IMG/VR virus record: IMGVR_UViG_3300027969_004149
Location: 1-54,289 of that record
From: a virus
Lineage: Duplodnaviria; Caudoviricetes
Reading direction: 5' to 3' (one strand)
DNA length: 54,289 nucleotides
Shown here: positions 1 through 54,289 of the stretch, in pieces
How the letters are laid out: the number at the start of each line of letters is the position of its first letter
Position numbering within the stretch: the stretch's first letter is position 1
The notes under the pieces: model-generated
The model's database searches: none
The model's input: only the letters and a program-made list of their open reading frames with translations
Told to the model about the DNA's origin: nothing
Program-made: the position numbers and the translations under genes

Positions 1-2
1 TA

Positions 3-875
3 GAAGTTGTATTTTGGACCAATCCTAATATCGGACTTACTCCACAGGACCCAGAAATAGTAGACTATTGGTGCGAATTGTACCGAACTCATCCTACCTG
101 TCCTAGATTAATACAACCACAATGGTCAAAGAACAAAAAAGAATTAGTATACAGGCTTGTAGAAAAGTTTTTAGATGCAGGAGTGATCAACGAATTTAAA
201 GTAGATCTGCAAGACCTCGACCCAGTGGTGTTGGATTACATAGAAAGACCAGAGATGCCGTGGATTGAGCATAAACCATTATTAGCTGAAATGGTCAACA
301 GATATTACGAAAAATATAATGTACACGACACTGAAGTTCAAATATTTTTTATTTGGGGATTGCCTGGTCAGACTTTCGAAAATATGAAACGAAATATGAT
401 CGAAAGCGGAACTATAGGTGCTAGGGCACATACATTTTTGTTTGAAATATTGCCCAATACTCCGGCAGCAGATCCTAAATATATCCAGAGATTTAATTTA
501 AATATCAAAGAAATTATTATCAAAGGTGACCCAATTACCACAGTTATTTCTAGTTCTACTATGGACATCAAGGAATGGTTGACTGGCACCATAGCCTACT
601 ACCTACATAAAAGCATGGTACAGAAATTCTATTGGAAAAAAGTTATTGGCAGGGAAGCTACTTATTTTAAAAACTTTTATAAATTTCAAAAAGTAATAGA
701 TTCCAGTTATGAGCATTTCTTACAGACCAACGTGGTTCAGATTGTTGATAATGGAAGTCCCTATGATTTCAAAGTATATGTCACTGAAAACTTGGAATAT
801 CTTTATGAACTATTCTACGAAGAAAAACTCAACAACCAACTAACATCAACTGATAATCATTCGTTCTCGCTGTAG
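3..875 (+). CDS. C-terminal part of a cobalamin-dependent-type radical SAM protein (5' truncated by window)
   Basis: Frame is open from position 3 (EVVFWTNPNIGL...). Motifs GLPGQT, EILPNTP and ISSSTMD align by eye with GLPLET, VIPNSEM and SATNTMS of the 38120 B12-radical SAM protein. Confidence 0.7.
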   Translation, partial: EVVFWTNPNIGLTPQDPEIVDYWCELYRTHPTCPRLIQPQWSKNKKELVYRLVEKFLDAGVINEFKVDLQDLDPVVLDYIERPEMPWIEHKPLLAEMVNRYYEKYNVHDTEVQIFFIWGLPGQTFENMKRNMIESGTIGARAHTFLFEILPNTPAADPKYIQRFNLNIKEIIIKGDPITTVISSSTMDIKEWLTGTIAYYLHKSMVQKFYWKKVIGREATYFKNFYKFQKVIDSSYEHFLQTNVVQIVDNGSPYDFKVYVTENLEYLYELFYEEKLNNQLTSTDNHSFSL

Positions 876-940
876 TTCAATGGATAGAACAAGACACTCC
901 TAAGGTCAAGATCTCAGTTCGATCCTGGGCAGCGAGACCA
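866..940 (+). tRNA. tRNA-Arg(CCT)
   Basis: Acceptor CTCGCTG/CAGCGAG, D arm GTTC/GAAC with A20, loop CT-CCT-AA, T arm CTCAG-TTCGATC-CTGGG, encoded CCA. Anticodon stem has only 3 canonical pairs. Confidence 0.85.
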
Positions 941-945
941 TAGAG

Positions 946-951
946 TAAATA
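946..951 (+). promoter_or_regulatory. TAAATA late-type promoter motif
   Basis: 7 nt before ATG 959 with no Shine-Dalgarno; the same motif recurs at operon heads. Confidence 0.55.
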
Positions 952-958
952 CTAGGCT

Positions 959-1552
959 ATGTTAAAAGAACACTTGTTGCCATCAAAATTTGAAAATTTT
1001 ATAAGAGCATGGACCATCGACGATTGTTCTATCTGTGACGAAATCATAGATTACTTTTATCAAAATGAAAAAACCGAGGGCGGGCTAATGACTGCTACCG
1101 GACGTGTTGAAGTCAACAAAGAGTACAAAGACTCTGTGGATTGTTCTTTTGATGCGTCAACGGATCTCGGTAAACGATATATCGGTGAACAGTTACGGTC
1201 AGTGACTGACGAATATGTAAAAAGTTTTCCGGCAGTCAATGATTACAGCAGATGGGGTGTGGTTGAACCTGTTCATATAAAATTCTATCAGCCCGGTGCA
1301 GGATATCATGCATTTCATACCGAACGTAGTTCTGCAACCTATCCTATAAACAACAGACATCTTGTTTTTATGACCTATCTAAATGATGTGTCTGACAGCG
1401 GTGAGACTGAATTTTTACATCAAGGAATTAAAATCAAACCTCAAAAAGGGCTAACAGTGATTTGGCCAGCAGACTGGACTTACACTCACCGAGGCATAAC
1501 CAGCTTGACACAAAACAAATATATTATAACAGGATGGTATAGTTTTTTTTAA
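959..1552 (+). CDS. 2OG-Fe(II) oxygenase (prolyl 4-hydroxylase-like)
   Basis: FHTE, MTYLNDV..GETEF, WPADWTYTHRG, KYIITGW. Confidence 0.85.
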   Translation: MLKEHLLPSKFENFIRAWTIDDCSICDEIIDYFYQNEKTEGGLMTATGRVEVNKEYKDSVDCSFDASTDLGKRYIGEQLRSVTDEYVKSFPAVNDYSRWGVVEPVHIKFYQPGAGYHAFHTERSSATYPINNRHLVFMTYLNDVSDSGETEFLHQGIKIKPQKGLTVIWPADWTYTHRGITSLTQNKYIITGWYSFF

Positions 1553-1556
1553 TCAT

Positions 1557-2183
1557 ATGACTAATACAAACAAATTTTCAATATTACCGCTATTTCCGAC
1601 CACCCTTGGTGCTGTGACTGTATCTGAAGATTTCAGCAATCTTGAAAAGATCAAAGAGTTTGCATACACTGACATTACCAGTGATGAAAGTTTTAATTCT
1701 TTTAAAACTGAAGACAATCAATTACTATCAAATTTTCCAAAAGAAAAAGAAATACTGCTGTCATATTTTAATAATTTTAAAAATGATATTCTAGCATTGA
1801 ACGACAACGAATTTGCTATTTCGTCATCCTGGGCCACCCGTGTAGGACAGAATGGATTTTGTCAGCTACACGATCATAAGAATTCTTTTTACAGCGGTGT
1901 ATTATATCTTGACAGCGTTAATGCTGGCGGTGACATCTTATTTCAAAATCCACTCACAACAGGATCCTTTTTAGTAAATCCGGTAGAATGGAATACATTT
2001 AATTTCGAAACATATCAACTGACACCCGAAAAGAATCTATTAATTTTATTTCCAAGCTATCTGAAACATAGAATCAACAAATACCTCGGTGCTGAATTTC
2101 GATATTCGATAGCATTTAATATTGTGCCTATCGGTAAGTTTGGAAGGGGTGATTCGATAGTCAACTATCAATTAATCGAATAA
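1557..2183 (+). CDS. 2OG-Fe(II) oxygenase (TIGR02466/PF13759-like)
   Basis: LHDHKNSFYSGVLY, LFPSYLKH, RYSIAFN. Confidence 0.85.
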   Translation: MTNTNKFSILPLFPTTLGAVTVSEDFSNLEKIKEFAYTDITSDESFNSFKTEDNQLLSNFPKEKEILLSYFNNFKNDILALNDNEFAISSSWATRVGQNGFCQLHDHKNSFYSGVLYLDSVNAGGDILFQNPLTTGSFLVNPVEWNTFNFETYQLTPEKNLLILFPSYLKHRINKYLGAEFRYSIAFNIVPIGKFGRGDSIVNYQLIE

Positions 2184-2851
2184 TGATCACACCTTACGCC
2201 ACAGAAGAATTATTAGAGATTAATGATTCCTGCAATCCGTATTTTGTTAATGGGGTTGTGGTTGTAGATGATGTCTATAAAAACTATGAAAAATTACACA
2301 GTATGTTACAAAACATGCCTGTGTCGAGATGGAAGACATCAAGCAGCAGTAAAAATTTTACAGAGTATTACGATTGTAGAGCTACTCTAGCGTCCCCGTT
2401 TGTTGAAAAAGAAAACACAGCTATCATAAAATTAATCAAACATCTTATTAAAGAATACTTCGATCAAGATAACACTACTCTTGAAAAAGAAAGTTCAATT
2501 TTAGATTTTGGATTTTATAAGAATATCAAAAAAGATGTTCCTAAATTTTTACAACATTTCCCTCACAAGGAAACATCATTTAATTGTTTAATATACATAG
2601 ACAAAATTTGTTCAGGTGGTACAGCGTTGTTCGATATCGATGATCATATCACTAATCAAGAACATGTACATGTGTTGTGTGATATCTCAATGTATCCGAT
2701 AGAATTAATTAGAGCCAAACCAAATCGTCTAGTTATATTTCCGGGTAACAGGTATCATGGAGCATTTATAGAAGATCACAATCTATATGTCGACCATTGG
2801 AGAATTGTACAACTAATGTTTTTTAACAATAACAAAATTGATAATGTTTGA
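2183..2851 (+). CDS. 2OG-Fe(II) oxygenase-like protein (DUF6445-like)
   Basis: FPHKE, GGTALF, PNRLVIFPGNRYHG, WR. Confidence 0.65.
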   Translation: MITPYATEELLEINDSCNPYFVNGVVVVDDVYKNYEKLHSMLQNMPVSRWKTSSSSKNFTEYYDCRATLASPFVEKENTAIIKLIKHLIKEYFDQDNTTLEKESSILDFGFYKNIKKDVPKFLQHFPHKETSFNCLIYIDKICSGGTALFDIDDHITNQEHVHVLCDISMYPIELIRAKPNRLVIFPGNRYHGAFIEDHNLYVDHWRIVQLMFFNNNKIDNV

Positions 2852-3416
2852 TAACTTCAAATTTATGCCAGATTCAAATAAAATCCTAGTAGGAACAATG
2901 CCTAATGAAATTTTTTTAGAGATATCTGAATTTGTCAAGCATTGTAGAAAAGTCAAAGATCATCCCTTAGGCAGTCTTCGAAATCATTTAAATGGCGGAG
3001 AAAATAGTTATCAAATATCAATTCCAAAACCGTTGATAGAAGAATCTTTTTTATTTCCGTATCTAATTAAATTAGGTGAACATTTTTTGAGACTACAAGG
3101 CATAGAAATCGGTGAGGAAAAAAGAAAGGTGAGATTGAGATCAACTCATAATCATTTTGATGGGTACGATTGCTGGATCAATTTTACAAATAAAAATGAC
3201 AATAATCCCTTTCATACACATCTAGGTAGTTTATCTGGAGTAATTTATTATTCCAATCAAGATAACTGTCCTACTATCTTTGAGGGCGATGTTAAATATT
3301 TCGGTAAAGAGCAAGAAATTGTAATCTTTCCTTCTACGTTAAAACATTGTGTTGAAACACATGTCAGCGACAATGAACGAATTACTTTGAGTTTTAATTT
3401 AGATTATACAGGATGA
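2844..3416 (+). CDS. 2OG-Fe(II) oxygenase (PF13759-like)
   Basis: FHTHLGSLSGVIY, IFPSTLKHCV, RITLSFN. Confidence 0.8.
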   Translation: MFDNFKFMPDSNKILVGTMPNEIFLEISEFVKHCRKVKDHPLGSLRNHLNGGENSYQISIPKPLIEESFLFPYLIKLGEHFLRLQGIEIGEEKRKVRLRSTHNHFDGYDCWINFTNKNDNNPFHTHLGSLSGVIYYSNQDNCPTIFEGDVKYFGKEQEIVIFPSTLKHCVETHVSDNERITLSFNLDYTG

Positions 3417-3418
3417 AC

Positions 3419-3492
3419 GCGGGGTTAGTTTAATGGCAAAACAGCAGATTTCCAATCTTCGGTCGAGAGTTCGATTCTCTCACTCCGCTCCA
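3419..3492 (+). tRNA. tRNA-Gly(TCC)
   Basis: GCGGGGT/ACTCCGC acceptor, loop TT-TCC-AA, GAGAG-TTCGATT-CTCTC T arm, T73, CCA. Confidence 0.95.
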
Positions 3493-3500
3493 AGGACACT

Positions 3501-4076
3501 ATGCAGGTAGTAGATCAAACACAGCTTGTTCGCAAATTCAACTTCAGAAGTGTTATCACTGAGCAAGATGATGCTGTGGCCTGCAACATTATCAAGGGCA
3601 TTATTGCTGACGGCAATTACTTTACCAACAGTCCCAAGTTTCAAACCAAAGAAAATATTTTTGCTAGACCAGAACCTGTATGGCTGAAATATCGTATGAG
3701 CTTTATGTTCAGCCTATTCATGTATCTGGGCCGCGAAGTCAAAGTATCCGACATGATGGCTTGGAGTTTTATGACCAATCTCCAGGGTGCCGAAGATCGT
3801 GAAAAACTATGGCACAATCATTGGCATCCAAAAAATCCCAATAGTAAAATGTTCAGCGGCATATACTACCTGCATATTCCCGATGATGTCAAAGATCGAG
3901 ATTACTGTGGCACGGAGATAGCACCAAATGGTGCAGAGCAGGATGGTAAGTATTTCATCACCCCCACGCCAGGTCATTGGATCATATATCCCAGTGAAAC
4001 GTGGCATCGTCCGGGTATCGTACAAAGCAATCAATATCGATTTATATTGGCAGCAGACATAGAAGTGAATGTCTAA
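3501..4076 (+). CDS. 2OG-Fe(II) oxygenase-like protein
   Basis: WHNH, FSGIYYL, IIYPSETWHRP, RFILAAD. Confidence 0.7.
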   Translation: MQVVDQTQLVRKFNFRSVITEQDDAVACNIIKGIIADGNYFTNSPKFQTKENIFARPEPVWLKYRMSFMFSLFMYLGREVKVSDMMAWSFMTNLQGAEDREKLWHNHWHPKNPNSKMFSGIYYLHIPDDVKDRDYCGTEIAPNGAEQDGKYFITPTPGHWIIYPSETWHRPGIVQSNQYRFILAADIEVNV

Positions 4077-4764
4077 TGTTTTGATAATCGGTGACAGCTG
4101 GGGAGTTCCAAATTACCCATCATCGTACCACGGAGATTTCGAACGTGTTCACATAGGTGATCCTCCCGAAATACACATTGAATTTTTACTTCGAAATCTC
4201 GGACACACAGTAGTCAATTGTTCAATTAATGCCAAGGGGAATTTAACCAGTATCTTAAAAGGCATTGAGCATGTTCGATCAAATCCAGTGGATTGGATCG
4301 TTTGGTTCCATACTGAAATGCTACGTGATTCTTATCTAAATGGGCTAAACAAAACCTATTATAAAATCAGTGAGTTACAAGAATCGATTTCGGAAATAGT
4401 ATATAAAAAATTTCAAGAACTAAAACAAATCAGCGGTGCTAGATCTATTGTGATCGGCGGTCAGGCTCCGGTATTAGATAGTTTTTATAAGTACACCTCG
4501 GCAGACCATGTCAAGCAAGATTGGCGCGGAGAGATTTTAAATCGCGAATTTCCAATAGTGCATTCAATATGCTCTCTTGATCTTTTAGACAGTCCCTATT
4601 GTACAGATACCATAGAAGACAAATTGAGGCTGCTAGATCAGCATAAAATTATTTTAGATGCAATGTCCGAATCCTCTGACTTTCCGGATCGATGTCACCC
4701 CGGTCAGCGGCCCCATGCAGAATTGTGTGTATGGTTAGAAAAAATTATTGGCTCCTATAGTTAA
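4069..4764 (+). CDS. SGNH/GDSL hydrolase-like protein
   Basis: N-terminal IIGDSW and C-terminal DRCHP. Confidence 0.65.
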   Translation: MSNVLIIGDSWGVPNYPSSYHGDFERVHIGDPPEIHIEFLLRNLGHTVVNCSINAKGNLTSILKGIEHVRSNPVDWIVWFHTEMLRDSYLNGLNKTYYKISELQESISEIVYKKFQELKQISGARSIVIGGQAPVLDSFYKYTSADHVKQDWRGEILNREFPIVHSICSLDLLDSPYCTDTIEDKLRLLDQHKIILDAMSESSDFPDRCHPGQRPHAELCVWLEKIIGSYS

Positions 4765-4824
4765 ATGGCATAACGCATCCTTGGTAAGGATGTATTTCAA
4801 GTTCGATTCTTGGTTGGAGCACCA
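4751..4824 (+). tRNA. tRNA-Thr(GGT)
   Basis: GCTCCTA/TTGGAGC acceptor, CATCC-TT-GGT-AA-GGATG anticodon arm, TTCGATT T loop, ACCA. Confidence 0.95.
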
Positions 4825-4825
4825 C

Positions 4826-4854
4826 TTGACAACATTCAAATAAGACTGTATAAT
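4826..4854 (+). promoter_or_regulatory. sigma70 promoter
   Basis: TTGACA-N17-TATAAT, perfect consensus; AAGGAG RBS before ATG 4878. Confidence 0.9.
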
Positions 4855-4877
4855 TAAGTAATACGCAAGGAGCTCTT

Positions 4878-5339
4878 ATGGATATTCAAGTTATGGCAAG
4901 GAAAAGTATCAGCAAAGTGCTGGTTGAAAATTGTCTACAGTTGTTTCGAAATGAATTGAAATTGCAGAACAGTCGGTATTCACTGATAGTTGTTCCTGAA
5001 AGAGGAATGAGTGTTAAAGACGGTATCCGAGGTAGTGTATTTAAATTAGGGCCAACTGTTATAGGCATGAGCATAGACACTGCCCTTGACACAGAAAGAT
5101 TGATCATTGCTCTAGCACATGAAATGGTGCATGTCAAGCAGTATGCTCGAGGTCAAATCACTCATGGAAAGAATCTCAACAGCAAGTTTTGGATGGGCAA
5201 GAAATTCCGAGGTCATTATTATGATCTGCCTTGGGAAGTAGAAGCCTTTAGCAAAGAACGAGTGTTAGCCAACAAGATTTTTAAAATCATAGACAAGGCA
5301 GACGCTCAATTAAAATCAAAGAAAAATGTCAAAAAGTGA
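4878..5339 (+). CDS. HExxH zinc metallopeptidase-like phage protein
   Basis: [11 protein letters not shown] and PWEVEA. Confidence 0.75.
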
Positions 5340-5544
5340 TCTTATAGAATTAACTGGTGAAGTTGAAGAAGTGTTACCTGGCAACATGTTCAGGGTCAAG
5401 GTAGATAACCTACCTAACATTCTTACCTGCTATACCAGTGGTAAATTAAAACAGCACAAGATAAAAATTATCTTAGGCGATAGAGTTAAAATTGAAGTAA
5501 GCCCATATGACCTAACTAAAGGTCGTGTGACATATAGGTTATAA
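5326..5544 (+). CDS. infA: translation initiation factor IF-1
   Basis: 72 aa; [39 protein letters not shown]. Confidence 0.95.
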
Positions 5545-6029
5545 GGAAAATATCATGCCACAGATTCAAAACGTATCATTGAGTGCTGTAGCCAACGGCC
5601 ATCATTTTGATGCAGGTGAGAACTCTATGCTGATACAGATAGTTAATGCACCAGAAGATCTTCCTGTTCCAAAATATAAATTCAAAGAAACACATCAATT
5701 TTGTTTTCTTGATGTTGAGAAAGATCATCAAAGCGATGACCCCACTGAAAAGTGCAGTCCCGAGCAGGCCGCAGAGCTTGTTCGGTTGTTGCAACACGCA
5801 TTAGAAAATCGCATGCAGGTAGTGGTACATTGCCATGCAGGTATTTGTCGCAGCGGGGCAGTTTGTGAAGTTGGCGTTATGCTGGGGTTTGATGACACCG
5901 AAGTTTTCCGTAGACCTAATTTGCTGGTCAAACATCTCATGATGAAAACATTGGGCTGGACCTATGATGAAAATGAAGACCGCACTGACAACAGAGTAAC
6001 CTAACGATTATAAGGAAAATATCATGCCA
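5539..6029 (+). repeat. 22-bp direct repeat at the heads of two duplicated genes
   Basis: ttataaggaaaatatcatgcca at 5539-5560 and 6008-6029. Confidence 0.85.
5555..6004 (+). CDS. PTP/dual-specificity phosphatase-like protein
   Basis: CX5R loop VHCHAGICRS. Confidence 0.8.
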   Translation: MPQIQNVSLSAVANGHHFDAGENSMLIQIVNAPEDLPVPKYKFKETHQFCFLDVEKDHQSDDPTEKCSPEQAAELVRLLQHALENRMQVVVHCHAGICRSGAVCEVGVMLGFDDTEVFRRPNLLVKHLMMKTLGWTYDENEDRTDNRVT

Positions 6030-6584
6030 TGGATTCAAAACATAGGTTTAGGCGATATCAAAAAAGGATTTCACATTGATCCTGGCACAAATGCCATGTT
6101 GATTCAAATTGTTGATCCAGATATGGAGTTTCCTATACCTAAGTATTCTTTCAAAGAAATCCATCAATTCCAATTCTTAGACATTGAAGAAAAAGACTTT
6201 GCCCTAGAAGAAGCCATGCGGTGTAGTCAAGAGCAGGCCAACGAGCTTGTTAGACTGTTGCAACACGCACTAGAGCAGAGAATGAATGTTATAGTTCATT
6301 GTCACGCTGGCGTTTGCCGCAGCGGTGCTGTTTGCGAACTTGGTGTTATGCTAGGGTTCGGAGACACTGAAGTATTTCGTAGTCCTAATCTGCTGGTCAA
6401 ACATCGTATGATGAAAGCCCTAGGTTGGACCTACGATCCGGATGAGCCGCACAGTATCAATGGTGTAACAACTGAGTTTGGAATTATTCTCCCCAAGGAG
6501 ATAGAGTGGGCCAATGACAACGAAAAAGTTTTTGTCTTGGCCGCTGAACGCAGAGCACGTAGAGAAAGAGAAGGTGACATATGA
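6024..6584 (+). CDS. PTP/dual-specificity phosphatase-like protein (paralog)
   Basis: VHCHAGVCRS; closely similar to 5555..6004. Confidence 0.8.
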   Translation: MPWIQNIGLGDIKKGFHIDPGTNAMLIQIVDPDMEFPIPKYSFKEIHQFQFLDIEEKDFALEEAMRCSQEQANELVRLLQHALEQRMNVIVHCHAGVCRSGAVCELGVMLGFGDTEVFRSPNLLVKHRMMKALGWTYDPDEPHSINGVTTEFGIILPKEIEWANDNEKVFVLAAERRARREREGDI

Positions 6585-6772
6585 TTAGATTAAATATATT
6601 TGAATTGAACAAAATTAAAAAAATCTGTGAGGAAGTTGGTACAGAATACTTTACGCTAGAACAAGATAATAGTTCTGGTATTGGCAGTGTTCTTACATTC
6701 ACCTACGAGACAGAAATCGCAGATTATCCTGCTAGAGTATCTATCGAAGTATCCGGAGTGGAGAGTTGGTGA
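6581..6772 (+). CDS. hypothetical protein
   Basis: ATGA overlap with upstream gene; AAGGTG RBS. Confidence 0.7.
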   Translation: MIRLNIFELNKIKKICEEVGTEYFTLEQDNSSGIGSVLTFTYETEIADYPARVSIEVSGVESW

Positions 6773-6790
6773 TTGTGGCATTTCTACAAC

Positions 6791-6824
6791 ACCCCGTTGA
6801 TTTTGGTTGACGGGGTTTCTTTTT
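6791..6824 (+). terminator. probable intrinsic terminator overlapping the next promoter
   Basis: ACCCCGTTGA/TTGACGGGGT stem (two G-U pairs) followed by TTCTTTTT. Confidence 0.6.
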
Positions 6825-6835
6825 GACGCTATAAT
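6807..6835 (+). promoter_or_regulatory. sigma70 promoter (probably leaderless transcript)
   Basis: TTGACG-N17-TATAAT; ATG 6842 begins 7 nt after the -10 box. Confidence 0.8.
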
Positions 6836-6841
6836 AATGGT

Positions 6842-7042
6842 ATGATACAAGTAAAAAGCAAAACAAAAACAAAGGAATTTGAAACCCTAGATCTAGCAAT
6901 GACGTGGGCCAAGAACGTGAATGAGTTCGTTACTATCACAGTTAACGGAATGGAAATAGTAGGACGATTTGGAGCAGACAGCATTGTTGACGGCAAGTGC
7001 CCGGACGGTGTTGACTACACCTGGAGAAAACGTAGAATTTAA
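6842..7042 (+). CDS. hypothetical protein
   Basis: ORF directly downstream of the promoter. Confidence 0.7.
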   Translation: MIQVKSKTKTKEFETLDLAMTWAKNVNEFVTITVNGMEIVGRFGADSIVDGKCPDGVDYTWRKRRI

Positions 7043-7057
7043 AGAAAGGAGGGCAAG

Positions 7058-7648
7058 ATGCCTAGTGTATTTTTAGTAAGCGACACGCACTTTGGACACA
7101 CCGGTGTTTGCCGCTTCACACGTAACGATGGTGTTACAAAACTTCGCCCATGGGACTCAGCAGAGGAAATGGACGAAGCGATGGTCAAGGCGTGGAACGA
7201 ACGGGTCAAGCCCACTGACAAAGTCTACCATTTGGGTGACGTTGTTATTAACCGCAAAGCATTGGGTATTATGCGTAGGTTAAACGGTGACAAGGTGTTG
7301 ATCCGTGGTAATCACGATATCTTTAGGGACAACGACTACCGCGAACACTTTAGAGAATTACGTGCATATCATGTTATGAACGGAATGATCTTAAGTCATA
7401 TTCCTTTACATCCGGAATCGTTGGGTCGGTTTGGTACTAACATACACGGGCACACACACGCTAATCGTGTTATGTTACCCGGGTTTGGTGGTAAGATCAC
7501 TGACATAGTAGATACTCGTTATCACTGCGTTTGCGTAGAACAAACCCCTGATTTTGCTCCTATTTTGTTTGAAGACGTTATAGCACGTATTGAAGCAGAA
7601 GGCGGGAGCATAGGTTTCAAGAACGGAAACGGTTCTATAGCAGATTAG
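7058..7648 (+). CDS. calcineurin-like metallophosphoesterase
   Basis: SDTHFGH, HLGD, RGNHD, SH, HGHTH; AGGAGG RBS. Confidence 0.9.
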   Translation: MPSVFLVSDTHFGHTGVCRFTRNDGVTKLRPWDSAEEMDEAMVKAWNERVKPTDKVYHLGDVVINRKALGIMRRLNGDKVLIRGNHDIFRDNDYREHFRELRAYHVMNGMILSHIPLHPESLGRFGTNIHGHTHANRVMLPGFGGKITDIVDTRYHCVCVEQTPDFAPILFEDVIARIEAEGGSIGFKNGNGSIAD

Positions 7649-7664
7649 GACGTAGTCCTATTTT

Positions 7665-7697
7665 AGCGCCGGCCCCAAGGCGCTTATAAATGAGGGC
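7665..7697 (+). ncRNA. candidate H-type pseudoknot RNA
   Basis: AGCGCC/GGCGCT stem; loop GCCC can pair with downstream GGGC. Confidence 0.35.
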
Positions 7698-7726
7698 AAA
7701 ATAGCACCTTCGGGTGCTATTTTTTT
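7698..7726 (+). terminator. intrinsic terminator (potentially bidirectional)
   Basis: AAAATAGCACC-TTCG-GGTGCTATTTTTTT. Confidence 0.9.
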
Positions 7727-7790
7727 GACTCTGCGTTCTGATATCAGCGGCATAAATATATATGGTAGAACAATTCCAGGAGTTATAGAT

Positions 7791-9185
7791 ATGCCGTTAC
7801 AGATTCGCAGAGGCACCGACGCAGAAAGATTAGCAATGACACAGCCGCTAGCACAGGGCGAGCTGTTATTTGTTTCAACCCCAGGGGCTGAAAGATTATA
7901 CATCGGGAATGGTACAACATTAGGTGGTGTTCAAATCACCGGGTATACCAACGAAGATGCACAAGATGCCGCAGCTCAACTTTTCAGCAGCGGCACACAC
8001 ACCGGAATTACCTTTACATACAATGACGTAGCAGCCAGTATATCAGCTGTGGTCGATTTAGCTAATTATCAAGGCACCATAGGAGCAACTTCTTTTAAAG
8101 GATCTATTGTAGCTGACGATTCTACTTTATTAGTTGACGGAATTTCTGGAAGAATTGTTGGCCCAGTGTTTTCCAATGTTGTTGGCAATGTTACGGGAAC
8201 CTTAACTGGTAATGTTGTAGGTAATATTACCGGAGTAATAACAGGTACTGCAGGATCAACTATTACAGGTACGCTAACTGGAAGTTTATTAGGCACCAGT
8301 AGTGGACTGCATACCGGTGATGTAAAAGGTTCGATTTTCGGCGATGATTCTTCAATCATGGTGGACGTTATTGATAGAAGTGTATCTGCTAAAACAATAA
8401 TAGTTACAGATACTCTAGGTGGAGCTACTACGCACACTATTCAAGGAAATATCAACGACCTGTTTATAGGTACCGCAGCCAGTCCTACTTCAGTATTCAT
8501 GAATCTGGACACATCTCAAGAAGGTCTAATGCTAAGAGGTGTAACCACAGGAGGTGCTGGAGATCAACCGGTGCTGTCTTTTAGAGCTGCCAGAGGATCT
8601 ATAGCTTCTCCTACTATTGTTCAAGATTTAGATTCATTAGGATTAATAAGTTTCGACGGATGGACCGGTAACACAGGTACCCCTACTGGACACGCGAAAG
8701 CATCATTTATTGGTTCGTCTGTAGACGATCTATCAATTGTATCAGGTGATGCTACGATCGCTGCAACATTAGTTATGGGAAGTTATGCTGATACTGGCAC
8801 AGATGATTTATTTTATATGTTCAAAGGCGGAACCTTTTCAGCTTCTGCAATTGGATATCGCACAGGGTTTGGTGGAACAGTTACTCAAGGTACCAACAAG
8901 GCCACAGGTGTTACATTAAATAAAATCTGCGGACAGATAACACTCAATGCTGCATTGCTGGCTGCTAACACTACTGTTACGTTTACGCTAACCAACAGCA
9001 AAATAACTGCCGAGGATCATATATTAGTAACACATGTCAGCGGAGGAACACTAGGCGCATATGGAGTTGGTGGAATAGTTCCAGCGGCCGGCAGTGCTAC
9101 TCTCTACGTGAGAAATCTAACCAGCGGTGGGTTAAGCGAGGCTATTGTTTTAAAATATACTGTATTTTTAAGTGCTAATTCGTAA
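7791..9185 (+). CDS. virion fibre/structural protein
   Basis: AGGAG RBS and TAAATA at 7753. Mtd_N-like start LQIRRGT..GEL..LYIGNG, G-x-x-T repeats, two GS.x.DDS..VD repeats, Gly/Thr rich. Confidence 0.7.
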   Translation: MPLQIRRGTDAERLAMTQPLAQGELLFVSTPGAERLYIGNGTTLGGVQITGYTNEDAQDAAAQLFSSGTHTGITFTYNDVAASISAVVDLANYQGTIGATSFKGSIVADDSTLLVDGISGRIVGPVFSNVVGNVTGTLTGNVVGNITGVITGTAGSTITGTLTGSLLGTSSGLHTGDVKGSIFGDDSSIMVDVIDRSVSAKTIIVTDTLGGATTHTIQGNINDLFIGTAASPTSVFMNLDTSQEGLMLRGVTTGGAGDQPVLSFRAARGSIASPTIVQDLDSLGLISFDGWTGNTGTPTGHAKASFIGSSVDDLSIVSGDATIAATLVMGSYADTGTDDLFYMFKGGTFSASAIGYRTGFGGTVTQGTNKATGVTLNKICGQITLNAALLAANTTVTFTLTNSKITAEDHILVTHVSGGTLGAYGVGGIVPAAGSATLYVRNLTSGGLSEAIVLKYTVFLSANS

Positions 9186-9785
9186 AGAATATTTGAAAGC
9201 ATCTATATCACGTTCGTGTAATTTAGCAATTAATTTAATACTCTGATCGTTGAAATAGTTTTTAAATTCCCAGTGATCGTATTCACTAATGTCAGGCAAA
9301 GGAATATTGCATTTTAGATATTCCTTTATCTTTTTAAAGTCTTGTTCTAAATTTTCTGCTTTACAGACAAAATCAACGTGCTCATCGTTCACGTGAATAA
9401 AATCTATTTGATTGGTAAATCGAGTAAACCATCGAGGAAAATTAAATTCTATTTCTGGGTTACAGTAATCTGCAACCCATTCGTTGATAGGTTTCAAATC
9501 TAATAGAGTTTGATTGTTCCAATCTAACCAATAGCCTTCTGTGCTGACTTTACGATACAAGCTGTACACACGCTGCCAGGGATTTCGTACCACACTCATG
9601 GTTTTAGCATAGGGATAATGTTCTTTTATCATACCCAAGTGAGGGTGATCAATCATCCACGGATCGGTATCACTAACATTGAAATTAGGTTTGAGCCAAT
9701 CTGAAATAATTTTCTTCATGGCCATGCCTGTGCGGGGAACATGCACGTATGCTAACGAAGGACGACTGATATAAAAAGTACCCAT
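9168..9785 (-). CDS. sulfotransferase family 2-like protein
   Basis: YVHVPRTG (HIPKTG-like PAPS loop), VVRNPWQRVYSLY, ENLEQDF, DIDAFKY. Confidence 0.75.
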   Translation of the reverse strand: MGTFYISRPSLAYVHVPRTGMAMKKIISDWLKPNFNVSDTDPWMIDHPHLGMIKEHYPYAKTMSVVRNPWQRVYSLYRKVSTEGYWLDWNNQTLLDLKPINEWVADYCNPEIEFNFPRWFTRFTNQIDFIHVNDEHVDFVCKAENLEQDFKKIKEYLKCNIPLPDISEYDHWEFKNYFNDQSIKLIAKLHERDIDAFKYSLRIST

Positions 9786-10555
9786 TATTTTATTTTTATC
9801 AACTGTATTAATCTTCCCATTAGATCCCACTCCCACCACTTCTCTCCGGAGTGCCAACGAACACCGTGTGCATGATGATTATTGTGCCATCCGTCACCGA
9901 GGCTAACAATATTCGCTAGCCAACTGTTGGTACTTCGATCATTGGTTTCGTGATTTCTATATCCGTGCCCGTGTCCTAACACGTTCACTACTCCTATCAG
10001 ATGTACAGTCATGCTGGCTGGAACCACATATACAAATAACCAAAGCAACGGGTCTATTACAAATAAAATCAAGGAAAACACAAAAATTATTTTAAAATAA
10101 TGTTTAAAAATAAACTTATGCGTGGGGCTTCTCATAAGGTCTTTGACATAGGCCACAGGTATGTGTGGTATGTTCCAATCATATCCCCACCATACTTTTA
10201 ATGCTTGCATCCAATTCCATTTACCGTTGATATAAGGACTGTGTGGGTCTCCGTCTTTGTCCGATGCTGCGTGATGCTGACGATGTAATGCTACCCAACT
10301 GATAGTAGGCCCTACTGTGGATATCACTGAAATGTAACTCAGAGTTGTTTCTAACCATTCATATGTCTTGAAACTTCTGTGTGTGAGTAGTCTATGCAGT
10401 GTGATCACCGAACTGATAGGCCCGATAACTAGCCATGCTACTAATGCTATCATCAGCAACCAATACTGTTGAGTGATCACAGCATACACAATAGATGGCA
10501 AGGCCACAATATGATTAAAAGTTTGTAGCAGTCTAATTTTTGAATCTAAATTCAT
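9785..10555 (-). CDS. membrane fatty acid (acyl-lipid/acyl-CoA) desaturase
   Basis: His boxes HRLLTH, HRQHH and HNNHH; DPHSP; hydrophobic helices. Confidence 0.9.
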   Translation of the reverse strand: MNLDSKIRLLQTFNHIVALPSIVYAVITQQYWLLMIALVAWLVIGPISSVITLHRLLTHRSFKTYEWLETTLSYISVISTVGPTISWVALHRQHHAASDKDGDPHSPYINGKWNWMQALKVWWGYDWNIPHIPVAYVKDLMRSPTHKFIFKHYFKIIFVFSLILFVIDPLLWLFVYVVPASMTVHLIGVVNVLGHGHGYRNHETNDRSTNSWLANIVSLGDGWHNNHHAHGVRWHSGEKWWEWDLMGRLIQLIKIK

Positions 10556-11166
10556 TTGCCCTCCGGCAGCATATTCCATTCTTGATCATTGATAATGATA
10601 GGATTCCAATTTTCAAAAGCACGTTCACTGATATTTCTATAGACAAAATTTTGCCAACATTTTTGTACCGGCCACGGACAGGTTTGTATGTACCCAACCC
10701 CGTGCTGCCATTGATGATCACTAGCTGTGTCCATGTGCTGCTTCCAAATATCCCACCAACGTTTTCCACCTCTTGGTCTATTCTGCATGGTTATTAAATA
10801 GCACTCAAAGTTATTGTCTGCAATAAGTCGATCAATCAAACTACAGGTTACTCTAAACCCGTCAGTCATATCAGTGTGTGTCATACGAAACTCAGGAAAA
10901 GTATACAAACGATTAATCATTTTAGCTACATTGGACGGATATCTTTCATCATTGAAAACTCCCCCCATAACCATGGGCTTTCCTGTGCTAACTTGATACA
11001 CCACACCATACCCGTGGTGATCTTCTATTCTTAAATTGTCCTGAGTATAATTATATCTGAGCCAATTATTTTCCTCAAGGCATTGTTTTCTAACCTGTTC
11101 AAACTCATTATTAGATTGGTAGTACACAACTATGTGTGTGTCTTTTAAATCGTATCTGCTGTACAT
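10552..11166 (-). CDS. hypothetical protein, possibly GNAT-fold acyltransferase
   Basis: INRLYTFPEFR resembles GNAT motif A. Confidence 0.4.
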   Translation of the reverse strand: MYSRYDLKDTHIVVYYQSNNEFEQVRKQCLEENNWLRYNYTQDNLRIEDHHGYGVVYQVSTGKPMVMGGVFNDERYPSNVAKMINRLYTFPEFRMTHTDMTDGFRVTCSLIDRLIADNNFECYLITMQNRPRGGKRWWDIWKQHMDTASDHQWQHGVGYIQTCPWPVQKCWQNFVYRNISERAFENWNPIIINDQEWNMLPEGK

Positions 11167-11173
11167 AGAAAAT

Positions 11174-11187
11174 TATTTACTTAAATA
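11174..11187. promoter_or_regulatory. divergent TAAATA pair
   Basis: TATTTA 11174-11179 (minus strand) and TAAATA 11182-11187 (plus) in a 38-bp divergent spacer. Confidence 0.6.
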
Positions 11188-11204
11188 TTTCAAAGGACGA
11201 GTAC

Positions 11205-11834
11205 ATGCTGGCTAATGCCGTAACTAGATTAAATTTTTCCGTGAAACTGGATTCTCTGAGAGAATATTATCACACGTTGGTCAACGAGTACGATCAGTTG
11301 AAATGGTGCTGGGATAGACACGGAAATGAAATCACACAAGAATGGCGTGAACGTATGATGCTGGATCAAAGCACACTGCTGCCTTATGGTTGGGCCATAC
11401 AAAGCAATTTGGTTGATCCTAAAGTTCCTTGCCCCCCTTATAACATCAGCACACACCCTAGGTGTGAATATCGTAACACTGAACTGGCCTTTGGATTGGT
11501 AACTACACTACAGACTTTGATGCCTTATACATATCGATGGAGTTTGGTTGTACAGCCAGCTGGAGGAAAAGTTTCAAGGCATGTGGATCAAGGAGACGAA
11601 TACACCGGACATATTCCAATATATGAAGCAAAACAATCAGTATTCAAATTCTGGGATCTAGAAGGCAATAGAAAAGATTTCACTATGTCAGCCGACGGCG
11701 GTGTTTATTTGGTAGATACCATAATAGAACACGAAACAGAAAACTACGATGTTGATGACAGAGTAGGTCTAGTTTTTAGATTTAAGAGAGACATGTTACC
11801 TGAATTGTTAAAACTGCAAGGTCAAATATCTTGA
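11205..11834 (+). CDS. AspH-like 2OG-Fe(II) oxygenase
   Basis: GGKVSRHVD, HIPI, EHETEN, RVGLV. Confidence 0.7.
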   Translation: MLANAVTRLNFSVKLDSLREYYHTLVNEYDQLKWCWDRHGNEITQEWRERMMLDQSTLLPYGWAIQSNLVDPKVPCPPYNISTHPRCEYRNTELAFGLVTTLQTLMPYTYRWSLVVQPAGGKVSRHVDQGDEYTGHIPIYEAKQSVFKFWDLEGNRKDFTMSADGGVYLVDTIIEHETENYDVDDRVGLVFRFKRDMLPELLKLQGQIS

Positions 11835-12469
11835 CTGTAATTTACACACCCATCGATATCGAGTTTGACATGCCTGCCGAACAAGAAATCATTGATTGGT
11901 TTCATGCTAATAAGATCACTGATACAGACTATTGGGAATATGAAGAGGGCAGACACGAATGGTGTTATGTTGCCCTACGCAAAGAACCCAGCAACTGGCA
12001 CACATACGAAGCATGGCTAGACTGGGCTAAAGAAAGAAAGCCTATAGACGATGCTGGATTGGTATTTCATCCAGGATTTGAAGAAGCATTTCCTGGATTA
12101 GCAAAGTGTGTGCGTGAGTTACCGTTTGATCAAATTGGCACCAGCGGCTTTATCATGCAGATAGGAACTATTCCTCCTCACAAAGATGCATTTTATGATA
12201 TCGCCGAACCACGAAGGTATGTGATATATGTCACCGATCCTGCATACAATACATTTCATTTTGTACATAACGGTAAAAAGATATGGCCTGAGATAGATCC
12301 TAAATATCGTTGTTTTGCATTTAACAACACTGACGTGGAACATGCTGCTGATCCTACTAACAGAACCAAGATATTGTTAAGCACAGTTGGTATAATGAAT
12401 AAAGAAAAACACGAAGCATTACTACAGCGTAGTATAGAAAAGTTTACAGATAAAGTTATACGAATATGA
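11831..12469 (+). CDS. 2OG-Fe(II) oxygenase-like protein
   Basis: IPPHKD ... FNNTDVEHAA. Confidence 0.6.
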   Translation: MTVIYTPIDIEFDMPAEQEIIDWFHANKITDTDYWEYEEGRHEWCYVALRKEPSNWHTYEAWLDWAKERKPIDDAGLVFHPGFEEAFPGLAKCVRELPFDQIGTSGFIMQIGTIPPHKDAFYDIAEPRRYVIYVTDPAYNTFHFVHNGKKIWPEIDPKYRCFAFNNTDVEHAADPTNRTKILLSTVGIMNKEKHEALLQRSIEKFTDKVIRI

Positions 12470-13155
12470 AATTAAACTACTACTGGAATGGTGTGCCGGG
12501 TATAGGATTATGTAGAAACAATTTAATTTATACCAGTCTAATGTCCGATGATAAGAAAACATTTGTCCAATGGTATTATAACGATCCTGAATATCACAAG
12601 GGGCAGAATGAGGTAATTGATCCTAGCAAGATGGAAGAAAAATGGTTGCGAGAAGTTAACTATCTAACACAGATGCGTAACCGTTATCCTGAGTTAATTC
12701 CTAAAATCATCCTAATAGAATTAGATGCGAAAAAACTTTATTTAGAAGTTGACGGTGTAGATTTCTGGAACAGAGCAGAGTGCAGTATTGACAACTATGA
12801 TAAAGTATTACCAGACTGGCAAGATCAAATGTTAAACATAATTCAAGCGCATAAGTCACTAGGGTTATATAAGTTTAGTATGCACCCTAGCAGTTATTTT
12901 ATAGTAGACGGCAAATTAAAAAGTATCAACTATTTTTTTACATATGCAGCTCATGAAGGTCCTATCAGTATTGCAGATCACGCCAGCCATATCTACAGTA
13001 CTAGACAAGACATAATGCGTACACAAATAGAACAGATGGGATTAAGTTGGGATAAACCAGAATCATTAAAGACACTACAGATGCTGTGTTTTGAAAGTTT
13101 TAGAACAAATTATCCAGATGAATTTATAAACAAGGCCAAGAAAATTTATGATTAA
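12466..13155 (+). CDS. hypothetical protein, protein-kinase-like fold suspected
   Basis: REVNYL..IPKII..LYLE; MHPSSYFIVDGKLKSINYF resembles the catalytic-loop/DFG region. Confidence 0.45.
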   Translation: MKLNYYWNGVPGIGLCRNNLIYTSLMSDDKKTFVQWYYNDPEYHKGQNEVIDPSKMEEKWLREVNYLTQMRNRYPELIPKIILIELDAKKLYLEVDGVDFWNRAECSIDNYDKVLPDWQDQMLNIIQAHKSLGLYKFSMHPSSYFIVDGKLKSINYFFTYAAHEGPISIADHASHIYSTRQDIMRTQIEQMGLSWDKPESLKTLQMLCFESFRTNYPDEFINKAKKIYD

Positions 13156-14383
13156 TAAAAAAGAATTGTTAGAGTCTAAACACTTCTGCATCTTACCTTT
13201 TATTAGTTCTCGTGTTTGGCATAGCCTAGTGGTGCCTTGCTGTATTAATCATGACGAAATATTTGGCATTAGTACTCAGCAATCTCTAGATGAGATTTAT
13301 TCAAATAACAATACAAAATTAACAAGTTTTCGTAAACAACTGTTGAATGGTCCGACGTTGCCCAACAGCTGTTCGAGATGTAGTGATTGCGAACAATCTA
13401 ATGTTACTAGCTTGCGACAATCTGCTAATCAAAAATGGTCACACACATTTGATAAATTAGAATTCAATGATACGGGTGATTTAAAAGAAAATAAATTTTA
13501 CCTATGGGACGGAGTTGGCTACAGTAATCTATGCAATCTAAAATGTAGGATGTGCCCTAGCTACCTTAGCTCACGTACACGAGAGGAAGAAGTAGCTAAT
13601 GGAATCGGTACTAAATCTATTTCTCCGATGCAGCAGGCATTCTTAGACAAGCACAATCTTAAAGGTGATCCCAATGAAATACTAATTGAATCATTCCGAG
13701 ACATTGATCTTTTCTATAAATTCTTTGATCAACATGTTGAATTTATAGAAGAAATTAAATTCGAAGGCGGTGAGCCTATGATGATGGAACAACATTTTCG
13801 AATATTGGAATTACTAATAGAAAAAAATAAAACTAATATTAGATTACAGTATAATACTAATATGACCCGTCTAAAATTTAAACATTATAATATTTTAGAT
13901 CTTTGGAAAGAATTTAATTCAGTTACTGTACAAGTAAGTTTAGATGCTGTCGGTGAACAAAATTATTATATAAGACATCCATCAAATTGGTTAGAAATAC
14001 TTGAAAATATCGATCAGGTAAGGAAAGAATGTCCACACGTGGGTTTGAGTATATATACGACTATACAAATACTAAACTGTTTTGCTGCTAGCAAGTTACA
14101 CGATTGGTGCAACAACAACAATCTCGAACATAGGTTTGTATTTCTTAAACACCCGTCTTGTATGAGTTTATATACCCTACCTAACAGTTACAAAGAACGG
14201 GTCAAACAGCATTGGGAGAGATACGAATCAAATACCGAAGTGGATGGATTTTTAAGGATGATGTGGGTCAACGATAATTCAAATGAGATTACTGAATTTT
14301 TAACAACTATAGAAGAGAGAGATAAAATTAGAAACGAATCGTTGTTAGCGACCTTTCCAGAATTTAAGGAATTATATGATTAA
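13148..14383 (+). CDS. radical SAM protein with N-terminal twitch/SPASM-like Cys domain
   Basis: CNLKCRMC, FEGGEP, YNTN; N-terminal C..PF..CC..CxxC. Confidence 0.9.
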   Translation: MINKKELLESKHFCILPFISSRVWHSLVVPCCINHDEIFGISTQQSLDEIYSNNNTKLTSFRKQLLNGPTLPNSCSRCSDCEQSNVTSLRQSANQKWSHTFDKLEFNDTGDLKENKFYLWDGVGYSNLCNLKCRMCPSYLSSRTREEEVANGIGTKSISPMQQAFLDKHNLKGDPNEILIESFRDIDLFYKFFDQHVEFIEEIKFEGGEPMMMEQHFRILELLIEKNKTNIRLQYNTNMTRLKFKHYNILDLWKEFNSVTVQVSLDAVGEQNYYIRHPSNWLEILENIDQVRKECPHVGLSIYTTIQILNCFAASKLHDWCNNNNLEHRFVFLKHPSCMSLYTLPNSYKERVKQHWERYESNTEVDGFLRMMWVNDNSNEITEFLTTIEERDKIRNESLLATFPEFKELYD

Positions 14384-15173
14384 AGGTATTAACAACCAGC
14401 CATACATTGATATGACTCCATACCTTGACATGGATACATTTGATCATTTACAACCCGAAATACTTCGAGGTTTTGCAGATGCTCGAGAATTTGCCAAAGA
14501 AGGCACATGGATGAAGCCTGCTTTTAAAATAGAAGACATGAGTTATATTCCAAATTGGAAACCTATCTACAAAGCAATAGAAGAATTTTTAGCATTACCT
14601 GACGATAATCCTATCAAACAGGGCGGCATTGATCTATATAGAGACTTCCAGGATTTTACAGTACGCAATAGATTTACCCGATACATTAAAATGGCCATGG
14701 GAGCATACGATCCTTACATTTATTACTTCCTGTGGGAACAGGGCAGTTGGGATGATCGAAGTGCTACTAGAAAACTCACGCCCGAAGCCGCCCATTTTCC
14801 AGGAACAGTTGCGTGGGTAGAAAACTTAATCACCTCAGGAATATTTGAAAATATCGGACGAGTAATATTCTTTCATTGTGAAGCGGGTGGCGTTCCTTTT
14901 GAGCATAGAGATTTGGACGGCGAAAAAGGATTGCAACAAGGATATACCGATAATGTAAACGAGTTCATACACATACGACCGAACACAAAGAAACCTTTTT
15001 ATTTGTGGGATCCAGAAACTAGGAATCATACCTACATCAATAGTCGTGCTGCATGGTGGAATGATCAAGACTGGCACGGCGGTAATGCTACCATGGAACA
15101 GAGCTACGGATTACGTATCGATGGTAAATTTACAGAAGAATTTAAATTACTTATAGCCAGTAAAGGTCAATAA
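14376..15173 (+). CDS. 2OG-Fe(II) oxygenase-like protein
   Basis: PFEHRD, WNDQDWHG, LRIDG. Confidence 0.6.
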   Translation: MIKGINNQPYIDMTPYLDMDTFDHLQPEILRGFADAREFAKEGTWMKPAFKIEDMSYIPNWKPIYKAIEEFLALPDDNPIKQGGIDLYRDFQDFTVRNRFTRYIKMAMGAYDPYIYYFLWEQGSWDDRSATRKLTPEAAHFPGTVAWVENLITSGIFENIGRVIFFHCEAGGVPFEHRDLDGEKGLQQGYTDNVNEFIHIRPNTKKPFYLWDPETRNHTYINSRAAWWNDQDWHGGNATMEQSYGLRIDGKFTEEFKLLIASKGQ

Positions 15174-15692
15174 AAACTTAGGTGCCAATCCTACATTAGA
15201 CCCTGCATGCCAAGCGTGTAAATCAGCGTATTGATATATGCTACCTTGCTGTTCCATATAGTATGCATCGTCGGCTGTGACAAATACATGTCCTGCTGAG
15301 GGCTTACTTAAAAAACAAAAATATCTCACAAGTGTGCCTAGTTGTTCGTGTTCTTTTTCCCAAGGATTAATATCCCAATGCCACGGTGTGCATTTGCCTG
15401 GCCTTATTTCACTGACCCAACACATCAACGGTTTAGCATTAACTGCCATACTAATAACAAGTTCATAGTTTTTGTGAAAATGTACACCTGATTGATAGTG
15501 GCGATACTCTACAGTATGCTCATCATAGCCTACAGATTTTAACATTTCAGTTTGATTAAGGTATTCGTTGTAGTATGGATTATCTTTAGGTAGTTCCATG
15601 TGACCGTGACTAGGTTCAACTGTATGGGTGCTGATCTCTGTAATTAAACTTTCACATAGCGGGGCAGTAAGTGTAGATACATAAAGTTTCAT
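15147..15692 (-). CDS. 2OG-Fe(II) oxygenase-like protein
   Basis: PGKCTPWHWD, GHVF, WHAGSNVG. Confidence 0.7.
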   Translation of the reverse strand: MKLYVSTLTAPLCESLITEISTHTVEPSHGHMELPKDNPYYNEYLNQTEMLKSVGYDEHTVEYRHYQSGVHFHKNYELVISMAVNAKPLMCWVSEIRPGKCTPWHWDINPWEKEHEQLGTLVRYFCFLSKPSAGHVFVTADDAYYMEQQGSIYQYADLHAWHAGSNVGLAPKFLLTFTGYK

Positions 15693-16354
15693 AATAGTGA
15701 AAACTCCGCTGGCAAAATACTGTTAAACAGATCTAATTTATTTTTTTCTATATTAAACTTTACTGTGATGGGTGAATATGAAAAATTGTTTATATAACCC
15801 AACTTGTTTGCATGGTTAAGCCACGGGCTCAATGTATTGTCAAATATAAATCTAGCATCGTCGGTGTTAGATACAGTCGAAGATAGTGCTATCTCTACCG
15901 GATCTAATAGTTCATTCTTTTTTAGTAAATGTCTGACTACCAATTGTACTCTAGCACATCTACCAAAATTAGTAGCGGTGTGTAGTAGTCCGGCATTCAT
16001 GTTATACCAAATGCCATCCTGCTCAAGCGGAAACATCTGTTCTCTAACTAAATCTATAAGATAACATGCTTCACCTTGTATGTTAAGATGATATCTGTCG
16101 TCTATATCTGCATGAGTTTGATAACATTGATTATGATCTAAAATAATAATTCTTGCTTCGCCTTTGATCACAGGCAGCGAATTGTAAAGAGTCTCCCAAA
16201 CAGTGCCTCTATATTCATCCTTTAAAACCCACGGATCATAAAAGAAGTTACCAGTGGGTTGATTGATAGTGGTTTTCATTTTATCGTGTATCAATCGGTT
16301 GCGTGCCTCTTGAAAAAAAGATGTATCGACTGTATAATTTGTTTTGGATAGCAT
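15689..16354 (-). CDS. AspH-like 2OG-Fe(II) oxygenase
   Basis: YQTHAD, RYHLNI, LHTATNFG..R. Confidence 0.65.
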   Translation of the reverse strand: MLSKTNYTVDTSFFQEARNRLIHDKMKTTINQPTGNFFYDPWVLKDEYRGTVWETLYNSLPVIKGEARIIILDHNQCYQTHADIDDRYHLNIQGEACYLIDLVREQMFPLEQDGIWYNMNAGLLHTATNFGRCARVQLVVRHLLKKNELLDPVEIALSSTVSNTDDARFIFDNTLSPWLNHANKLGYINNFSYSPITVKFNIEKNKLDLFNSILPAEFSLL

Positions 16355-16359
16355 GGAAA

Positions 16360-16389
16360 TATTTACCCTTTAAACCATGCATATAAATA
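16360..16389. promoter_or_regulatory. divergent TAAATA pair
   Basis: TATTTA 16360-16365 and TATAAATA 16382-16389, 5 and 4 nt from the respective start codons. Confidence 0.65.
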
Positions 16390-16393
16390 TTTC

Positions 16394-17053
16394 ATGGACA
16401 TTATAGACCAAGCAACAGAGATACTTAGAAAACCCATCGGTTGGATAGAGCTTGATATTGAGTTTGACCTTGATGCGTGGCAGCAAGAAGCAGCACAAGC
16501 TCAACCATTTTTGGTAGAACACCGAGAAGGTGACGGACACGAAGGTTGGCGTAGCTGTTGTCTTCACGGTATAGATTGGGATAAAACTGGTCATTGGTCT
16601 CGGTATGACAACGTCGAATCAGATTTAATTTATCGATGGACCAAGGTGTCGCAGCTCACACCCTGCATCACTGAATTTTGGAAAACATTTCCCACTGAAA
16701 GATTTGCCAGATTGCGATTCATGGAGTTGGCAGCAGGTGGTCATATAGCGGCTCACAACGATTCCCCAGGGGGAGTAAAGAACACAGAATTTGACATGAT
16801 GGATCACATGATTCCGATCAACGTAGCAATAACACATCCCAAAGATTGTAATATGCAGTTAGAGGGATACGGTACTGTACCTTTCTCTAAAGGGAAAGCA
16901 TTCATTGTTAACATCACAAATACACATTCAGTTATAAATCACAGCGATCAACCCAGAATGCATATGATCGCTCATTGCGTTATAGGTAACAAGAAAAAAG
17001 AATTTGCAGAATTAGTTGTTCGAAGTTATAATAAACAAAATGAACGTAGTTAA
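16394..17053 (+). CDS. AspH-like 2OG-Fe(II) oxygenase
   Basis: RFMELAAGGHIAAHND, THSVINHSDQPRMHMI. Confidence 0.8.
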   Translation: MDIIDQATEILRKPIGWIELDIEFDLDAWQQEAAQAQPFLVEHREGDGHEGWRSCCLHGIDWDKTGHWSRYDNVESDLIYRWTKVSQLTPCITEFWKTFPTERFARLRFMELAAGGHIAAHNDSPGGVKNTEFDMMDHMIPINVAITHPKDCNMQLEGYGTVPFSKGKAFIVNITNTHSVINHSDQPRMHMIAHCVIGNKKKEFAELVVRSYNKQNERS

Positions 17054-18248
17054 ATTTCAGAATTTTAAGAAACCTATAGTATTTTGTATAGTTGATAATA
17101 CACATATCTATACCAGTGAATGGTCAAAAGAACTGATTAAAAATGTATCCGACTTTACTATTTCAAATACATTTTCAAAAGGATACGATATATTGCAGGG
17201 GCAAGATGAGGATGCACTATTACAGATAGCCTGTGATCAAAAATATCAAGCTGCTGTAATATTCTCTACTGGTACAGAATTTATCAACGGTGATAGTTTC
17301 TATAATGAGATAGAAAAACTACATAAAGAAAAAGTGTTTATCGCAGGCCACATTTTAGATCGAGCAGATGCATATTATGAACTGCATCATCAATGCTACT
17401 ATATTGACCTAGACATATATCAACAGGTGGGAAGCCCTCGAATAGGAAAACAACAGTTAGGTATTAAACATCGCAAAATAAAACCTCGGCGCAGTAGTGA
17501 TAATATACACGATGATTATACTCCAACGTGGGTGTCTGGTGGCGAAGATGAAACAGACTATAATCACAAAATGCATGGACATAATGTATTAAGTGTAGCA
17601 TTTGATCGTGAAATTTCTGTAGTGGTATTTGACAATAATATACGTCAACATAAAAAACATTATTACCCAGAAAACCAACAGGAATTTATAAATCATATAC
17701 AATGGGCATACCAAAGGTTTAATTTTTGTTCAACAGAGTTTGTGCATACCAATCATACCGAGAATATCAACTTTCAAAATCAAGTGTTTGAACAGTTTTT
17801 TGTGCCGGCCAGTGGAGCATGGTGGCAAACTATGGTTAATAAATCAAAGCCAGTTACTGTGGTGATCTATGACTATAATCAAAAGGCCTTGGACTATTGG
17901 GAAATTCATAAACCGAACATCCCTAATGTCACTTATGTGTTTTTAAAAATAGATCTACTCACAGACATATATGATTTCAATCACTTTGATAAGGCACTAC
18001 CTACCTTAATAAATTTATCAAACATCTATGCCTATGAAGCCACTAGTATTTTATACAGTCTAGAGCAGAGATTATTCAAAGAAAATGCAATGATCACGAC
18101 TATTAAAAATCACTTTTCATCTGCAACTATTAATTTTTCATTGCGGGCATCTACCGGATTTACCGATAGTAATTTATATCATGATATTTCTACAATAGAC
18201 ATTCAACAACTGGTTAAGCCTACATGGCATTGCAAGGACTGGCTATGA
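17040..18248 (+). CDS. hypothetical protein
   Basis: Long ORF overlapping both neighbours; no recognised motif. Confidence 0.75.
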   Translation: MNVVKFQNFKKPIVFCIVDNTHIYTSEWSKELIKNVSDFTISNTFSKGYDILQGQDEDALLQIACDQKYQAAVIFSTGTEFINGDSFYNEIEKLHKEKVFIAGHILDRADAYYELHHQCYYIDLDIYQQVGSPRIGKQQLGIKHRKIKPRRSSDNIHDDYTPTWVSGGEDETDYNHKMHGHNVLSVAFDREISVVVFDNNIRQHKKHYYPENQQEFINHIQWAYQRFNFCSTEFVHTNHTENINFQNQVFEQFFVPASGAWWQTMVNKSKPVTVVIYDYNQKALDYWEIHKPNIPNVTYVFLKIDLLTDIYDFNHFDKALPTLINLSNIYAYEATSILYSLEQRLFKENAMITTIKNHFSSATINFSLRASTGFTDSNLYHDISTIDIQQLVKPTWHCKDWL

Positions 18249-18970
18249 ACCATCATAATATAGATAACTGTCTTGTACCCTTTGATCACTCATGGGAAAA
18301 TATAGCCATCAGCGTAAGTGGTGGTGCTGACAGTGCGCTGTTGGCCTATCTGATTTGCGACCTAGCCAAAGACCACAACGTCACCATACACATTATTAAC
18401 CATGTGCGTTGTTGGAAGACAAAGCCCTGGCAACAAGATAACGCCAATGATGTATATAATTGGTTGTTCCAAAGATTTTATCACACCAAGTTTGTTCGGC
18501 ATACAAACTTTATAGCACCTGAATTAGAATACGGTGATGTTGGGCCGATTCTAACAGACGAATACGGTAAAAAAGTCAGCGGTGATAATATACAACAACG
18601 TGCATATGCAGAATTTGTTTGTCACAAATACGATATCAATGCATACTACAATGCAGTCACTAGAAATCCAATAGCAGTTGATCTCGGAGGCATGGAAGAA
18701 AGAAATATTGATGCCAATGATAGTAATCAACATCTTAAAATTATGAAGCACATGGATCGATGGGCTATTCATCCTTTTAGATTTGTAGATAAAAGTTGGG
18801 TTATCTCACAGTATAAAAGACTGGAAATTATAGACCTTTTAGAACTTACTAGAAGTTGTGAAGGCACGTTTGAAGAAATAGATTTTACAAATTATACCAA
18901 AGGACAATATGTTCCAGTTTGCGGAGAATGTTTTTGGTGCAAAGAAAGAAGGTGGGCCATTGATCAATAG
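18245..18970 (+). CDS. QueC-like PP-loop ATPase
   Basis: SVSGGADS PP-loop; TRSC ... CGECFWCKER zinc site. Confidence 0.75.
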   Translation: MNHHNIDNCLVPFDHSWENIAISVSGGADSALLAYLICDLAKDHNVTIHIINHVRCWKTKPWQQDNANDVYNWLFQRFYHTKFVRHTNFIAPELEYGDVGPILTDEYGKKVSGDNIQQRAYAEFVCHKYDINAYYNAVTRNPIAVDLGGMEERNIDANDSNQHLKIMKHMDRWAIHPFRFVDKSWVISQYKRLEIIDLLELTRSCEGTFEEIDFTNYTKGQYVPVCGECFWCKERRWAIDQ

Positions 18971-20222
18971 CAAAACATTTTGTATGCATCCTTTCACAGG
19001 ATTAGCAACACGCGAAGACGGCGCTGTTAAAGTCTGTTGTCGAAGCCATCCTATTGGCTTTATTCAAAAAAACACTCTTGAACAAATTTGGAATAATGAT
19101 ACCATGCGCCGAATTCGCACTCAAGTTTTGTCCGGAGAGCGTCCTCCCGAATGTGCGCCTTGCTTCGCATTAGAAGATCAAGGAGTCGAAAGCCTGCGTC
19201 AAAGACATATCAACGGTGTTATACCAGAAGCTCGTATTAATCTCTACCCCAAAGCGTTAGCCGAGTTACATCCAGAAATGACCATGCCTTTTAACTTTCC
19301 TACCATGGAAATTAAATTAAACAATCTATGCAATTTAAAATGTCGCATGTGTAATCCCATGGACTCAACCAGCTGGAATGATTGGCAAGAAGTAGAACAG
19401 CATTACGAAAAAGAAGATAATTTTTTAGTAAAAAAGATCATAGACTTAAATCTCAAGAACAAGCCGTTCTTAGATAGTTTTGTAGATACGCCTAATTGGT
19501 GGGAAAGTTTTGAAAAACTATTGCCTTACTTTAGACGTGTAGAGTTCGCTGGTGGTGAACCCCTGATGGATCCTACACATTATAAAATTTTAGATATGCT
19601 TGCTCCGTATGGTAAGGATATAGAAATTAAGTACGCTACTAACTTGACCATGTTGGGCAAGAGCGACAGAACTGTGTGGCAGTATTGGCCTAAATTTAAA
19701 AGTGTTGCTGTTAATGTGAGCATAGATGGTATAGGAAGCAGTTATGAATACATTCGAGGAAATGCATCATGGGCTGAATTAATCAACAATATAAAACAGA
19801 TACAGACAATTCCCAATGTAAGTCGAATAGTAGGAGCGGTGGCTGTACAGGTCAGCAACATTTTAATTTTAGATAAAATGATAGAATATTTTTTAGACGA
19901 TTTAGGGATTGTGTTTTATACCAATATGGTAAATTACCCCAAAGTGTTGTCACCGCAGGTGTTACCTAAATATCTAAAAATACTAGCTATAGAAAGATTA
20001 CAGAATGTAATGCAACGTGTAACAGATTTTAAATACGTTAAAGAAAATCCTATTTTATTAGATATTACTCTTGGTCAGATTACCGGTGTAATTAATTTTT
20101 TAGAAGCCAACGACCAAAGCGACCTATGGGAAGAATGCATAGATTTTAATAAAAAATTAGATGCTACTAGACAACAAAGTTTTGTATCTAACACACCGGA
20201 GTTTAAAAGATATGTTCCTTGA
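18960..20222 (+). CDS. radical SAM protein with N-terminal twitch/SPASM-like domain
   Basis: CNLKCRMC, FAGGEP; FCMHPF..VCC..CAPC; likely TTG start. Confidence 0.9.
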   Translation: MINSKTFCMHPFTGLATREDGAVKVCCRSHPIGFIQKNTLEQIWNNDTMRRIRTQVLSGERPPECAPCFALEDQGVESLRQRHINGVIPEARINLYPKALAELHPEMTMPFNFPTMEIKLNNLCNLKCRMCNPMDSTSWNDWQEVEQHYEKEDNFLVKKIIDLNLKNKPFLDSFVDTPNWWESFEKLLPYFRRVEFAGGEPLMDPTHYKILDMLAPYGKDIEIKYATNLTMLGKSDRTVWQYWPKFKSVAVNVSIDGIGSSYEYIRGNASWAELINNIKQIQTIPNVSRIVGAVAVQVSNILILDKMIEYFLDDLGIVFYTNMVNYPKVLSPQVLPKYLKILAIERLQNVMQRVTDFKYVKENPILLDITLGQITGVINFLEANDQSDLWEECIDFNKKLDATRQQSFVSNTPEFKRYVP

Positions 20223-20781
20223 TTATAAAAAATATCAACATTGGTCATTGATTGACGAAATATTAATTCTAGCACAACAAGAATTAACAGTATTTCTAGC
20301 CAACAAGACTCCGTACGATATGGCCGACTACAAATGGTTTGAAAAACAATATGGTCATCCAATGGGACCGAAGGTGTGGAATTGGTATGCAGTTCCTAAT
20401 TTACGGGCAAGTCAAGAAACTGAGTGGAGTGATTTATTACCACAGCTGACACAAAAGGCAAAGTCTTTGCCGGGAATAGTTAATTTCAGCGTAAATGCTA
20501 TCGCACCAGGAGGTGAAGCTCCCTTTCACAGCGACTACGACTATGACATGCGCATTGATCTATCTAAATCAAACAAGGTATATGTCATATTAATTGGAGT
20601 TAATATTCCAGATGTTCCTGTAGACAAATGTGGGTTCCAGTTAGGTGATGAAAAAATAAAATTTAGTACAAATGATATTGTTGCGTTCGATGGAGGTATC
20701 ACACACGGTTCATGGAATTTTACTGACCAGTGGCGCTATACCATAAATATGGATATAAAACAAGAAGAGTGGAACCTATGA
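20212..20781 (+). CDS. AspH-like 2OG-Fe(II) oxygenase
   Basis: PGGEAPFHSD, FDGGITHGSWN..R. Confidence 0.75.
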   Translation: MFLDYKKYQHWSLIDEILILAQQELTVFLANKTPYDMADYKWFEKQYGHPMGPKVWNWYAVPNLRASQETEWSDLLPQLTQKAKSLPGIVNFSVNAIAPGGEAPFHSDYDYDMRIDLSKSNKVYVILIGVNIPDVPVDKCGFQLGDEKIKFSTNDIVAFDGGITHGSWNFTDQWRYTINMDIKQEEWNL

Positions 20782-21401
20782 CATCTGTCTGGAAAGATCC
20801 GACAAAATACAAAGACTACGATAAACTGTGGCCATTGGTTTCGATGGCTAAAAAGATCGTGGTCGGCGATGACGGCTATCCTATAAACATAGAAAAAATC
20901 AACGATCAATACAAAGGTTTTTATTTAAGAAAAGACAGACCAGAAAATCCCATCAAATGGAATGCCATAACAGTGTATCAACGATTGCCTGACTTTCAGT
21001 TTATTGCTGATAAAATAGATCAAAGATATACTTTGCTCAAAAACGAATTTGAAAAAATAGAAACCATCACGCAGGTAGTTATAAATTATATCGGACCTCA
21101 GTCAATTACTCCATTACATAGTGATAGCAAAACTTATAAAGGGTCTGGTCAAGACTATATTGGTGGCGTTATGGCCAACGGTGTTGTTGCTCCCACATAT
21201 CAAATAATGATAGGTCTTTGGATCCCACCTTTTGACAATGATGAGATAGGATTAGAATTCCCTGGACACGGTTTTAAAACATGGAAGACCGACGAGGCAC
21301 TAGCATTTGATGGTGCTTACGATCATCAAGGATGGAACAGAACAGATTTTACAAGAGTGTCACTGTTCATTGACGTATTAAAAAGTTCTGTAGATGAATA
21401 A
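20778..21401 (+). CDS. AspH-like 2OG-Fe(II) oxygenase
   Basis: PQSITPLHSD, FDGAYDHQGWNRT..RVSLFIDV. Confidence 0.8.
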   Translation: MTSVWKDPTKYKDYDKLWPLVSMAKKIVVGDDGYPINIEKINDQYKGFYLRKDRPENPIKWNAITVYQRLPDFQFIADKIDQRYTLLKNEFEKIETITQVVINYIGPQSITPLHSDSKTYKGSGQDYIGGVMANGVVAPTYQIMIGLWIPPFDNDEIGLEFPGHGFKTWKTDEALAFDGAYDHQGWNRTDFTRVSLFIDVLKSSVDE

Positions 21402-22305
21402 AATAACCAGTGTATGGCCTCACCAGGATCAAATCAAAGTAGAATGGAACCTTGGTAAACGCTGTAACTACGATTGCAGTTATTGTCCCTCGGAAATACA
21501 CAATAATTTTAGTCCGCACACAGATATTAACATTCTAGAATCAACTGTAGATAAACTGTGTGAACTAGGGAAACCGTTGCGTATTAGTCTAACTGGAGGA
21601 GAACCGTGTGTTCATCCAGACATCGAGGATTTATTAGAATACTTCAAACGTAAAGACGTGTTCTGGGTTAACTTAACTACTAACGGCACTAGGGGATATA
21701 GGTGGTATCTTGAAAATGAAATATTCTTCAATCATCTTGTGTTTAGCCTGCACTTTGAACAAGATTGGACACGTATATTTGATACGATTTTAAAATTCTA
21801 CGACAGCACTGAACAAGACTTTTTTGTCAACATCATGGCTCATCACAAATATATGCACAATGTAAAAGTTGTTGTTAAAAAGTTTGATGAGATCGGAATC
21901 AAATATGCTATTCGTAGAATCCGATGGACCGAAGGTGACCATAATGTGTTCGATGATTTAAAATATGACGGCAAAGACCTAGAATGGATTTTAAGTCATG
22001 ACGCTACTGCGAAGCCTAATGTGCGTATCGATGACAGCGAAATTATGCACAGCAACGATGTAATTAAACTTCACAAGAATCAATTCAAAGGGTGGAGCTG
22101 TAATGCAGGGTTAGAAAGCCTTATGATTAATTGGGATGGAGAAGTGCATCGTGCTACCTGTAGAGTCGGCGGCAGCTTAGGTAATATCTATCACAACACA
22201 TTTAAACCAGTTACAGAACAGATTATCTGCACTAGAGACAATTGTACCTGTGCAGCAGATATACCATTAACAAAATTTAGAAATGTGAGTGTCAGGTTGA
22301 CATGA
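21394..22305 (+). CDS. radical SAM protein with C-terminal SPASM-like domain
   Basis: CNYDCSYC, LTGGEP, TTNG; CNAG..C..C..CTC. Confidence 0.9.
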   Translation: MNKITSVWPHQDQIKVEWNLGKRCNYDCSYCPSEIHNNFSPHTDINILESTVDKLCELGKPLRISLTGGEPCVHPDIEDLLEYFKRKDVFWVNLTTNGTRGYRWYLENEIFFNHLVFSLHFEQDWTRIFDTILKFYDSTEQDFFVNIMAHHKYMHNVKVVVKKFDEIGIKYAIRRIRWTEGDHNVFDDLKYDGKDLEWILSHDATAKPNVRIDDSEIMHSNDVIKLHKNQFKGWSCNAGLESLMINWDGEVHRATCRVGGSLGNIYHNTFKPVTEQIICTRDNCTCAADIPLTKFRNVSVRLT

Positions 22306-23193
22306 ACAATCATTTTTTGGACATATCACAGAATTCATCCCATTGAGTTCAACTCCGCATGATCCTCTAATAGTACCGTCGTGATTTATTACTATGGATT
22401 CGGCACCTAGCATACAACTCCATCCTTTAAACTTGTTCCAATTATTGAGTATAATCGTATGAGGCTTTGCAACCTTGGCTACATTGTTGTCAAATAATAC
22501 AACACTCTGGTGTAATTTAAAATCATCAATGTGTTTCAACAATCTATCACTGGACGGAATACGTTTTATACTACTTTCTAGGTAGGCTATTTGTTCTGTG
22601 TTATAGCAATCGACACCACGACCCGGAGCATCGACAATTTCCTTGGTTTGTATTATCCAAGGATACTTGCTAGTCATCATGACATTCACTGCGTCAACAC
22701 ATTTATTCCAATTTTTAAAATCCATTAGAACAAGCGTTGTAACTTTAAGTTCTTTTTCATATAGAAAATCAGCGACAGCACAATGATGTGCTAGATCAGC
22801 ATATTCATTATGAAAACTTAATGTAACATCATCAAAATAAAGATAATTATTTTTCCACCATTCTAATGTTCTAGATCCGTTAGAGACCAGTGTGATAAAA
22901 ACATTATGAGTTTCTTTTAATTGTTTGCAGAAGTGTTCTAGCTTTGGCCATAGTGTAGGTTCGCCGCCGCCGGATATAGTCAAATGGAATTTTGTTTTTC
23001 CTGCCTGCTTGTATTGATCAAATACATTCCTAAAATTTGCCAGGATAGCATCAACGTCTTTAGGGTATCTAAAATTTCCATCGTGTGTACCTGGCCAACA
23101 ATAAGAACAGTTAAAATTACAAATGTCAGTCGGGAAGAATCTAACCTGTAATAGGTCGTTATCTTGGGTTGATATAATTTTAATTGGAATCAT
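22267..23193 (-). CDS. radical SAM protein with C-terminal SPASM-like domain
   Basis: CNFNCSYC, GGGEP, SNGSR; C..C..C..CSC. Confidence 0.9.
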   Translation of the reverse strand: MIPIKIISTQDNDLLQVRFFPTDICNFNCSYCWPGTHDGNFRYPKDVDAILANFRNVFDQYKQAGKTKFHLTISGGGEPTLWPKLEHFCKQLKETHNVFITLVSNGSRTLEWWKNNYLYFDDVTLSFHNEYADLAHHCAVADFLYEKELKVTTLVLMDFKNWNKCVDAVNVMMTSKYPWIIQTKEIVDAPGRGVDCYNTEQIAYLESSIKRIPSSDRLLKHIDDFKLHQSVVLFDNNVAKVAKPHTIILNNWNKFKGWSCMLGAESIVINHDGTIRGSCGVELNGMNSVICPKNDCSCQPDTHISKFC

Positions 23194-24494
23194 AAAGTTT
23201 TTAGTTCTGGGAACACATCAGTATAGCATGTTCCTCGAACACTATCGGTGGTGGTTAGATAATCAAGTAACGTTGGAATCTTGTTAGACCAATCCTCAGA
23301 TTCCATATAATTTATCAACCCCTTCCATCTTGTTAGCCCATAAGGGTTATTTACAAACTCAGTGTTGGTCATATTGCTGTCACAAAAATGATCAATACGA
23401 GTTTTTACTTTATCTTTTAGGTGTTTAGGCAACACTCGCACATTTAGATAGCTAGGCAAGTAAACTAGATGTGTTCCGATCAGGCCGGCACCGTAGGGGG
23501 GCAGATTAATCTTTTTAAAGTTTTTACTTTCTTTCCAATGCACCAAGTCCGGAATAGTCAACACATTCATTAGCTGTACGGCACAGGCAATATTGACAAT
23601 GATATTGTCTGGTGTATCGTCCAGTCGTTCTAAATTTGAAACTACGTTGTCCCATTTACTAGGATAACGAATATAATCGTTGCGTTCTTCTAATGCGTCT
23701 ATGCTGAAATTGAACTTAACTTGTTTAAAGTGTGACCATAATTCAAAAAGTTTCTCAGGTAATTCTAATCCATTGCTGTTGTATCGAAGCACACAATTTT
23801 CTGCATTGCCTGTTTCGACCATGAATTCTAATATTTTATAATGCTCCGGAATCAACAAAGGCTCGCCACCTGCAAAATATAATTCTTTAATAAACGTTGC
23901 CTGCTGTTTCATTTCATTAAGAAATCTGCCGTTTTGATACCACGTGTAATCTCTATTACGATCATCCCAATGTTGATCTTTTATTAATTCTAGGGTTTTA
24001 TATTTGGGATATTGTAATTTCCATTCTTTGATCCAAGAACTGCTGTCGTGCGGACTGCACATAATACATTTAAGTTGACACAAATTTCCTAATCGTAAAT
24101 CAAAATAGGGAATACTAACTGGCAAGGATCCGTCTTGTTCGGTGGTAGCAACGATGGAATCGATATCTAGCCGTTCCTTCCAGACCACAGTCTCCCATTG
24201 TCTCTTACTAACAATACCTTTAGATTCTTCTTCAAAACATTTAGTACAACTAACAGGAATCTCATCATTCATCATTTGTAAACGAGTTGCCTTCATTTGA
24301 GGCGAGTTCCATATTTCTTCTATAGAATAATCTCGTAGATTCATAATATGGCCATCCTGAATGACCAGTCCAGATTCTTTGGAATCTACAACGCCAGCAC
24401 CAGATGCATTAGCTGTGCAACATAATCTAACATCACCGTTAGGCCTAGTCGCTAGATGTATCCAAGGAAGGGCACAAATAGTATTAGACATCAA
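23190..24494 (-). CDS. radical SAM protein with N-terminal twitch/SPASM-like domain
   Basis: CQLKCIMC, FAGGEP; CALPW..LCC..CTKC. Confidence 0.9.
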   Translation of the reverse strand: MMSNTICALPWIHLATRPNGDVRLCCTANASGAGVVDSKESGLVIQDGHIMNLRDYSIEEIWNSPQMKATRLQMMNDEIPVSCTKCFEEESKGIVSKRQWETVVWKERLDIDSIVATTEQDGSLPVSIPYFDLRLGNLCQLKCIMCSPHDSSSWIKEWKLQYPKYKTLELIKDQHWDDRNRDYTWYQNGRFLNEMKQQATFIKELYFAGGEPLLIPEHYKILEFMVETGNAENCVLRYNSNGLELPEKLFELWSHFKQVKFNFSIDALEERNDYIRYPSKWDNVVSNLERLDDTPDNIIVNIACAVQLMNVLTIPDLVHWKESKNFKKINLPPYGAGLIGTHLVYLPSYLNVRVLPKHLKDKVKTRIDHFCDSNMTNTEFVNNPYGLTRWKGLINYMESEDWSNKIPTLLDYLTTTDSVRGTCYTDVFPELKTL

Positions 24495-25566
24495 ATTTTG
24501 TAACTTCTAAGAATTGATCCGTGCATCGACTTATCTCTACTTCTTGATGAATCCCGCACGATCTAGAACATATGATATTTTTATTTTGTCCTGACCACAT
24601 ATCATTCCATATGGTTTGGTAGGCATCGCTATCAACTATGTTTTTTATCGATCGTTTAAACGTGTTTACTTCGCCTAAAATATCAACCATTTGTTGATGC
24701 TGTTGTTGTATTTTTTTTCTAACAGCAAATGCAGCATCGTCGGATATGTGTGTATAAGGAGTATTGGCCAACCAGCAACACGCAAATAAATCACCATGCG
24801 CATCTATGTAAATTTCTTTGGTTTCTAATACCTGACATTTTATTTGTGAATCTGCAACTATTTTTTCATAATTTTCTATAGTTTTTCTATCTATGAATTT
24901 CATAGGAGTGTCTGTTGGCGGCTCTACGAAATGCATGATGCTGCCTTTTTTATCAACCACCTTTACTGCAGGTTCTAATATAAATCTGCTACTTTCTTTA
25001 TGATGAAAACTTTCAAATCCCAACTGTTGACTTAGCAATCTAGCCTGTTCTATTTGATGCTGATTGTGTTTGAATCTGATAAATGCCCATTGAGCTTTAC
25101 CCCCGGCACCTATAAAAGCCTTGGCGTTAGCAATGACATTCTGGTAGTTGACTCCTACTCTATATAAGTGGTTGGTATCTTCTAATCCATCTATGCCAAA
25201 CACCACCAAATGATTATCTGGTAATGCGCGAGCTAGATCTTTCCACCATTGCGGTTTGCGCATGCCACCATTGGTGTGTATATGAATCTGTACTTGACTG
25301 TTGATCTCCTTGGCGTATTCGCACATTTGAATAATATTGTTATTCATAATAGGATCACCAAACGTACCACAAAAATAAAACCCATGTAACTGTTGCAACA
25401 CCTCAGAGGTCATCACTGTCTTGAATTCTTCTAAGGTCCAATCATTGATTTTAATCAATGGGTTATCTAATCCGCCGTGAACATTGCGAGAACACATAGG
25501 GCAACTGGCTTGACAATTATTGGATATTTCTAAGTGTATTTGACGAAGATTTGAAAATTTAAACAT
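24484..25566 (-). CDS. radical SAM/SPASM protein
   Basis: CQASCPMC, GTFGDP, HTNGG, IDG; C-terminal C..ACC..CSRSC. Confidence 0.9.
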   Translation of the reverse strand: MFKFSNLRQIHLEISNNCQASCPMCSRNVHGGLDNPLIKINDWTLEEFKTVMTSEVLQQLHGFYFCGTFGDPIMNNNIIQMCEYAKEINSQVQIHIHTNGGMRKPQWWKDLARALPDNHLVVFGIDGLEDTNHLYRVGVNYQNVIANAKAFIGAGGKAQWAFIRFKHNQHQIEQARLLSQQLGFESFHHKESSRFILEPAVKVVDKKGSIMHFVEPPTDTPMKFIDRKTIENYEKIVADSQIKCQVLETKEIYIDAHGDLFACCWLANTPYTHISDDAAFAVRKKIQQQHQQMVDILGEVNTFKRSIKNIVDSDAYQTIWNDMWSGQNKNIICSRSCGIHQEVEISRCTDQFLEVTKFDV

Positions 25567-25573
25567 CTTACGG

Positions 25574-25630
25574 TATTTAACACAATTATATTAGCACATT
25601 TTTAGTCGTGGCTTTGCCTTTTGATAAATA
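25574..25630. promoter_or_regulatory. divergent TAAATA pair
   Basis: TATTTA 25574-25579 and TAAATA 25625-25630. Confidence 0.6.
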
Positions 25631-25656
25631 CTTGACCGACCTGCAGGAGTATTACA

Positions 25657-26331
25657 ATGATTACAGAAAACACATTCGATGCTAAAGATATTAAAAAAGC
25701 TATTATAAAAAGCCAACATTGCCAACGGAATTGGGATCTCTCTAAAGACATACCCCAAGAGCATCTTGAAATACTCAAGACTTCTATCACACAGGCTCCT
25801 AGCTTACAGAATGTTGCTTTTTACAAAATACATTGGATACAAGATCGAGAAACAATAGAAAAAGTACACGAGTGTACTCACGGTGCTCCGTATAGAAAAA
25901 CCAAAAAAGGAATATTAGTCGACCCTAATCCCAAAGAAGATGATCATTTGTACGACATGGGAGATACTACTCAATCGCAGGTGTTGGCAAATCTTGTAGT
26001 AGTATTTGAAGAATATTACAATGTAGAAGAATATTTTAAAGAAAAACGCATAGAAGACAAACCTAAAGACTTCGATAAACATGTAGCAGTGGGTATTGCT
26101 TCTGGTTATCTTAACCTCACTGCTAACCTTTTAGGTTATGAAACAGGTTGCTGTATCTCTATGAAACACGACGAATTGAAAAAAACTCTAGACATGCAAG
26201 GAAAACCGTTATTAGTAATGGGAGTCGGTTTTAAACAACAAGGTGTTAGTCGTAGATTGCATCACACAACCCCTGAAATAAAATATCCAACTAATCCAAG
26301 ACAAGAAATTCCAGTAGTTGATTATCAGTAA
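25657..26331 (+). CDS. nitroreductase family flavoprotein
   Basis: CQRNWD..IP, APSLQN, AVGIASGYLNLTANLLGYETG, MGVG. Confidence 0.75.
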   Translation: MITENTFDAKDIKKAIIKSQHCQRNWDLSKDIPQEHLEILKTSITQAPSLQNVAFYKIHWIQDRETIEKVHECTHGAPYRKTKKGILVDPNPKEDDHLYDMGDTTQSQVLANLVVVFEEYYNVEEYFKEKRIEDKPKDFDKHVAVGIASGYLNLTANLLGYETGCCISMKHDELKKTLDMQGKPLLVMGVGFKQQGVSRRLHHTTPEIKYPTNPRQEIPVVDYQ

Positions 26332-26930
26332 TGCAAGTATATCATCAAGATATTGTAATTACTAAATTACAAGAAATTCAGAATCGATATTGTAATCACA
26401 TGCCTGATGTAGAATCAGGGGAAACTGAAATAATCGATTTTGATAAAGAAAGCGAAGACGCACAATGGATAACACAAAACATACTTCCAGATATCGAAGC
26501 ATATACCGGGAAGAAACATACGTTTCACCGAGCAGTATTGTTTGGCCAAGGCCCTAAAAGTTTTCAACCTGAACATATTGATGGTTTCTGGCCGCCCAAG
26601 GACGATGCAATTATTTGGTCATTAAACATTCCGATTACAAATTGCGAACAAGGGGAAATGATATGGTATGAAGGAGACTTTACAGTATCTCCAAAACCCA
26701 ACTCTCCTGAGTACGATTCTGGATTTAGGCCCAGTCATCGTACAAACGTAAAACTACTTAATTCGCTCGACTTAACTTGGGTCGGAGAACGTAAAATTAA
26801 AGATCGTATTATTGTAAATCAACCTACTATTGTTAAAGTTGACATTCCTCATCAAGTGGTGAACGCCAGCAATCAAGTACGCAAGTTATTAGCAGTAAGA
26901 GTTAGTCCGAATCTCATAATGCAGCAGTAG
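26331..26930 (+). CDS. 2OG-Fe(II) oxygenase-like protein
   Basis: EHIDG, SLNIPI, IPHQVVN..R. Confidence 0.65.
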   Translation: MQVYHQDIVITKLQEIQNRYCNHMPDVESGETEIIDFDKESEDAQWITQNILPDIEAYTGKKHTFHRAVLFGQGPKSFQPEHIDGFWPPKDDAIIWSLNIPITNCEQGEMIWYEGDFTVSPKPNSPEYDSGFRPSHRTNVKLLNSLDLTWVGERKIKDRIIVNQPTIVKVDIPHQVVNASNQVRKLLAVRVSPNLIMQQ

Positions 26931-26955
26931 GAAACCACTCTCCGATAAATATTTT

Positions 26956-27651
26956 ATGATGTATATCGGCAACTATTTCGATTGGATTAAACCAAATTGG
27001 CTCAATGAAGTCATCACGCATCCCGGGTTTGAGATGCCCAAGCATAGTCTACGCAACGAAGCAAGATTCAACCCAATACTCAAATCATATCTCAAGGATG
27101 TAGATAAAGTATTATCCCAACAAGAATATGATCAACTTATCATCGAACTTGATGCAATGGATTCAAATGATAATGTTGTAAGGCATGCCAGGATTCATGC
27201 AAACTACCTCGATCCCAAGAGAAATTTAGACGAAGAATACGGCATGTACCATGATGCAGGCTACGATGTTTGGGCCGATCATTTTAGATTGATGGAAAAA
27301 TTTGATGTCAGCTTTGATATCCTAGAAGATCCTCCTCCTTTCTTAGATTGGAAGGGTAAACATATCACATGGTGGTTCAGCAAAATGGATCCTGGTCACG
27401 TCATGCCCATGCATATAGACAAAGCAGATCCTAATATAAAAATTCACAAGTATTGGATGCCGTGGACTGACTACGAAAAGGGCCATATTTTTATGGTCGA
27501 AGATCGCGTCATCACTGATTATCGAGCCGGTGATGTTTTCATGTTCGACAATCCCGGAGCATGGCACGGTGCTGTAAATATAGGTCATAGTCCGCGAGCA
27601 ATACTACAGATAACTGATTATAAAATTTCAAGAAACTTAGATATTGTATGA
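26956..27651 (+). CDS. 2OG-Fe(II) oxygenase-like protein (GNY family copy 1)
   Basis: YIGNY, PGHVMPMHID, WHGAVNIG; TAAATA at 26946. Confidence 0.75.
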   Translation: MMYIGNYFDWIKPNWLNEVITHPGFEMPKHSLRNEARFNPILKSYLKDVDKVLSQQEYDQLIIELDAMDSNDNVVRHARIHANYLDPKRNLDEEYGMYHDAGYDVWADHFRLMEKFDVSFDILEDPPPFLDWKGKHITWWFSKMDPGHVMPMHIDKADPNIKIHKYWMPWTDYEKGHIFMVEDRVITDYRAGDVFMFDNPGAWHGAVNIGHSPRAILQITDYKISRNLDIV

Positions 27652-28166
27652 AATATCTAGGTAACTATCGAGACTGGATCCAACCATCGTGGATAGATAA
27701 TATTTTATCAGTGACTGGATTCGGAGCTCCTAAAGATTTTAATATAGATAAAGAAATTTCTATTGGTCAAAGATCCACCATGCACGAATCAGAAAGAAAA
27801 GTTTATGAGGTGTATGGTACAGACAAGATTTTTTTCTATCTATTAGAAAGTCAATGTCTAAACTTTGACATACAACCACCGTGGTTAACAGAAAAATTCG
27901 ACTGGTGGATAACAAAAATGATGCCGGGACAATTCATACCTATACACAGCGATGGTCCTAAACATTTAAAAGGTAAAAGATATTGGATGCCTTTGTTAGA
28001 CTGGGAGCCGGGGCACATCTTTCTATATGAAGATGTTAGTATTACCAAATATACCGCAGGGGATCTTTGGGAATACGAGGACAGTTTGGCCCCCCATGGA
28101 GCAATTAACATAGGGAATAACATTAGATTGATATTGCAAATTAGTACCTTTGGAGATCATAGATGA
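27648..28166 (+). CDS. 2OG-Fe(II) oxygenase-like protein (GNY family copy 2)
   Basis: YLGNY, PGQFIPIHSD, PHGAINIG. Confidence 0.75.
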   Translation: MKYLGNYRDWIQPSWIDNILSVTGFGAPKDFNIDKEISIGQRSTMHESERKVYEVYGTDKIFFYLLESQCLNFDIQPPWLTEKFDWWITKMMPGQFIPIHSDGPKHLKGKRYWMPLLDWEPGHIFLYEDVSITKYTAGDLWEYEDSLAPHGAINIGNNIRLILQISTFGDHR

Positions 28167-28666
28167 AATTTGTAGGAAATTATGCAGAAATAATTCAACC
28201 TTCTTGGATAGAAGAACTGTTATCCAAGGACGGACTGTTTAGACCCAGAGACGGGAAAAAACCAGATACAGCAGAGATGCACAACGAATATAAGCTGGCT
28301 ATGGATGCTGGATATGATTCCAACGGAATCTACTTTCAGATGTTTGATAAGAACAATGTGTCGTTTGAAGTAACTCCTCCTTGCGGGGATAGTCCGAACT
28401 TTCACTGGTGGATAACAAAACTGATGCCGGGAAATTTCATGCCTATGCACAAGGATCCACATACTATGTACGAAAAAAACAGCAGACGGTTTTGGATGCC
28501 TCTCCAGGATTGGGCACAAGGCCATATTTTTGTATACGAAGATGAAGTGATCACAAACTACAAAGCAGGGGATGTATACGTATATCAGGATGCTCAGGCA
28601 TTACACGGCGCAGCCAACATCGGATTAACTCCGAGATTAGTATTACAGTTTAGTACACATGACTGA
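28163..28666 (+). CDS. 2OG-Fe(II) oxygenase-like protein (GNY family copy 3)
   Basis: FVGNY, PGNFMPMHKD, LHGAANIG. Confidence 0.75.
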   Translation: MKFVGNYAEIIQPSWIEELLSKDGLFRPRDGKKPDTAEMHNEYKLAMDAGYDSNGIYFQMFDKNNVSFEVTPPCGDSPNFHWWITKLMPGNFMPMHKDPHTMYEKNSRRFWMPLQDWAQGHIFVYEDEVITNYKAGDVYVYQDAQALHGAANIGLTPRLVLQFSTHD

Positions 28667-29057
28667 AATTGCTATCACTGATGTTGTAGATGTAGAACAT
28701 GCCTTAGATTCTATGATTGTTTATTTTAGATCAAGGTATGATGACAAAATCTGTACCGAAGAATTTATCAGAAACTACGGAAAATATCAACCATACAGTT
28801 ATAAATTTATTGTAAAAGATCGAGCTGTGATCAATCCCACAGTGTCTGAGGATTTTTTTAAAACTACCAACACCATAACTTTAGAAGATTGCCTAAATTT
28901 AAATTACACCGCCATAGATCTGATGATCAGCGAAGATAAAGTTCATAGAGTTATAAATGGTCAACACAGAATTTTACGCATATTGTGGCAGTGCTTAAAT
29001 AATCACATCGATATAAACAAAATAAAAATTAAATGTACTATTAAGGAATACGCATAA
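28659..29057 (+). CDS. hypothetical protein, ParB/Srx-like motif
   Basis: VINGQHR resembles the DGxHR motif. Confidence 0.45.
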   Translation: MTEIAITDVVDVEHALDSMIVYFRSRYDDKICTEEFIRNYGKYQPYSYKFIVKDRAVINPTVSEDFFKTTNTITLEDCLNLNYTAIDLMISEDKVHRVINGQHRILRILWQCLNNHIDINKIKIKCTIKEYA

Positions 29058-29058
29058 T

Positions 29059-29610
29059 ATGAAATTCATAGGAAATTACAGTGACTGGCTCAAACCTGAA
29101 TGGGTCAAATACGTTCTCGAAAACGATGGTAAAGAAATGCCGAAGTGGGAATTCCAAGAAAACGGAATCCTTGATGCAATAGCACGAGGTGAACGTGCTG
29201 AGTTCTGCGAATTTCAAAAAAAATATGAAGAAGTAGGATACCGACATGACTCGTTGTTGTACTATGTATTTGAACAGGACAACTTTCCTTTTGAATTAAC
29301 ATTACCACCATTTGTAGATTTAAAACCCAACCAAGGAGCATATTGGAATCTTTTCAAATACAAACCCGGACACCTATTGCCTATTCACAGTGATAGAATT
29401 CCTAAATTCGAAAAAAATTGTGTTAGATATTGGATGAGTTGGTTAGACTGGCAGGATGGACATATATTAGTATATGAAAACACTATGGTGGCTGACTACA
29501 AGGCAGGTGACACTTTTATATTTCCTAATCCGTTCGGAGTTCACGGTGCTGCAAATATAGGCCTCACTACAAGGATCTCTTTTCAGATTACTGTGTTTGA
29601 TGAAGCCTAA
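29059..29610 (+). CDS. 2OG-Fe(II) oxygenase-like protein (GNY family copy 4)
   Basis: FIGNY, PGHLLPIHSD, VHGAANIG. Confidence 0.75.
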   Translation: MKFIGNYSDWLKPEWVKYVLENDGKEMPKWEFQENGILDAIARGERAEFCEFQKKYEEVGYRHDSLLYYVFEQDNFPFELTLPPFVDLKPNQGAYWNLFKYKPGHLLPIHSDRIPKFEKNCVRYWMSWLDWQDGHILVYENTMVADYKAGDTFIFPNPFGVHGAANIGLTTRISFQITVFDEA

Positions 29611-30382
29611 ACTTTATATCTTTGGTTGCAGTTATAGTATAGGAGAAGAACTTCTCTTAGATGAAATACAACAACTAAATCAGCTGAGGCTGGATACTGC
29701 ACACGACCCTAGGATCTTTTTTCATGCACTTGAAAAAGACACAGAACTATCTAGACAATACCAATCACTGATAGCTAAACAAAAAATATTATCTTGGCCA
29801 AATCTGTTGGCTAGTATGATGAATATGGATTGTATAAACCTAGCAGAAAGTGGTAACAGTCTCGATAAGATGCTTTATCAAATTTCTATTACAGAATTTA
29901 ATAGCAATGATATGATAATCGTTGCCTTAACCAATCCTTATAGATCCATGTACTTCAGTGACACTGCTAAATCATTTCAACTACCTAGTTTAGTCTGGCC
30001 TGTAAAAGACCGATTACTTGGTGTTGGAGCCAACGGTGATTTAGACTATGTTGTCGGTAAAGAAGAAGACAAGGCTATTCTAAAATGGTTTAATGATGAC
30101 CGTGTGATATGGGATCAGATAAAAAATCTTTCAATGTTAGGCTATCTACAAAAGTCTTTAAATCTTTTTGTGGTTCCGGCAATGTCTCGAAAAACATTTG
30201 AATTAAAAAATTATAACTGTCCAGTGTTATTAGATTTATATAATAATTTAGAAAAAACATTGTGCATCACCGATAAAAATCTTGACGAGTTTATAGTAAC
30301 TAGAATGCCTTGGGGGCATCCCGACAAGCCCGCACACACTGCATATGCCGAACATTGTTATGAAATATTGCGGCAACTATAA
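29600..30382 (+). CDS. SGNH hydrolase-like protein
   Basis: IFGCSYS, NLAESGNS, WGHP. Confidence 0.65.
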   Translation: MKPKLYIFGCSYSIGEELLLDEIQQLNQLRLDTAHDPRIFFHALEKDTELSRQYQSLIAKQKILSWPNLLASMMNMDCINLAESGNSLDKMLYQISITEFNSNDMIIVALTNPYRSMYFSDTAKSFQLPSLVWPVKDRLLGVGANGDLDYVVGKEEDKAILKWFNDDRVIWDQIKNLSMLGYLQKSLNLFVVPAMSRKTFELKNYNCPVLLDLYNNLEKTLCITDKNLDEFIVTRMPWGHPDKPAHTAYAEHCYEILRQL

Positions 30383-30926
30383 ACATCTCATTAAACCGCA
30401 TTGGATACAATCAATACTTGAAAGCAAAGGTACATTGATTACTCCGTTTCACGACTACGTAGACAATCCAGCATTAGCAGCTGCCCTTTTGAAACAACGA
30501 TATATTCCAGAAAGAGTCAATGCTAAAAATCAAGAACAACAGAACCTGTTTCTGTCTGGAGTCTATGACAGTAATTTAATTATGGCTGAAATGTTTACGG
30601 CAGATAACTTACCGTTTGAACTCGATCTTGGCGAACTGAATAGATTTCTCATAGGTGATTGGTGGATTATTAAACAGATGCCCGGACAATATATGCCTAT
30701 ACATAGAGATACTGCCAAGCCAGTAAAAAATAATCACAGATTTTGGTTTCCGTGGGCAGACTACGAGCCTGGTCATGTTTTTTTACATCAGGGAAAATTC
30801 ATAGATAATTACAGTGCAGGAGACCTTTTTCAATACAACGAAGATGATGATCTTCATGGATCAGTTAATCTTAGTCTAACTCCAAGAATAATAATGCAAA
30901 TTAGCGAACACGTGATTACATGCTAG
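30360..30926 (+). CDS. 2OG-Fe(II) oxygenase-like protein (GNY family copy 5)
   Basis: YCGNY, PGQYMPIHRD, LHGSVNLS. Confidence 0.75.
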   Translation: MKYCGNYKHLIKPHWIQSILESKGTLITPFHDYVDNPALAAALLKQRYIPERVNAKNQEQQNLFLSGVYDSNLIMAEMFTADNLPFELDLGELNRFLIGDWWIIKQMPGQYMPIHRDTAKPVKNNHRFWFPWADYEPGHVFLHQGKFIDNYSAGDLFQYNEDDDLHGSVNLSLTPRIIMQISEHVITC

Positions 30927-31714
30927 ATAAATTAAAAACAGAATTAATATTGGACTGGAGACAGTGGGTTGACCATTTTGATAAATTTGTAGGAAACAAT
31001 CCCAGAGACCCAGAAGAAAAATTGTGGCAGTATCGACATCATCAAGACTATTGCACATGGATGATCAATGACGAAAATATCTGGACTATAAGTTATCAAT
31101 ACGTGCATTGTTTAGACGAATCTGGAAAAATGTTTTGCTTACAATCCGATGTGGCAAGTAAAAGAACATCTCTAGAAAACTATCAAACAATATATCAAGC
31201 AGCAGATAAAAATCATTTACCGATATTAAATCACAAAAAAATCATCGACGGTGATCTTCTTTACACAGAATTTTCTAGTCCGCAAAACTGTTTAGGATAT
31301 CCGCCGGCGTATAATCTCATCGAGATCATGACTAAAAGTCAAAATGTCTCAGAAGAGTTTATAGCGTATCTAATAAAAATAATTGATGCTCACTATTGGT
31401 TAGTGGAACTGTGTTTAAAATTAGATTTGCCTTTCTACGAAAATCATCATGTGCTGGTAAATCATTTTTTATATCAAGACGAAATTTATTTCAAAGACAC
31501 GTTATTTTATTTCACATCAGAAAACAGACAGGAAATTGAAATGATAGCACATAGTTGGATGACCACCCTTGACGGGTTTAGAAGAGCACAGGGAATAATT
31601 AGTGCCTATAGATCGAGAGATGATGCTTCCGAAGAAACTGTTAAAGAAATATATCAAGCAATTGATAACTTAATCGATTATTCTTATACAAAATGTCAAA
31701 AATTAAAGAATTAA
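30920..31714 (+). CDS. hypothetical protein
   Basis: ORF overlapping its neighbours; weak kinase-like segment NHFLYQDEIYFKD. Confidence 0.65.
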   Translation: MLDKLKTELILDWRQWVDHFDKFVGNNPRDPEEKLWQYRHHQDYCTWMINDENIWTISYQYVHCLDESGKMFCLQSDVASKRTSLENYQTIYQAADKNHLPILNHKKIIDGDLLYTEFSSPQNCLGYPPAYNLIEIMTKSQNVSEEFIAYLIKIIDAHYWLVELCLKLDLPFYENHHVLVNHFLYQDEIYFKDTLFYFTSENRQEIEMIAHSWMTTLDGFRRAQGIISAYRSRDDASEETVKEIYQAIDNLIDYSYTKCQKLKN

Positions 31715-31908
31715 ACAGTGTTATCAAGCATTGGCAAAATGACGAAGCTGTGATTTCTCTTGAAACTAATTTTTATATTTTCAGAGAGGCCCAAGGTACA
31801 GGCACCGAGCTATACTACGACTTTACTATATGGGAATGGAATTCCCATATCATTAAAATTTTAGAGGTAGGTGTGCATCCGGAAGCCCCAGCCGACCGTG
31901 AACAATGA
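31693..31908 (+). CDS. hypothetical protein
   Basis: Short ORF filling the end of the operon. Confidence 0.5.
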   Translation: MSKIKELNSVIKHWQNDEAVISLETNFYIFREAQGTGTELYYDFTIWEWNSHIIKILEVGVHPEAPADREQ

Positions 31909-32518
31909 CATTTTTTAATGTGTTGAATCTGCCCACTACGATCTCTACACTTAAATTATAATCACCGACCTGTTGTTTTATTTCTTCTTCGGTGAACGCT
32001 GCTAATAGACTGTTGTAAAAATCTTGTTTGAAACTTTCAGGGTCATTCTCTGCATACTGCTCTACAATCAGACGAGCCTGCGATTCTGATTCAGGTCGCA
32101 ACATATCTGTCACTAGAACGTTGCTTCCTAGTCTACAAACAATTTTCCAAAACTCTTCGGGGTCGTGTTGGTGATGCAGTGTATTAGTAGAAATAACAAC
32201 ATCAGCAGCGTCACGTATGTTTTCAAATTGAGAACAAAACAGTTGAATAGGCTGATCTATAACACGTTGTCGAGCAAGATCGATCATAGGTTGACTACCA
32301 TCATATCCGGTAATAGCTAAACTAGGGTAAACTCTACTGAGTGCTGAGATGTATTCCGCTGGGCCGCAGCCGAGATCTATCACTGATCCTGTGGCGATCG
32401 ATACATATTCTTCCCATTGTTTCAGAAAAGCTTTGATGCTGTATGACTTGTCTCCTTGCTGAAATGCCTCTACCTGCTGCGAGGAACACATTAATTCTGG
32501 TTCGATGGTTCTGCGCAT
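31853..32518 (-). CDS. class I SAM-dependent methyltransferase
   Basis: VIDLGCGPA, GYDGS, TLHH, DMLRP. Confidence 0.9.
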   Translation of the reverse strand: MRRTIEPELMCSSQQVEAFQQGDKSYSIKAFLKQWEEYVSIATGSVIDLGCGPAEYISALSRVYPSLAITGYDGSQPMIDLARQRVIDQPIQLFCSQFENIRDAADVVISTNTLHHQHDPEEFWKIVCRLGSNVLVTDMLRPESESQARLIVEQYAENDPESFKQDFYNSLLAAFTEEEIKQQVGDYNLSVEIVVGRFNTLKNVIVHGRLGLPDAHLPLKF

Positions 32519-33096
32519 ATATTTGTTCCTATCATAACTCTGTCTTGCCCCTGGTTAGGCAAAGTTTTATGATTCAACCAGCCTGGAAATATTATTAAAT
32601 CCCCACTCTCCCCATCTATCTGTTGTTCAAATAGTGTATGGTAAGTGTTTTTGTCTATGTGATAAGGTTGATGTTTCAATAATGTAGATAGCGGATTTTC
32701 GTAAACTATATTTCCTATTCCGGATTTTTTACAAAGATAAAAACTAGAGGTCATGACTCTCGGTGCATGATTATGGAGATCAATAAACGAATCGGATTTG
32801 TAGATGTTGCACCACATTTCAATTACTTTAGGTTTGAAATAAGCATCATATCCTATGTCTTTCCAATATATTGCAGCATGTTGTTCTATGAACAATTTTA
32901 TTTCTTCGAACTCTGGTAGCATATGCAGATCTCTTCGATCCACATAGGTACAAACTCCCTCGCCACGCATGGATCCCTGATTGTTTGATTTCACAGATTC
33001 GAAGTCGATAATATTATAGAGATTGTCAACTATAGAATCAAGGTCGCCTTGATATTGTGTTTTATAAATTTTAACAGGAAAAAGATCAATTATCAT
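32491..33096 (-). CDS. 2OG-Fe(II) oxygenase (PF13759-like)
   Basis: LFP start, LHNH, IIFPGWLNHKT, RVMIGTN. Confidence 0.8.
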   Translation of the reverse strand: MIIDLFPVKIYKTQYQGDLDSIVDNLYNIIDFESVKSNNQGSMRGEGVCTYVDRRDLHMLPEFEEIKLFIEQHAAIYWKDIGYDAYFKPKVIEMWCNIYKSDSFIDLHNHAPRVMTSSFYLCKKSGIGNIVYENPLSTLLKHQPYHIDKNTYHTLFEQQIDGESGDLIIFPGWLNHKTLPNQGQDRVMIGTNICAEPSNQN

Positions 33097-34145
33097 TTTT
33101 TTAAAGCGTATGCAGGTATTGCATACTCCTCTCCGTTTAGGTTAATTTTTACGTATCTAATCTTGTTAAAATCTAACACAAACACAGCATTATCTACAGT
33201 GTCTAAATTTAAATTTAATTCTTGATTTACTTCTAGGCCATAGTAGGCATACAACTGCCCATCATTAGATATCTTTACCCTACAGGTAGGAGGACCAAAG
33301 GGTGTATCTCTTGTAACCCAATTCATACTCACAGGCACGAATCCCTTTTCAGGAACTCCGTCGATGATTGCGGTCTGTGCCATACCCCATTCCCAATCTT
33401 GAGATTCGCAGGGCTTTGCCAACCAGTCAAACGCAAATATAAAATCTCCTTGTTTGCAAGGTTTAGGTTCAGCAGGGGTTCCTCTCCATCTAGTAAACGC
33501 CATCCAGGATGCTTGTGTGCCGTTGTCGTCAAAGCTGTCTATTCTTAAACTTGGCTGTTTGAAATTTCCTTGATGCTGTATCTTTACAGCAGTGCTTTTT
33601 GTGTTTATAGTCAAAGGAAAATCATAATCATATCGGCATCCGCCGCCGGTGCCATTAAGAAAACTTTGATTTGTACCTTCCCATTCAGGTGTGTGGTTAG
33701 AGCCGTAGTCTATAACAATGCTGCCGTCTTTGATAGTTAATAGATTTTTTTCTTCTGGATCAAATGATTTGAATTGAGGAGCAATAATAGTACCGTCTGG
33801 TGCTATAGTTACAAACTGCTCCTTGGATATTCCTGAACAAGACCCTAACACCAAGGAAGCTGCAACTAAATCTTTACCCTCTAGAGCCGACTTGTCATCA
33901 ACATAAGCTCCAATGAAAGCTGCATTTACAAACGGATCTACTTTACCATCTGTGTAAGCATTAAACTTTATTACTCCTAAGCTATCTTTGTTATGAACAA
34001 CTTTGGGATTCTCAATACTGCCTCGACTGGCAGCTAATCGCAGGGAAGGTTGCTTACCAAAAAGACCGTTAGTAATACCTTGTATTGTTAAAGGAGTGGC
34101 AGAACTATCACCTTTGATTGTGATTTCAATTTGTTCATTGTTCAC
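33093..34145 (-). CDS. fibre-domain-like protein related to the 7791 protein
   Basis: QPSLRLAASRGSIENPKVVHNKDSLGVIKF matches QPVLSFRAARGSIASPTIVQDLDSLGLISF in the fibre. Confidence 0.6.
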   Translation of the reverse strand: MNNEQIEITIKGDSSATPLTIQGITNGLFGKQPSLRLAASRGSIENPKVVHNKDSLGVIKFNAYTDGKVDPFVNAAFIGAYVDDKSALEGKDLVAASLVLGSCSGISKEQFVTIAPDGTIIAPQFKSFDPEEKNLLTIKDGSIVIDYGSNHTPEWEGTNQSFLNGTGGGCRYDYDFPLTINTKSTAVKIQHQGNFKQPSLRIDSFDDNGTQASWMAFTRWRGTPAEPKPCKQGDFIFAFDWLAKPCESQDWEWGMAQTAIIDGVPEKGFVPVSMNWVTRDTPFGPPTCRVKISNDGQLYAYYGLEVNQELNLNLDTVDNAVFVLDFNKIRYVKINLNGEEYAIPAYALKK

Positions 34146-34229
34146 TCCTAAAATTTGATTCTGAGAAATAATTGTATACTCCGGGGATATGAATAACTAC
34201 TTATACAATAATAATCTATTAATAAGACA

Positions 34230-34835
34230 ATGCGACTAGACATTTCACCAATACGTAACAATCTATCAAGCCTTCAATTGACGTTAAACAGCCCAAAAAG
34301 TATTGTGATAGAGCAACTTGAAAAAGAAAATTGGATTGAACATAAAGAATCCAAGGTCAAAGCTAACAACGGGCATGATAATAGATCAGTGTTACCGCAA
34401 CCACAAAGTCCTGTGTTGAAAGATCTTCTGGCTTTTATCAGTTCAGATACAGTTAAAAGACAAATAATTGCACAACTGTATCGAGACTTTCCTCATATTA
34501 GTTCGTTATGGGAGGGGTGGTCTCAGGATCAAATGAACACCCATACTGTTTGGGGCGGACAATTTTTAAAAGACAATCCAGGTTTTTATTTAGAAACACA
34601 TCTAGACACAAGATTGCAAGTGGCAACTGGCCTAATATATCTCAATGACACTGATGATGTCGACTGGTCTACATTCTATTACACCGACAAATCCAAGACA
34701 GATGAGTTAAGAATTTCCAATAACTTCGGGCAAGGTGTACTACATATTAATGATCATGATACTTGGCATGAGGGATACAATAGAACAAACAAGGATAGGT
34801 ACTTAATGATTGTAGGGTTGCTAATAAATGTCTAA
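34230..34835 (+). CDS. 2OG-Fe(II) oxygenase
   Basis: PGFYLETHLD, LIYLN, TWHEG..R. Confidence 0.75.
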   Translation: MRLDISPIRNNLSSLQLTLNSPKSIVIEQLEKENWIEHKESKVKANNGHDNRSVLPQPQSPVLKDLLAFISSDTVKRQIIAQLYRDFPHISSLWEGWSQDQMNTHTVWGGQFLKDNPGFYLETHLDTRLQVATGLIYLNDTDDVDWSTFYYTDKSKTDELRISNNFGQGVLHINDHDTWHEGYNRTNKDRYLMIVGLLINV

Positions 34836-35253
34836 AGATTTAAAATTTTGGATTGATGAATTAATCAAACCAAGAACAGAACTAGGAAACTTACCAGTCT
34901 GTCCTTTTGCCAAAGGCGTCGACTTCGATATAGTAGAATCGTCCGGCGAGGATATCGTACCGCCTGCTGAAGATTTTGAACTTGTTGTGTATATGTTACC
35001 AGAAGATATTACAGTAGATCAAATAAATCATCTATCCGAAAAATATAATCAACAATATCCTGATATTATTTTTCTACCCGACCATAAAGATAGAAAAACT
35101 TTCATTAATGGTGTACAAACTAATAATGGCAAACACAATCTTTTACTATGTCAATTACGATCACGATTAAAAATAGCTAGAGACAAATTGAAAAAAAGCA
35201 ATTACTATAGCTATTGGACTGAAGACTACCTTAAAGAAATATTAGATCATTAA
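34828..35253 (+). CDS. hypothetical protein (DUF1415-like CPFA motif)
   Basis: LPVCPFAK; C-terminal YYSYW. Confidence 0.55.
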   Translation: MSKDLKFWIDELIKPRTELGNLPVCPFAKGVDFDIVESSGEDIVPPAEDFELVVYMLPEDITVDQINHLSEKYNQQYPDIIFLPDHKDRKTFINGVQTNNGKHNLLLCQLRSRLKIARDKLKKSNYYSYWTEDYLKEILDH

Positions 35254-35753
35254 TCTAATTTCAAACAGGTCAGTTCTAATACAGTATATCCTTGAGAATT
35301 CTCTATTGTGCTGACAGCAAACTCGGCCCATTTAAAAAAAGTTTGATCATCATTTTCATGAACACCAGTTTTAAGTAACGTCAATGAAGGATATCGATGT
35401 CTCATAAGACATTGCCAATGAGCAGTTTCTAATTTTCTTTTATTATCAAGATTTTCTGATGTTTTGTCTAAGAATAAAGTGTTAATGGAACTAATGTTTA
35501 CGATACGTTTGTTAGGTGTACCTTCCCAAATATTCCAAACATCATTGAGTAAATTAATCTGATCGAAAGATGTATTTACAAATGTGTCACAATCAATTAT
35601 TGCCTTTACTGCATTCTTTCTTTGCTCTGAATCAGAGAGGTCGAATCCCGTAGCACGTGAGATGCCCACTATCGAATAACCTAAATTAGAATATGCGGCA
35701 GACATGGCTCGACCGACTGGGCCAAGATGGGCAGTGATAGCTACTGTTTTCAT
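35250..35753 (-). CDS. short SDR-like Rossmann-fold protein
   Basis: VAITAHLGPVGRA, GISRATGFDL, IVNISS; canonical YxxxK not evident. Confidence 0.6.
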   Translation of the reverse strand: MKTVAITAHLGPVGRAMSAAYSNLGYSIVGISRATGFDLSDSEQRKNAVKAIIDCDTFVNTSFDQINLLNDVWNIWEGTPNKRIVNISSINTLFLDKTSENLDNKRKLETAHWQCLMRHRYPSLTLLKTGVHENDDQTFFKWAEFAVSTIENSQGYTVLELTCLKLD

Positions 35754-35778
35754 TAAATATTTCGCAAAACATTATTTA
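35754..35778. promoter_or_regulatory. crossed divergent TAAATA pair
   Basis: TAAATA 35754-35759 (plus) and TATTTA 35773-35778 (minus). Confidence 0.55.
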
Positions 35779-35789
35779 ACAAGGGCATT

Positions 35790-36872
35790 ATGAGTATCTA
35801 TACAAATTGGGATCCGTTAGAAGAAGTCATTGTAGGAAACTGCAATACTGAAATACCATTAGATTGGAATATTGAATCAGAAGCACGACCTTTAATAAAT
35901 CGAATATTACAAGAAACCAAAGAAGATTTAGATAATTTAGCAAAAATCTTACAAGGCCTAGGAGTGAAAGTTCATAGACCTATACCTAATCGATTCCCAG
36001 AGAAAATAGAACTACCGACATTTAGTGTGTTCTATGCTACTAATCCTATCGTTCCGAGAGATCAATATCTAGCCTATGGTAATACCATCTATCAAACATA
36101 TACCAGTATGCCTGATAGATACTTTGATTCATTTAATTACTATGAAATATTCAAATCTCTATACGATCAAGGATATAATTGGATCAGCCAGCCGCCGCCG
36201 ATGATTAACAACTTCGAAGGAAAGAAATGGTTTGTTGACGGCCCAACGATTTATGGAGAAGATTACAAAGACAAGGTGCTGTGGCATGCTGCTACTATGT
36301 ATAAGTGTGGTGATGCATTGATAACTAACAACGCAGGCCCGGGGTCGCAAGCAGGATTAGAGTGGATGAAAAGAAATATCGATGCAGACATTGTTTACAA
36401 CCATGATACAAAGGTTAATAACTGGGGACATATCGATCACGGTTTTTATATGGTCGATGATAATACAGTGTTATGCATGGATCCAAGTTGGGTTCCGATT
36501 TGCCTGCGTAATAAAAACATCATCGACCTATCAGGAAAGTTTGAAAAATTTCCGTACCAAGATTTTATAAAGCAAACTAAACAAATTCGTTCTAAAGATC
36601 ATGTGTCATTAGAATGGTTAAATGTTTGGCTACAAGAATGGAAAGGATATGCTCAAGATGTTGCGTTTGAAACTAATGTGTTAGTGGTAGACTCACGCAA
36701 TATCATTTGCTCTGCCGTTCAGCCCGAAGTGTTTGCTATGTTATCTAAAATTGGAATAACCTGTCATGTAGCTTCTATTAGACACGCACTGTTTTGGGAG
36801 GCCGGAATTCATTGCCTTACGTTGGACCTAAAAAGAAGAGGTAATAAAAGATCTATTGTCGAAAAGAACTGA
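35790..36872 (+). CDS. amidinotransferase (glycine/inosamine-phosphate amidinotransferase family)
   Basis: WDPLEEVIVG, PRD, GHID, NVLVVD, GIHCLTLD catalytic Cys. Confidence 0.9.
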   Translation: MSIYTNWDPLEEVIVGNCNTEIPLDWNIESEARPLINRILQETKEDLDNLAKILQGLGVKVHRPIPNRFPEKIELPTFSVFYATNPIVPRDQYLAYGNTIYQTYTSMPDRYFDSFNYYEIFKSLYDQGYNWISQPPPMINNFEGKKWFVDGPTIYGEDYKDKVLWHAATMYKCGDALITNNAGPGSQAGLEWMKRNIDADIVYNHDTKVNNWGHIDHGFYMVDDNTVLCMDPSWVPICLRNKNIIDLSGKFEKFPYQDFIKQTKQIRSKDHVSLEWLNVWLQEWKGYAQDVAFETNVLVVDSRNIICSAVQPEVFAMLSKIGITCHVASIRHALFWEAGIHCLTLDLKRRGNKRSIVEKN

Positions 36873-38049
36873 TCAATCTTGTTTTTAATTTATTAAAATA
36901 CTCTGCATCTGCATTTAAAGGTATCATTAACAACAAATGATCAAGCGAAGGAGTCCACAGCCCAGCATTAAGTCCGTTTTTATAATAAACTTTTTCTTGG
37001 GTTAGTGGGGTATCTATATCAAATAGCAATCCGTAATTTCTATAATCGAAAATAATTTTTTCATGCTTTAATTCTTCCATTATACTGATAGCATTTGTTA
37101 ATATTGCATTAAAATTATCAAGATGATTTTCTTTTTCTAGAACGTCTATGTACTTTTGTGTACAATAGATTCCACTTAAAGAAAAAGAATAGGTAAACCC
37201 ATAACTTAAAAATCCGTGTTTTACTACTTCGTTGATTCTCTCAGATACTAAACATGCACTTAACGGAAAATATCCTCCTGAGAAGGCTTTACCTGAAGTA
37301 AAAATATCTGGTGCGAAACGTTTATCAAATCCAAAGAATGTACCTGTCTTGCCGCCACCGGTGGCAATGTCATCATAGATTAACACCACATCTTTTTCTT
37401 TGCACAAGAGCTGTAATCTATTCCAAAAAGTATCGCTAAACCGTTTCAAACTATTTGACCATGAGCAGGGTTCAATTATTATACACGCTGCTTGAGAACT
37501 ATGAGATTCAATGTCATTTAAAATTTCGTCTTCTGATTGTTCTCTGTCAATCTGAATACAGAATGGATGCGGAGTCATGCTAGCAGCCATAAAATTCATA
37601 TTACCTATACTAGACGATAAATGTGTACTACCATGATAAGAATTTTGTATTCCTAATATATGATGCCTTTTTTGTTCTTTACATTTATGATATAGCATTG
37701 CAATCTTCACAGCACCTTCCACAGCATCGCTTCCGGATAAAGCAAATACAGATCGGTACCCGCCACTTAATTCATATAGTTTCTCTGTCAAGTCGATCAC
37801 AGACTGGTTAGTAGACATATACTCACCGCTCACAAAAGGGTTTTCTAACATCTTTTGATTTACATAATTTATAAAATCATGTCTATCAAACCCAAGCAAA
37901 AAAGCTCCACCGTTTCCTAGACTAAGATCTATAATTTCTCGATCATTTTCTATAAATCCAAATTGAGTATATTTCTGTATTTTTCTTGCCTTAGAGTGAT
38001 CTGCGTTTTCGTTGAACGGAAAAAGCAATTTTAAATTTTGATTGGTCAT
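36853..38049 (-). CDS. class III PLP-dependent aminotransferase
   Basis: SGSDAVEGA, SYHG, IIEP, DDIATGGGKTG, PDI..GKAFSGGYFPLSA. Confidence 0.9.
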   Translation of the reverse strand: MTNQNLKLLFPFNENADHSKARKIQKYTQFGFIENDREIIDLSLGNGGAFLLGFDRHDFINYVNQKMLENPFVSGEYMSTNQSVIDLTEKLYELSGGYRSVFALSGSDAVEGAVKIAMLYHKCKEQKRHHILGIQNSYHGSTHLSSSIGNMNFMAASMTPHPFCIQIDREQSEDEILNDIESHSSQAACIIIEPCSWSNSLKRFSDTFWNRLQLLCKEKDVVLIYDDIATGGGKTGTFFGFDKRFAPDIFTSGKAFSGGYFPLSACLVSERINEVVKHGFLSYGFTYSFSLSGIYCTQKYIDVLEKENHLDNFNAILTNAISIMEELKHEKIIFDYRNYGLLFDIDTPLTQEKVYYKNGLNAGLWTPSLDHLLLMIPLNADAEYFNKLKTRLISSFRQ

Positions 38050-38077
38050 AATTTTTCTTTAAGAAGGCAAACTTGTT

Positions 38078-38113
38078 TATTTAATTTGCAGGGTATTTAG
38101 CTATCGATAAATA
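38078..38113. promoter_or_regulatory. divergent TAAATA motifs
   Basis: TATTTA at 38078 and 38094 (minus); TAAATA 38108-38113, 6 nt before ATG 38120. Confidence 0.55.
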
Positions 38114-38119
38114 TCGTAA

Positions 38120-40045
38120 ATGAAAAAAGTCTATTTAATACAGGCAGAGATTACTTCTGGCCCGTCCAATGAACACTATCTGCCGTTTTCAGTAGGCTGC
38201 ATATGGGCGTATGCTAACCAGTTCAGTGATATTCAAAGCAATTTTATGTTGGCGGATGTGATTTGGAAACGTGAGGGACAGCAAGATGTGTTGGATAAAA
38301 TAAAAGATCCTGACATAATAGGCTTTAGTACCTATGTTTGGAATCACAATTGGAATCTTACGTTAGCTAAAAAAATCAAACAACGATGGCCTGATTGTTT
38401 GATAGTGTTCGGAGGCCCTAGTATTAATGAAAGTTGGCTGACACATGATTTTATAGACGTTGCTATGTTCGGCGAAGGTGAAATGGCGTGGGCAGATCTT
38501 TTAAGAAAGTATATCAACAAGGAACCAATCGACCGCTATTGGAATAATCCTAGACAACAGGATATAGCAGAATTTCCTAGTCCGTATACTGCAGGATTTT
38601 TTGACAAAATTATAAAAGAAAATCCAGATATCAGCTGGTATATGATGATCGAAACCAATCGAGGGTGTCCTTATCACTGCACATTCTGCGGATGGGGTGC
38701 AGATTATCTTAATAAATTAAAAACGTTTAACCTAGAAAGAACCAAGGAAGAAATGGATTGGGCAGTGACTAACAACATTCATTGGTTGTTTGTTATTGAT
38801 CCGAACGCAGGCATATTAAAAGAACGTGACGTTGAGATCGCATGGATGGCTAGACGTGCTATTGAGGATCCCGTGAGTAAAATTCGTAGAGTCACATTCA
38901 ATCATGCCAAGAATCTCAATGAAGCCTGTTTTGAAATAGAAAAAATAATACAAAAATGGACCTATGGATTAGAAATGGCTGTGCAAAGTATGAACGTGCC
39001 TACTCTAGAAGCCAGCAAACGAAATAACATGGGAATGAATAATCTAGAACGTGCCTATGCGCTGTGTCAAAAGCATGGTATAAGATACTATACCGAATTG
39101 GTGTTAGGACTTCCTTTAGAAACTAAAGAAACATTTATCAACGGACTGTTCACTATCATGAAACTAGGACAACACGATTCAGTGAAGACCTATCCCTGTA
39201 CAGTTATTCCTAATTCAGAAATGGCCAGTGAAGAATATCAAACCCGCTACGGGATAAAATTAATACATCCACGAGACATGTACAGATCTAAAGAAGAAAG
39301 AATATGGGATGAGGAAGATCAAAGCTGGGAAGACATCGCTATGGTTAGTGCTACAAATACTATGAGCAGTCAAGATATGGCAGATACATTATCTTATCAT
39401 TGGATGTTGGCACAGTTTCATTATTCTGGTGTCACTCAGTTAACTTCTAAATATCTATATCACATGCATAACATAGAATATAGAGATTTTTATGACCGAC
39501 TATACCAATATCTCAAACAAGATACACTAGGCAAAGCATTAATAGATTCTGTTGAAGAAATCTTGACAAATTATTTTATACATGGTGAAGTTCCCAATGA
39601 AGAGCGATATCATAATGTGGTTGCATTGACTCTGCCCGAAACATATAAATTAAACTATATCGTAGAAAACAAGAAACATTTTATCAACTTGGGCTTTGCT
39701 GTAGGAGAAAGTTTTAGAGAAATAGAACCCAGTATTGTAGACTTACAAACAGCATTGATGAAAGACGATAGTCAAACTTATCCTCACAAGATCTATTCTA
39801 TCATAGACATCGATAGATGGGTCTATGAATTCAGCGAGTACGAGATACACAAACATGACCCAGTAAGTCATATGCATGATCAAATGTATACCAAGTTTCT
39901 TATGAAAACTGATATTGTTAACATTAATAATCCATACCAACACCAAGACGTTGAGGATACGTATGATGGTAATAAAATTGCTGCACACGCAACTATTCCT
40001 ATTATCCCTATTGCCAGCACAACAGCAGACGGAAGAATTTTATGA
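38120..40045 (+). CDS. cobalamin-binding radical SAM protein
   Basis: N-terminal B12-binding-type domain (GFSTYVWN, VFGGP, GEGE); ETNRGCPYHCTFC; LGLPLET. Confidence 0.9.
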   Translation: MKKVYLIQAEITSGPSNEHYLPFSVGCIWAYANQFSDIQSNFMLADVIWKREGQQDVLDKIKDPDIIGFSTYVWNHNWNLTLAKKIKQRWPDCLIVFGGPSINESWLTHDFIDVAMFGEGEMAWADLLRKYINKEPIDRYWNNPRQQDIAEFPSPYTAGFFDKIIKENPDISWYMMIETNRGCPYHCTFCGWGADYLNKLKTFNLERTKEEMDWAVTNNIHWLFVIDPNAGILKERDVEIAWMARRAIEDPVSKIRRVTFNHAKNLNEACFEIEKIIQKWTYGLEMAVQSMNVPTLEASKRNNMGMNNLERAYALCQKHGIRYYTELVLGLPLETKETFINGLFTIMKLGQHDSVKTYPCTVIPNSEMASEEYQTRYGIKLIHPRDMYRSKEERIWDEEDQSWEDIAMVSATNTMSSQDMADTLSYHWMLAQFHYSGVTQLTSKYLYHMHNIEYRDFYDRLYQYLKQDTLGKALIDSVEEILTNYFIHGEVPNEERYHNVVALTLPETYKLNYIVENKKHFINLGFAVGESFREIEPSIVDLQTALMKDDSQTYPHKIYSIIDIDRWVYEFSEYEIHKHDPVSHMHDQMYTKFLMKTDIVNINNPYQHQDVEDTYDGNKIAAHATIPIIPIASTTADGRIL

Positions 40046-41211
40046 ACTTAATTGGCTTTAATAATTCTAACATAAACAGAATGTTAGAATCTATTGCAGG
40101 AAAGCATCTACTGCCCACTGTGTCTCTGTGTCATCATTGCCATAGACATATTCCAGCATGGCGATATGAGAAAGACAACAAAGTTTACATGGTAAAGAGT
40201 TGTGCTATTCACGGCATCAGCCATCACCTAATCGAAAATGATTATGAGTTCTACTCGGGGCTATACTATACACAAGATAATCCCAAATACAATATGAACG
40301 GTGGAGTGCTTATAGAAGGCAGCGATAGATGCAATCTAGAATGTCCTCACTGTTATCATTTGCCAGACAATGACGTCAAGGATCCTTCTATTGAAGAATT
40401 GGTTAGACAAGTACTAACTATGCCATTAGGTGATCCAGACGGCGTTCATCGTATTATACTTGCTGGTGCAGAGAGTACTCTCAGACGAGATTTTCCAGAA
40501 ACTGTGGCTGCTATACGAGGACTGCACCCGGATGTTCATGTCAGTGTACTAACCAACGGTATCAGATTCAACGACAGCGATTTCTGTAGACGCAGCGTAG
40601 AAGCCGGATTGCATGCTGCCAACATAGGACTAAATCATCCTGACTACATTAACAATGAAACTGTGAGAAGAAAACAAATTACTGCCATAGAAAACATGAT
40701 GAAGGAAGATGTTTCTGTAGGATATATTGGATACACTATGGTGGGATTCCACGAACTAGATTATATACTAAATGAAATTTGGACTAATGGTTGGACTCCC
40801 AAAACTTTCAGGATCAGACTAGGAGCCGAGATTGGTAGAAATGCCACTACTGAAGTCTCTACAGTTAGTGATTTATATAAAGCTGTTGAGCAATGGTGCC
40901 TTGTTCGAGAAATACCTTTTAGTAGAATCATCGAAGCAGACAACAACATATACCATGTGATGGTCGAAATGGGGGATAAATGTTTGCGATTGATCAACTG
41001 GTGTGATGAAACCAACATTGACATGGAAGAATTGCGGAGTGGTCCGTGGTGCAATTTTGTGCCTGACGGGATTACAAATTTTCTACATCAGGTCATCCGC
41101 CGAGACATATGGAAAAACAAAAGTATACCATTACCCGATGCACCGCCTCAGCGATATTTGTTAGCCAGACATCCTACAAAAGATCCTCTGGATCTTCTTA
41201 ATCTACTTTAG
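40042..41211 (+). CDS. radical SAM protein, MJ0619/Tes-like N-terminal metal domain
   Basis: SLCHHC..IPA..VYMVKSCAIHG; RCNLECPHCY; LTNG. Confidence 0.85.
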   Translation: MNLIGFNNSNINRMLESIAGKHLLPTVSLCHHCHRHIPAWRYEKDNKVYMVKSCAIHGISHHLIENDYEFYSGLYYTQDNPKYNMNGGVLIEGSDRCNLECPHCYHLPDNDVKDPSIEELVRQVLTMPLGDPDGVHRIILAGAESTLRRDFPETVAAIRGLHPDVHVSVLTNGIRFNDSDFCRRSVEAGLHAANIGLNHPDYINNETVRRKQITAIENMMKEDVSVGYIGYTMVGFHELDYILNEIWTNGWTPKTFRIRLGAEIGRNATTEVSTVSDLYKAVEQWCLVREIPFSRIIEADNNIYHVMVEMGDKCLRLINWCDETNIDMEELRSGPWCNFVPDGITNFLHQVIRRDIWKNKSIPLPDAPPQRYLLARHPTKDPLDLLNLL

Positions 41212-41802
41212 TTGCTTGCCGATTATCATAAATCGAGTATACAAAGGCAATTCAAGTTCACCTGCCCAATATATTTCTTCTAAATGGCATTGTTCTTTAA
41301 ACTGTTCTAGAGTGTTGGCAGTACGAACGTGTTCCGGAATATCATAGTTGTTGCTTTGTAGTATCAATAAACTACTATAAGGCATACCACTTAACCATAG
41401 ATCGTATTGGTCTTGTGTGATATGTTCACAGCTGGTATTGATAACAACGTCGGCATCGCTGCGTATTTCACACATGTCTGCGGTAACTGCATGAAACTTT
41501 CCTACCATTTCTTCAATCTTGTTCATGTTGATGGCAATAGGTTTGCAGATAGGATCAATGTCAATGCTACGAATGTTAAGTATTGGAACGTCGCTTTGAA
41601 ATAGCATACTGGCTAACACACCGACCCATCCACCGTGAATGTCCACTGTAACAAATTTCTTTACATGGGTACGAAGATTTGTAATCAACCACTCTTTACT
41701 TGTAAGCTGACCTGACCAGAATGCATCCATGGTTCGCATGGGATCTGGACTTTGGCGGATAGCCTGCATCCAATGATGTAAATGTTCAGTGTTTATTTGC
41801 AT
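41203..41802 (-). CDS. class I methyltransferase-like protein
   Basis: IHGGWVGVLA, SIDID, DM, VVINTSCEH. Confidence 0.7.
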   Translation of the reverse strand: MQINTEHLHHWMQAIRQSPDPMRTMDAFWSGQLTSKEWLITNLRTHVKKFVTVDIHGGWVGVLASMLFQSDVPILNIRSIDIDPICKPIAINMNKIEEMVGKFHAVTADMCEIRSDADVVINTSCEHITQDQYDLWLSGMPYSSLLILQSNNYDIPEHVRTANTLEQFKEQCHLEEIYWAGELELPLYTRFMIIGKQLK

Positions 41803-42773
41803 TTGGGTATTTTGCTATCTGCTGAACTTACACAACTTTCTGTAACACACGATCGAGATTGAGAAAATAATTTAAAACCCTCGGTTAAGGTTCCTAATGG
41901 TGCATCATGACAACTATAGCTTCGTTTTACTTCATCACCTCTTATTATAACACTTTGATAACCAGCATTGCAATTCCAATCTTTAAATTTATTAAAACCA
42001 AATGCATTAAATCGTTCTGCTTGATCAAACAGATATTCCTTTCCATCTACATCATACAAGGCTATTTGATAAGTGTCTTCACCATTTGCACGTTGCGGAA
42101 ATCCTGTTTGCATTTTATTAATCATGTCATCGGTGTATCCATCGACAATCGAACTAGCTGTAGGATCGCTTTGAGGTTTAAGTGTTACATTGATTCCGCG
42201 AGCATGAAAACGTTCCATTCGAGCATACAGTTCGTCAAATTTTGCTGGCACCATTACTTGATTAATAGTAACGTGTACTAGTTCATATTGTAACTGTAAA
42301 CACTTGTCGCCAAATTCTTGTTCTTTGGCAAACTCATCATGAAAACTGGCAGTAATACTTCTGCGTTGCAACAATGCAGTATTGGCACACCACGTGTTCC
42401 ACCATTTGCTACCTGGACTTAGGTTGGTGGTCATATGTACACTCTGATACTCAGATTCCAATTCGTCTAGATGCTTTACCAAGTCTGGTAATTGTTTATA
42501 AGCAGTTGGCTCACCTCCGCTGAACGACCAATGAAACTGGTTAAACCCATTAGCTCGTGCTTGACGCTTAATCTCGTCTACTGTAGATTTATATACTTCA
42601 AGCGGTTGGTGATCTATTCGGTCACTGCGAGCATAGGGCCAGCAGTATGAACAGTTATAATTACAGAAGCGGCCCAAGATCCAACTGGTAGAAAACAATG
42701 GGCGATGCAACATAGTACGCTGTCCAAATCTTACTATGCGGTCAAAAGGTATCTTGGTGAAGTCGTGCGTCAT
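41793..42773 (-). CDS. radical SAM protein with C-terminal SPASM-like domain
   Basis: CNYNCSYC, FSGGEP, MTTN; CNAG..SC..C..C; TATTTA at 42784 upstream. Confidence 0.9.
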   Translation of the reverse strand: MTHDFTKIPFDRIVRFGQRTMLHRPLFSTSWILGRFCNYNCSYCWPYARSDRIDHQPLEVYKSTVDEIKRQARANGFNQFHWSFSGGEPTAYKQLPDLVKHLDELESEYQSVHMTTNLSPGSKWWNTWCANTALLQRRSITASFHDEFAKEQEFGDKCLQLQYELVHVTINQVMVPAKFDELYARMERFHARGINVTLKPQSDPTASSIVDGYTDDMINKMQTGFPQRANGEDTYQIALYDVDGKEYLFDQAERFNAFGFNKFKDWNCNAGYQSVIIRGDEVKRSYSCHDAPLGTLTEGFKLFSQSRSCVTESCVSSADSKIPKCK

Positions 42774-42801
42774 ATTCTGACAGTATTTAACTACAAAAGC
42801 C

Positions 42802-42830
42802 TTGACCTTTTGCGTTTACGGTTATATACT
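42802..42830 (+). promoter_or_regulatory. sigma70 promoter for the tRNA-like RNA
   Basis: TTGACC-N17-TATACT; predicted +1 near 42837. Confidence 0.75.
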
Positions 42831-42836
42831 GTATAA

Positions 42837-42945
42837 GTGGTCGTGAGTGGAACTTGGTATACCTCCGGTCCGTTGTGAAACGCATTTGGGCAAGGGCACC
42901 GTCTTAGACATCGCTTTGTAGGTTCGAATCCTACCGACCACACCA
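42837..42945 (+). ncRNA. 109-nt tRNA-like RNA with non-canonical anticodon domain
   Basis: Perfect acceptor GTGGTCG/CGACCAC+ACCA, perfect T arm GTAGG-TTCGAAT-CCTAC, Leu-like D region GGAACTTGGTATAC; no 5-bp stem/7-nt anticodon loop found. Confidence 0.75.
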
Positions 42946-42987
42946 ATTACTACGATAAGTAGAATAACATAACTTAAGGAAAACATT

Positions 42988-43185
42988 ATGTCAAACACAG
43001 TAGAACAATTAAAAACAGCAATGGAAGAATTCCTATCAGAGGATGCCAAATTCGCCGCTGGCAATAATGCCGCAGGTACTCGGGCTCGCAAGGCTCTTCA
43101 GGAAGTAGGCAAGGCAGTTAAAGCTCGCCGCAACGAAATCACAGAAGAAAAAAATGCCCGCAAAGAAGCAAAAACAACAGCCTAA
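42988..43185 (+). CDS. histone H1-like (Hc1-type) small basic protein
   Basis: GNNAAGTRARKALQEV..ARRNEI. Confidence 0.7.
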   Translation: MSNTVEQLKTAMEEFLSEDAKFAAGNNAAGTRARKALQEVGKAVKARRNEITEEKNARKEAKTTA

Positions 43186-43636
43186 CTACAACTCGGACAC
43201 CGTGACCATAGATAGCAGCTATGGTGCGGTGCCTTATGAAACTATCATAGGCGGCAGTATGGGAACTGATACCATCACACTCAATAACACTCTGTGGTCT
43301 GGCGGATCAATAACATCACCTTACATCTACACTACTAACGTGACTAGTGGGGCTGGTACATATAATTGGAATAATACCTCATTGACCAACGGTAGTAGCA
43401 CCGTTCACATCGATGCAGACGGCCTTACTATGAAGGAAGGTGCTGATATCAAAATTGGCGGTAAGAGTCTAACCAAAGCCATAGAGCACATTGAAGAACG
43501 GTTGGGTATTCTAAATCCCAATCCGGCACTAGAAGATCGTTGGGAGCAGTTAAAAGAACTGCGTCAGCAATATGTAGAGATGGAACGAGATCTTCTCGAA
43601 AAAGAGAAGTTGATGAAGATTTTAAAGGAAGCATAA
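43154..43636 (+). CDS. hypothetical protein
   Basis: S/T/G-rich N-terminus, coiled-coil-like C-terminus. Confidence 0.65.
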   Translation: MPAKKQKQQPNYNSDTVTIDSSYGAVPYETIIGGSMGTDTITLNNTLWSGGSITSPYIYTTNVTSGAGTYNWNNTSLTNGSSTVHIDADGLTMKEGADIKIGGKSLTKAIEHIEERLGILNPNPALEDRWEQLKELRQQYVEMERDLLEKEKLMKILKEA

Positions 43637-44301
43637 TGAATGTTCGATTACTCAGCTATAGTCAACCCACCCAGGAATTTGCAGACCTTGGCATCGCAGA
43701 TGCACAGGAACTCATTGCGTATTGCGCCCGTGTCAGCAATCCCTCCAATCAACTCAACACAGACACATCAGAAAAACTTATCAGATACTTGGTCAAACAC
43801 CAACACTGGTCACCACTCGAAATGGTCTCTGCCTGTATCGAAATCACTACAACTAGAGATATTGCTAGACAAATCTTGCGTCACCGAAGTTTCAGTTTCC
43901 AAGAATTTTCTCAACGCTATGCTGATCCAACGAAAGATCTCAATTTTGTTACAAGAGAAGCTAGACTTCAAGACCCCAAGAACAGACAGAACAGTGTCGA
44001 AGTTGATGATCAACTGTTACAAAATGAATGGTACCGTGCTCAACAACGAGTCATCTATGCTGCCAAACGAGAATATGAATGGGCTATTGCTAACGGCATA
44101 GCTAAGGAGCAGGCCCGTGCTGTATTGCCCGAAGGACTTACAGAAAGCAGATTATATATGAACGGTACATTACGTAGTTGGGTACATTTTATTGAACTGC
44201 GTTCAACAAACGGCACACAGAAAGAACATCAAGAAGTTGCTGTTGCCTGCGCTAAAGTTATTGCAGAAATATTTCCTATGACTACGGATTTGACAGGATG
44301 A
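43636..44301 (+). CDS. thyX: flavin-dependent thymidylate synthase
   Basis: ARVSN, HWSPLE, RQILRHRSFSFQEFSQRY, EQARAVLP. Confidence 0.95.
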   Translation: MNVRLLSYSQPTQEFADLGIADAQELIAYCARVSNPSNQLNTDTSEKLIRYLVKHQHWSPLEMVSACIEITTTRDIARQILRHRSFSFQEFSQRYADPTKDLNFVTREARLQDPKNRQNSVEVDDQLLQNEWYRAQQRVIYAAKREYEWAIANGIAKEQARAVLPEGLTESRLYMNGTLRSWVHFIELRSTNGTQKEHQEVAVACAKVIAEIFPMTTDLTG

Positions 44302-44531
44302 GCACTTTAGAGAAATTAAAAATTATTGTTGAAAAAGAATCTGCTCGTTCATTAGAAGATGATGAAATTAGTAGTACTTGGGAAGAACTAGATTTAGATA
44401 GTCTCTCTATGATTTCAGTTTTGCGAGATGTAGAGGACGAATTCAAAATTGTTCTTGAATACAATATATTCAAAGATCATAAAATTACCTGTATCAATGA
44501 TTTTTCGGAATACATAGATAAAAAATTATGA
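44298..44531 (+). CDS. acyl carrier protein
   Basis: 77 aa, acidic; LDLDSLSM phosphopantetheine site; VEDEFKI. Confidence 0.85.
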   Translation: MSTLEKLKIIVEKESARSLEDDEISSTWEELDLDSLSMISVLRDVEDEFKIVLEYNIFKDHKITCINDFSEYIDKKL

Positions 44532-45346
44532 TTGAAAAATTTATTGTATTTGGTTCTTGTCATACAGCCGGAGTTGAATTGTGGTCTGATAAAACCATTC
44601 CCGACTATTCAAATATGGATCCGTTAATTGCCGCAGTTAGATCAGATCCTAGAGTTTATATTGATCATATTCAAAATGGTAAATTTAACAAAGATATTCC
44701 TGAACAGATAGAATATGAAACAAATAATTCGTGGGTTAACGCATTAAGAGATCATTTTCCTAATACTGAAGTTATCAATACTTCAGTGGCGCAGAGTAAT
44801 TTGAAGAATTTCTTAAAAGCATCAACCTATTTTTTACAAAATCAAATTGATAAAACATCAACCTGTATTATTATAGAAATAACTGAGCCTACTGGAATTA
44901 CTGTGTGTCAAGACAACATGTTAAAATATGGTAGCAAACAACACTTAGGGTTTTATTTTGATGAACACCAGGCCGAGTTGATGAATTCGTATCTCGACTC
45001 TTATGAGAGTGCAAGATACAGAGCTTACCTAGATATAGTTTTTCTTTATAATTTAATTGGCAATCTAAGAAATCAAGGATACAATGCTCAATACTTCATG
45101 TGGAACCGAACTCCTTGGACTCGGTTGTTGAGTAGCACTGATCCAATCAAGATGTTTCAACCACAAAGCAATGACACCGACATGTTTGATAAATTGTTTC
45201 ATGAATTTTTACAAAATTCTCTAATCACTGTCGAACAGGAAACTGAAATAAAACAAATTCCCTTGTTGCCGCATGGACATATGCGACTTGAGGCACACGC
45301 ATTATTAGGTAAATTTATCAGTAAACGAATTATGGAGATAGTATGA
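44528..45346 (+). CDS. SGNH-like protein
   Basis: VFGSCHTAG, SW, N, C-terminal HGH. Confidence 0.5.
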   Translation: MIEKFIVFGSCHTAGVELWSDKTIPDYSNMDPLIAAVRSDPRVYIDHIQNGKFNKDIPEQIEYETNNSWVNALRDHFPNTEVINTSVAQSNLKNFLKASTYFLQNQIDKTSTCIIIEITEPTGITVCQDNMLKYGSKQHLGFYFDEHQAELMNSYLDSYESARYRAYLDIVFLYNLIGNLRNQGYNAQYFMWNRTPWTRLLSSTDPIKMFQPQSNDTDMFDKLFHEFLQNSLITVEQETEIKQIPLLPHGHMRLEAHALLGKFISKRIMEIV

Positions 45347-45885
45347 AGCTATGGTCGTATTTTGATGTACCGAATTGGGAAGATATGAGAGATCGTATCA
45401 ACCAAAGGTGGGCCGACGAATATCCCAGAATGAAGATGCTAAATTATTTCCCTAATCATGTAATATACGAAACTGTTCCAGATTTAAAAGATTGGTTAGA
45501 TTCTCAAGGCATAACAGTGTCCGGGTTTGGCATTTTTATTTTTCAATACAATACCACCGATAGCAAAGTGCATGTGGATATTGGAAATCCCACAAACTAT
45601 AGATTTAATATTCCATTAATGAATACCGATACCAGCCATACTGAGTTTTTTGAAACTGTTTGGGATAAAGGTGTAGACATTCAGAATTTAGATGCCACAG
45701 AAGATTCACCGGTTAGGGAATGGGAGTACGGCGACGAGGGCACACTGCTCGACGGGTTTGTATTAAACCAACCGGCTATATTACACGTGAGAGTACCTCA
45801 CAGAGTTAGAGTCACCGAAAACAAACCAAGAATTTGTTTGACTGCTTGTCCGATTTCCGACAGTCAATTGTTGAGATTTTTATGA
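45343..45885 (+). CDS. 2OG-Fe(II) oxygenase-like protein
   Basis: VHVD, RFNIPL, VPHRV..PR; resembles the 26331 protein. Confidence 0.65.
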   Translation: MKLWSYFDVPNWEDMRDRINQRWADEYPRMKMLNYFPNHVIYETVPDLKDWLDSQGITVSGFGIFIFQYNTTDSKVHVDIGNPTNYRFNIPLMNTDTSHTEFFETVWDKGVDIQNLDATEDSPVREWEYGDEGTLLDGFVLNQPAILHVRVPHRVRVTENKPRICLTACPISDSQLLRFL

Positions 45886-46181
45886 TAGGCATTGATATTA
45901 CTGCGATTAAGAGATTTAAAAAATCCACTGAATCGTTAGCAACAAAAATATTAACCCCAGACGAGATGTTAGAATATAATGCGGTGAAAAATAAAGCAAA
46001 TTATCTAGCAGGAAGATGGGCTTGTAAGGAATCTGTATTCAAAGCTACAGGCCTAACTAATGTAACAGTATTATCGGATCCTAACGGTAAACCATACGTT
46101 AAAGATCATCGAGATATCATGGTCAGCATAAGTCACGATCAGTCTTATGCAGTAGCAATGGCTGTTCAAAAAAACGTTTAA
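45882..46181 (+). CDS. acpS: holo-ACP synthase (4'-phosphopantetheinyl transferase)
   Basis: IGIDI, LAGRWACKESVFKA, GKP, VSISHD..YAVA. Confidence 0.9.
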   Translation: MIGIDITAIKRFKKSTESLATKILTPDEMLEYNAVKNKANYLAGRWACKESVFKATGLTNVTVLSDPNGKPYVKDHRDIMVSISHDQSYAVAMAVQKNV

Positions 46182-46184
46182 AAA

Positions 46185-46565
46185 ATGGAAGAACTTAATA
46201 AATTTTGTCAAAACTACGAAGTGCGTGTTCTAAACGATTCCAAGCGTAGGGCACGGTATCATCCTCCTAAGTTTTTCACAGACCCTTGTCGTGCTGATCT
46301 TATTCGCAATGACATCATAGAGTACGAAACCGAAAAAGTCTATACAGTAGAAATACCCGAAGGTAGACTTCGCACTCTAGTCGAAATGGAACGTAGGTTC
46401 TTTAACTATGTTGCACATCACGACAAGCCGATTGACATGTTTCAAACACTTATGGACAAGGAACGTGAAGAAGCTCATTATAGAAATACCAATCAAGCTG
46501 TTAAAAAAGCCTACGAACAGTATTCGATTATGCTTAACCTAGCAGGATATCAAAAAAAGTTTTGA
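46185..46565 (+). CDS. hypothetical protein
   Basis: ORF in operon. Confidence 0.7.
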   Translation: MEELNKFCQNYEVRVLNDSKRRARYHPPKFFTDPCRADLIRNDIIEYETEKVYTVEIPEGRLRTLVEMERRFFNYVAHHDKPIDMFQTLMDKEREEAHYRNTNQAVKKAYEQYSIMLNLAGYQKKF

Positions 46566-46582
46566 TTCATTTTGAATAGATA

Positions 46583-46611
46583 TTGACAGGTTTATAGAAA
46601 GATAGTATAAT
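46583..46611 (+). promoter_or_regulatory. sigma70 promoter
   Basis: TTGACA-N17-TATAAT. Confidence 0.9.
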
Positions 46612-46647
46612 TAAGTTGTTCAGCAGAATAATCATTAAGGAATAAAA

Positions 46648-47487
46648 ATGCGTAGTCATTATTGGACGATTGGAAAATTTGCAGATTGGCTTCGTGGTAC
46701 GCCAAAGCTCAAGTGTGGCACCAGTGAAGAATGGGATGCTTGGTACACTGAAGCGGCAAAAGCACATCCTATTCGTTATTGGATTGCTGAAGAAGGTCTT
46801 GATCACCTACAAAAATTTGTCTACTACATACCGGATAAACTAAATGATGTTCGCTACTATATTAATAACCGCTGGGTTTCTCACAGTCATGCTCTTACCG
46901 CACATCCTCGAGACATCAAACCGGGTGCTTGGAGTGATGTCGGCAGTCGCTTTCTTCCTTGCCTCTTCAATGAGCTTGTGGACTTTGTTGAAATAGAACA
47001 AGCATGGCATCACTGTATGTGGAGTGATGAAGCCAAGACTGAATTTGAAGTGCCGTGGTGGCGCAAGGGTTGGCTACGACTACGTACTTGGCGCAGTCCA
47101 GAAGCAGGCATGGAATATCTCAAATGGGCTAGTGAACTTACTGTAGGCGAAGATATGGGAGTAGCAACTGATGGCAAAGGCTACGGCGAACCAACTTATC
47201 AAGCCAAGGCCGCTAAGGAAATTATCGAGCTTTACACTTGGTGGACTGTGACTTATCGTGCTCGTCCTGATCCCTATGATGCCAGTGGCTGGACTGCTCA
47301 CTGTGAAGCTATGCGAGTAAAGTATCCTGGCAGTTTCTTCTCTAGTCTAAACAGCAAGGATGCTGAAGACAGGAAAGCCAGCGACAAGGCTCATAAACTT
47401 CTTACCAAGATTGAAAAGGCTTATGAAGCAGAAGATGAAGCCATGATGATTCGTCTTATTAAAATTCGCGAAAGTCTTTGGACATGA
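46648..47487 (+). CDS. hypothetical phage protein
   Basis: TAAGGA RBS; Trp-rich 279-aa ORF. Confidence 0.8.
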   Translation: MRSHYWTIGKFADWLRGTPKLKCGTSEEWDAWYTEAAKAHPIRYWIAEEGLDHLQKFVYYIPDKLNDVRYYINNRWVSHSHALTAHPRDIKPGAWSDVGSRFLPCLFNELVDFVEIEQAWHHCMWSDEAKTEFEVPWWRKGWLRLRTWRSPEAGMEYLKWASELTVGEDMGVATDGKGYGEPTYQAKAAKEIIELYTWWTVTYRARPDPYDASGWTAHCEAMRVKYPGSFFSSLNSKDAEDRKASDKAHKLLTKIEKAYEAEDEAMMIRLIKIRESLWT

Positions 47488-47488
47488 T

Positions 47489-47710
47489 ATGAGCATATCA
47501 GATCAACACGAACACTGTATTGAAGATTTGTATGCCAAGTATCTACAGTTCACGGCTGTGATGTTGGAAGACTACAAAGATATAGAAATAGCCGGTGTCA
47601 TGATCACACAGGCGCTCAGCATGTATAGAACTGTGTTACCAGAAGAAGATTATCAACGCATGGTAAAAAGCATATATGAAAGAAGAAATGATGTCAACAC
47701 CTTCGACTGA
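47489..47710 (+). CDS. hypothetical protein
   Basis: ORF in operon. Confidence 0.65.
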   Translation: MSISDQHEHCIEDLYAKYLQFTAVMLEDYKDIEIAGVMITQALSMYRTVLPEEDYQRMVKSIYERRNDVNTFD

Positions 47711-48041
47711 ACTCGAGCCACAGACTCCGGCGGAAGGACTACTTAAACGCAACAACTACGGCGATGCAATCACCTATCAAGTCACTTGCGAATGTCACGA
47801 CGCCAATCACGATCACAATGTTTGGGTCGAAGCAGACGATCATCGAGTGACTGTTACTACTTACACCACACAAAAATCCAAATGGTGGAGTCTAAATCGT
47901 TGGCAGACTATTTGGATTCTGCTAACCAAAGGTTATGTTGAGTATGAAGCCAACATCATTATGACTGAACAGCAGGCATTGAACTACGCAGAAACACTGA
48001 AGAAAGCAATTAAAGATGTCAAAAATTTCAAGCAGTCCTGA
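47688..48041 (+). CDS. hypothetical protein
   Basis: ORF in operon; CEC..H motif. Confidence 0.65.
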   Translation: MMSTPSTELEPQTPAEGLLKRNNYGDAITYQVTCECHDANHDHNVWVEADDHRVTVTTYTTQKSKWWSLNRWQTIWILLTKGYVEYEANIIMTEQQALNYAETLKKAIKDVKNFKQS

Positions 48042-48567
48042 ACGGCATACCTTTCAATTAGAAGGTGCCAAGCGTCGAGCTGCGATTGAGGGCGAAGAAG
48101 TCCCAGAGTTTTACGAAAACTTTTGGAAAACTGCCAAAGAACAAGATGCGGAAAATCTTTTAGATCCAGAGTGGCAAAAGAACAACATGCAATATGATCT
48201 TCGCAGTACCTCATGGATCTGTGACAAGGCCAAAGCCAGTGACGGATATGCTCAAAATATCTATGCGGCCATATGCAACAATGACTTTGTCAAATTGGAA
48301 GTTGTGCCTATTCTTAGACAAGATCCGGACAGAGATTTCTGGAGTGCCTCCTGGAGAAGTGCCGGCGGTATTGTAGCTGACATGCTGGAAAAAGGTGACT
48401 ACATCGATTGGTACTGTTCAGGCATGGGTGAAGGGTTGGGTAATGGTGATCCTGATCATGTTAAAGGATATGTACCGGAAGGTTGCATTACCGACGAGAT
48501 CCGGAATGATCTCCAACGTCTTGGCTGGGCAATCGTGCCTGGTGGAGATTGGGAAAAATTTACTTAA
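48016..48567 (+). CDS. hypothetical phage protein
   Basis: WSASWRSAGGIVAD..GDYIDWYCSG block. Confidence 0.75.
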   Translation: MSKISSSPERHTFQLEGAKRRAAIEGEEVPEFYENFWKTAKEQDAENLLDPEWQKNNMQYDLRSTSWICDKAKASDGYAQNIYAAICNNDFVKLEVVPILRQDPDRDFWSASWRSAGGIVADMLEKGDYIDWYCSGMGEGLGNGDPDHVKGYVPEGCITDEIRNDLQRLGWAIVPGGDWEKFT

Positions 48568-48585
48568 GGAGATTGTGTTAGTATC

Positions 48586-48780
48586 ATGAACTTTGAACTA
48601 TACGAAGTTTGGGCAGTGGATGAAGCCGGTCACGAAGAATTGGTAGAAACCACCAGCAGTAGGAAAGAAGCGTTAGAAATAGCAGAAGCCAATCTTGGAT
48701 TGGGTGTTATGGAAGCCATTGTGTATCAAGAAGATGAGAATGGCGACTTGCATGAAATCAAGCGATTTGGACATGGTTGA
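48586..48780 (+). CDS. hypothetical acidic protein
   Basis: AAGGAG RBS upstream. Confidence 0.65.
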   Translation: MNFELYEVWAVDEAGHEELVETTSSRKEALEIAEANLGLGVMEAIVYQEDENGDLHEIKRFGHG

Positions 48781-48805
48781 CAAACTCGCAGTTTGGTGCT
48801 ATAAT
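48777..48805 (+). promoter_or_regulatory. sigma70 promoter with extended -10
   Basis: TTGACA-N17-TATAAT with TG at the extended -10 position. Confidence 0.9.
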
Positions 48806-48836
48806 ATATGTATTGTTTAACAACAGGAGTGACTCT

Positions 48837-50012
48837 ATGGTAACCAAACTAAAAAAAGCAAGTATTGCTATCCGCCAAAATAAAGGACGTGATTTAAGTC
48901 CAAAATGGGATGACCACGAAACCTTCACTGCTGATGAATTTAGTCGACACTTCCGGATGGCTATGAGTTATTATCGTTTGGAAGCCAGCGCCAAAGAACT
49001 CAAACCCAAAGTTATTAATTGGATGAGCAGCCAGAACTATCCAAAAGATGTTATCAAAGCATTCAAAGATACTAAAGACAATCGTTGCGGCGCAACCGTA
49101 GGCGCTATTGCTGCTAACCTACTTAGAGGTATGCCTTCGGTCAGAGCAGACTTCAATGAGGGTCGTAACACCGCAGAATGGTTAAGCAAGTCTATTGCCA
49201 AGATCATCGACGAGGGCAAGCACGACGAAGTTGAACTTGAGGAAGGCGCAGTAGAAATCAAACCCGCTGTATATACTCCCAGCATTCAAGAACGACTGCG
49301 TGAAGTTGCGCTAGGAATGACTGAAGAAATTGAAGATGCCATTGAAGCGTTTCAAACAGATCCTGAATCTTTTGATCCAAAAGCATTTAAACTTTTAAAT
49401 CTACTGAGGGGTCGTCAGGCCAAGGCTGCTCACGCTCGTGTCATTAAAACATTATACACTCGAAACTACGAAGAATTAGTAGAAGCGGCCACTACCAAAG
49501 ACGAGCAGTTGAAAGAAGGGTATGCTCATTTGAGCAAGGCCAATCTGAAGAAGATTACACTGTTCTACAGCGAAATCCTTTCAGCCTGTGATATGCTGGC
49601 ACAAGAAGCCAAGGTCAATAAAAAGCCTCGTGCCAAGAAGCCCACCGACAAAGCCAAAGTTGTGGCCAAGATGAAGTATCTCAAGCAGGACGAAAAACTT
49701 AAATTGGTTTCTATCAATCCGCAAGATATCATCGGTACCAAAGAACTGTGGATCTACAATGTCAAATCACGTAAATTGGGCAAGTATGTGGCTGCTGAAT
49801 TCAACGATCTTGCAGTCAAAGGCACCACAGTTATTGGTTTTGATTCAATAAAAAGCGTTCAGAAAACCCTGCGCAAGCCGGAAGAACAGCTCAAAGAGTT
49901 CAAGGCTGCAGGCAAGGTACAGTTACGCAAGTTCTTAGATGATATTAAAGCTGTGGATATCAAACTCAACGGTAGGATCAACGAAGATACAGTGTTGTTA
50001 AAAGTACAATAA
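48837..50012 (+). CDS. hypothetical protein of T4-like phage type
   Basis: AGGAG RBS; basic C-terminus LWIYNVKSRKL..VKGTT..QKTLRKP. Confidence 0.75.
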   Translation: MVTKLKKASIAIRQNKGRDLSPKWDDHETFTADEFSRHFRMAMSYYRLEASAKELKPKVINWMSSQNYPKDVIKAFKDTKDNRCGATVGAIAANLLRGMPSVRADFNEGRNTAEWLSKSIAKIIDEGKHDEVELEEGAVEIKPAVYTPSIQERLREVALGMTEEIEDAIEAFQTDPESFDPKAFKLLNLLRGRQAKAAHARVIKTLYTRNYEELVEAATTKDEQLKEGYAHLSKANLKKITLFYSEILSACDMLAQEAKVNKKPRAKKPTDKAKVVAKMKYLKQDEKLKLVSINPQDIIGTKELWIYNVKSRKLGKYVAAEFNDLAVKGTTVIGFDSIKSVQKTLRKPEEQLKEFKAAGKVQLRKFLDDIKAVDIKLNGRINEDTVLLKVQ

Positions 50013-50029
50013 CAAAGTAAATTCTCAGT

Positions 50030-50056
50030 AAAAAGCGGGCAGACGCCCGCTTTTTT
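50030..50056 (+). terminator. intrinsic terminator (potentially bidirectional)
   Basis: AAAAAGCGGGC-AGAC-GCCCGCTTTTTT. Confidence 0.9.
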
Positions 50057-50078
50057 GTTCATAGATAAATACATTACT

Positions 50079-51167
50079 ATGAGCAATGTCAATAATTTAT
50101 TAGCCGCACTGGGCGATGAAATCAACTCAATCGCACAAACCGCCGCCCCAGATGTCAAAGAAATAGCACGAAAAATGCCTGCACGATCCCTATCAGGGGA
50201 TCACATATCCGGGGGTAAAATTCATAATTTCGCCAGCACCGGTATCACAGATACTGCTGTAAAAACTCAGCTTACTGTAAACAATGACGGTGTTACTGTT
50301 AAGAATCTGTTTGTAGAAAACATAGATAATCTCACAGTTGCCGGCACCCTCAAAACTAAAATACTAGTAGTTGATGAAATTAGAGCCGACATCAAATTTG
50401 AAAAAGATGTTCCTATTGTATTCTCAGGTGACACAATTGATGGCAAAGGATTGTTGTGGAGTGGTCAAGGGTATACCAAACAATTTATATTCAACTCTAA
50501 TCCAGATAGATTTTTTGTATCTGAACACATAGATCTAGCAAAAGGTAAAAGTATCACTATCAATAATATCAAAATTATTGATGAAAAAGAACTAGGTCCT
50601 ACTATTACAAAAAGTAATCTAAGAGAAGTTGGGCATCTAAAAGGACTTATAGTAGATGGCGGATTATCTGTAGGGCAGTTTATGGTGTTTGATGTCAACA
50701 CCAGTAGACTAGGACTAGGCACAGACAATCCTAACTCTGCGTTTAGTATTGTTGACGACGGAGTTGAACTTGTACTAGGTGCCAAAGACACAGTTAAAGC
50801 ATTTATCGGAACGTTTGCCGCACACGATCTAGAATTAGGCACTAACAATACAGCAGGTATAAGTCTACTAGCGGGTGGCAATATTGTTATAGGTAATCCC
50901 AATTCAGGGTATCATAAAGTATCAGTAATGGGATTGGTGGGTATAAACACTCAGACTCCTGATCAACGCAGTGCTCTACATGTCAACGGTGCACTGAAAT
51001 TCAACGACAAGTTACACTTTAGCTCCAATGCTGCTCCCACAATGAACTCTTATACCAAAGGTGATATATGTTGGAATGACAATCCACAGGCCGGCAAACA
51101 TGTTGGATGGGTATGTGTGCAGTCAGGTAACCCTGGCATATGGAACGGATTCGGTAGAATCGATTAA
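50079..51167 (+). CDS. probable virion structural/fibre protein
   Basis: TAAATA 7 nt upstream; beta-rich RLGLGTDNP and VGINTQTP repeats; C-terminal GDICWN..GWVC..GIW..FG. Confidence 0.6.
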   Translation: MSNVNNLLAALGDEINSIAQTAAPDVKEIARKMPARSLSGDHISGGKIHNFASTGITDTAVKTQLTVNNDGVTVKNLFVENIDNLTVAGTLKTKILVVDEIRADIKFEKDVPIVFSGDTIDGKGLLWSGQGYTKQFIFNSNPDRFFVSEHIDLAKGKSITINNIKIIDEKELGPTITKSNLREVGHLKGLIVDGGLSVGQFMVFDVNTSRLGLGTDNPNSAFSIVDDGVELVLGAKDTVKAFIGTFAAHDLELGTNNTAGISLLAGGNIVIGNPNSGYHKVSVMGLVGINTQTPDQRSALHVNGALKFNDKLHFSSNAAPTMNSYTKGDICWNDNPQAGKHVGWVCVQSGNPGIWNGFGRID

Positions 51168-51760
51168 TGCCTCGAGCATTGGTAATTGGCAATGGCGAAA
51201 GTAGACGCCATGTTGATATCAGTACATACACCGATCATGTTCTTATAGGATGCAATGCCATACACAGAGATCTCAATGTCAATCATTTGATCTGTTGTGA
51301 TCGTAGAATGGCCGAAGAAGCTGTAAACAATCCCAATACCGAAGACACAGAAATCTATGTGCGTGATCATTGGCATCACTACTTCAGAAAAATAAGAAAA
51401 AACAAAAACATCAATCTTCTACCCGAGGTACCTACTCGAGGTGAATTAAAAAAAGATCAGGGCGAACATTGGGGCAGTGGTGGATATGCTGTGCTGTTGG
51501 CTGCTGTGTTAGGTCACCAAGAAGTCACAATGATCGGATTTGATCTGTATCCAATTGATCATAGTGTGAACAACATCTACAAAGGCACAGTGAACTATGC
51601 TAGAACAGGCGCTCAGGCAGTAGATCCCAGCTATTGGGTCTACCAGATTGGATCAGTATTCACGTACTATCCCAATACAACATTTGTGATCTATAATAAA
51701 CAGGGCTGGAAGATGCCTCAAGAATGGCAAAAAAATAATGTGGAATTCATTGCGTTATAA
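51167..51760 (+). CDS. Maf/DUF115-like (glycosyltransferase-related) protein
   Basis: LVIGNGESR, IGCNA, SGG.A, MIGFDL. Confidence 0.55.
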   Translation: MPRALVIGNGESRRHVDISTYTDHVLIGCNAIHRDLNVNHLICCDRRMAEEAVNNPNTEDTEIYVRDHWHHYFRKIRKNKNINLLPEVPTRGELKKDQGEHWGSGGYAVLLAAVLGHQEVTMIGFDLYPIDHSVNNIYKGTVNYARTGAQAVDPSYWVYQIGSVFTYYPNTTFVIYNKQGWKMPQEWQKNNVEFIAL

Positions 51761-51778
51761 ATAGAAACATAGTATACT
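51750..51778 (+). promoter_or_regulatory. sigma70-like promoter with nested TATAAATA
   Basis: TTGCGT-N17-TATACT; TATAAATA at 51756-51763. Confidence 0.55.
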
Positions 51779-51793
51779 ATTACAATACACACA

Positions 51794-51857
51794 GTAGCAC
51801 AGAGGACTCTATGGCATCATCCCTCTTTAAACACTCTGCAGTCATCAAACTTGCTAC
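51794..51857 (+). ncRNA. candidate structured 5' leader (riboswitch-like)
   Basis: GTAGCA/TGCTAC outer stem, AGAGG/CCTCT inner stem, ATGGC/GTCAT pseudoknot; upstream of the queD RBS. Confidence 0.45.
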
Positions 51858-51877
51858 CTACAAAAAGGAGACTAGAG

Positions 51878-52402
51878 ATGGCAAAATATCTTTCAACAAA
51901 AACTTACGGCAACGACCGCGGACTTTCATGCTGTTTTAGACAGTGGAAAAGTACACATTCACATTGCTCATTGCTACACGGATACTCAATCGGTATCAAA
52001 TTAATTTTCGAATCAGAAACACTAGATGACCGCAATTGGGTCATGGACTTTGGCGGACTCAAAGCATTTAAAGAGTGGAGTGAGTGGCAATTCGATCACA
52101 CCACTGTAATGGGCAGTGATGATCCTCATCTTCCAAAGTTCAAAGAACTGGCCAAGTTGGGCAAGCAAGCAGAAGGCGGTGTACTGGATCTACGTGTTGT
52201 AGAAGCAGTAGGTTGCGAAAAGTTTGCTGAGTTAGCTTACCGAACTATGAACGAAATCCTAGAAGCATATAAACAAGGTCGTGGTTGGACACATCCAGAT
52301 GGTCGTGTATTTGAAGCACGTTATCCTGTTGGTCAAGGTGTTAAACTTCGTAGTGCTGAAGTATTTGAACATGCTGGCAACTCGGCAATTTATGAGGCCT
52401 AA
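51878..52402 (+). CDS. queD: 6-carboxytetrahydropterin synthase / PTPS family protein
   Basis: HSHCSLLHGYS, WVMDFGGLK, FDHT, GCEKFA, EVFEH..NSA; AAGGAG RBS. Confidence 0.8.
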   Translation: MAKYLSTKTYGNDRGLSCCFRQWKSTHSHCSLLHGYSIGIKLIFESETLDDRNWVMDFGGLKAFKEWSEWQFDHTTVMGSDDPHLPKFKELAKLGKQAEGGVLDLRVVEAVGCEKFAELAYRTMNEILEAYKQGRGWTHPDGRVFEARYPVGQGVKLRSAEVFEHAGNSAIYEA

Positions 52403-52560
52403 TGAAAAGGCTTTGGCGTTTATGGGCTAAAGCACTAGGTGAAAAATCAGGTGCTACTGATCGAGAAGCTGATTCAGTAGCACTTGTTCGTACAGTTATT
52501 GTACTAACCTATATCATCACAAACCTGTTTATTATTGCTGGTGTCATCAGACATTGGTAA
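52402..52560 (+). CDS. small membrane protein (52 aa, not in ORF track)
   Basis: [52 protein letters not shown]; TAATG overlap; fills the gap exactly. Confidence 0.75.
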
Positions 52561-52568
52561 ATAATAAT

Positions 52569-53414
52569 ATGCGTACATTTAATATTAACCAACTCGCTAT
52601 CGGTAACAAATTACCCTTTGTTCTCATCGCTGGCCCGTGTCAAATAGAAAGTCAGGACCATGCAGAAGATACCTGTGCTAGGCTTATTGCTATCACAGCA
52701 TTGCTTGGTATCCCGTTGATCTATAAAAGTAGTTTTGATAAAGCCAATCGTTCTAGCATTTCTACCAAGCGTGGAGTAGGGATCAAAGAAGGACTTGATA
52801 TTCTCAATTCAATCAAGCACAGTTTCGGAGTGCCTGTGTTAACAGATATTCACGAATCGTGGCAGGCAAAGGAGTGTGCAGAAGCTGGCATCGACATACT
52901 ACAAATTCCAGCATTCCTATGTAGACAAACTGATTTATTATTGGCTGCTGGAGAAACTGGCTGTGTGATTAATGTCAAGAAAGGTCAATTTCTTGCACCC
53001 CACGATATGAAAAATGTTGCAGCAAAGATTGCTTCAACTGGCAATGAACGTATTATGTTATGCGAAAGAGGATACACTCATGGATACAATAACCTTGTGG
53101 TGGACATGCGCAGTCTACCTATCATGGCAAGCACTGGCTATCCAGTGGTCTTTGATGCCACACATTCTGTTCAACAGCCTGGGGGAATGGGAGAAAGATC
53201 TGGAGGAGATAGGACCATGGTCCCGTACTTGGCGAGAGCTGCTATAGCCACAGGATGTGTATCAGCCCTGTTCATGGAATGCCACGAAGATCCAGATAAC
53301 GCACCCAGCGATGGCCCTAACATGATCAAGTTAGATGATCTCTCAGAAATATTAGAACAATTGGTTGCCATAGATGGAATTGTCAAAAGAACAACGCCAA
53401 CAAGCCAAGGCTGA
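52569..53414 (+). CDS. kdsA: KDO8P synthase
   Basis: [54 protein letters not shown]. Confidence 0.95.
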
Positions 53415-54180
53415 AAAACGAGCTGCCAAAATGGCAGCACGTGGTGAATACCCAGACCTAGTAGTGCCTTCAGATCCCAACGATCCTATCACTGTGCTGT
53501 GTGTGAGATTCGGCAACAAGTACGGCCGTGAATATGTAGAACGTTTGCGCAATATGGTTTCAAGGCATCTCACAGTACCTTACGAATTTGCTTGCCTCAC
53601 TGACGATCAACACGACATCCCCGGAGTGAGAAAAATATATCAACCAAATGCCAACTATGCCAGAGGATGGTGGCACAAGGTACATATGTTTGATTCTAAA
53701 TTGCCTCTCAGAGGGAGAATACTTTATCTCGATCTTGATGTGGTCATACATGCCAACATGGACAAGCTCACTGGATATCATCCTACCAACTTCATAGGTA
53801 TCCACGATTTCAATAGAAAATTTTATCCGTCGTGGAACTATCTCAATAGTTCGGTGTTGGCATGGACCCACGGAACACAGAGTCACATCTATGAGCAGTT
53901 CAAACAAAAGCCCTCAGACGCACAACGTCTTCAGGGAGATCAAGATTGGATTTGGAAATTATGCAAAGATAAGATTAAATTCTGGCCTAAAGAATGGATC
54001 ATGAGCTATAAGTGGGAAATACGTAGCAGAGATGAGCTTACTGTTGCACATGGCGGAAGACAATTCAAAACTGTTCGAAACGATATAAGACCGCATCAAG
54101 AATGCAGTATAGCTGTGTTCCACGGGGAACCAAACCCGCAGGACGTTCAGGACAAATTTGTCGTTGACAACTGGCAGTGA
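53374..54180 (+). CDS. GT-A glycosyltransferase-like protein
   Basis: [16 protein letters not shown] (DxD), NSSV, GDQDW, FHGEPNP. Confidence 0.8.
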
Positions 54181-54192
54181 TGATGTTATACT
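54164..54192 (+). promoter_or_regulatory. sigma70 promoter (probably leaderless transcript)
   Basis: TTGACA-N17-TATACT with extended TG; ATG at 54199. Confidence 0.8.
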
Positions 54193-54198
54193 TGTAGT

Positions 54199-54289
54199 AT
54201 GACATTTACCACACATCAAAGTCAAGTTCGTACAATCAAACGAGGCGATCCCCGTTTTCGTATTGTTGACAAAGTTATAACCTGTGATA
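54199..54289 (+). CDS. hypothetical protein (3' truncated by window)
   Basis: MTFTTHQSQVRTIKRGDPRFRIVDKVITCD..., open to the window end. Confidence 0.55.
   Translation, partial: MTFTTHQSQVRTIKRGDPRFRIVDKVITCD

Follow-up and report, generated by a model that had tools for sequence, protein, structure and literature searches.

Described proteins with which parts of the locus analysed here can be compared include the viral capsid-glycosylating A64R of PBCV-1, which core protein 17016 resembles in predicted fold only, and Cpz10, a tailoring hydroxylase of a nucleoside antibiotic (PMC9814697). In cells, uncharacterised chromosomal clusters of Bdellovibrionales, dense in radical SAM (rSAM) genes, have the rSAMs and the SAM-fold protein of the core in common with the phage; the module shared by phage and bacteria comprises ORFs 23190 (twitch-type rSAM), 24484, 41203 (SAM-fold) and 41793. 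Judged from sequence, this Bdellovibrionales link is a new addition to the first reading of the DNA. Literature searches found no account of this island.

The window, i.e. the whole stretch of 54,289 nucleotides that was analysed, was annotated for 70 ORFs. Its DNA is viral, comes from an IMG/VR virus record and represents roughly 15% of a ~350-kb freshwater jumbo myovirus. The expected viral origin was borne out by relatives with the same island, since in two of five records a gp23-type (T4-type) capsid gene lies on the same contig; the relatives' capsid gene shares 67–71% identity with its counterparts in jumbo phages of the GAP32, BF, CBB and PA5oct types. Independent assemblies matched positions 9.8–43 kb collinearly at 83–96% nucleotide identity (~92% across two long blocks), and 20 DNA runs, drawn from 16 studies with a freshwater or lake label, contained the stretch; two of these runs are possibly the source.

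The original prediction regarded positions 3–46181 as one cluster of tailoring enzymes. The enzymes proved real, but the span does not form a single unit: the island that is conserved covers only 9.2–42.8 kb (34 kb), between tail-fibre gene 7725 and gene 43154, while a small 2OG/tRNA module (0.9–4.1 kb) and an ACP/AcpS module (44.3–46.2 kb) lie outside it, with ordinary phage genes intervening. About 17 families form a core whose order is conserved in relatives sharing 30–70% protein identity (identical in G002, G003 and G005), and the relatives' islands occupy the same genomic site, beside the fibre gene. The flanks of G005 are collinear with those of the window on both sides, and five relatives each carry 7–13 CxxxCxxC ORFs in a single block. 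Family by family, metal triads and Cys motifs were kept in 13/14 up to 41/41 homologous sequences. Three rSAM types belong to the core (N-terminal-twitch, short and HMPTM-ribbon); its further members are several cupin hydroxylases, a kinase-like protein, a SAM-fold protein, a QueC-like PP-loop ATPase and a predicted fusion of a GT-A fold with a methyltransferase fold; the window copy is larger, with extra cupin paralogs and an amidinotransferase/aminotransferase/B12-rSAM sub-block. Because core order, genomic site and catalytic residues are kept in relatives, the island is not a random accretion. It behaves as one unit, an intact and conserved set of C-H-functionalising and group-transfer enzymes. 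Neither scattering of homologs nor loss of catalytic residues was found, and the viral contig, the co-occurring homologs and the retained residues together support a viral biosynthetic or hypermodification system.

A CxxxCxxC motif was detected in nine of the 70 ORFs. All nine matched PF04055, eight above the gathering score; ORF 38120 scored 18 bits, yet has a B12-binding domain. Ten rSAM enzymes had been predicted. Nine are complete genes, and the 5′-open ORF at 3..875 (+) is probably the tenth, represented by the C-terminal part of a KedN5-like B12 rSAM whose Cys motif would fall outside the window; its residues 4–231 aligned to positions 245–449 of the 624 in profile NF033712 (57.3 bits), with no Pfam or PHROGs match. 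Three N-terminal-twitch enzymes exceeded the NF033640 cut-off of 170 bits, namely those at 13148..14383 (+; 304.5 bits, CNLKCRMC motif) and 18909..20222 (+; 337.2 bits) and ORF 23190 (407 bits), which lies with rSAM 24484 in 23190..25566 (−). Two short paralogs within 21394..23193 (ORF 21394, +; ORF 22267, −) have three conserved C-terminal Cys. ORF 38120 (38120..40045, +) is a B12-binding rSAM of the KedN5-like C-methyltransferase type (PF02310, 37.9 bits) that reached 157.6 bits with NF033712, under the cut-off of 700 bits, and a core-family rSAM at 40042..41211 (+; PF04055, 59.9 bits; PF23545, 51 bits) carries a zinc ribbon of the HMPTM type at its N-terminus. The best-conserved core pair was formed by ORF 41203, with a SAM-dependent (methyltransferase-like) fold, and short rSAM 41793 (41203..42773, −), present in 73/88 and 85/88 loci at a median identity of 67–70%. 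ORF 41203 has a GxGxG-type motif and atlas leads to Methyltransf_31, PCMT and NAS; a PDB sequence search returned no match.

The claim of about 22 2OG-Fe oxygenases was matched in number, with 19 supported and three possible (11831, 26331 and 45343). PF13640, PF13759, PF05118 or PF20043 was matched by 11 of the 70 ORFs at E<=0.01, and nine reached the gathering score. H-x-H...H...R replaces H-x-D/E...H in five of the 19 (1557, 2183, 2838, 3501 and, on the minus strand, 32491). For core ORF 14376 (14376..15173, +), the AF2 model (pLDDT 89) is predicted to adopt a 2OG oxygenase fold with invariant H177-x-D179...H234; Foldseek gave 186 matches at E<=1e-3, headed exclusively by 2OG oxygenases. Also in the core are cupin paralog 15147 and Cpz10-like beta-hydroxylase 15689 (15147..16354, −), the latter matching solved 2OG hydroxylase Cpz10 (7v4f; E 7e-19), and an Asp/Asn beta-hydroxylase-family cupin (16394..17053, +; PF05118, 43.3 bits). 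Two cupin-type ORFs lie at 11205..12469 (+): Asp_Arg_Hydrox-like 11205 (hhalign 98% with 16394) and the possible cupin 11831 (hhalign 49%; H117-x-D119...H171 in 15/15 sequences). Two further Asp_Arg_Hydrox cupins, 20161 and 20730, are found at 20161..21401 (+; 31.5 and 36.3 bits). The array at 26331..30926 (+) contains 26956, 27648, 28163, 29059, 30345 and possibly 26331, interspersed with unknown ORF 28659 and SGNH-like ORF 29597. By blastp, 15147 (−), 27648, 28163, 29059 and 30345 are paralogs of 26956; identity within the array is 30–42%, with H-x-D...H in 41/41 sequences. Profile matches identified PF13759 oxygenase 32491 within 31853..33096 (−) and sub-threshold PF13640 oxygenase 34230 in the mixed-strand block 34230..35753. 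Outside the island are a 2OG-Fe(II) oxygenase at 959..1552 (+; PF13640, 36.6 bits against a gathering score of 27; H120-x-E...H177) and four small putative oxygenases at 1557..4076 (+; 1557, 2838 and 3501 with PF13759, 2183 with DUF6445).

Profile or PDB matches confirmed the ACP, AcpS, desaturase, amidinotransferase, class III aminotransferase and methyltransferases. The membrane desaturase (9785..10579, −) scored 70.8 bits with PF00487, and a class I SAM methyltransferase, 31853, matched its profile within 31853..33096 (−). The amidinotransferase (35790..36872, +; invariant H214 and C342) had PDB matches at E 1e-34 to 1e-27, including HsvA (1.4e-34), StrB1 (4e-32), and AGAT and SxtG (~1e-28); the class III (omega-)aminotransferase follows at 36853..38049 (−; PF00202, 161.7 bits). 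The sulfotransferase claim was weakly supported: ORF 9168 (9168..9857, −) gave E 0.005 in Pfam and E 0.26 with heparan-sulfate 2-O-sulfotransferase in the PDB, and its relatives retain PKTAGTS and RNPW motifs, the first being altered in the window copy. A nitroreductase-family protein (25657..26331, +; PF00881, 32.3 bits) and a small core ORF with a protein-kinase-like fold (12466..13155, +; profile match to a TTK kinase chain, E 6e-5), often two-copy in relatives, are also encoded. Unknown are the conserved ORF at 10552..11166 (−; weak GNAT lead only), the ORF at 30920..31714 (+; no Pfam match) and conserved ORF 34828, located in 34230..35753 beside ORF 35250 (−), SDR-like by eye only. The QueC-like PP-loop ATP pyrophosphatase (18224..18970, +) has invariant SGGADS, C212, C233, C236 and C239, and a PDB search gave nothing significant. 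The predicted absence of scaffold enzymes was confirmed: profile searches of the 70 ORFs detected no domain of the KS, AT, A or C type. Intergenic gaps within 9.2–42.8 kb are at most 139 bases, so that an unoverlapped precursor gene has no room in the island, in agreement with the predicted lack of a precursor peptide.

Conceivably, the two-domain core protein 17016 (17016..18248, +; AF2 model, pLDDT 91) links the island to sugars. Residues ~17–234 are predicted to form a GT-A/nucleotide-diphospho-sugar transferase fold and residues ~230–392 a class I methyltransferase fold. Foldseek placed the model near Mimivirus R699 and LH3 (E 2e-5), and VIA near STIV A197, the LH3 GT domain and PBCV-1 A64R (Z ~10) and EgtD, NodS, GlmU and KdsB (Z ~9); the GT-A assignment is a structure prediction with middling Z. 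The 120 listed homologs have no Pfam domain, and the family alignment has no invariant DxD motif. The GT-A fold is also found in non-glycosyl nucleotidyltransferases.

We lean toward a sugar because of this predicted fold, the relation of the amidinotransferase to StrB1 (inosamine-phosphate) and HsvA, the resemblance of ORF 15689 to Cpz10 (a nucleoside-antibiotic tailoring enzyme), the weak likeness of ORF 9168 to carbohydrate sulfotransferases, and a Kdo-8-P synthase and weak GT8-like ORF 9 kb downstream of the island. NAD-dependent epimerase/dehydratase genes in 13 of 23 related records, the G004 copy directly adjoining the island, point the same way, as does GT2 being the commonest family among the cellular homologs' 140 neighbour ORFs (7 ORFs, 3 in L102), ahead of Asp_Arg_Hydrox (3), QueC (3) and carbamoyltransferase (2). 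However, these contexts are heterogeneous, with 146 families among the 140 ORFs and GT2 in only 7. No canonical GT2 scored above cut-off in the five largest relatives, the window's GT signal is the weak GT8 match outside the island, and among the 70 ORFs there was no match to families of Wzx/Wzy type, to nucleotidyl-transferases or to sugar aminotransferases of DegT type. The aminotransferase is class III rather than the usual sugar class. Moreover, proteins and peptides are at least equally typical substrates for cupins of the Asp/Asn-hydroxylase type and for twitch/SPASM rSAMs. The fibre gene adjoins the island in the window and in G001, G004 and G005; fibre-like 33093 within it was found in just 4 of 88 related loci. 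What the island decorates is probably a surface structure, either sugar-based or protein. On this evidence the choice of substrate narrows no more than modestly, in favour of a product derived from a sugar or nucleotide sugar; our tentative prediction, to which we give somewhat less than even chances, is a glycoconjugate of sugar origin, carried by the virion or the infected cell. Its rivals are hypermodification of fibre proteins, a diffusible metabolite, modification of nucleic acids, and a set of auxiliary genes unrelated to one another.

If this glycoconjugate reading is right, the island's enzymes would work as a single tailoring system, acting on a unit derived from a sugar or nucleotide sugar. 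The protein with the GT-A fold would use or transfer this unit in nucleotide-activated form, twitch-type and short rSAMs would oxidise, epimerise or deoxygenate it, and 2OG hydroxylases would hydroxylate it. Its C-, N- or O-methylation would fall to SAM methyltransferases and to the rSAMs of the B12 and HMPTM types. Amidino and amino groups would come from the PP-loop ATPase, amidinotransferase and aminotransferase, and sulfate and acyl decorations from the sulfotransferase-like protein, the SGNH-like proteins and ACP/AcpS/desaturase. The virion (fibres or capsid) or the infected cell envelope would display the product, and paralog content varying among relatives would then diversify surface chemistry.

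The surroundings showed the predicted phage context, with ThyX (43636..44301, +; PF02511, 153.7 bits), two fibre genes and three tRNAs. The fibre protein at 7725..9185 (+) has an Mtd_N N-terminal domain (PF18454, E 3.6e-5) and Gly-rich repeats; the fibre-like protein within the island (33093..34145, −) is 43% identical to it over 92 residues (blastp E 5e-17). ARAGORN identified tRNA-Arg(CCT) at 866..940 (+), tRNA-Gly(TCC) at 3419–3492 among the four small putative oxygenases, and tRNA-Thr(GGT) at 4751–4824 after ORF 4069. This unknown ORF (4069..4764, +) has an N-terminal GDS-like motif and is SGNH-like by eye only, with no Pfam or PHROGs match and negative hhalign comparisons with 29597 and 44528. 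The module at 44298..46181 (+) encodes the ACP (44298–44531; PF00550, 26.7 bits), SGNH-like 44528, possible cupin 45343 and AcpS (45834–46181; PF01648, 49.8 bits). Finally, genes of sugar and pterin type were found downstream, outside the cluster, at 51851..54180 (+): a PTPS/QueD-like ORF, the Kdo-8-phosphate synthase (239.7 bits) and the weak GT8-like ORF.

The window is an IMG/VR virus fragment with a CheckV completeness of 15%, which puts the genome at ~360 kb. Megablast with 45.3 kb of it against 50,697 deposited phage records returned no match. When two of its radical SAM (rSAM) proteins were used as queries, 13 and 73 related viral loci were recovered, and the five longest related records (G001-G005; 110-201 kb, 31-57% complete) contained 8-13 rSAM matches each. 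A gp23-type capsid gene was present on the same contig in two of these, G001 and G002 (PF07068, E 6e-99 and 2e-96). The window itself yielded no capsid or terminase gene when its 70 ORFs, taken from a six-frame list, were each scanned against Pfam; it is tied to the relatives by collinear flanks, and the viral origin assumed in the original prediction was thereby borne out. In tblastn, the capsid of the relatives was 71% identical to that of Sinorhizobium phage Phosso and Vibrio phage 2.275.O, 69% to Serratia BF, Cronobacter GAP32 and Pectobacterium CBB, and 67.5% to PA5oct. Judged by the sequence of this capsid, the relatives are T4-type (Straboviridae-like) jumbo myoviruses of the GAP32/PA5oct group. 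A cyanophage origin was considered and dropped, as both the capsid and gene 48777 indicate a GAP32/PA5oct-type group. Gene 48777 (48777-50012) encodes a conserved hypothetical protein with 34% identity to PA5oct-type Pseudomonas jumbo phages; weaker matches came from Caulobacter Cr30, Ochrobactrum vB_OspM_OC and Synechococcus BUCT-ZZ01 phages, and its organism tally includes Stenotrophomonas and Sinorhizobium phages. Independent assemblies were collinear with window positions 9.8-43 kb, at ~92% nucleotide identity over two long blocks and 83-96% overall. Near-identical DNA was present in 20 sequencing runs, which belong to 16 studies with a freshwater or lake label; two of the runs may be the source, and the matching runs listed include no RNA run and are silent on expression. 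Homologs of the rSAM protein 23190 formed 4,101 clusters at E<=1e-10, one of which (73% identity) lay on a 373-kb contig. The window represents a real and abundant lineage of uncultivated jumbo phages, and its enzyme island recurs in lake metagenomes of many studies. Large freshwater amoC phages (10.64898/2026.06.18.733297) are similar in genome size and GC to this phage, but no connection to them emerged: a search for amoC in 23 relatives gave no match, and the controls gave none either.

The original prediction had counted ten rSAM enzymes in the window, and nine complete proteins with the expected motif plus a truncated, probable tenth were found. The CxxxCxxC motif occurred in 9 of the 70 ORFs (named here by start coordinate, with (-) for the reverse strand), all nine of which matched PF04055, eight above the Pfam gathering score. 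Sorting with NCBIfam models placed 13148, 18909 and 23190(-) in the N-terminal-twitch (N-twitch) rSAM family NF033640, with 304.5, 337.2 and 407.1 bits against a cut-off of 170. Four cysteines N-terminal to the rSAM core of these proteins (C7, C25, C83 and C86) were invariant in 41/41 homologs. A full-text phrase search found no paper on this family. The ORFs 21394, 22267(-) and 41793(-) are short rSAM paralogs, 24484(-) is of a separate kind, and 40042 carries an HMPTM-type zinc ribbon. ORF 38120 matched PF04055 with 18 bits, contains the B12-binding domain PF02310 (37.9 bits) and resembles KedN5 (NF033712, 157.6 bits). ORF 3-875, whose 5' end is open, matched the C-terminal half of the same model with 57.3 bits and is, from its sequence, the probable tenth rSAM. 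Membership of the KedN5 family itself was rejected for both, since these scores are far under the 700-bit cut-off; they belong to the B12-rSAM class. The CxxxCxxC motif was kept in 39-41 of 41 homologs of the rSAM families (12/12 for the 38120 family), and the auxiliary cysteines were likewise conserved.

About 22 2OG-Fe oxygenases had also been predicted; 19 are supported, and 11831, 26331 and 45343 are possible further members. Eleven of the 70 ORFs matched 2OG or cupin families of Pfam at E<=0.01, of which nine reached the gathering score, and eight more oxygenases came from other evidence, five as blastp paralogs of 26956. ORF 15689(-) matched a solved hydroxylase (7v4f; E 7e-19), which PMC9814697 identifies as Cpz10, and 11205 was aligned with 16394 by hhalign (98%). 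For 14376, the one oxygenase in which a double-stranded beta-helix was modelled, the predicted structure (pLDDT 89) has a 2OG-oxygenase fold with 186 Foldseek matches at E<=1e-3, headed by proline hydroxylases, PHD2 and ALKBH5. The model superseded a profile search of 14376 against PDB sequences, in which GNAT matches at chance level were the sole result. The H-x-D/E...H triad was recognised in 14 ORFs, and H-x-D...H was conserved in 41/41 homologs of the 26956-type families, 15689 and 14376, in 30/30 of 16394, 13/14 of 11205 and 15/15 of 11831. In five of the 19 oxygenases, the PF13759/DUF6445 ORFs at 1557-4076 and 32491-33096, we found H-x-H...H...R in place of this triad, so their assignment as oxygenases is putative; the pattern may represent a three-His metal site. 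As to whether catalytic residues are retained, a point raised with the prediction, triads and CxxxCxxC motifs were conserved in 13/14 to 41/41 homologs, and this conservation indicates that the island genes are working enzymes under purifying selection. Three tRNA genes (Arg-CCT, 866-940; Gly-TCC, 3419-3492; Thr-GGT, 4751-4824) are interspersed among the small PF13759-type oxygenase ORFs and form with them a separate unit upstream of the island.

The island occupies window positions 9.2-42.8 kb. In the five large relatives, ORFs of the corresponding regions were called and then scored with HMMs of the window families. The upstream flank in G005 is collinear with the window (a 3501-like gene, phosphatase, metallophosphatase and the fibre gene 7725), as is the downstream flank (43154, 46185, 46648, 47676, 48016, 48777, 50055 and 51167, followed as in the window by PTPS, KdsA and GT8-like genes). 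The island therefore sits at a fixed site, where it measures 24 kb in G005 and 34 kb in the window. The order shared by G002, G003 and G005 starts with the 16394 cupin, 17016, a 188-aa protein without assignment, the kinase-like 12466, the 40042 rSAM and 14376. It continues with three or four 26956-type cupins, 15147, a second 12466-like gene, 15689, the PP-loop protein 18224 and the 18909 rSAM, and then with the 21394 and 22267 rSAMs, a 13148/23190-type rSAM, the 24484 rSAM, 41203 and the 41793 rSAM. Thus, the gene-content comparison showed the enzyme families to co-occur in conserved order, as expected from the prediction: ~17 families are kept in order at 30-70% protein identity in these three genomes, while G001 and G004 have the same families rearranged. 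Among the 88 related loci, homologs were counted for 41793 in 85, 24484 and 41203 in 73 each, 15689 in 61, 14376 in 45, 18224 and 40042 in 38 each, and 17016 in 32; these loci had been picked for a homolog of 18909 or 38120, many are clipped by contig ends, and paralogs cross-match. Beyond this core, the window contains 20161 and 20730 (1/88 loci), a cupin array at 25.6-31.7 kb with a nitroreductase and an SGNH-like gene, a methyltransferase, oxygenase and fibre paralog at 31853-34145, and a sub-block at 34.8-40 kb comprising 34828, an SDR-like gene, an amidinotransferase, an aminotransferase and the B12 rSAM. Homologs of the sub-block genes 35790, 36853 and 38120 occurred in 21, 15 and 14 of the 88 loci, which were partly selected for 38120. 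A TauD/TfdA-family dioxygenase gene (59 bits; locus L169, 17464-18555), absent from the window, lies in the G001 island and shows that oxygenase types turn over further among relatives.

Such variability bears on the idea that there is no common product at all and that the island is a hyperplastic zone gathering independently useful auxiliary genes, for instance for 2OG consumption, repair or lipid and nucleotide metabolism. The relatives vary from 7 to 13 rSAM ORFs and in cupin counts, strands switch, 20161 and 20730 are lineage-specific insertions, and unrelated genes lie between the island and the outlying modules (0.9-4.1 kb and 44.3-46.2 kb). A parallel proposal concerns T4-like cyanophages, whose 2OG-Fe(II) oxygenases are multi-copy: a passage of Sullivan et al. 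2010 (PMC3037559) gives one to five per genome, of unassigned role, and calls them 'numerous' in 14/16 genomes. Those cyanomyoviruses are T4-type as well and carry several small PF13759-/PF13640-type oxygenase ORFs in variable regions; however, that passage describes no rSAM block, whereas the window combines 19-22 oxygenases with 10 rSAMs in one syntenic island, in a phage whose capsid gene places it in the GAP32/PA5oct-type jumbo group. The ordered core argues against the idea, as synteny conserved to this degree is not expected among unrelated genes, and so do the tight packing of the island ORFs with its frequent overlaps and the fact that a four-gene sub-module also stays together in Bdellovibrionales chromosomes. 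We therefore regard the absence of a common product as improbable.

The bacterial counterpart was found by scanning one genome per prokaryote species with three N-twitch rSAM queries. This gave 79 loci, the large majority labelled Bdellovibrionales or other Bdellovibrionota, with best matches 45-50% identical to 23190. In these bacteria, the 23190-type gene adjoins 24484-type (30-40% identical), 41793-type (49-53.5%) and 41203-type genes, the SAM-fold domain of the last being embedded in larger proteins. Five such genomes contained 5-32 NF033640 matches, 3-16 of them over the cut-off, while none of 14 controls had a match over it. The five bacterial regions fetched held 4-13 CxxxCxxC ORFs per 14-36 kb, together with nitroreductase-, Cpz10-, kinase- and SDR-like genes, in varied genomic contexts. 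Although the adjacent orthologous rSAMs and the 41203-type domain are shared with the phage, the 26956-type cupin array, 14376 and 17016 were undetected in the five clusters at E<=1e-3. Among 140 neighbouring ORFs of bacterial homologs, GT2 was the commonest family (7 ORFs, 3 of them in one locus, L102), followed by Asp_Arg_Hydrox, QueC-like and carbamoyltransferase families. In a quick-method tree of 42 N-twitch rSAMs, which has long branches, phage and bacterial sequences interleave: one clade mixes six phage and two bacterial rows (support 98), another three and two (support 100), and the starred branches force at least three label changes. Since 23190 is ~48% identical to its bacterial counterpart versus 27% to its own window paralogs, the paralogs are older than the exchange between phage and bacterium. 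The link to Bdellovibrionota may hint at gene flow or at the phage host. Bdellovibrionales MAGs have rSAM-dense clusters of their own (G025, L181-L184; G026, L185-L186; G027, L179-L180; G028, L187), with as many as 13 CxxxCxxC ORFs within 28 kb and no more than 16 NF033640 matches above the cut-off per genome. Literature searches found no report on Bdellovibrionales rSAM clusters, and the text of a QueC-family review (PMC13329287) contains none of the terms 'radical SAM', 'Bdellovibrio' and 'jumbo'.

Of the other predicted families, ACP, AcpS, the desaturase, the class III aminotransferase, a class I methyltransferase and the amidinotransferase were confirmed, along with ThyX, whereas the sulfotransferase found weak support. 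The motifs of this sulfotransferase-like ORF (9168-9857(-)) were read by eye. Distant homologs of 9168(-) retain a PKTAGTS-type loop, while PRTGMAMKK, which includes an insertion of three residues, stands in the window protein and in a relative 85% identical to it; cofactor binding may therefore be altered. The SDR-like and SGNH-like calls and methyltransferase motif I in 41203 were likewise made by eye. The amidinotransferase 35790 matched seven solved amidinotransferase sequences (E 1e-34 to 1e-27), and its H214 and C342, which we take to be the catalytic His and Cys, were invariant in 16 sequences. Ten unannotated window ORFs had no match in PHROGs, 17016, 41203, 18224, 34828 and 10552 had no significant match when their profiles were compared with PDB sequences, and hhalign found no relationship for 28659, 34828, 10552, 30920 and 4069. 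Leads from the ESM Atlas were GNAT for 10552 (12% of one cluster) and methyltransferase, PCMT and NAS families for 41203.

Several of these enzymes would suit a small molecule that diffuses or stays within the cell, either a guanidino-polyamine or a compound akin to aminoglycosides, aminocyclitols or nucleosides, made for host takeover, competition or counter-ion or counter-defence purposes during infection. The amidinotransferase groups with HsvA, StrB1, AGAT and SxtG, its nearest relatives being HsvA, StrB1 and SxtG; the hydroxylase 15689 is Cpz10-like and the B12 rSAM KedN5-like; and ACP, AcpS, nitroreductase, SDR-like, class III aminotransferase and kinase-like ORFs are present, all families common in natural-product pathways. 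Nevertheless, the scaffold is missing. As had been predicted, Pfam searches at E<=0.01 revealed no KS, AT, A or C domain in the 70 window ORFs beyond ACP and AcpS, and the same ORFs include no cyclitol or terpene synthase; no exporter or self-resistance gene was recognised. Moreover, the amidino/amino/B12 sub-block is missing in most relatives, and ~20 hydroxylase paralogs are many for one compound. A small molecule is thus a quite unlikely product.

We tentatively favour, at somewhat less than even chances, a glycoconjugate derived from a sugar or nucleotide sugar as the substrate. This preference stems in part from the core protein 17016, which had neither a Pfam nor a PDB sequence match. 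Its predicted model (pLDDT 91) suggests a GT-A/nucleotide-diphospho-sugar transferase fold for residues 17-234 and a class I methyltransferase fold for residues 230-392; as for 14376, the fold assignment is that of a predicted model. In VIA comparisons, 17016 had Z scores of ~10 to STIV A197, the LH3 glycosyltransferase domain and PBCV-1 A64R (9.6-9.9 for A64R) and of ~9 to Mimivirus R699, GlmU and KdsB, with nucleotidyltransferases of the same fold also at ~9. There was no match to a Pfam glycosyltransferase family and no invariant DxD motif in its alignment A3. The sugar reading is favoured further because of the grouping of the amidinotransferase, the QueC-like 18224, the kinase-like core protein 12466, the Kdo-8-phosphate synthase and weak GT8-like gene downstream, the epimerase/dehydratase genes in 13/23 relatives (one of which adjoins the G004 island), and GT2 as the commonest neighbour of the bacterial homologs. 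One of the 23 relatives also has a KdsB-like gene. Against the sugar reading count the near absence of recognisable glycosyltransferases, the lack of matches to flippase/polymerase (Wzx/Wzy), nucleotidyl-transferase and DegT-type genes among the 70 window ORFs, the class III aminotransferase, and the fact that cupin and twitch-rSAM families suit proteins equally. GT2 was above the cut-off in none of the five largest relatives, and together with the unmatched Wzx/Wzy and nucleotidyl-transferase genes this implies that the island is not a classical surface-polysaccharide locus. The downstream genes at 51851-54180 (PTPS/QueD-like, Kdo-8-phosphate synthase, weak GT8-like) follow conserved hypothetical genes in the same order in G005. 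The synthase, KdsA, is 94-100% identical among more than 100 metagenomic clusters of this phage population; such near-identical phage variants dominate its matches, which gave no clue to the host.

Giant viruses and chloroviruses glycosylate their own particles, PBCV-1 A64R acting in capsid glycosylation and Mimivirus R699 and L230 in fibril glycosylation. The island resembles these machineries in that virus-borne transferase and tailoring genes may serve a surface glycoconjugate, and the 17016 model matches both A64R and R699. Theirs, however, abound in recognisable glycosyltransferases and in enzymes acting on nucleotide sugars and are not known to include an rSAM expansion, whereas the island offers a single GT-A-like fold, the remainder being oxidative and radical tailoring.

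The best Foldseek matches of the 17016 model, the collagen-glycosylating LH3 and COLGALT1 and Mimivirus R699 (E 2e-5), also point to a protein target. Here, the rSAMs, cupins and methyltransferases would hypermodify virion proteins post-translationally, namely the Gly/Val/Thr/Asn-rich fibres 7725 and 33093 or other structural proteins, by rSAM epimerisation, C-methylation and cross-links, so as to harden or diversify the receptor-binding surface. This would liken the island to proteusin/polytheonamide maturation or to the hydroxylation and subsequent glycosylation known from collagen. The window and three of the five relatives (G001, G004 and G005) have a 7725-like fibre gene next to the island, and this neighbourhood, combined with the collagen- and prolyl-hydroxylase-type matches of the 17016 and 14376 models, keeps a virion-protein target alive. 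Some island cupins also match PF05118, the Asp/Asn beta-hydroxylase family, a kinase-like-fold protein belongs to the core, and the rSAMs match many RiPP maturases. Yet these last matches are weak, partial, confined to the shared rSAM core and far below the cut-offs for every rSAM. Nor is there a fibre neighbour in the fetched part of G003. Inside the window island, the fibre-like gene 33093-34145(-) lies amid enzymes and is 43% identical to part of 7725; it recurs in 4/88 loci, the closest relatives only. In agreement with the prediction, no precursor peptide gene was found in the island, and with intergenic gaps of at most 139 bases there is no free space for one; the window, which is ~15% of the genome, showed no leader peptidase or nitrile-hydratase-like leader. 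It is also not obvious what the amidinotransferase, the class III aminotransferase, ACP/AcpS and the desaturase would do on a protein. In proteusin/polytheonamide maturation, an rSAM epimerase, B12-rSAM C-methyltransferases, an Fe/2OG hydroxylase and an N-methyltransferase introduce dozens of modifications per polymer. The island shares this combination of enzyme classes and the lack of a scaffold synthase, but differs in having neither precursor, leader and peptidase nor rSAMs that reach RiPP-maturase cut-offs. On balance, we consider modification of virion proteins unlikely.

A further possibility, in our estimate very remote, is hypermodification of nucleic acids, with a modified base built or tailored in phage DNA or with phage tRNAs being modified. 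The PP-loop protein 18224, with an invariant SGGADS and a QueC-like C-terminal four-Cys site, belongs to the core, a PTPS/QueD-like gene lies at 51851, ThyX is adjacent, the window has three tRNA genes, and the short rSAMs match QueE weakly and partially. The QueC-, QueD- and QueE-type scores of island and downstream ORFs are far beneath the equivalog cut-offs, though, and a TGT/DpdA-type transglycosylase was found neither in the five largest relatives (31-57% complete) nor among the 70 window ORFs, in which DNA glycosyl-/amino-acyl-transferase, hydroxymethylase and DNA-kinase families were unmatched as well. Known phage clusters for DNA hypermodification, such as the thymidine and 7-deazaguanine systems (PMC8989533, PMC5889632), are likewise phage-encoded multi-enzyme tailoring systems that include rSAM, PLP and PP-loop enzymes, but they comprise a handful of enzymes versus ~45 in the island. 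No counterpart of their defining DpdA/TGT, hydroxymethylase, DNA kinase and amino-acid:DNA transferase was found among the window ORFs, and relative to the 7-deazaguanine system its QueC-like and PTPS-like genes are divergent.

None of the cyanophage, viral-glycan and DNA-hypermodification systems joins ~10 rSAMs and ~20 oxygenases in one syntenic island, and full-text searches, with supplementary listings outside their scope, found no description of it. That a phage may bring a few tailoring or auxiliary enzymes is known, but a conserved island in which ~35 of ~45 genes encode rSAM, oxygenase or group-transfer enzymes goes far beyond this. Its product stands a real chance of defining something new; if the island makes one product, this is likely a glycoconjugate or protein of a new sort, heavily modified and active in adsorption, immunity evasion or host takeover. 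More doubtful is a wider reading, by which these freshwater jumbo phages and predatory Bdellovibrionota would share an undescribed 'radical hypermodification factory' that dispenses with a scaffold synthase and in which about twelve rSAMs and twenty Fe/2OG hydroxylases rewrite many C-H bonds of a single polymer on display, either a viral glycan or a fibre protein. The particle would thereby gain a surface of unique chemistry that withstands proteases and glycosidases and diversifies through gain and loss of paralogs. The system would be the first of such chemistry to be encoded by a virus, and it would open another way to biopolymers with heavy modification. Irrespective of the product, the island is a source of many diverged, intact rSAM and 2OG paralogs and of the N-twitch rSAM family for experiments.

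Three further observations concern the region upstream of the island. A small ORF at 4878-5339 carries an HExxH motif and weakly matches the putative metallopeptidase family DUF6782 (E 0.0096). It is followed by tandem paralogs of a dual-specificity (Cys-based) phosphatase at 5555-6004 and 6024-6584, which are 64% identical. After this pair comes a calcineurin-like metallophosphoesterase (7058-7648), and homologs occupy the same position in G005.
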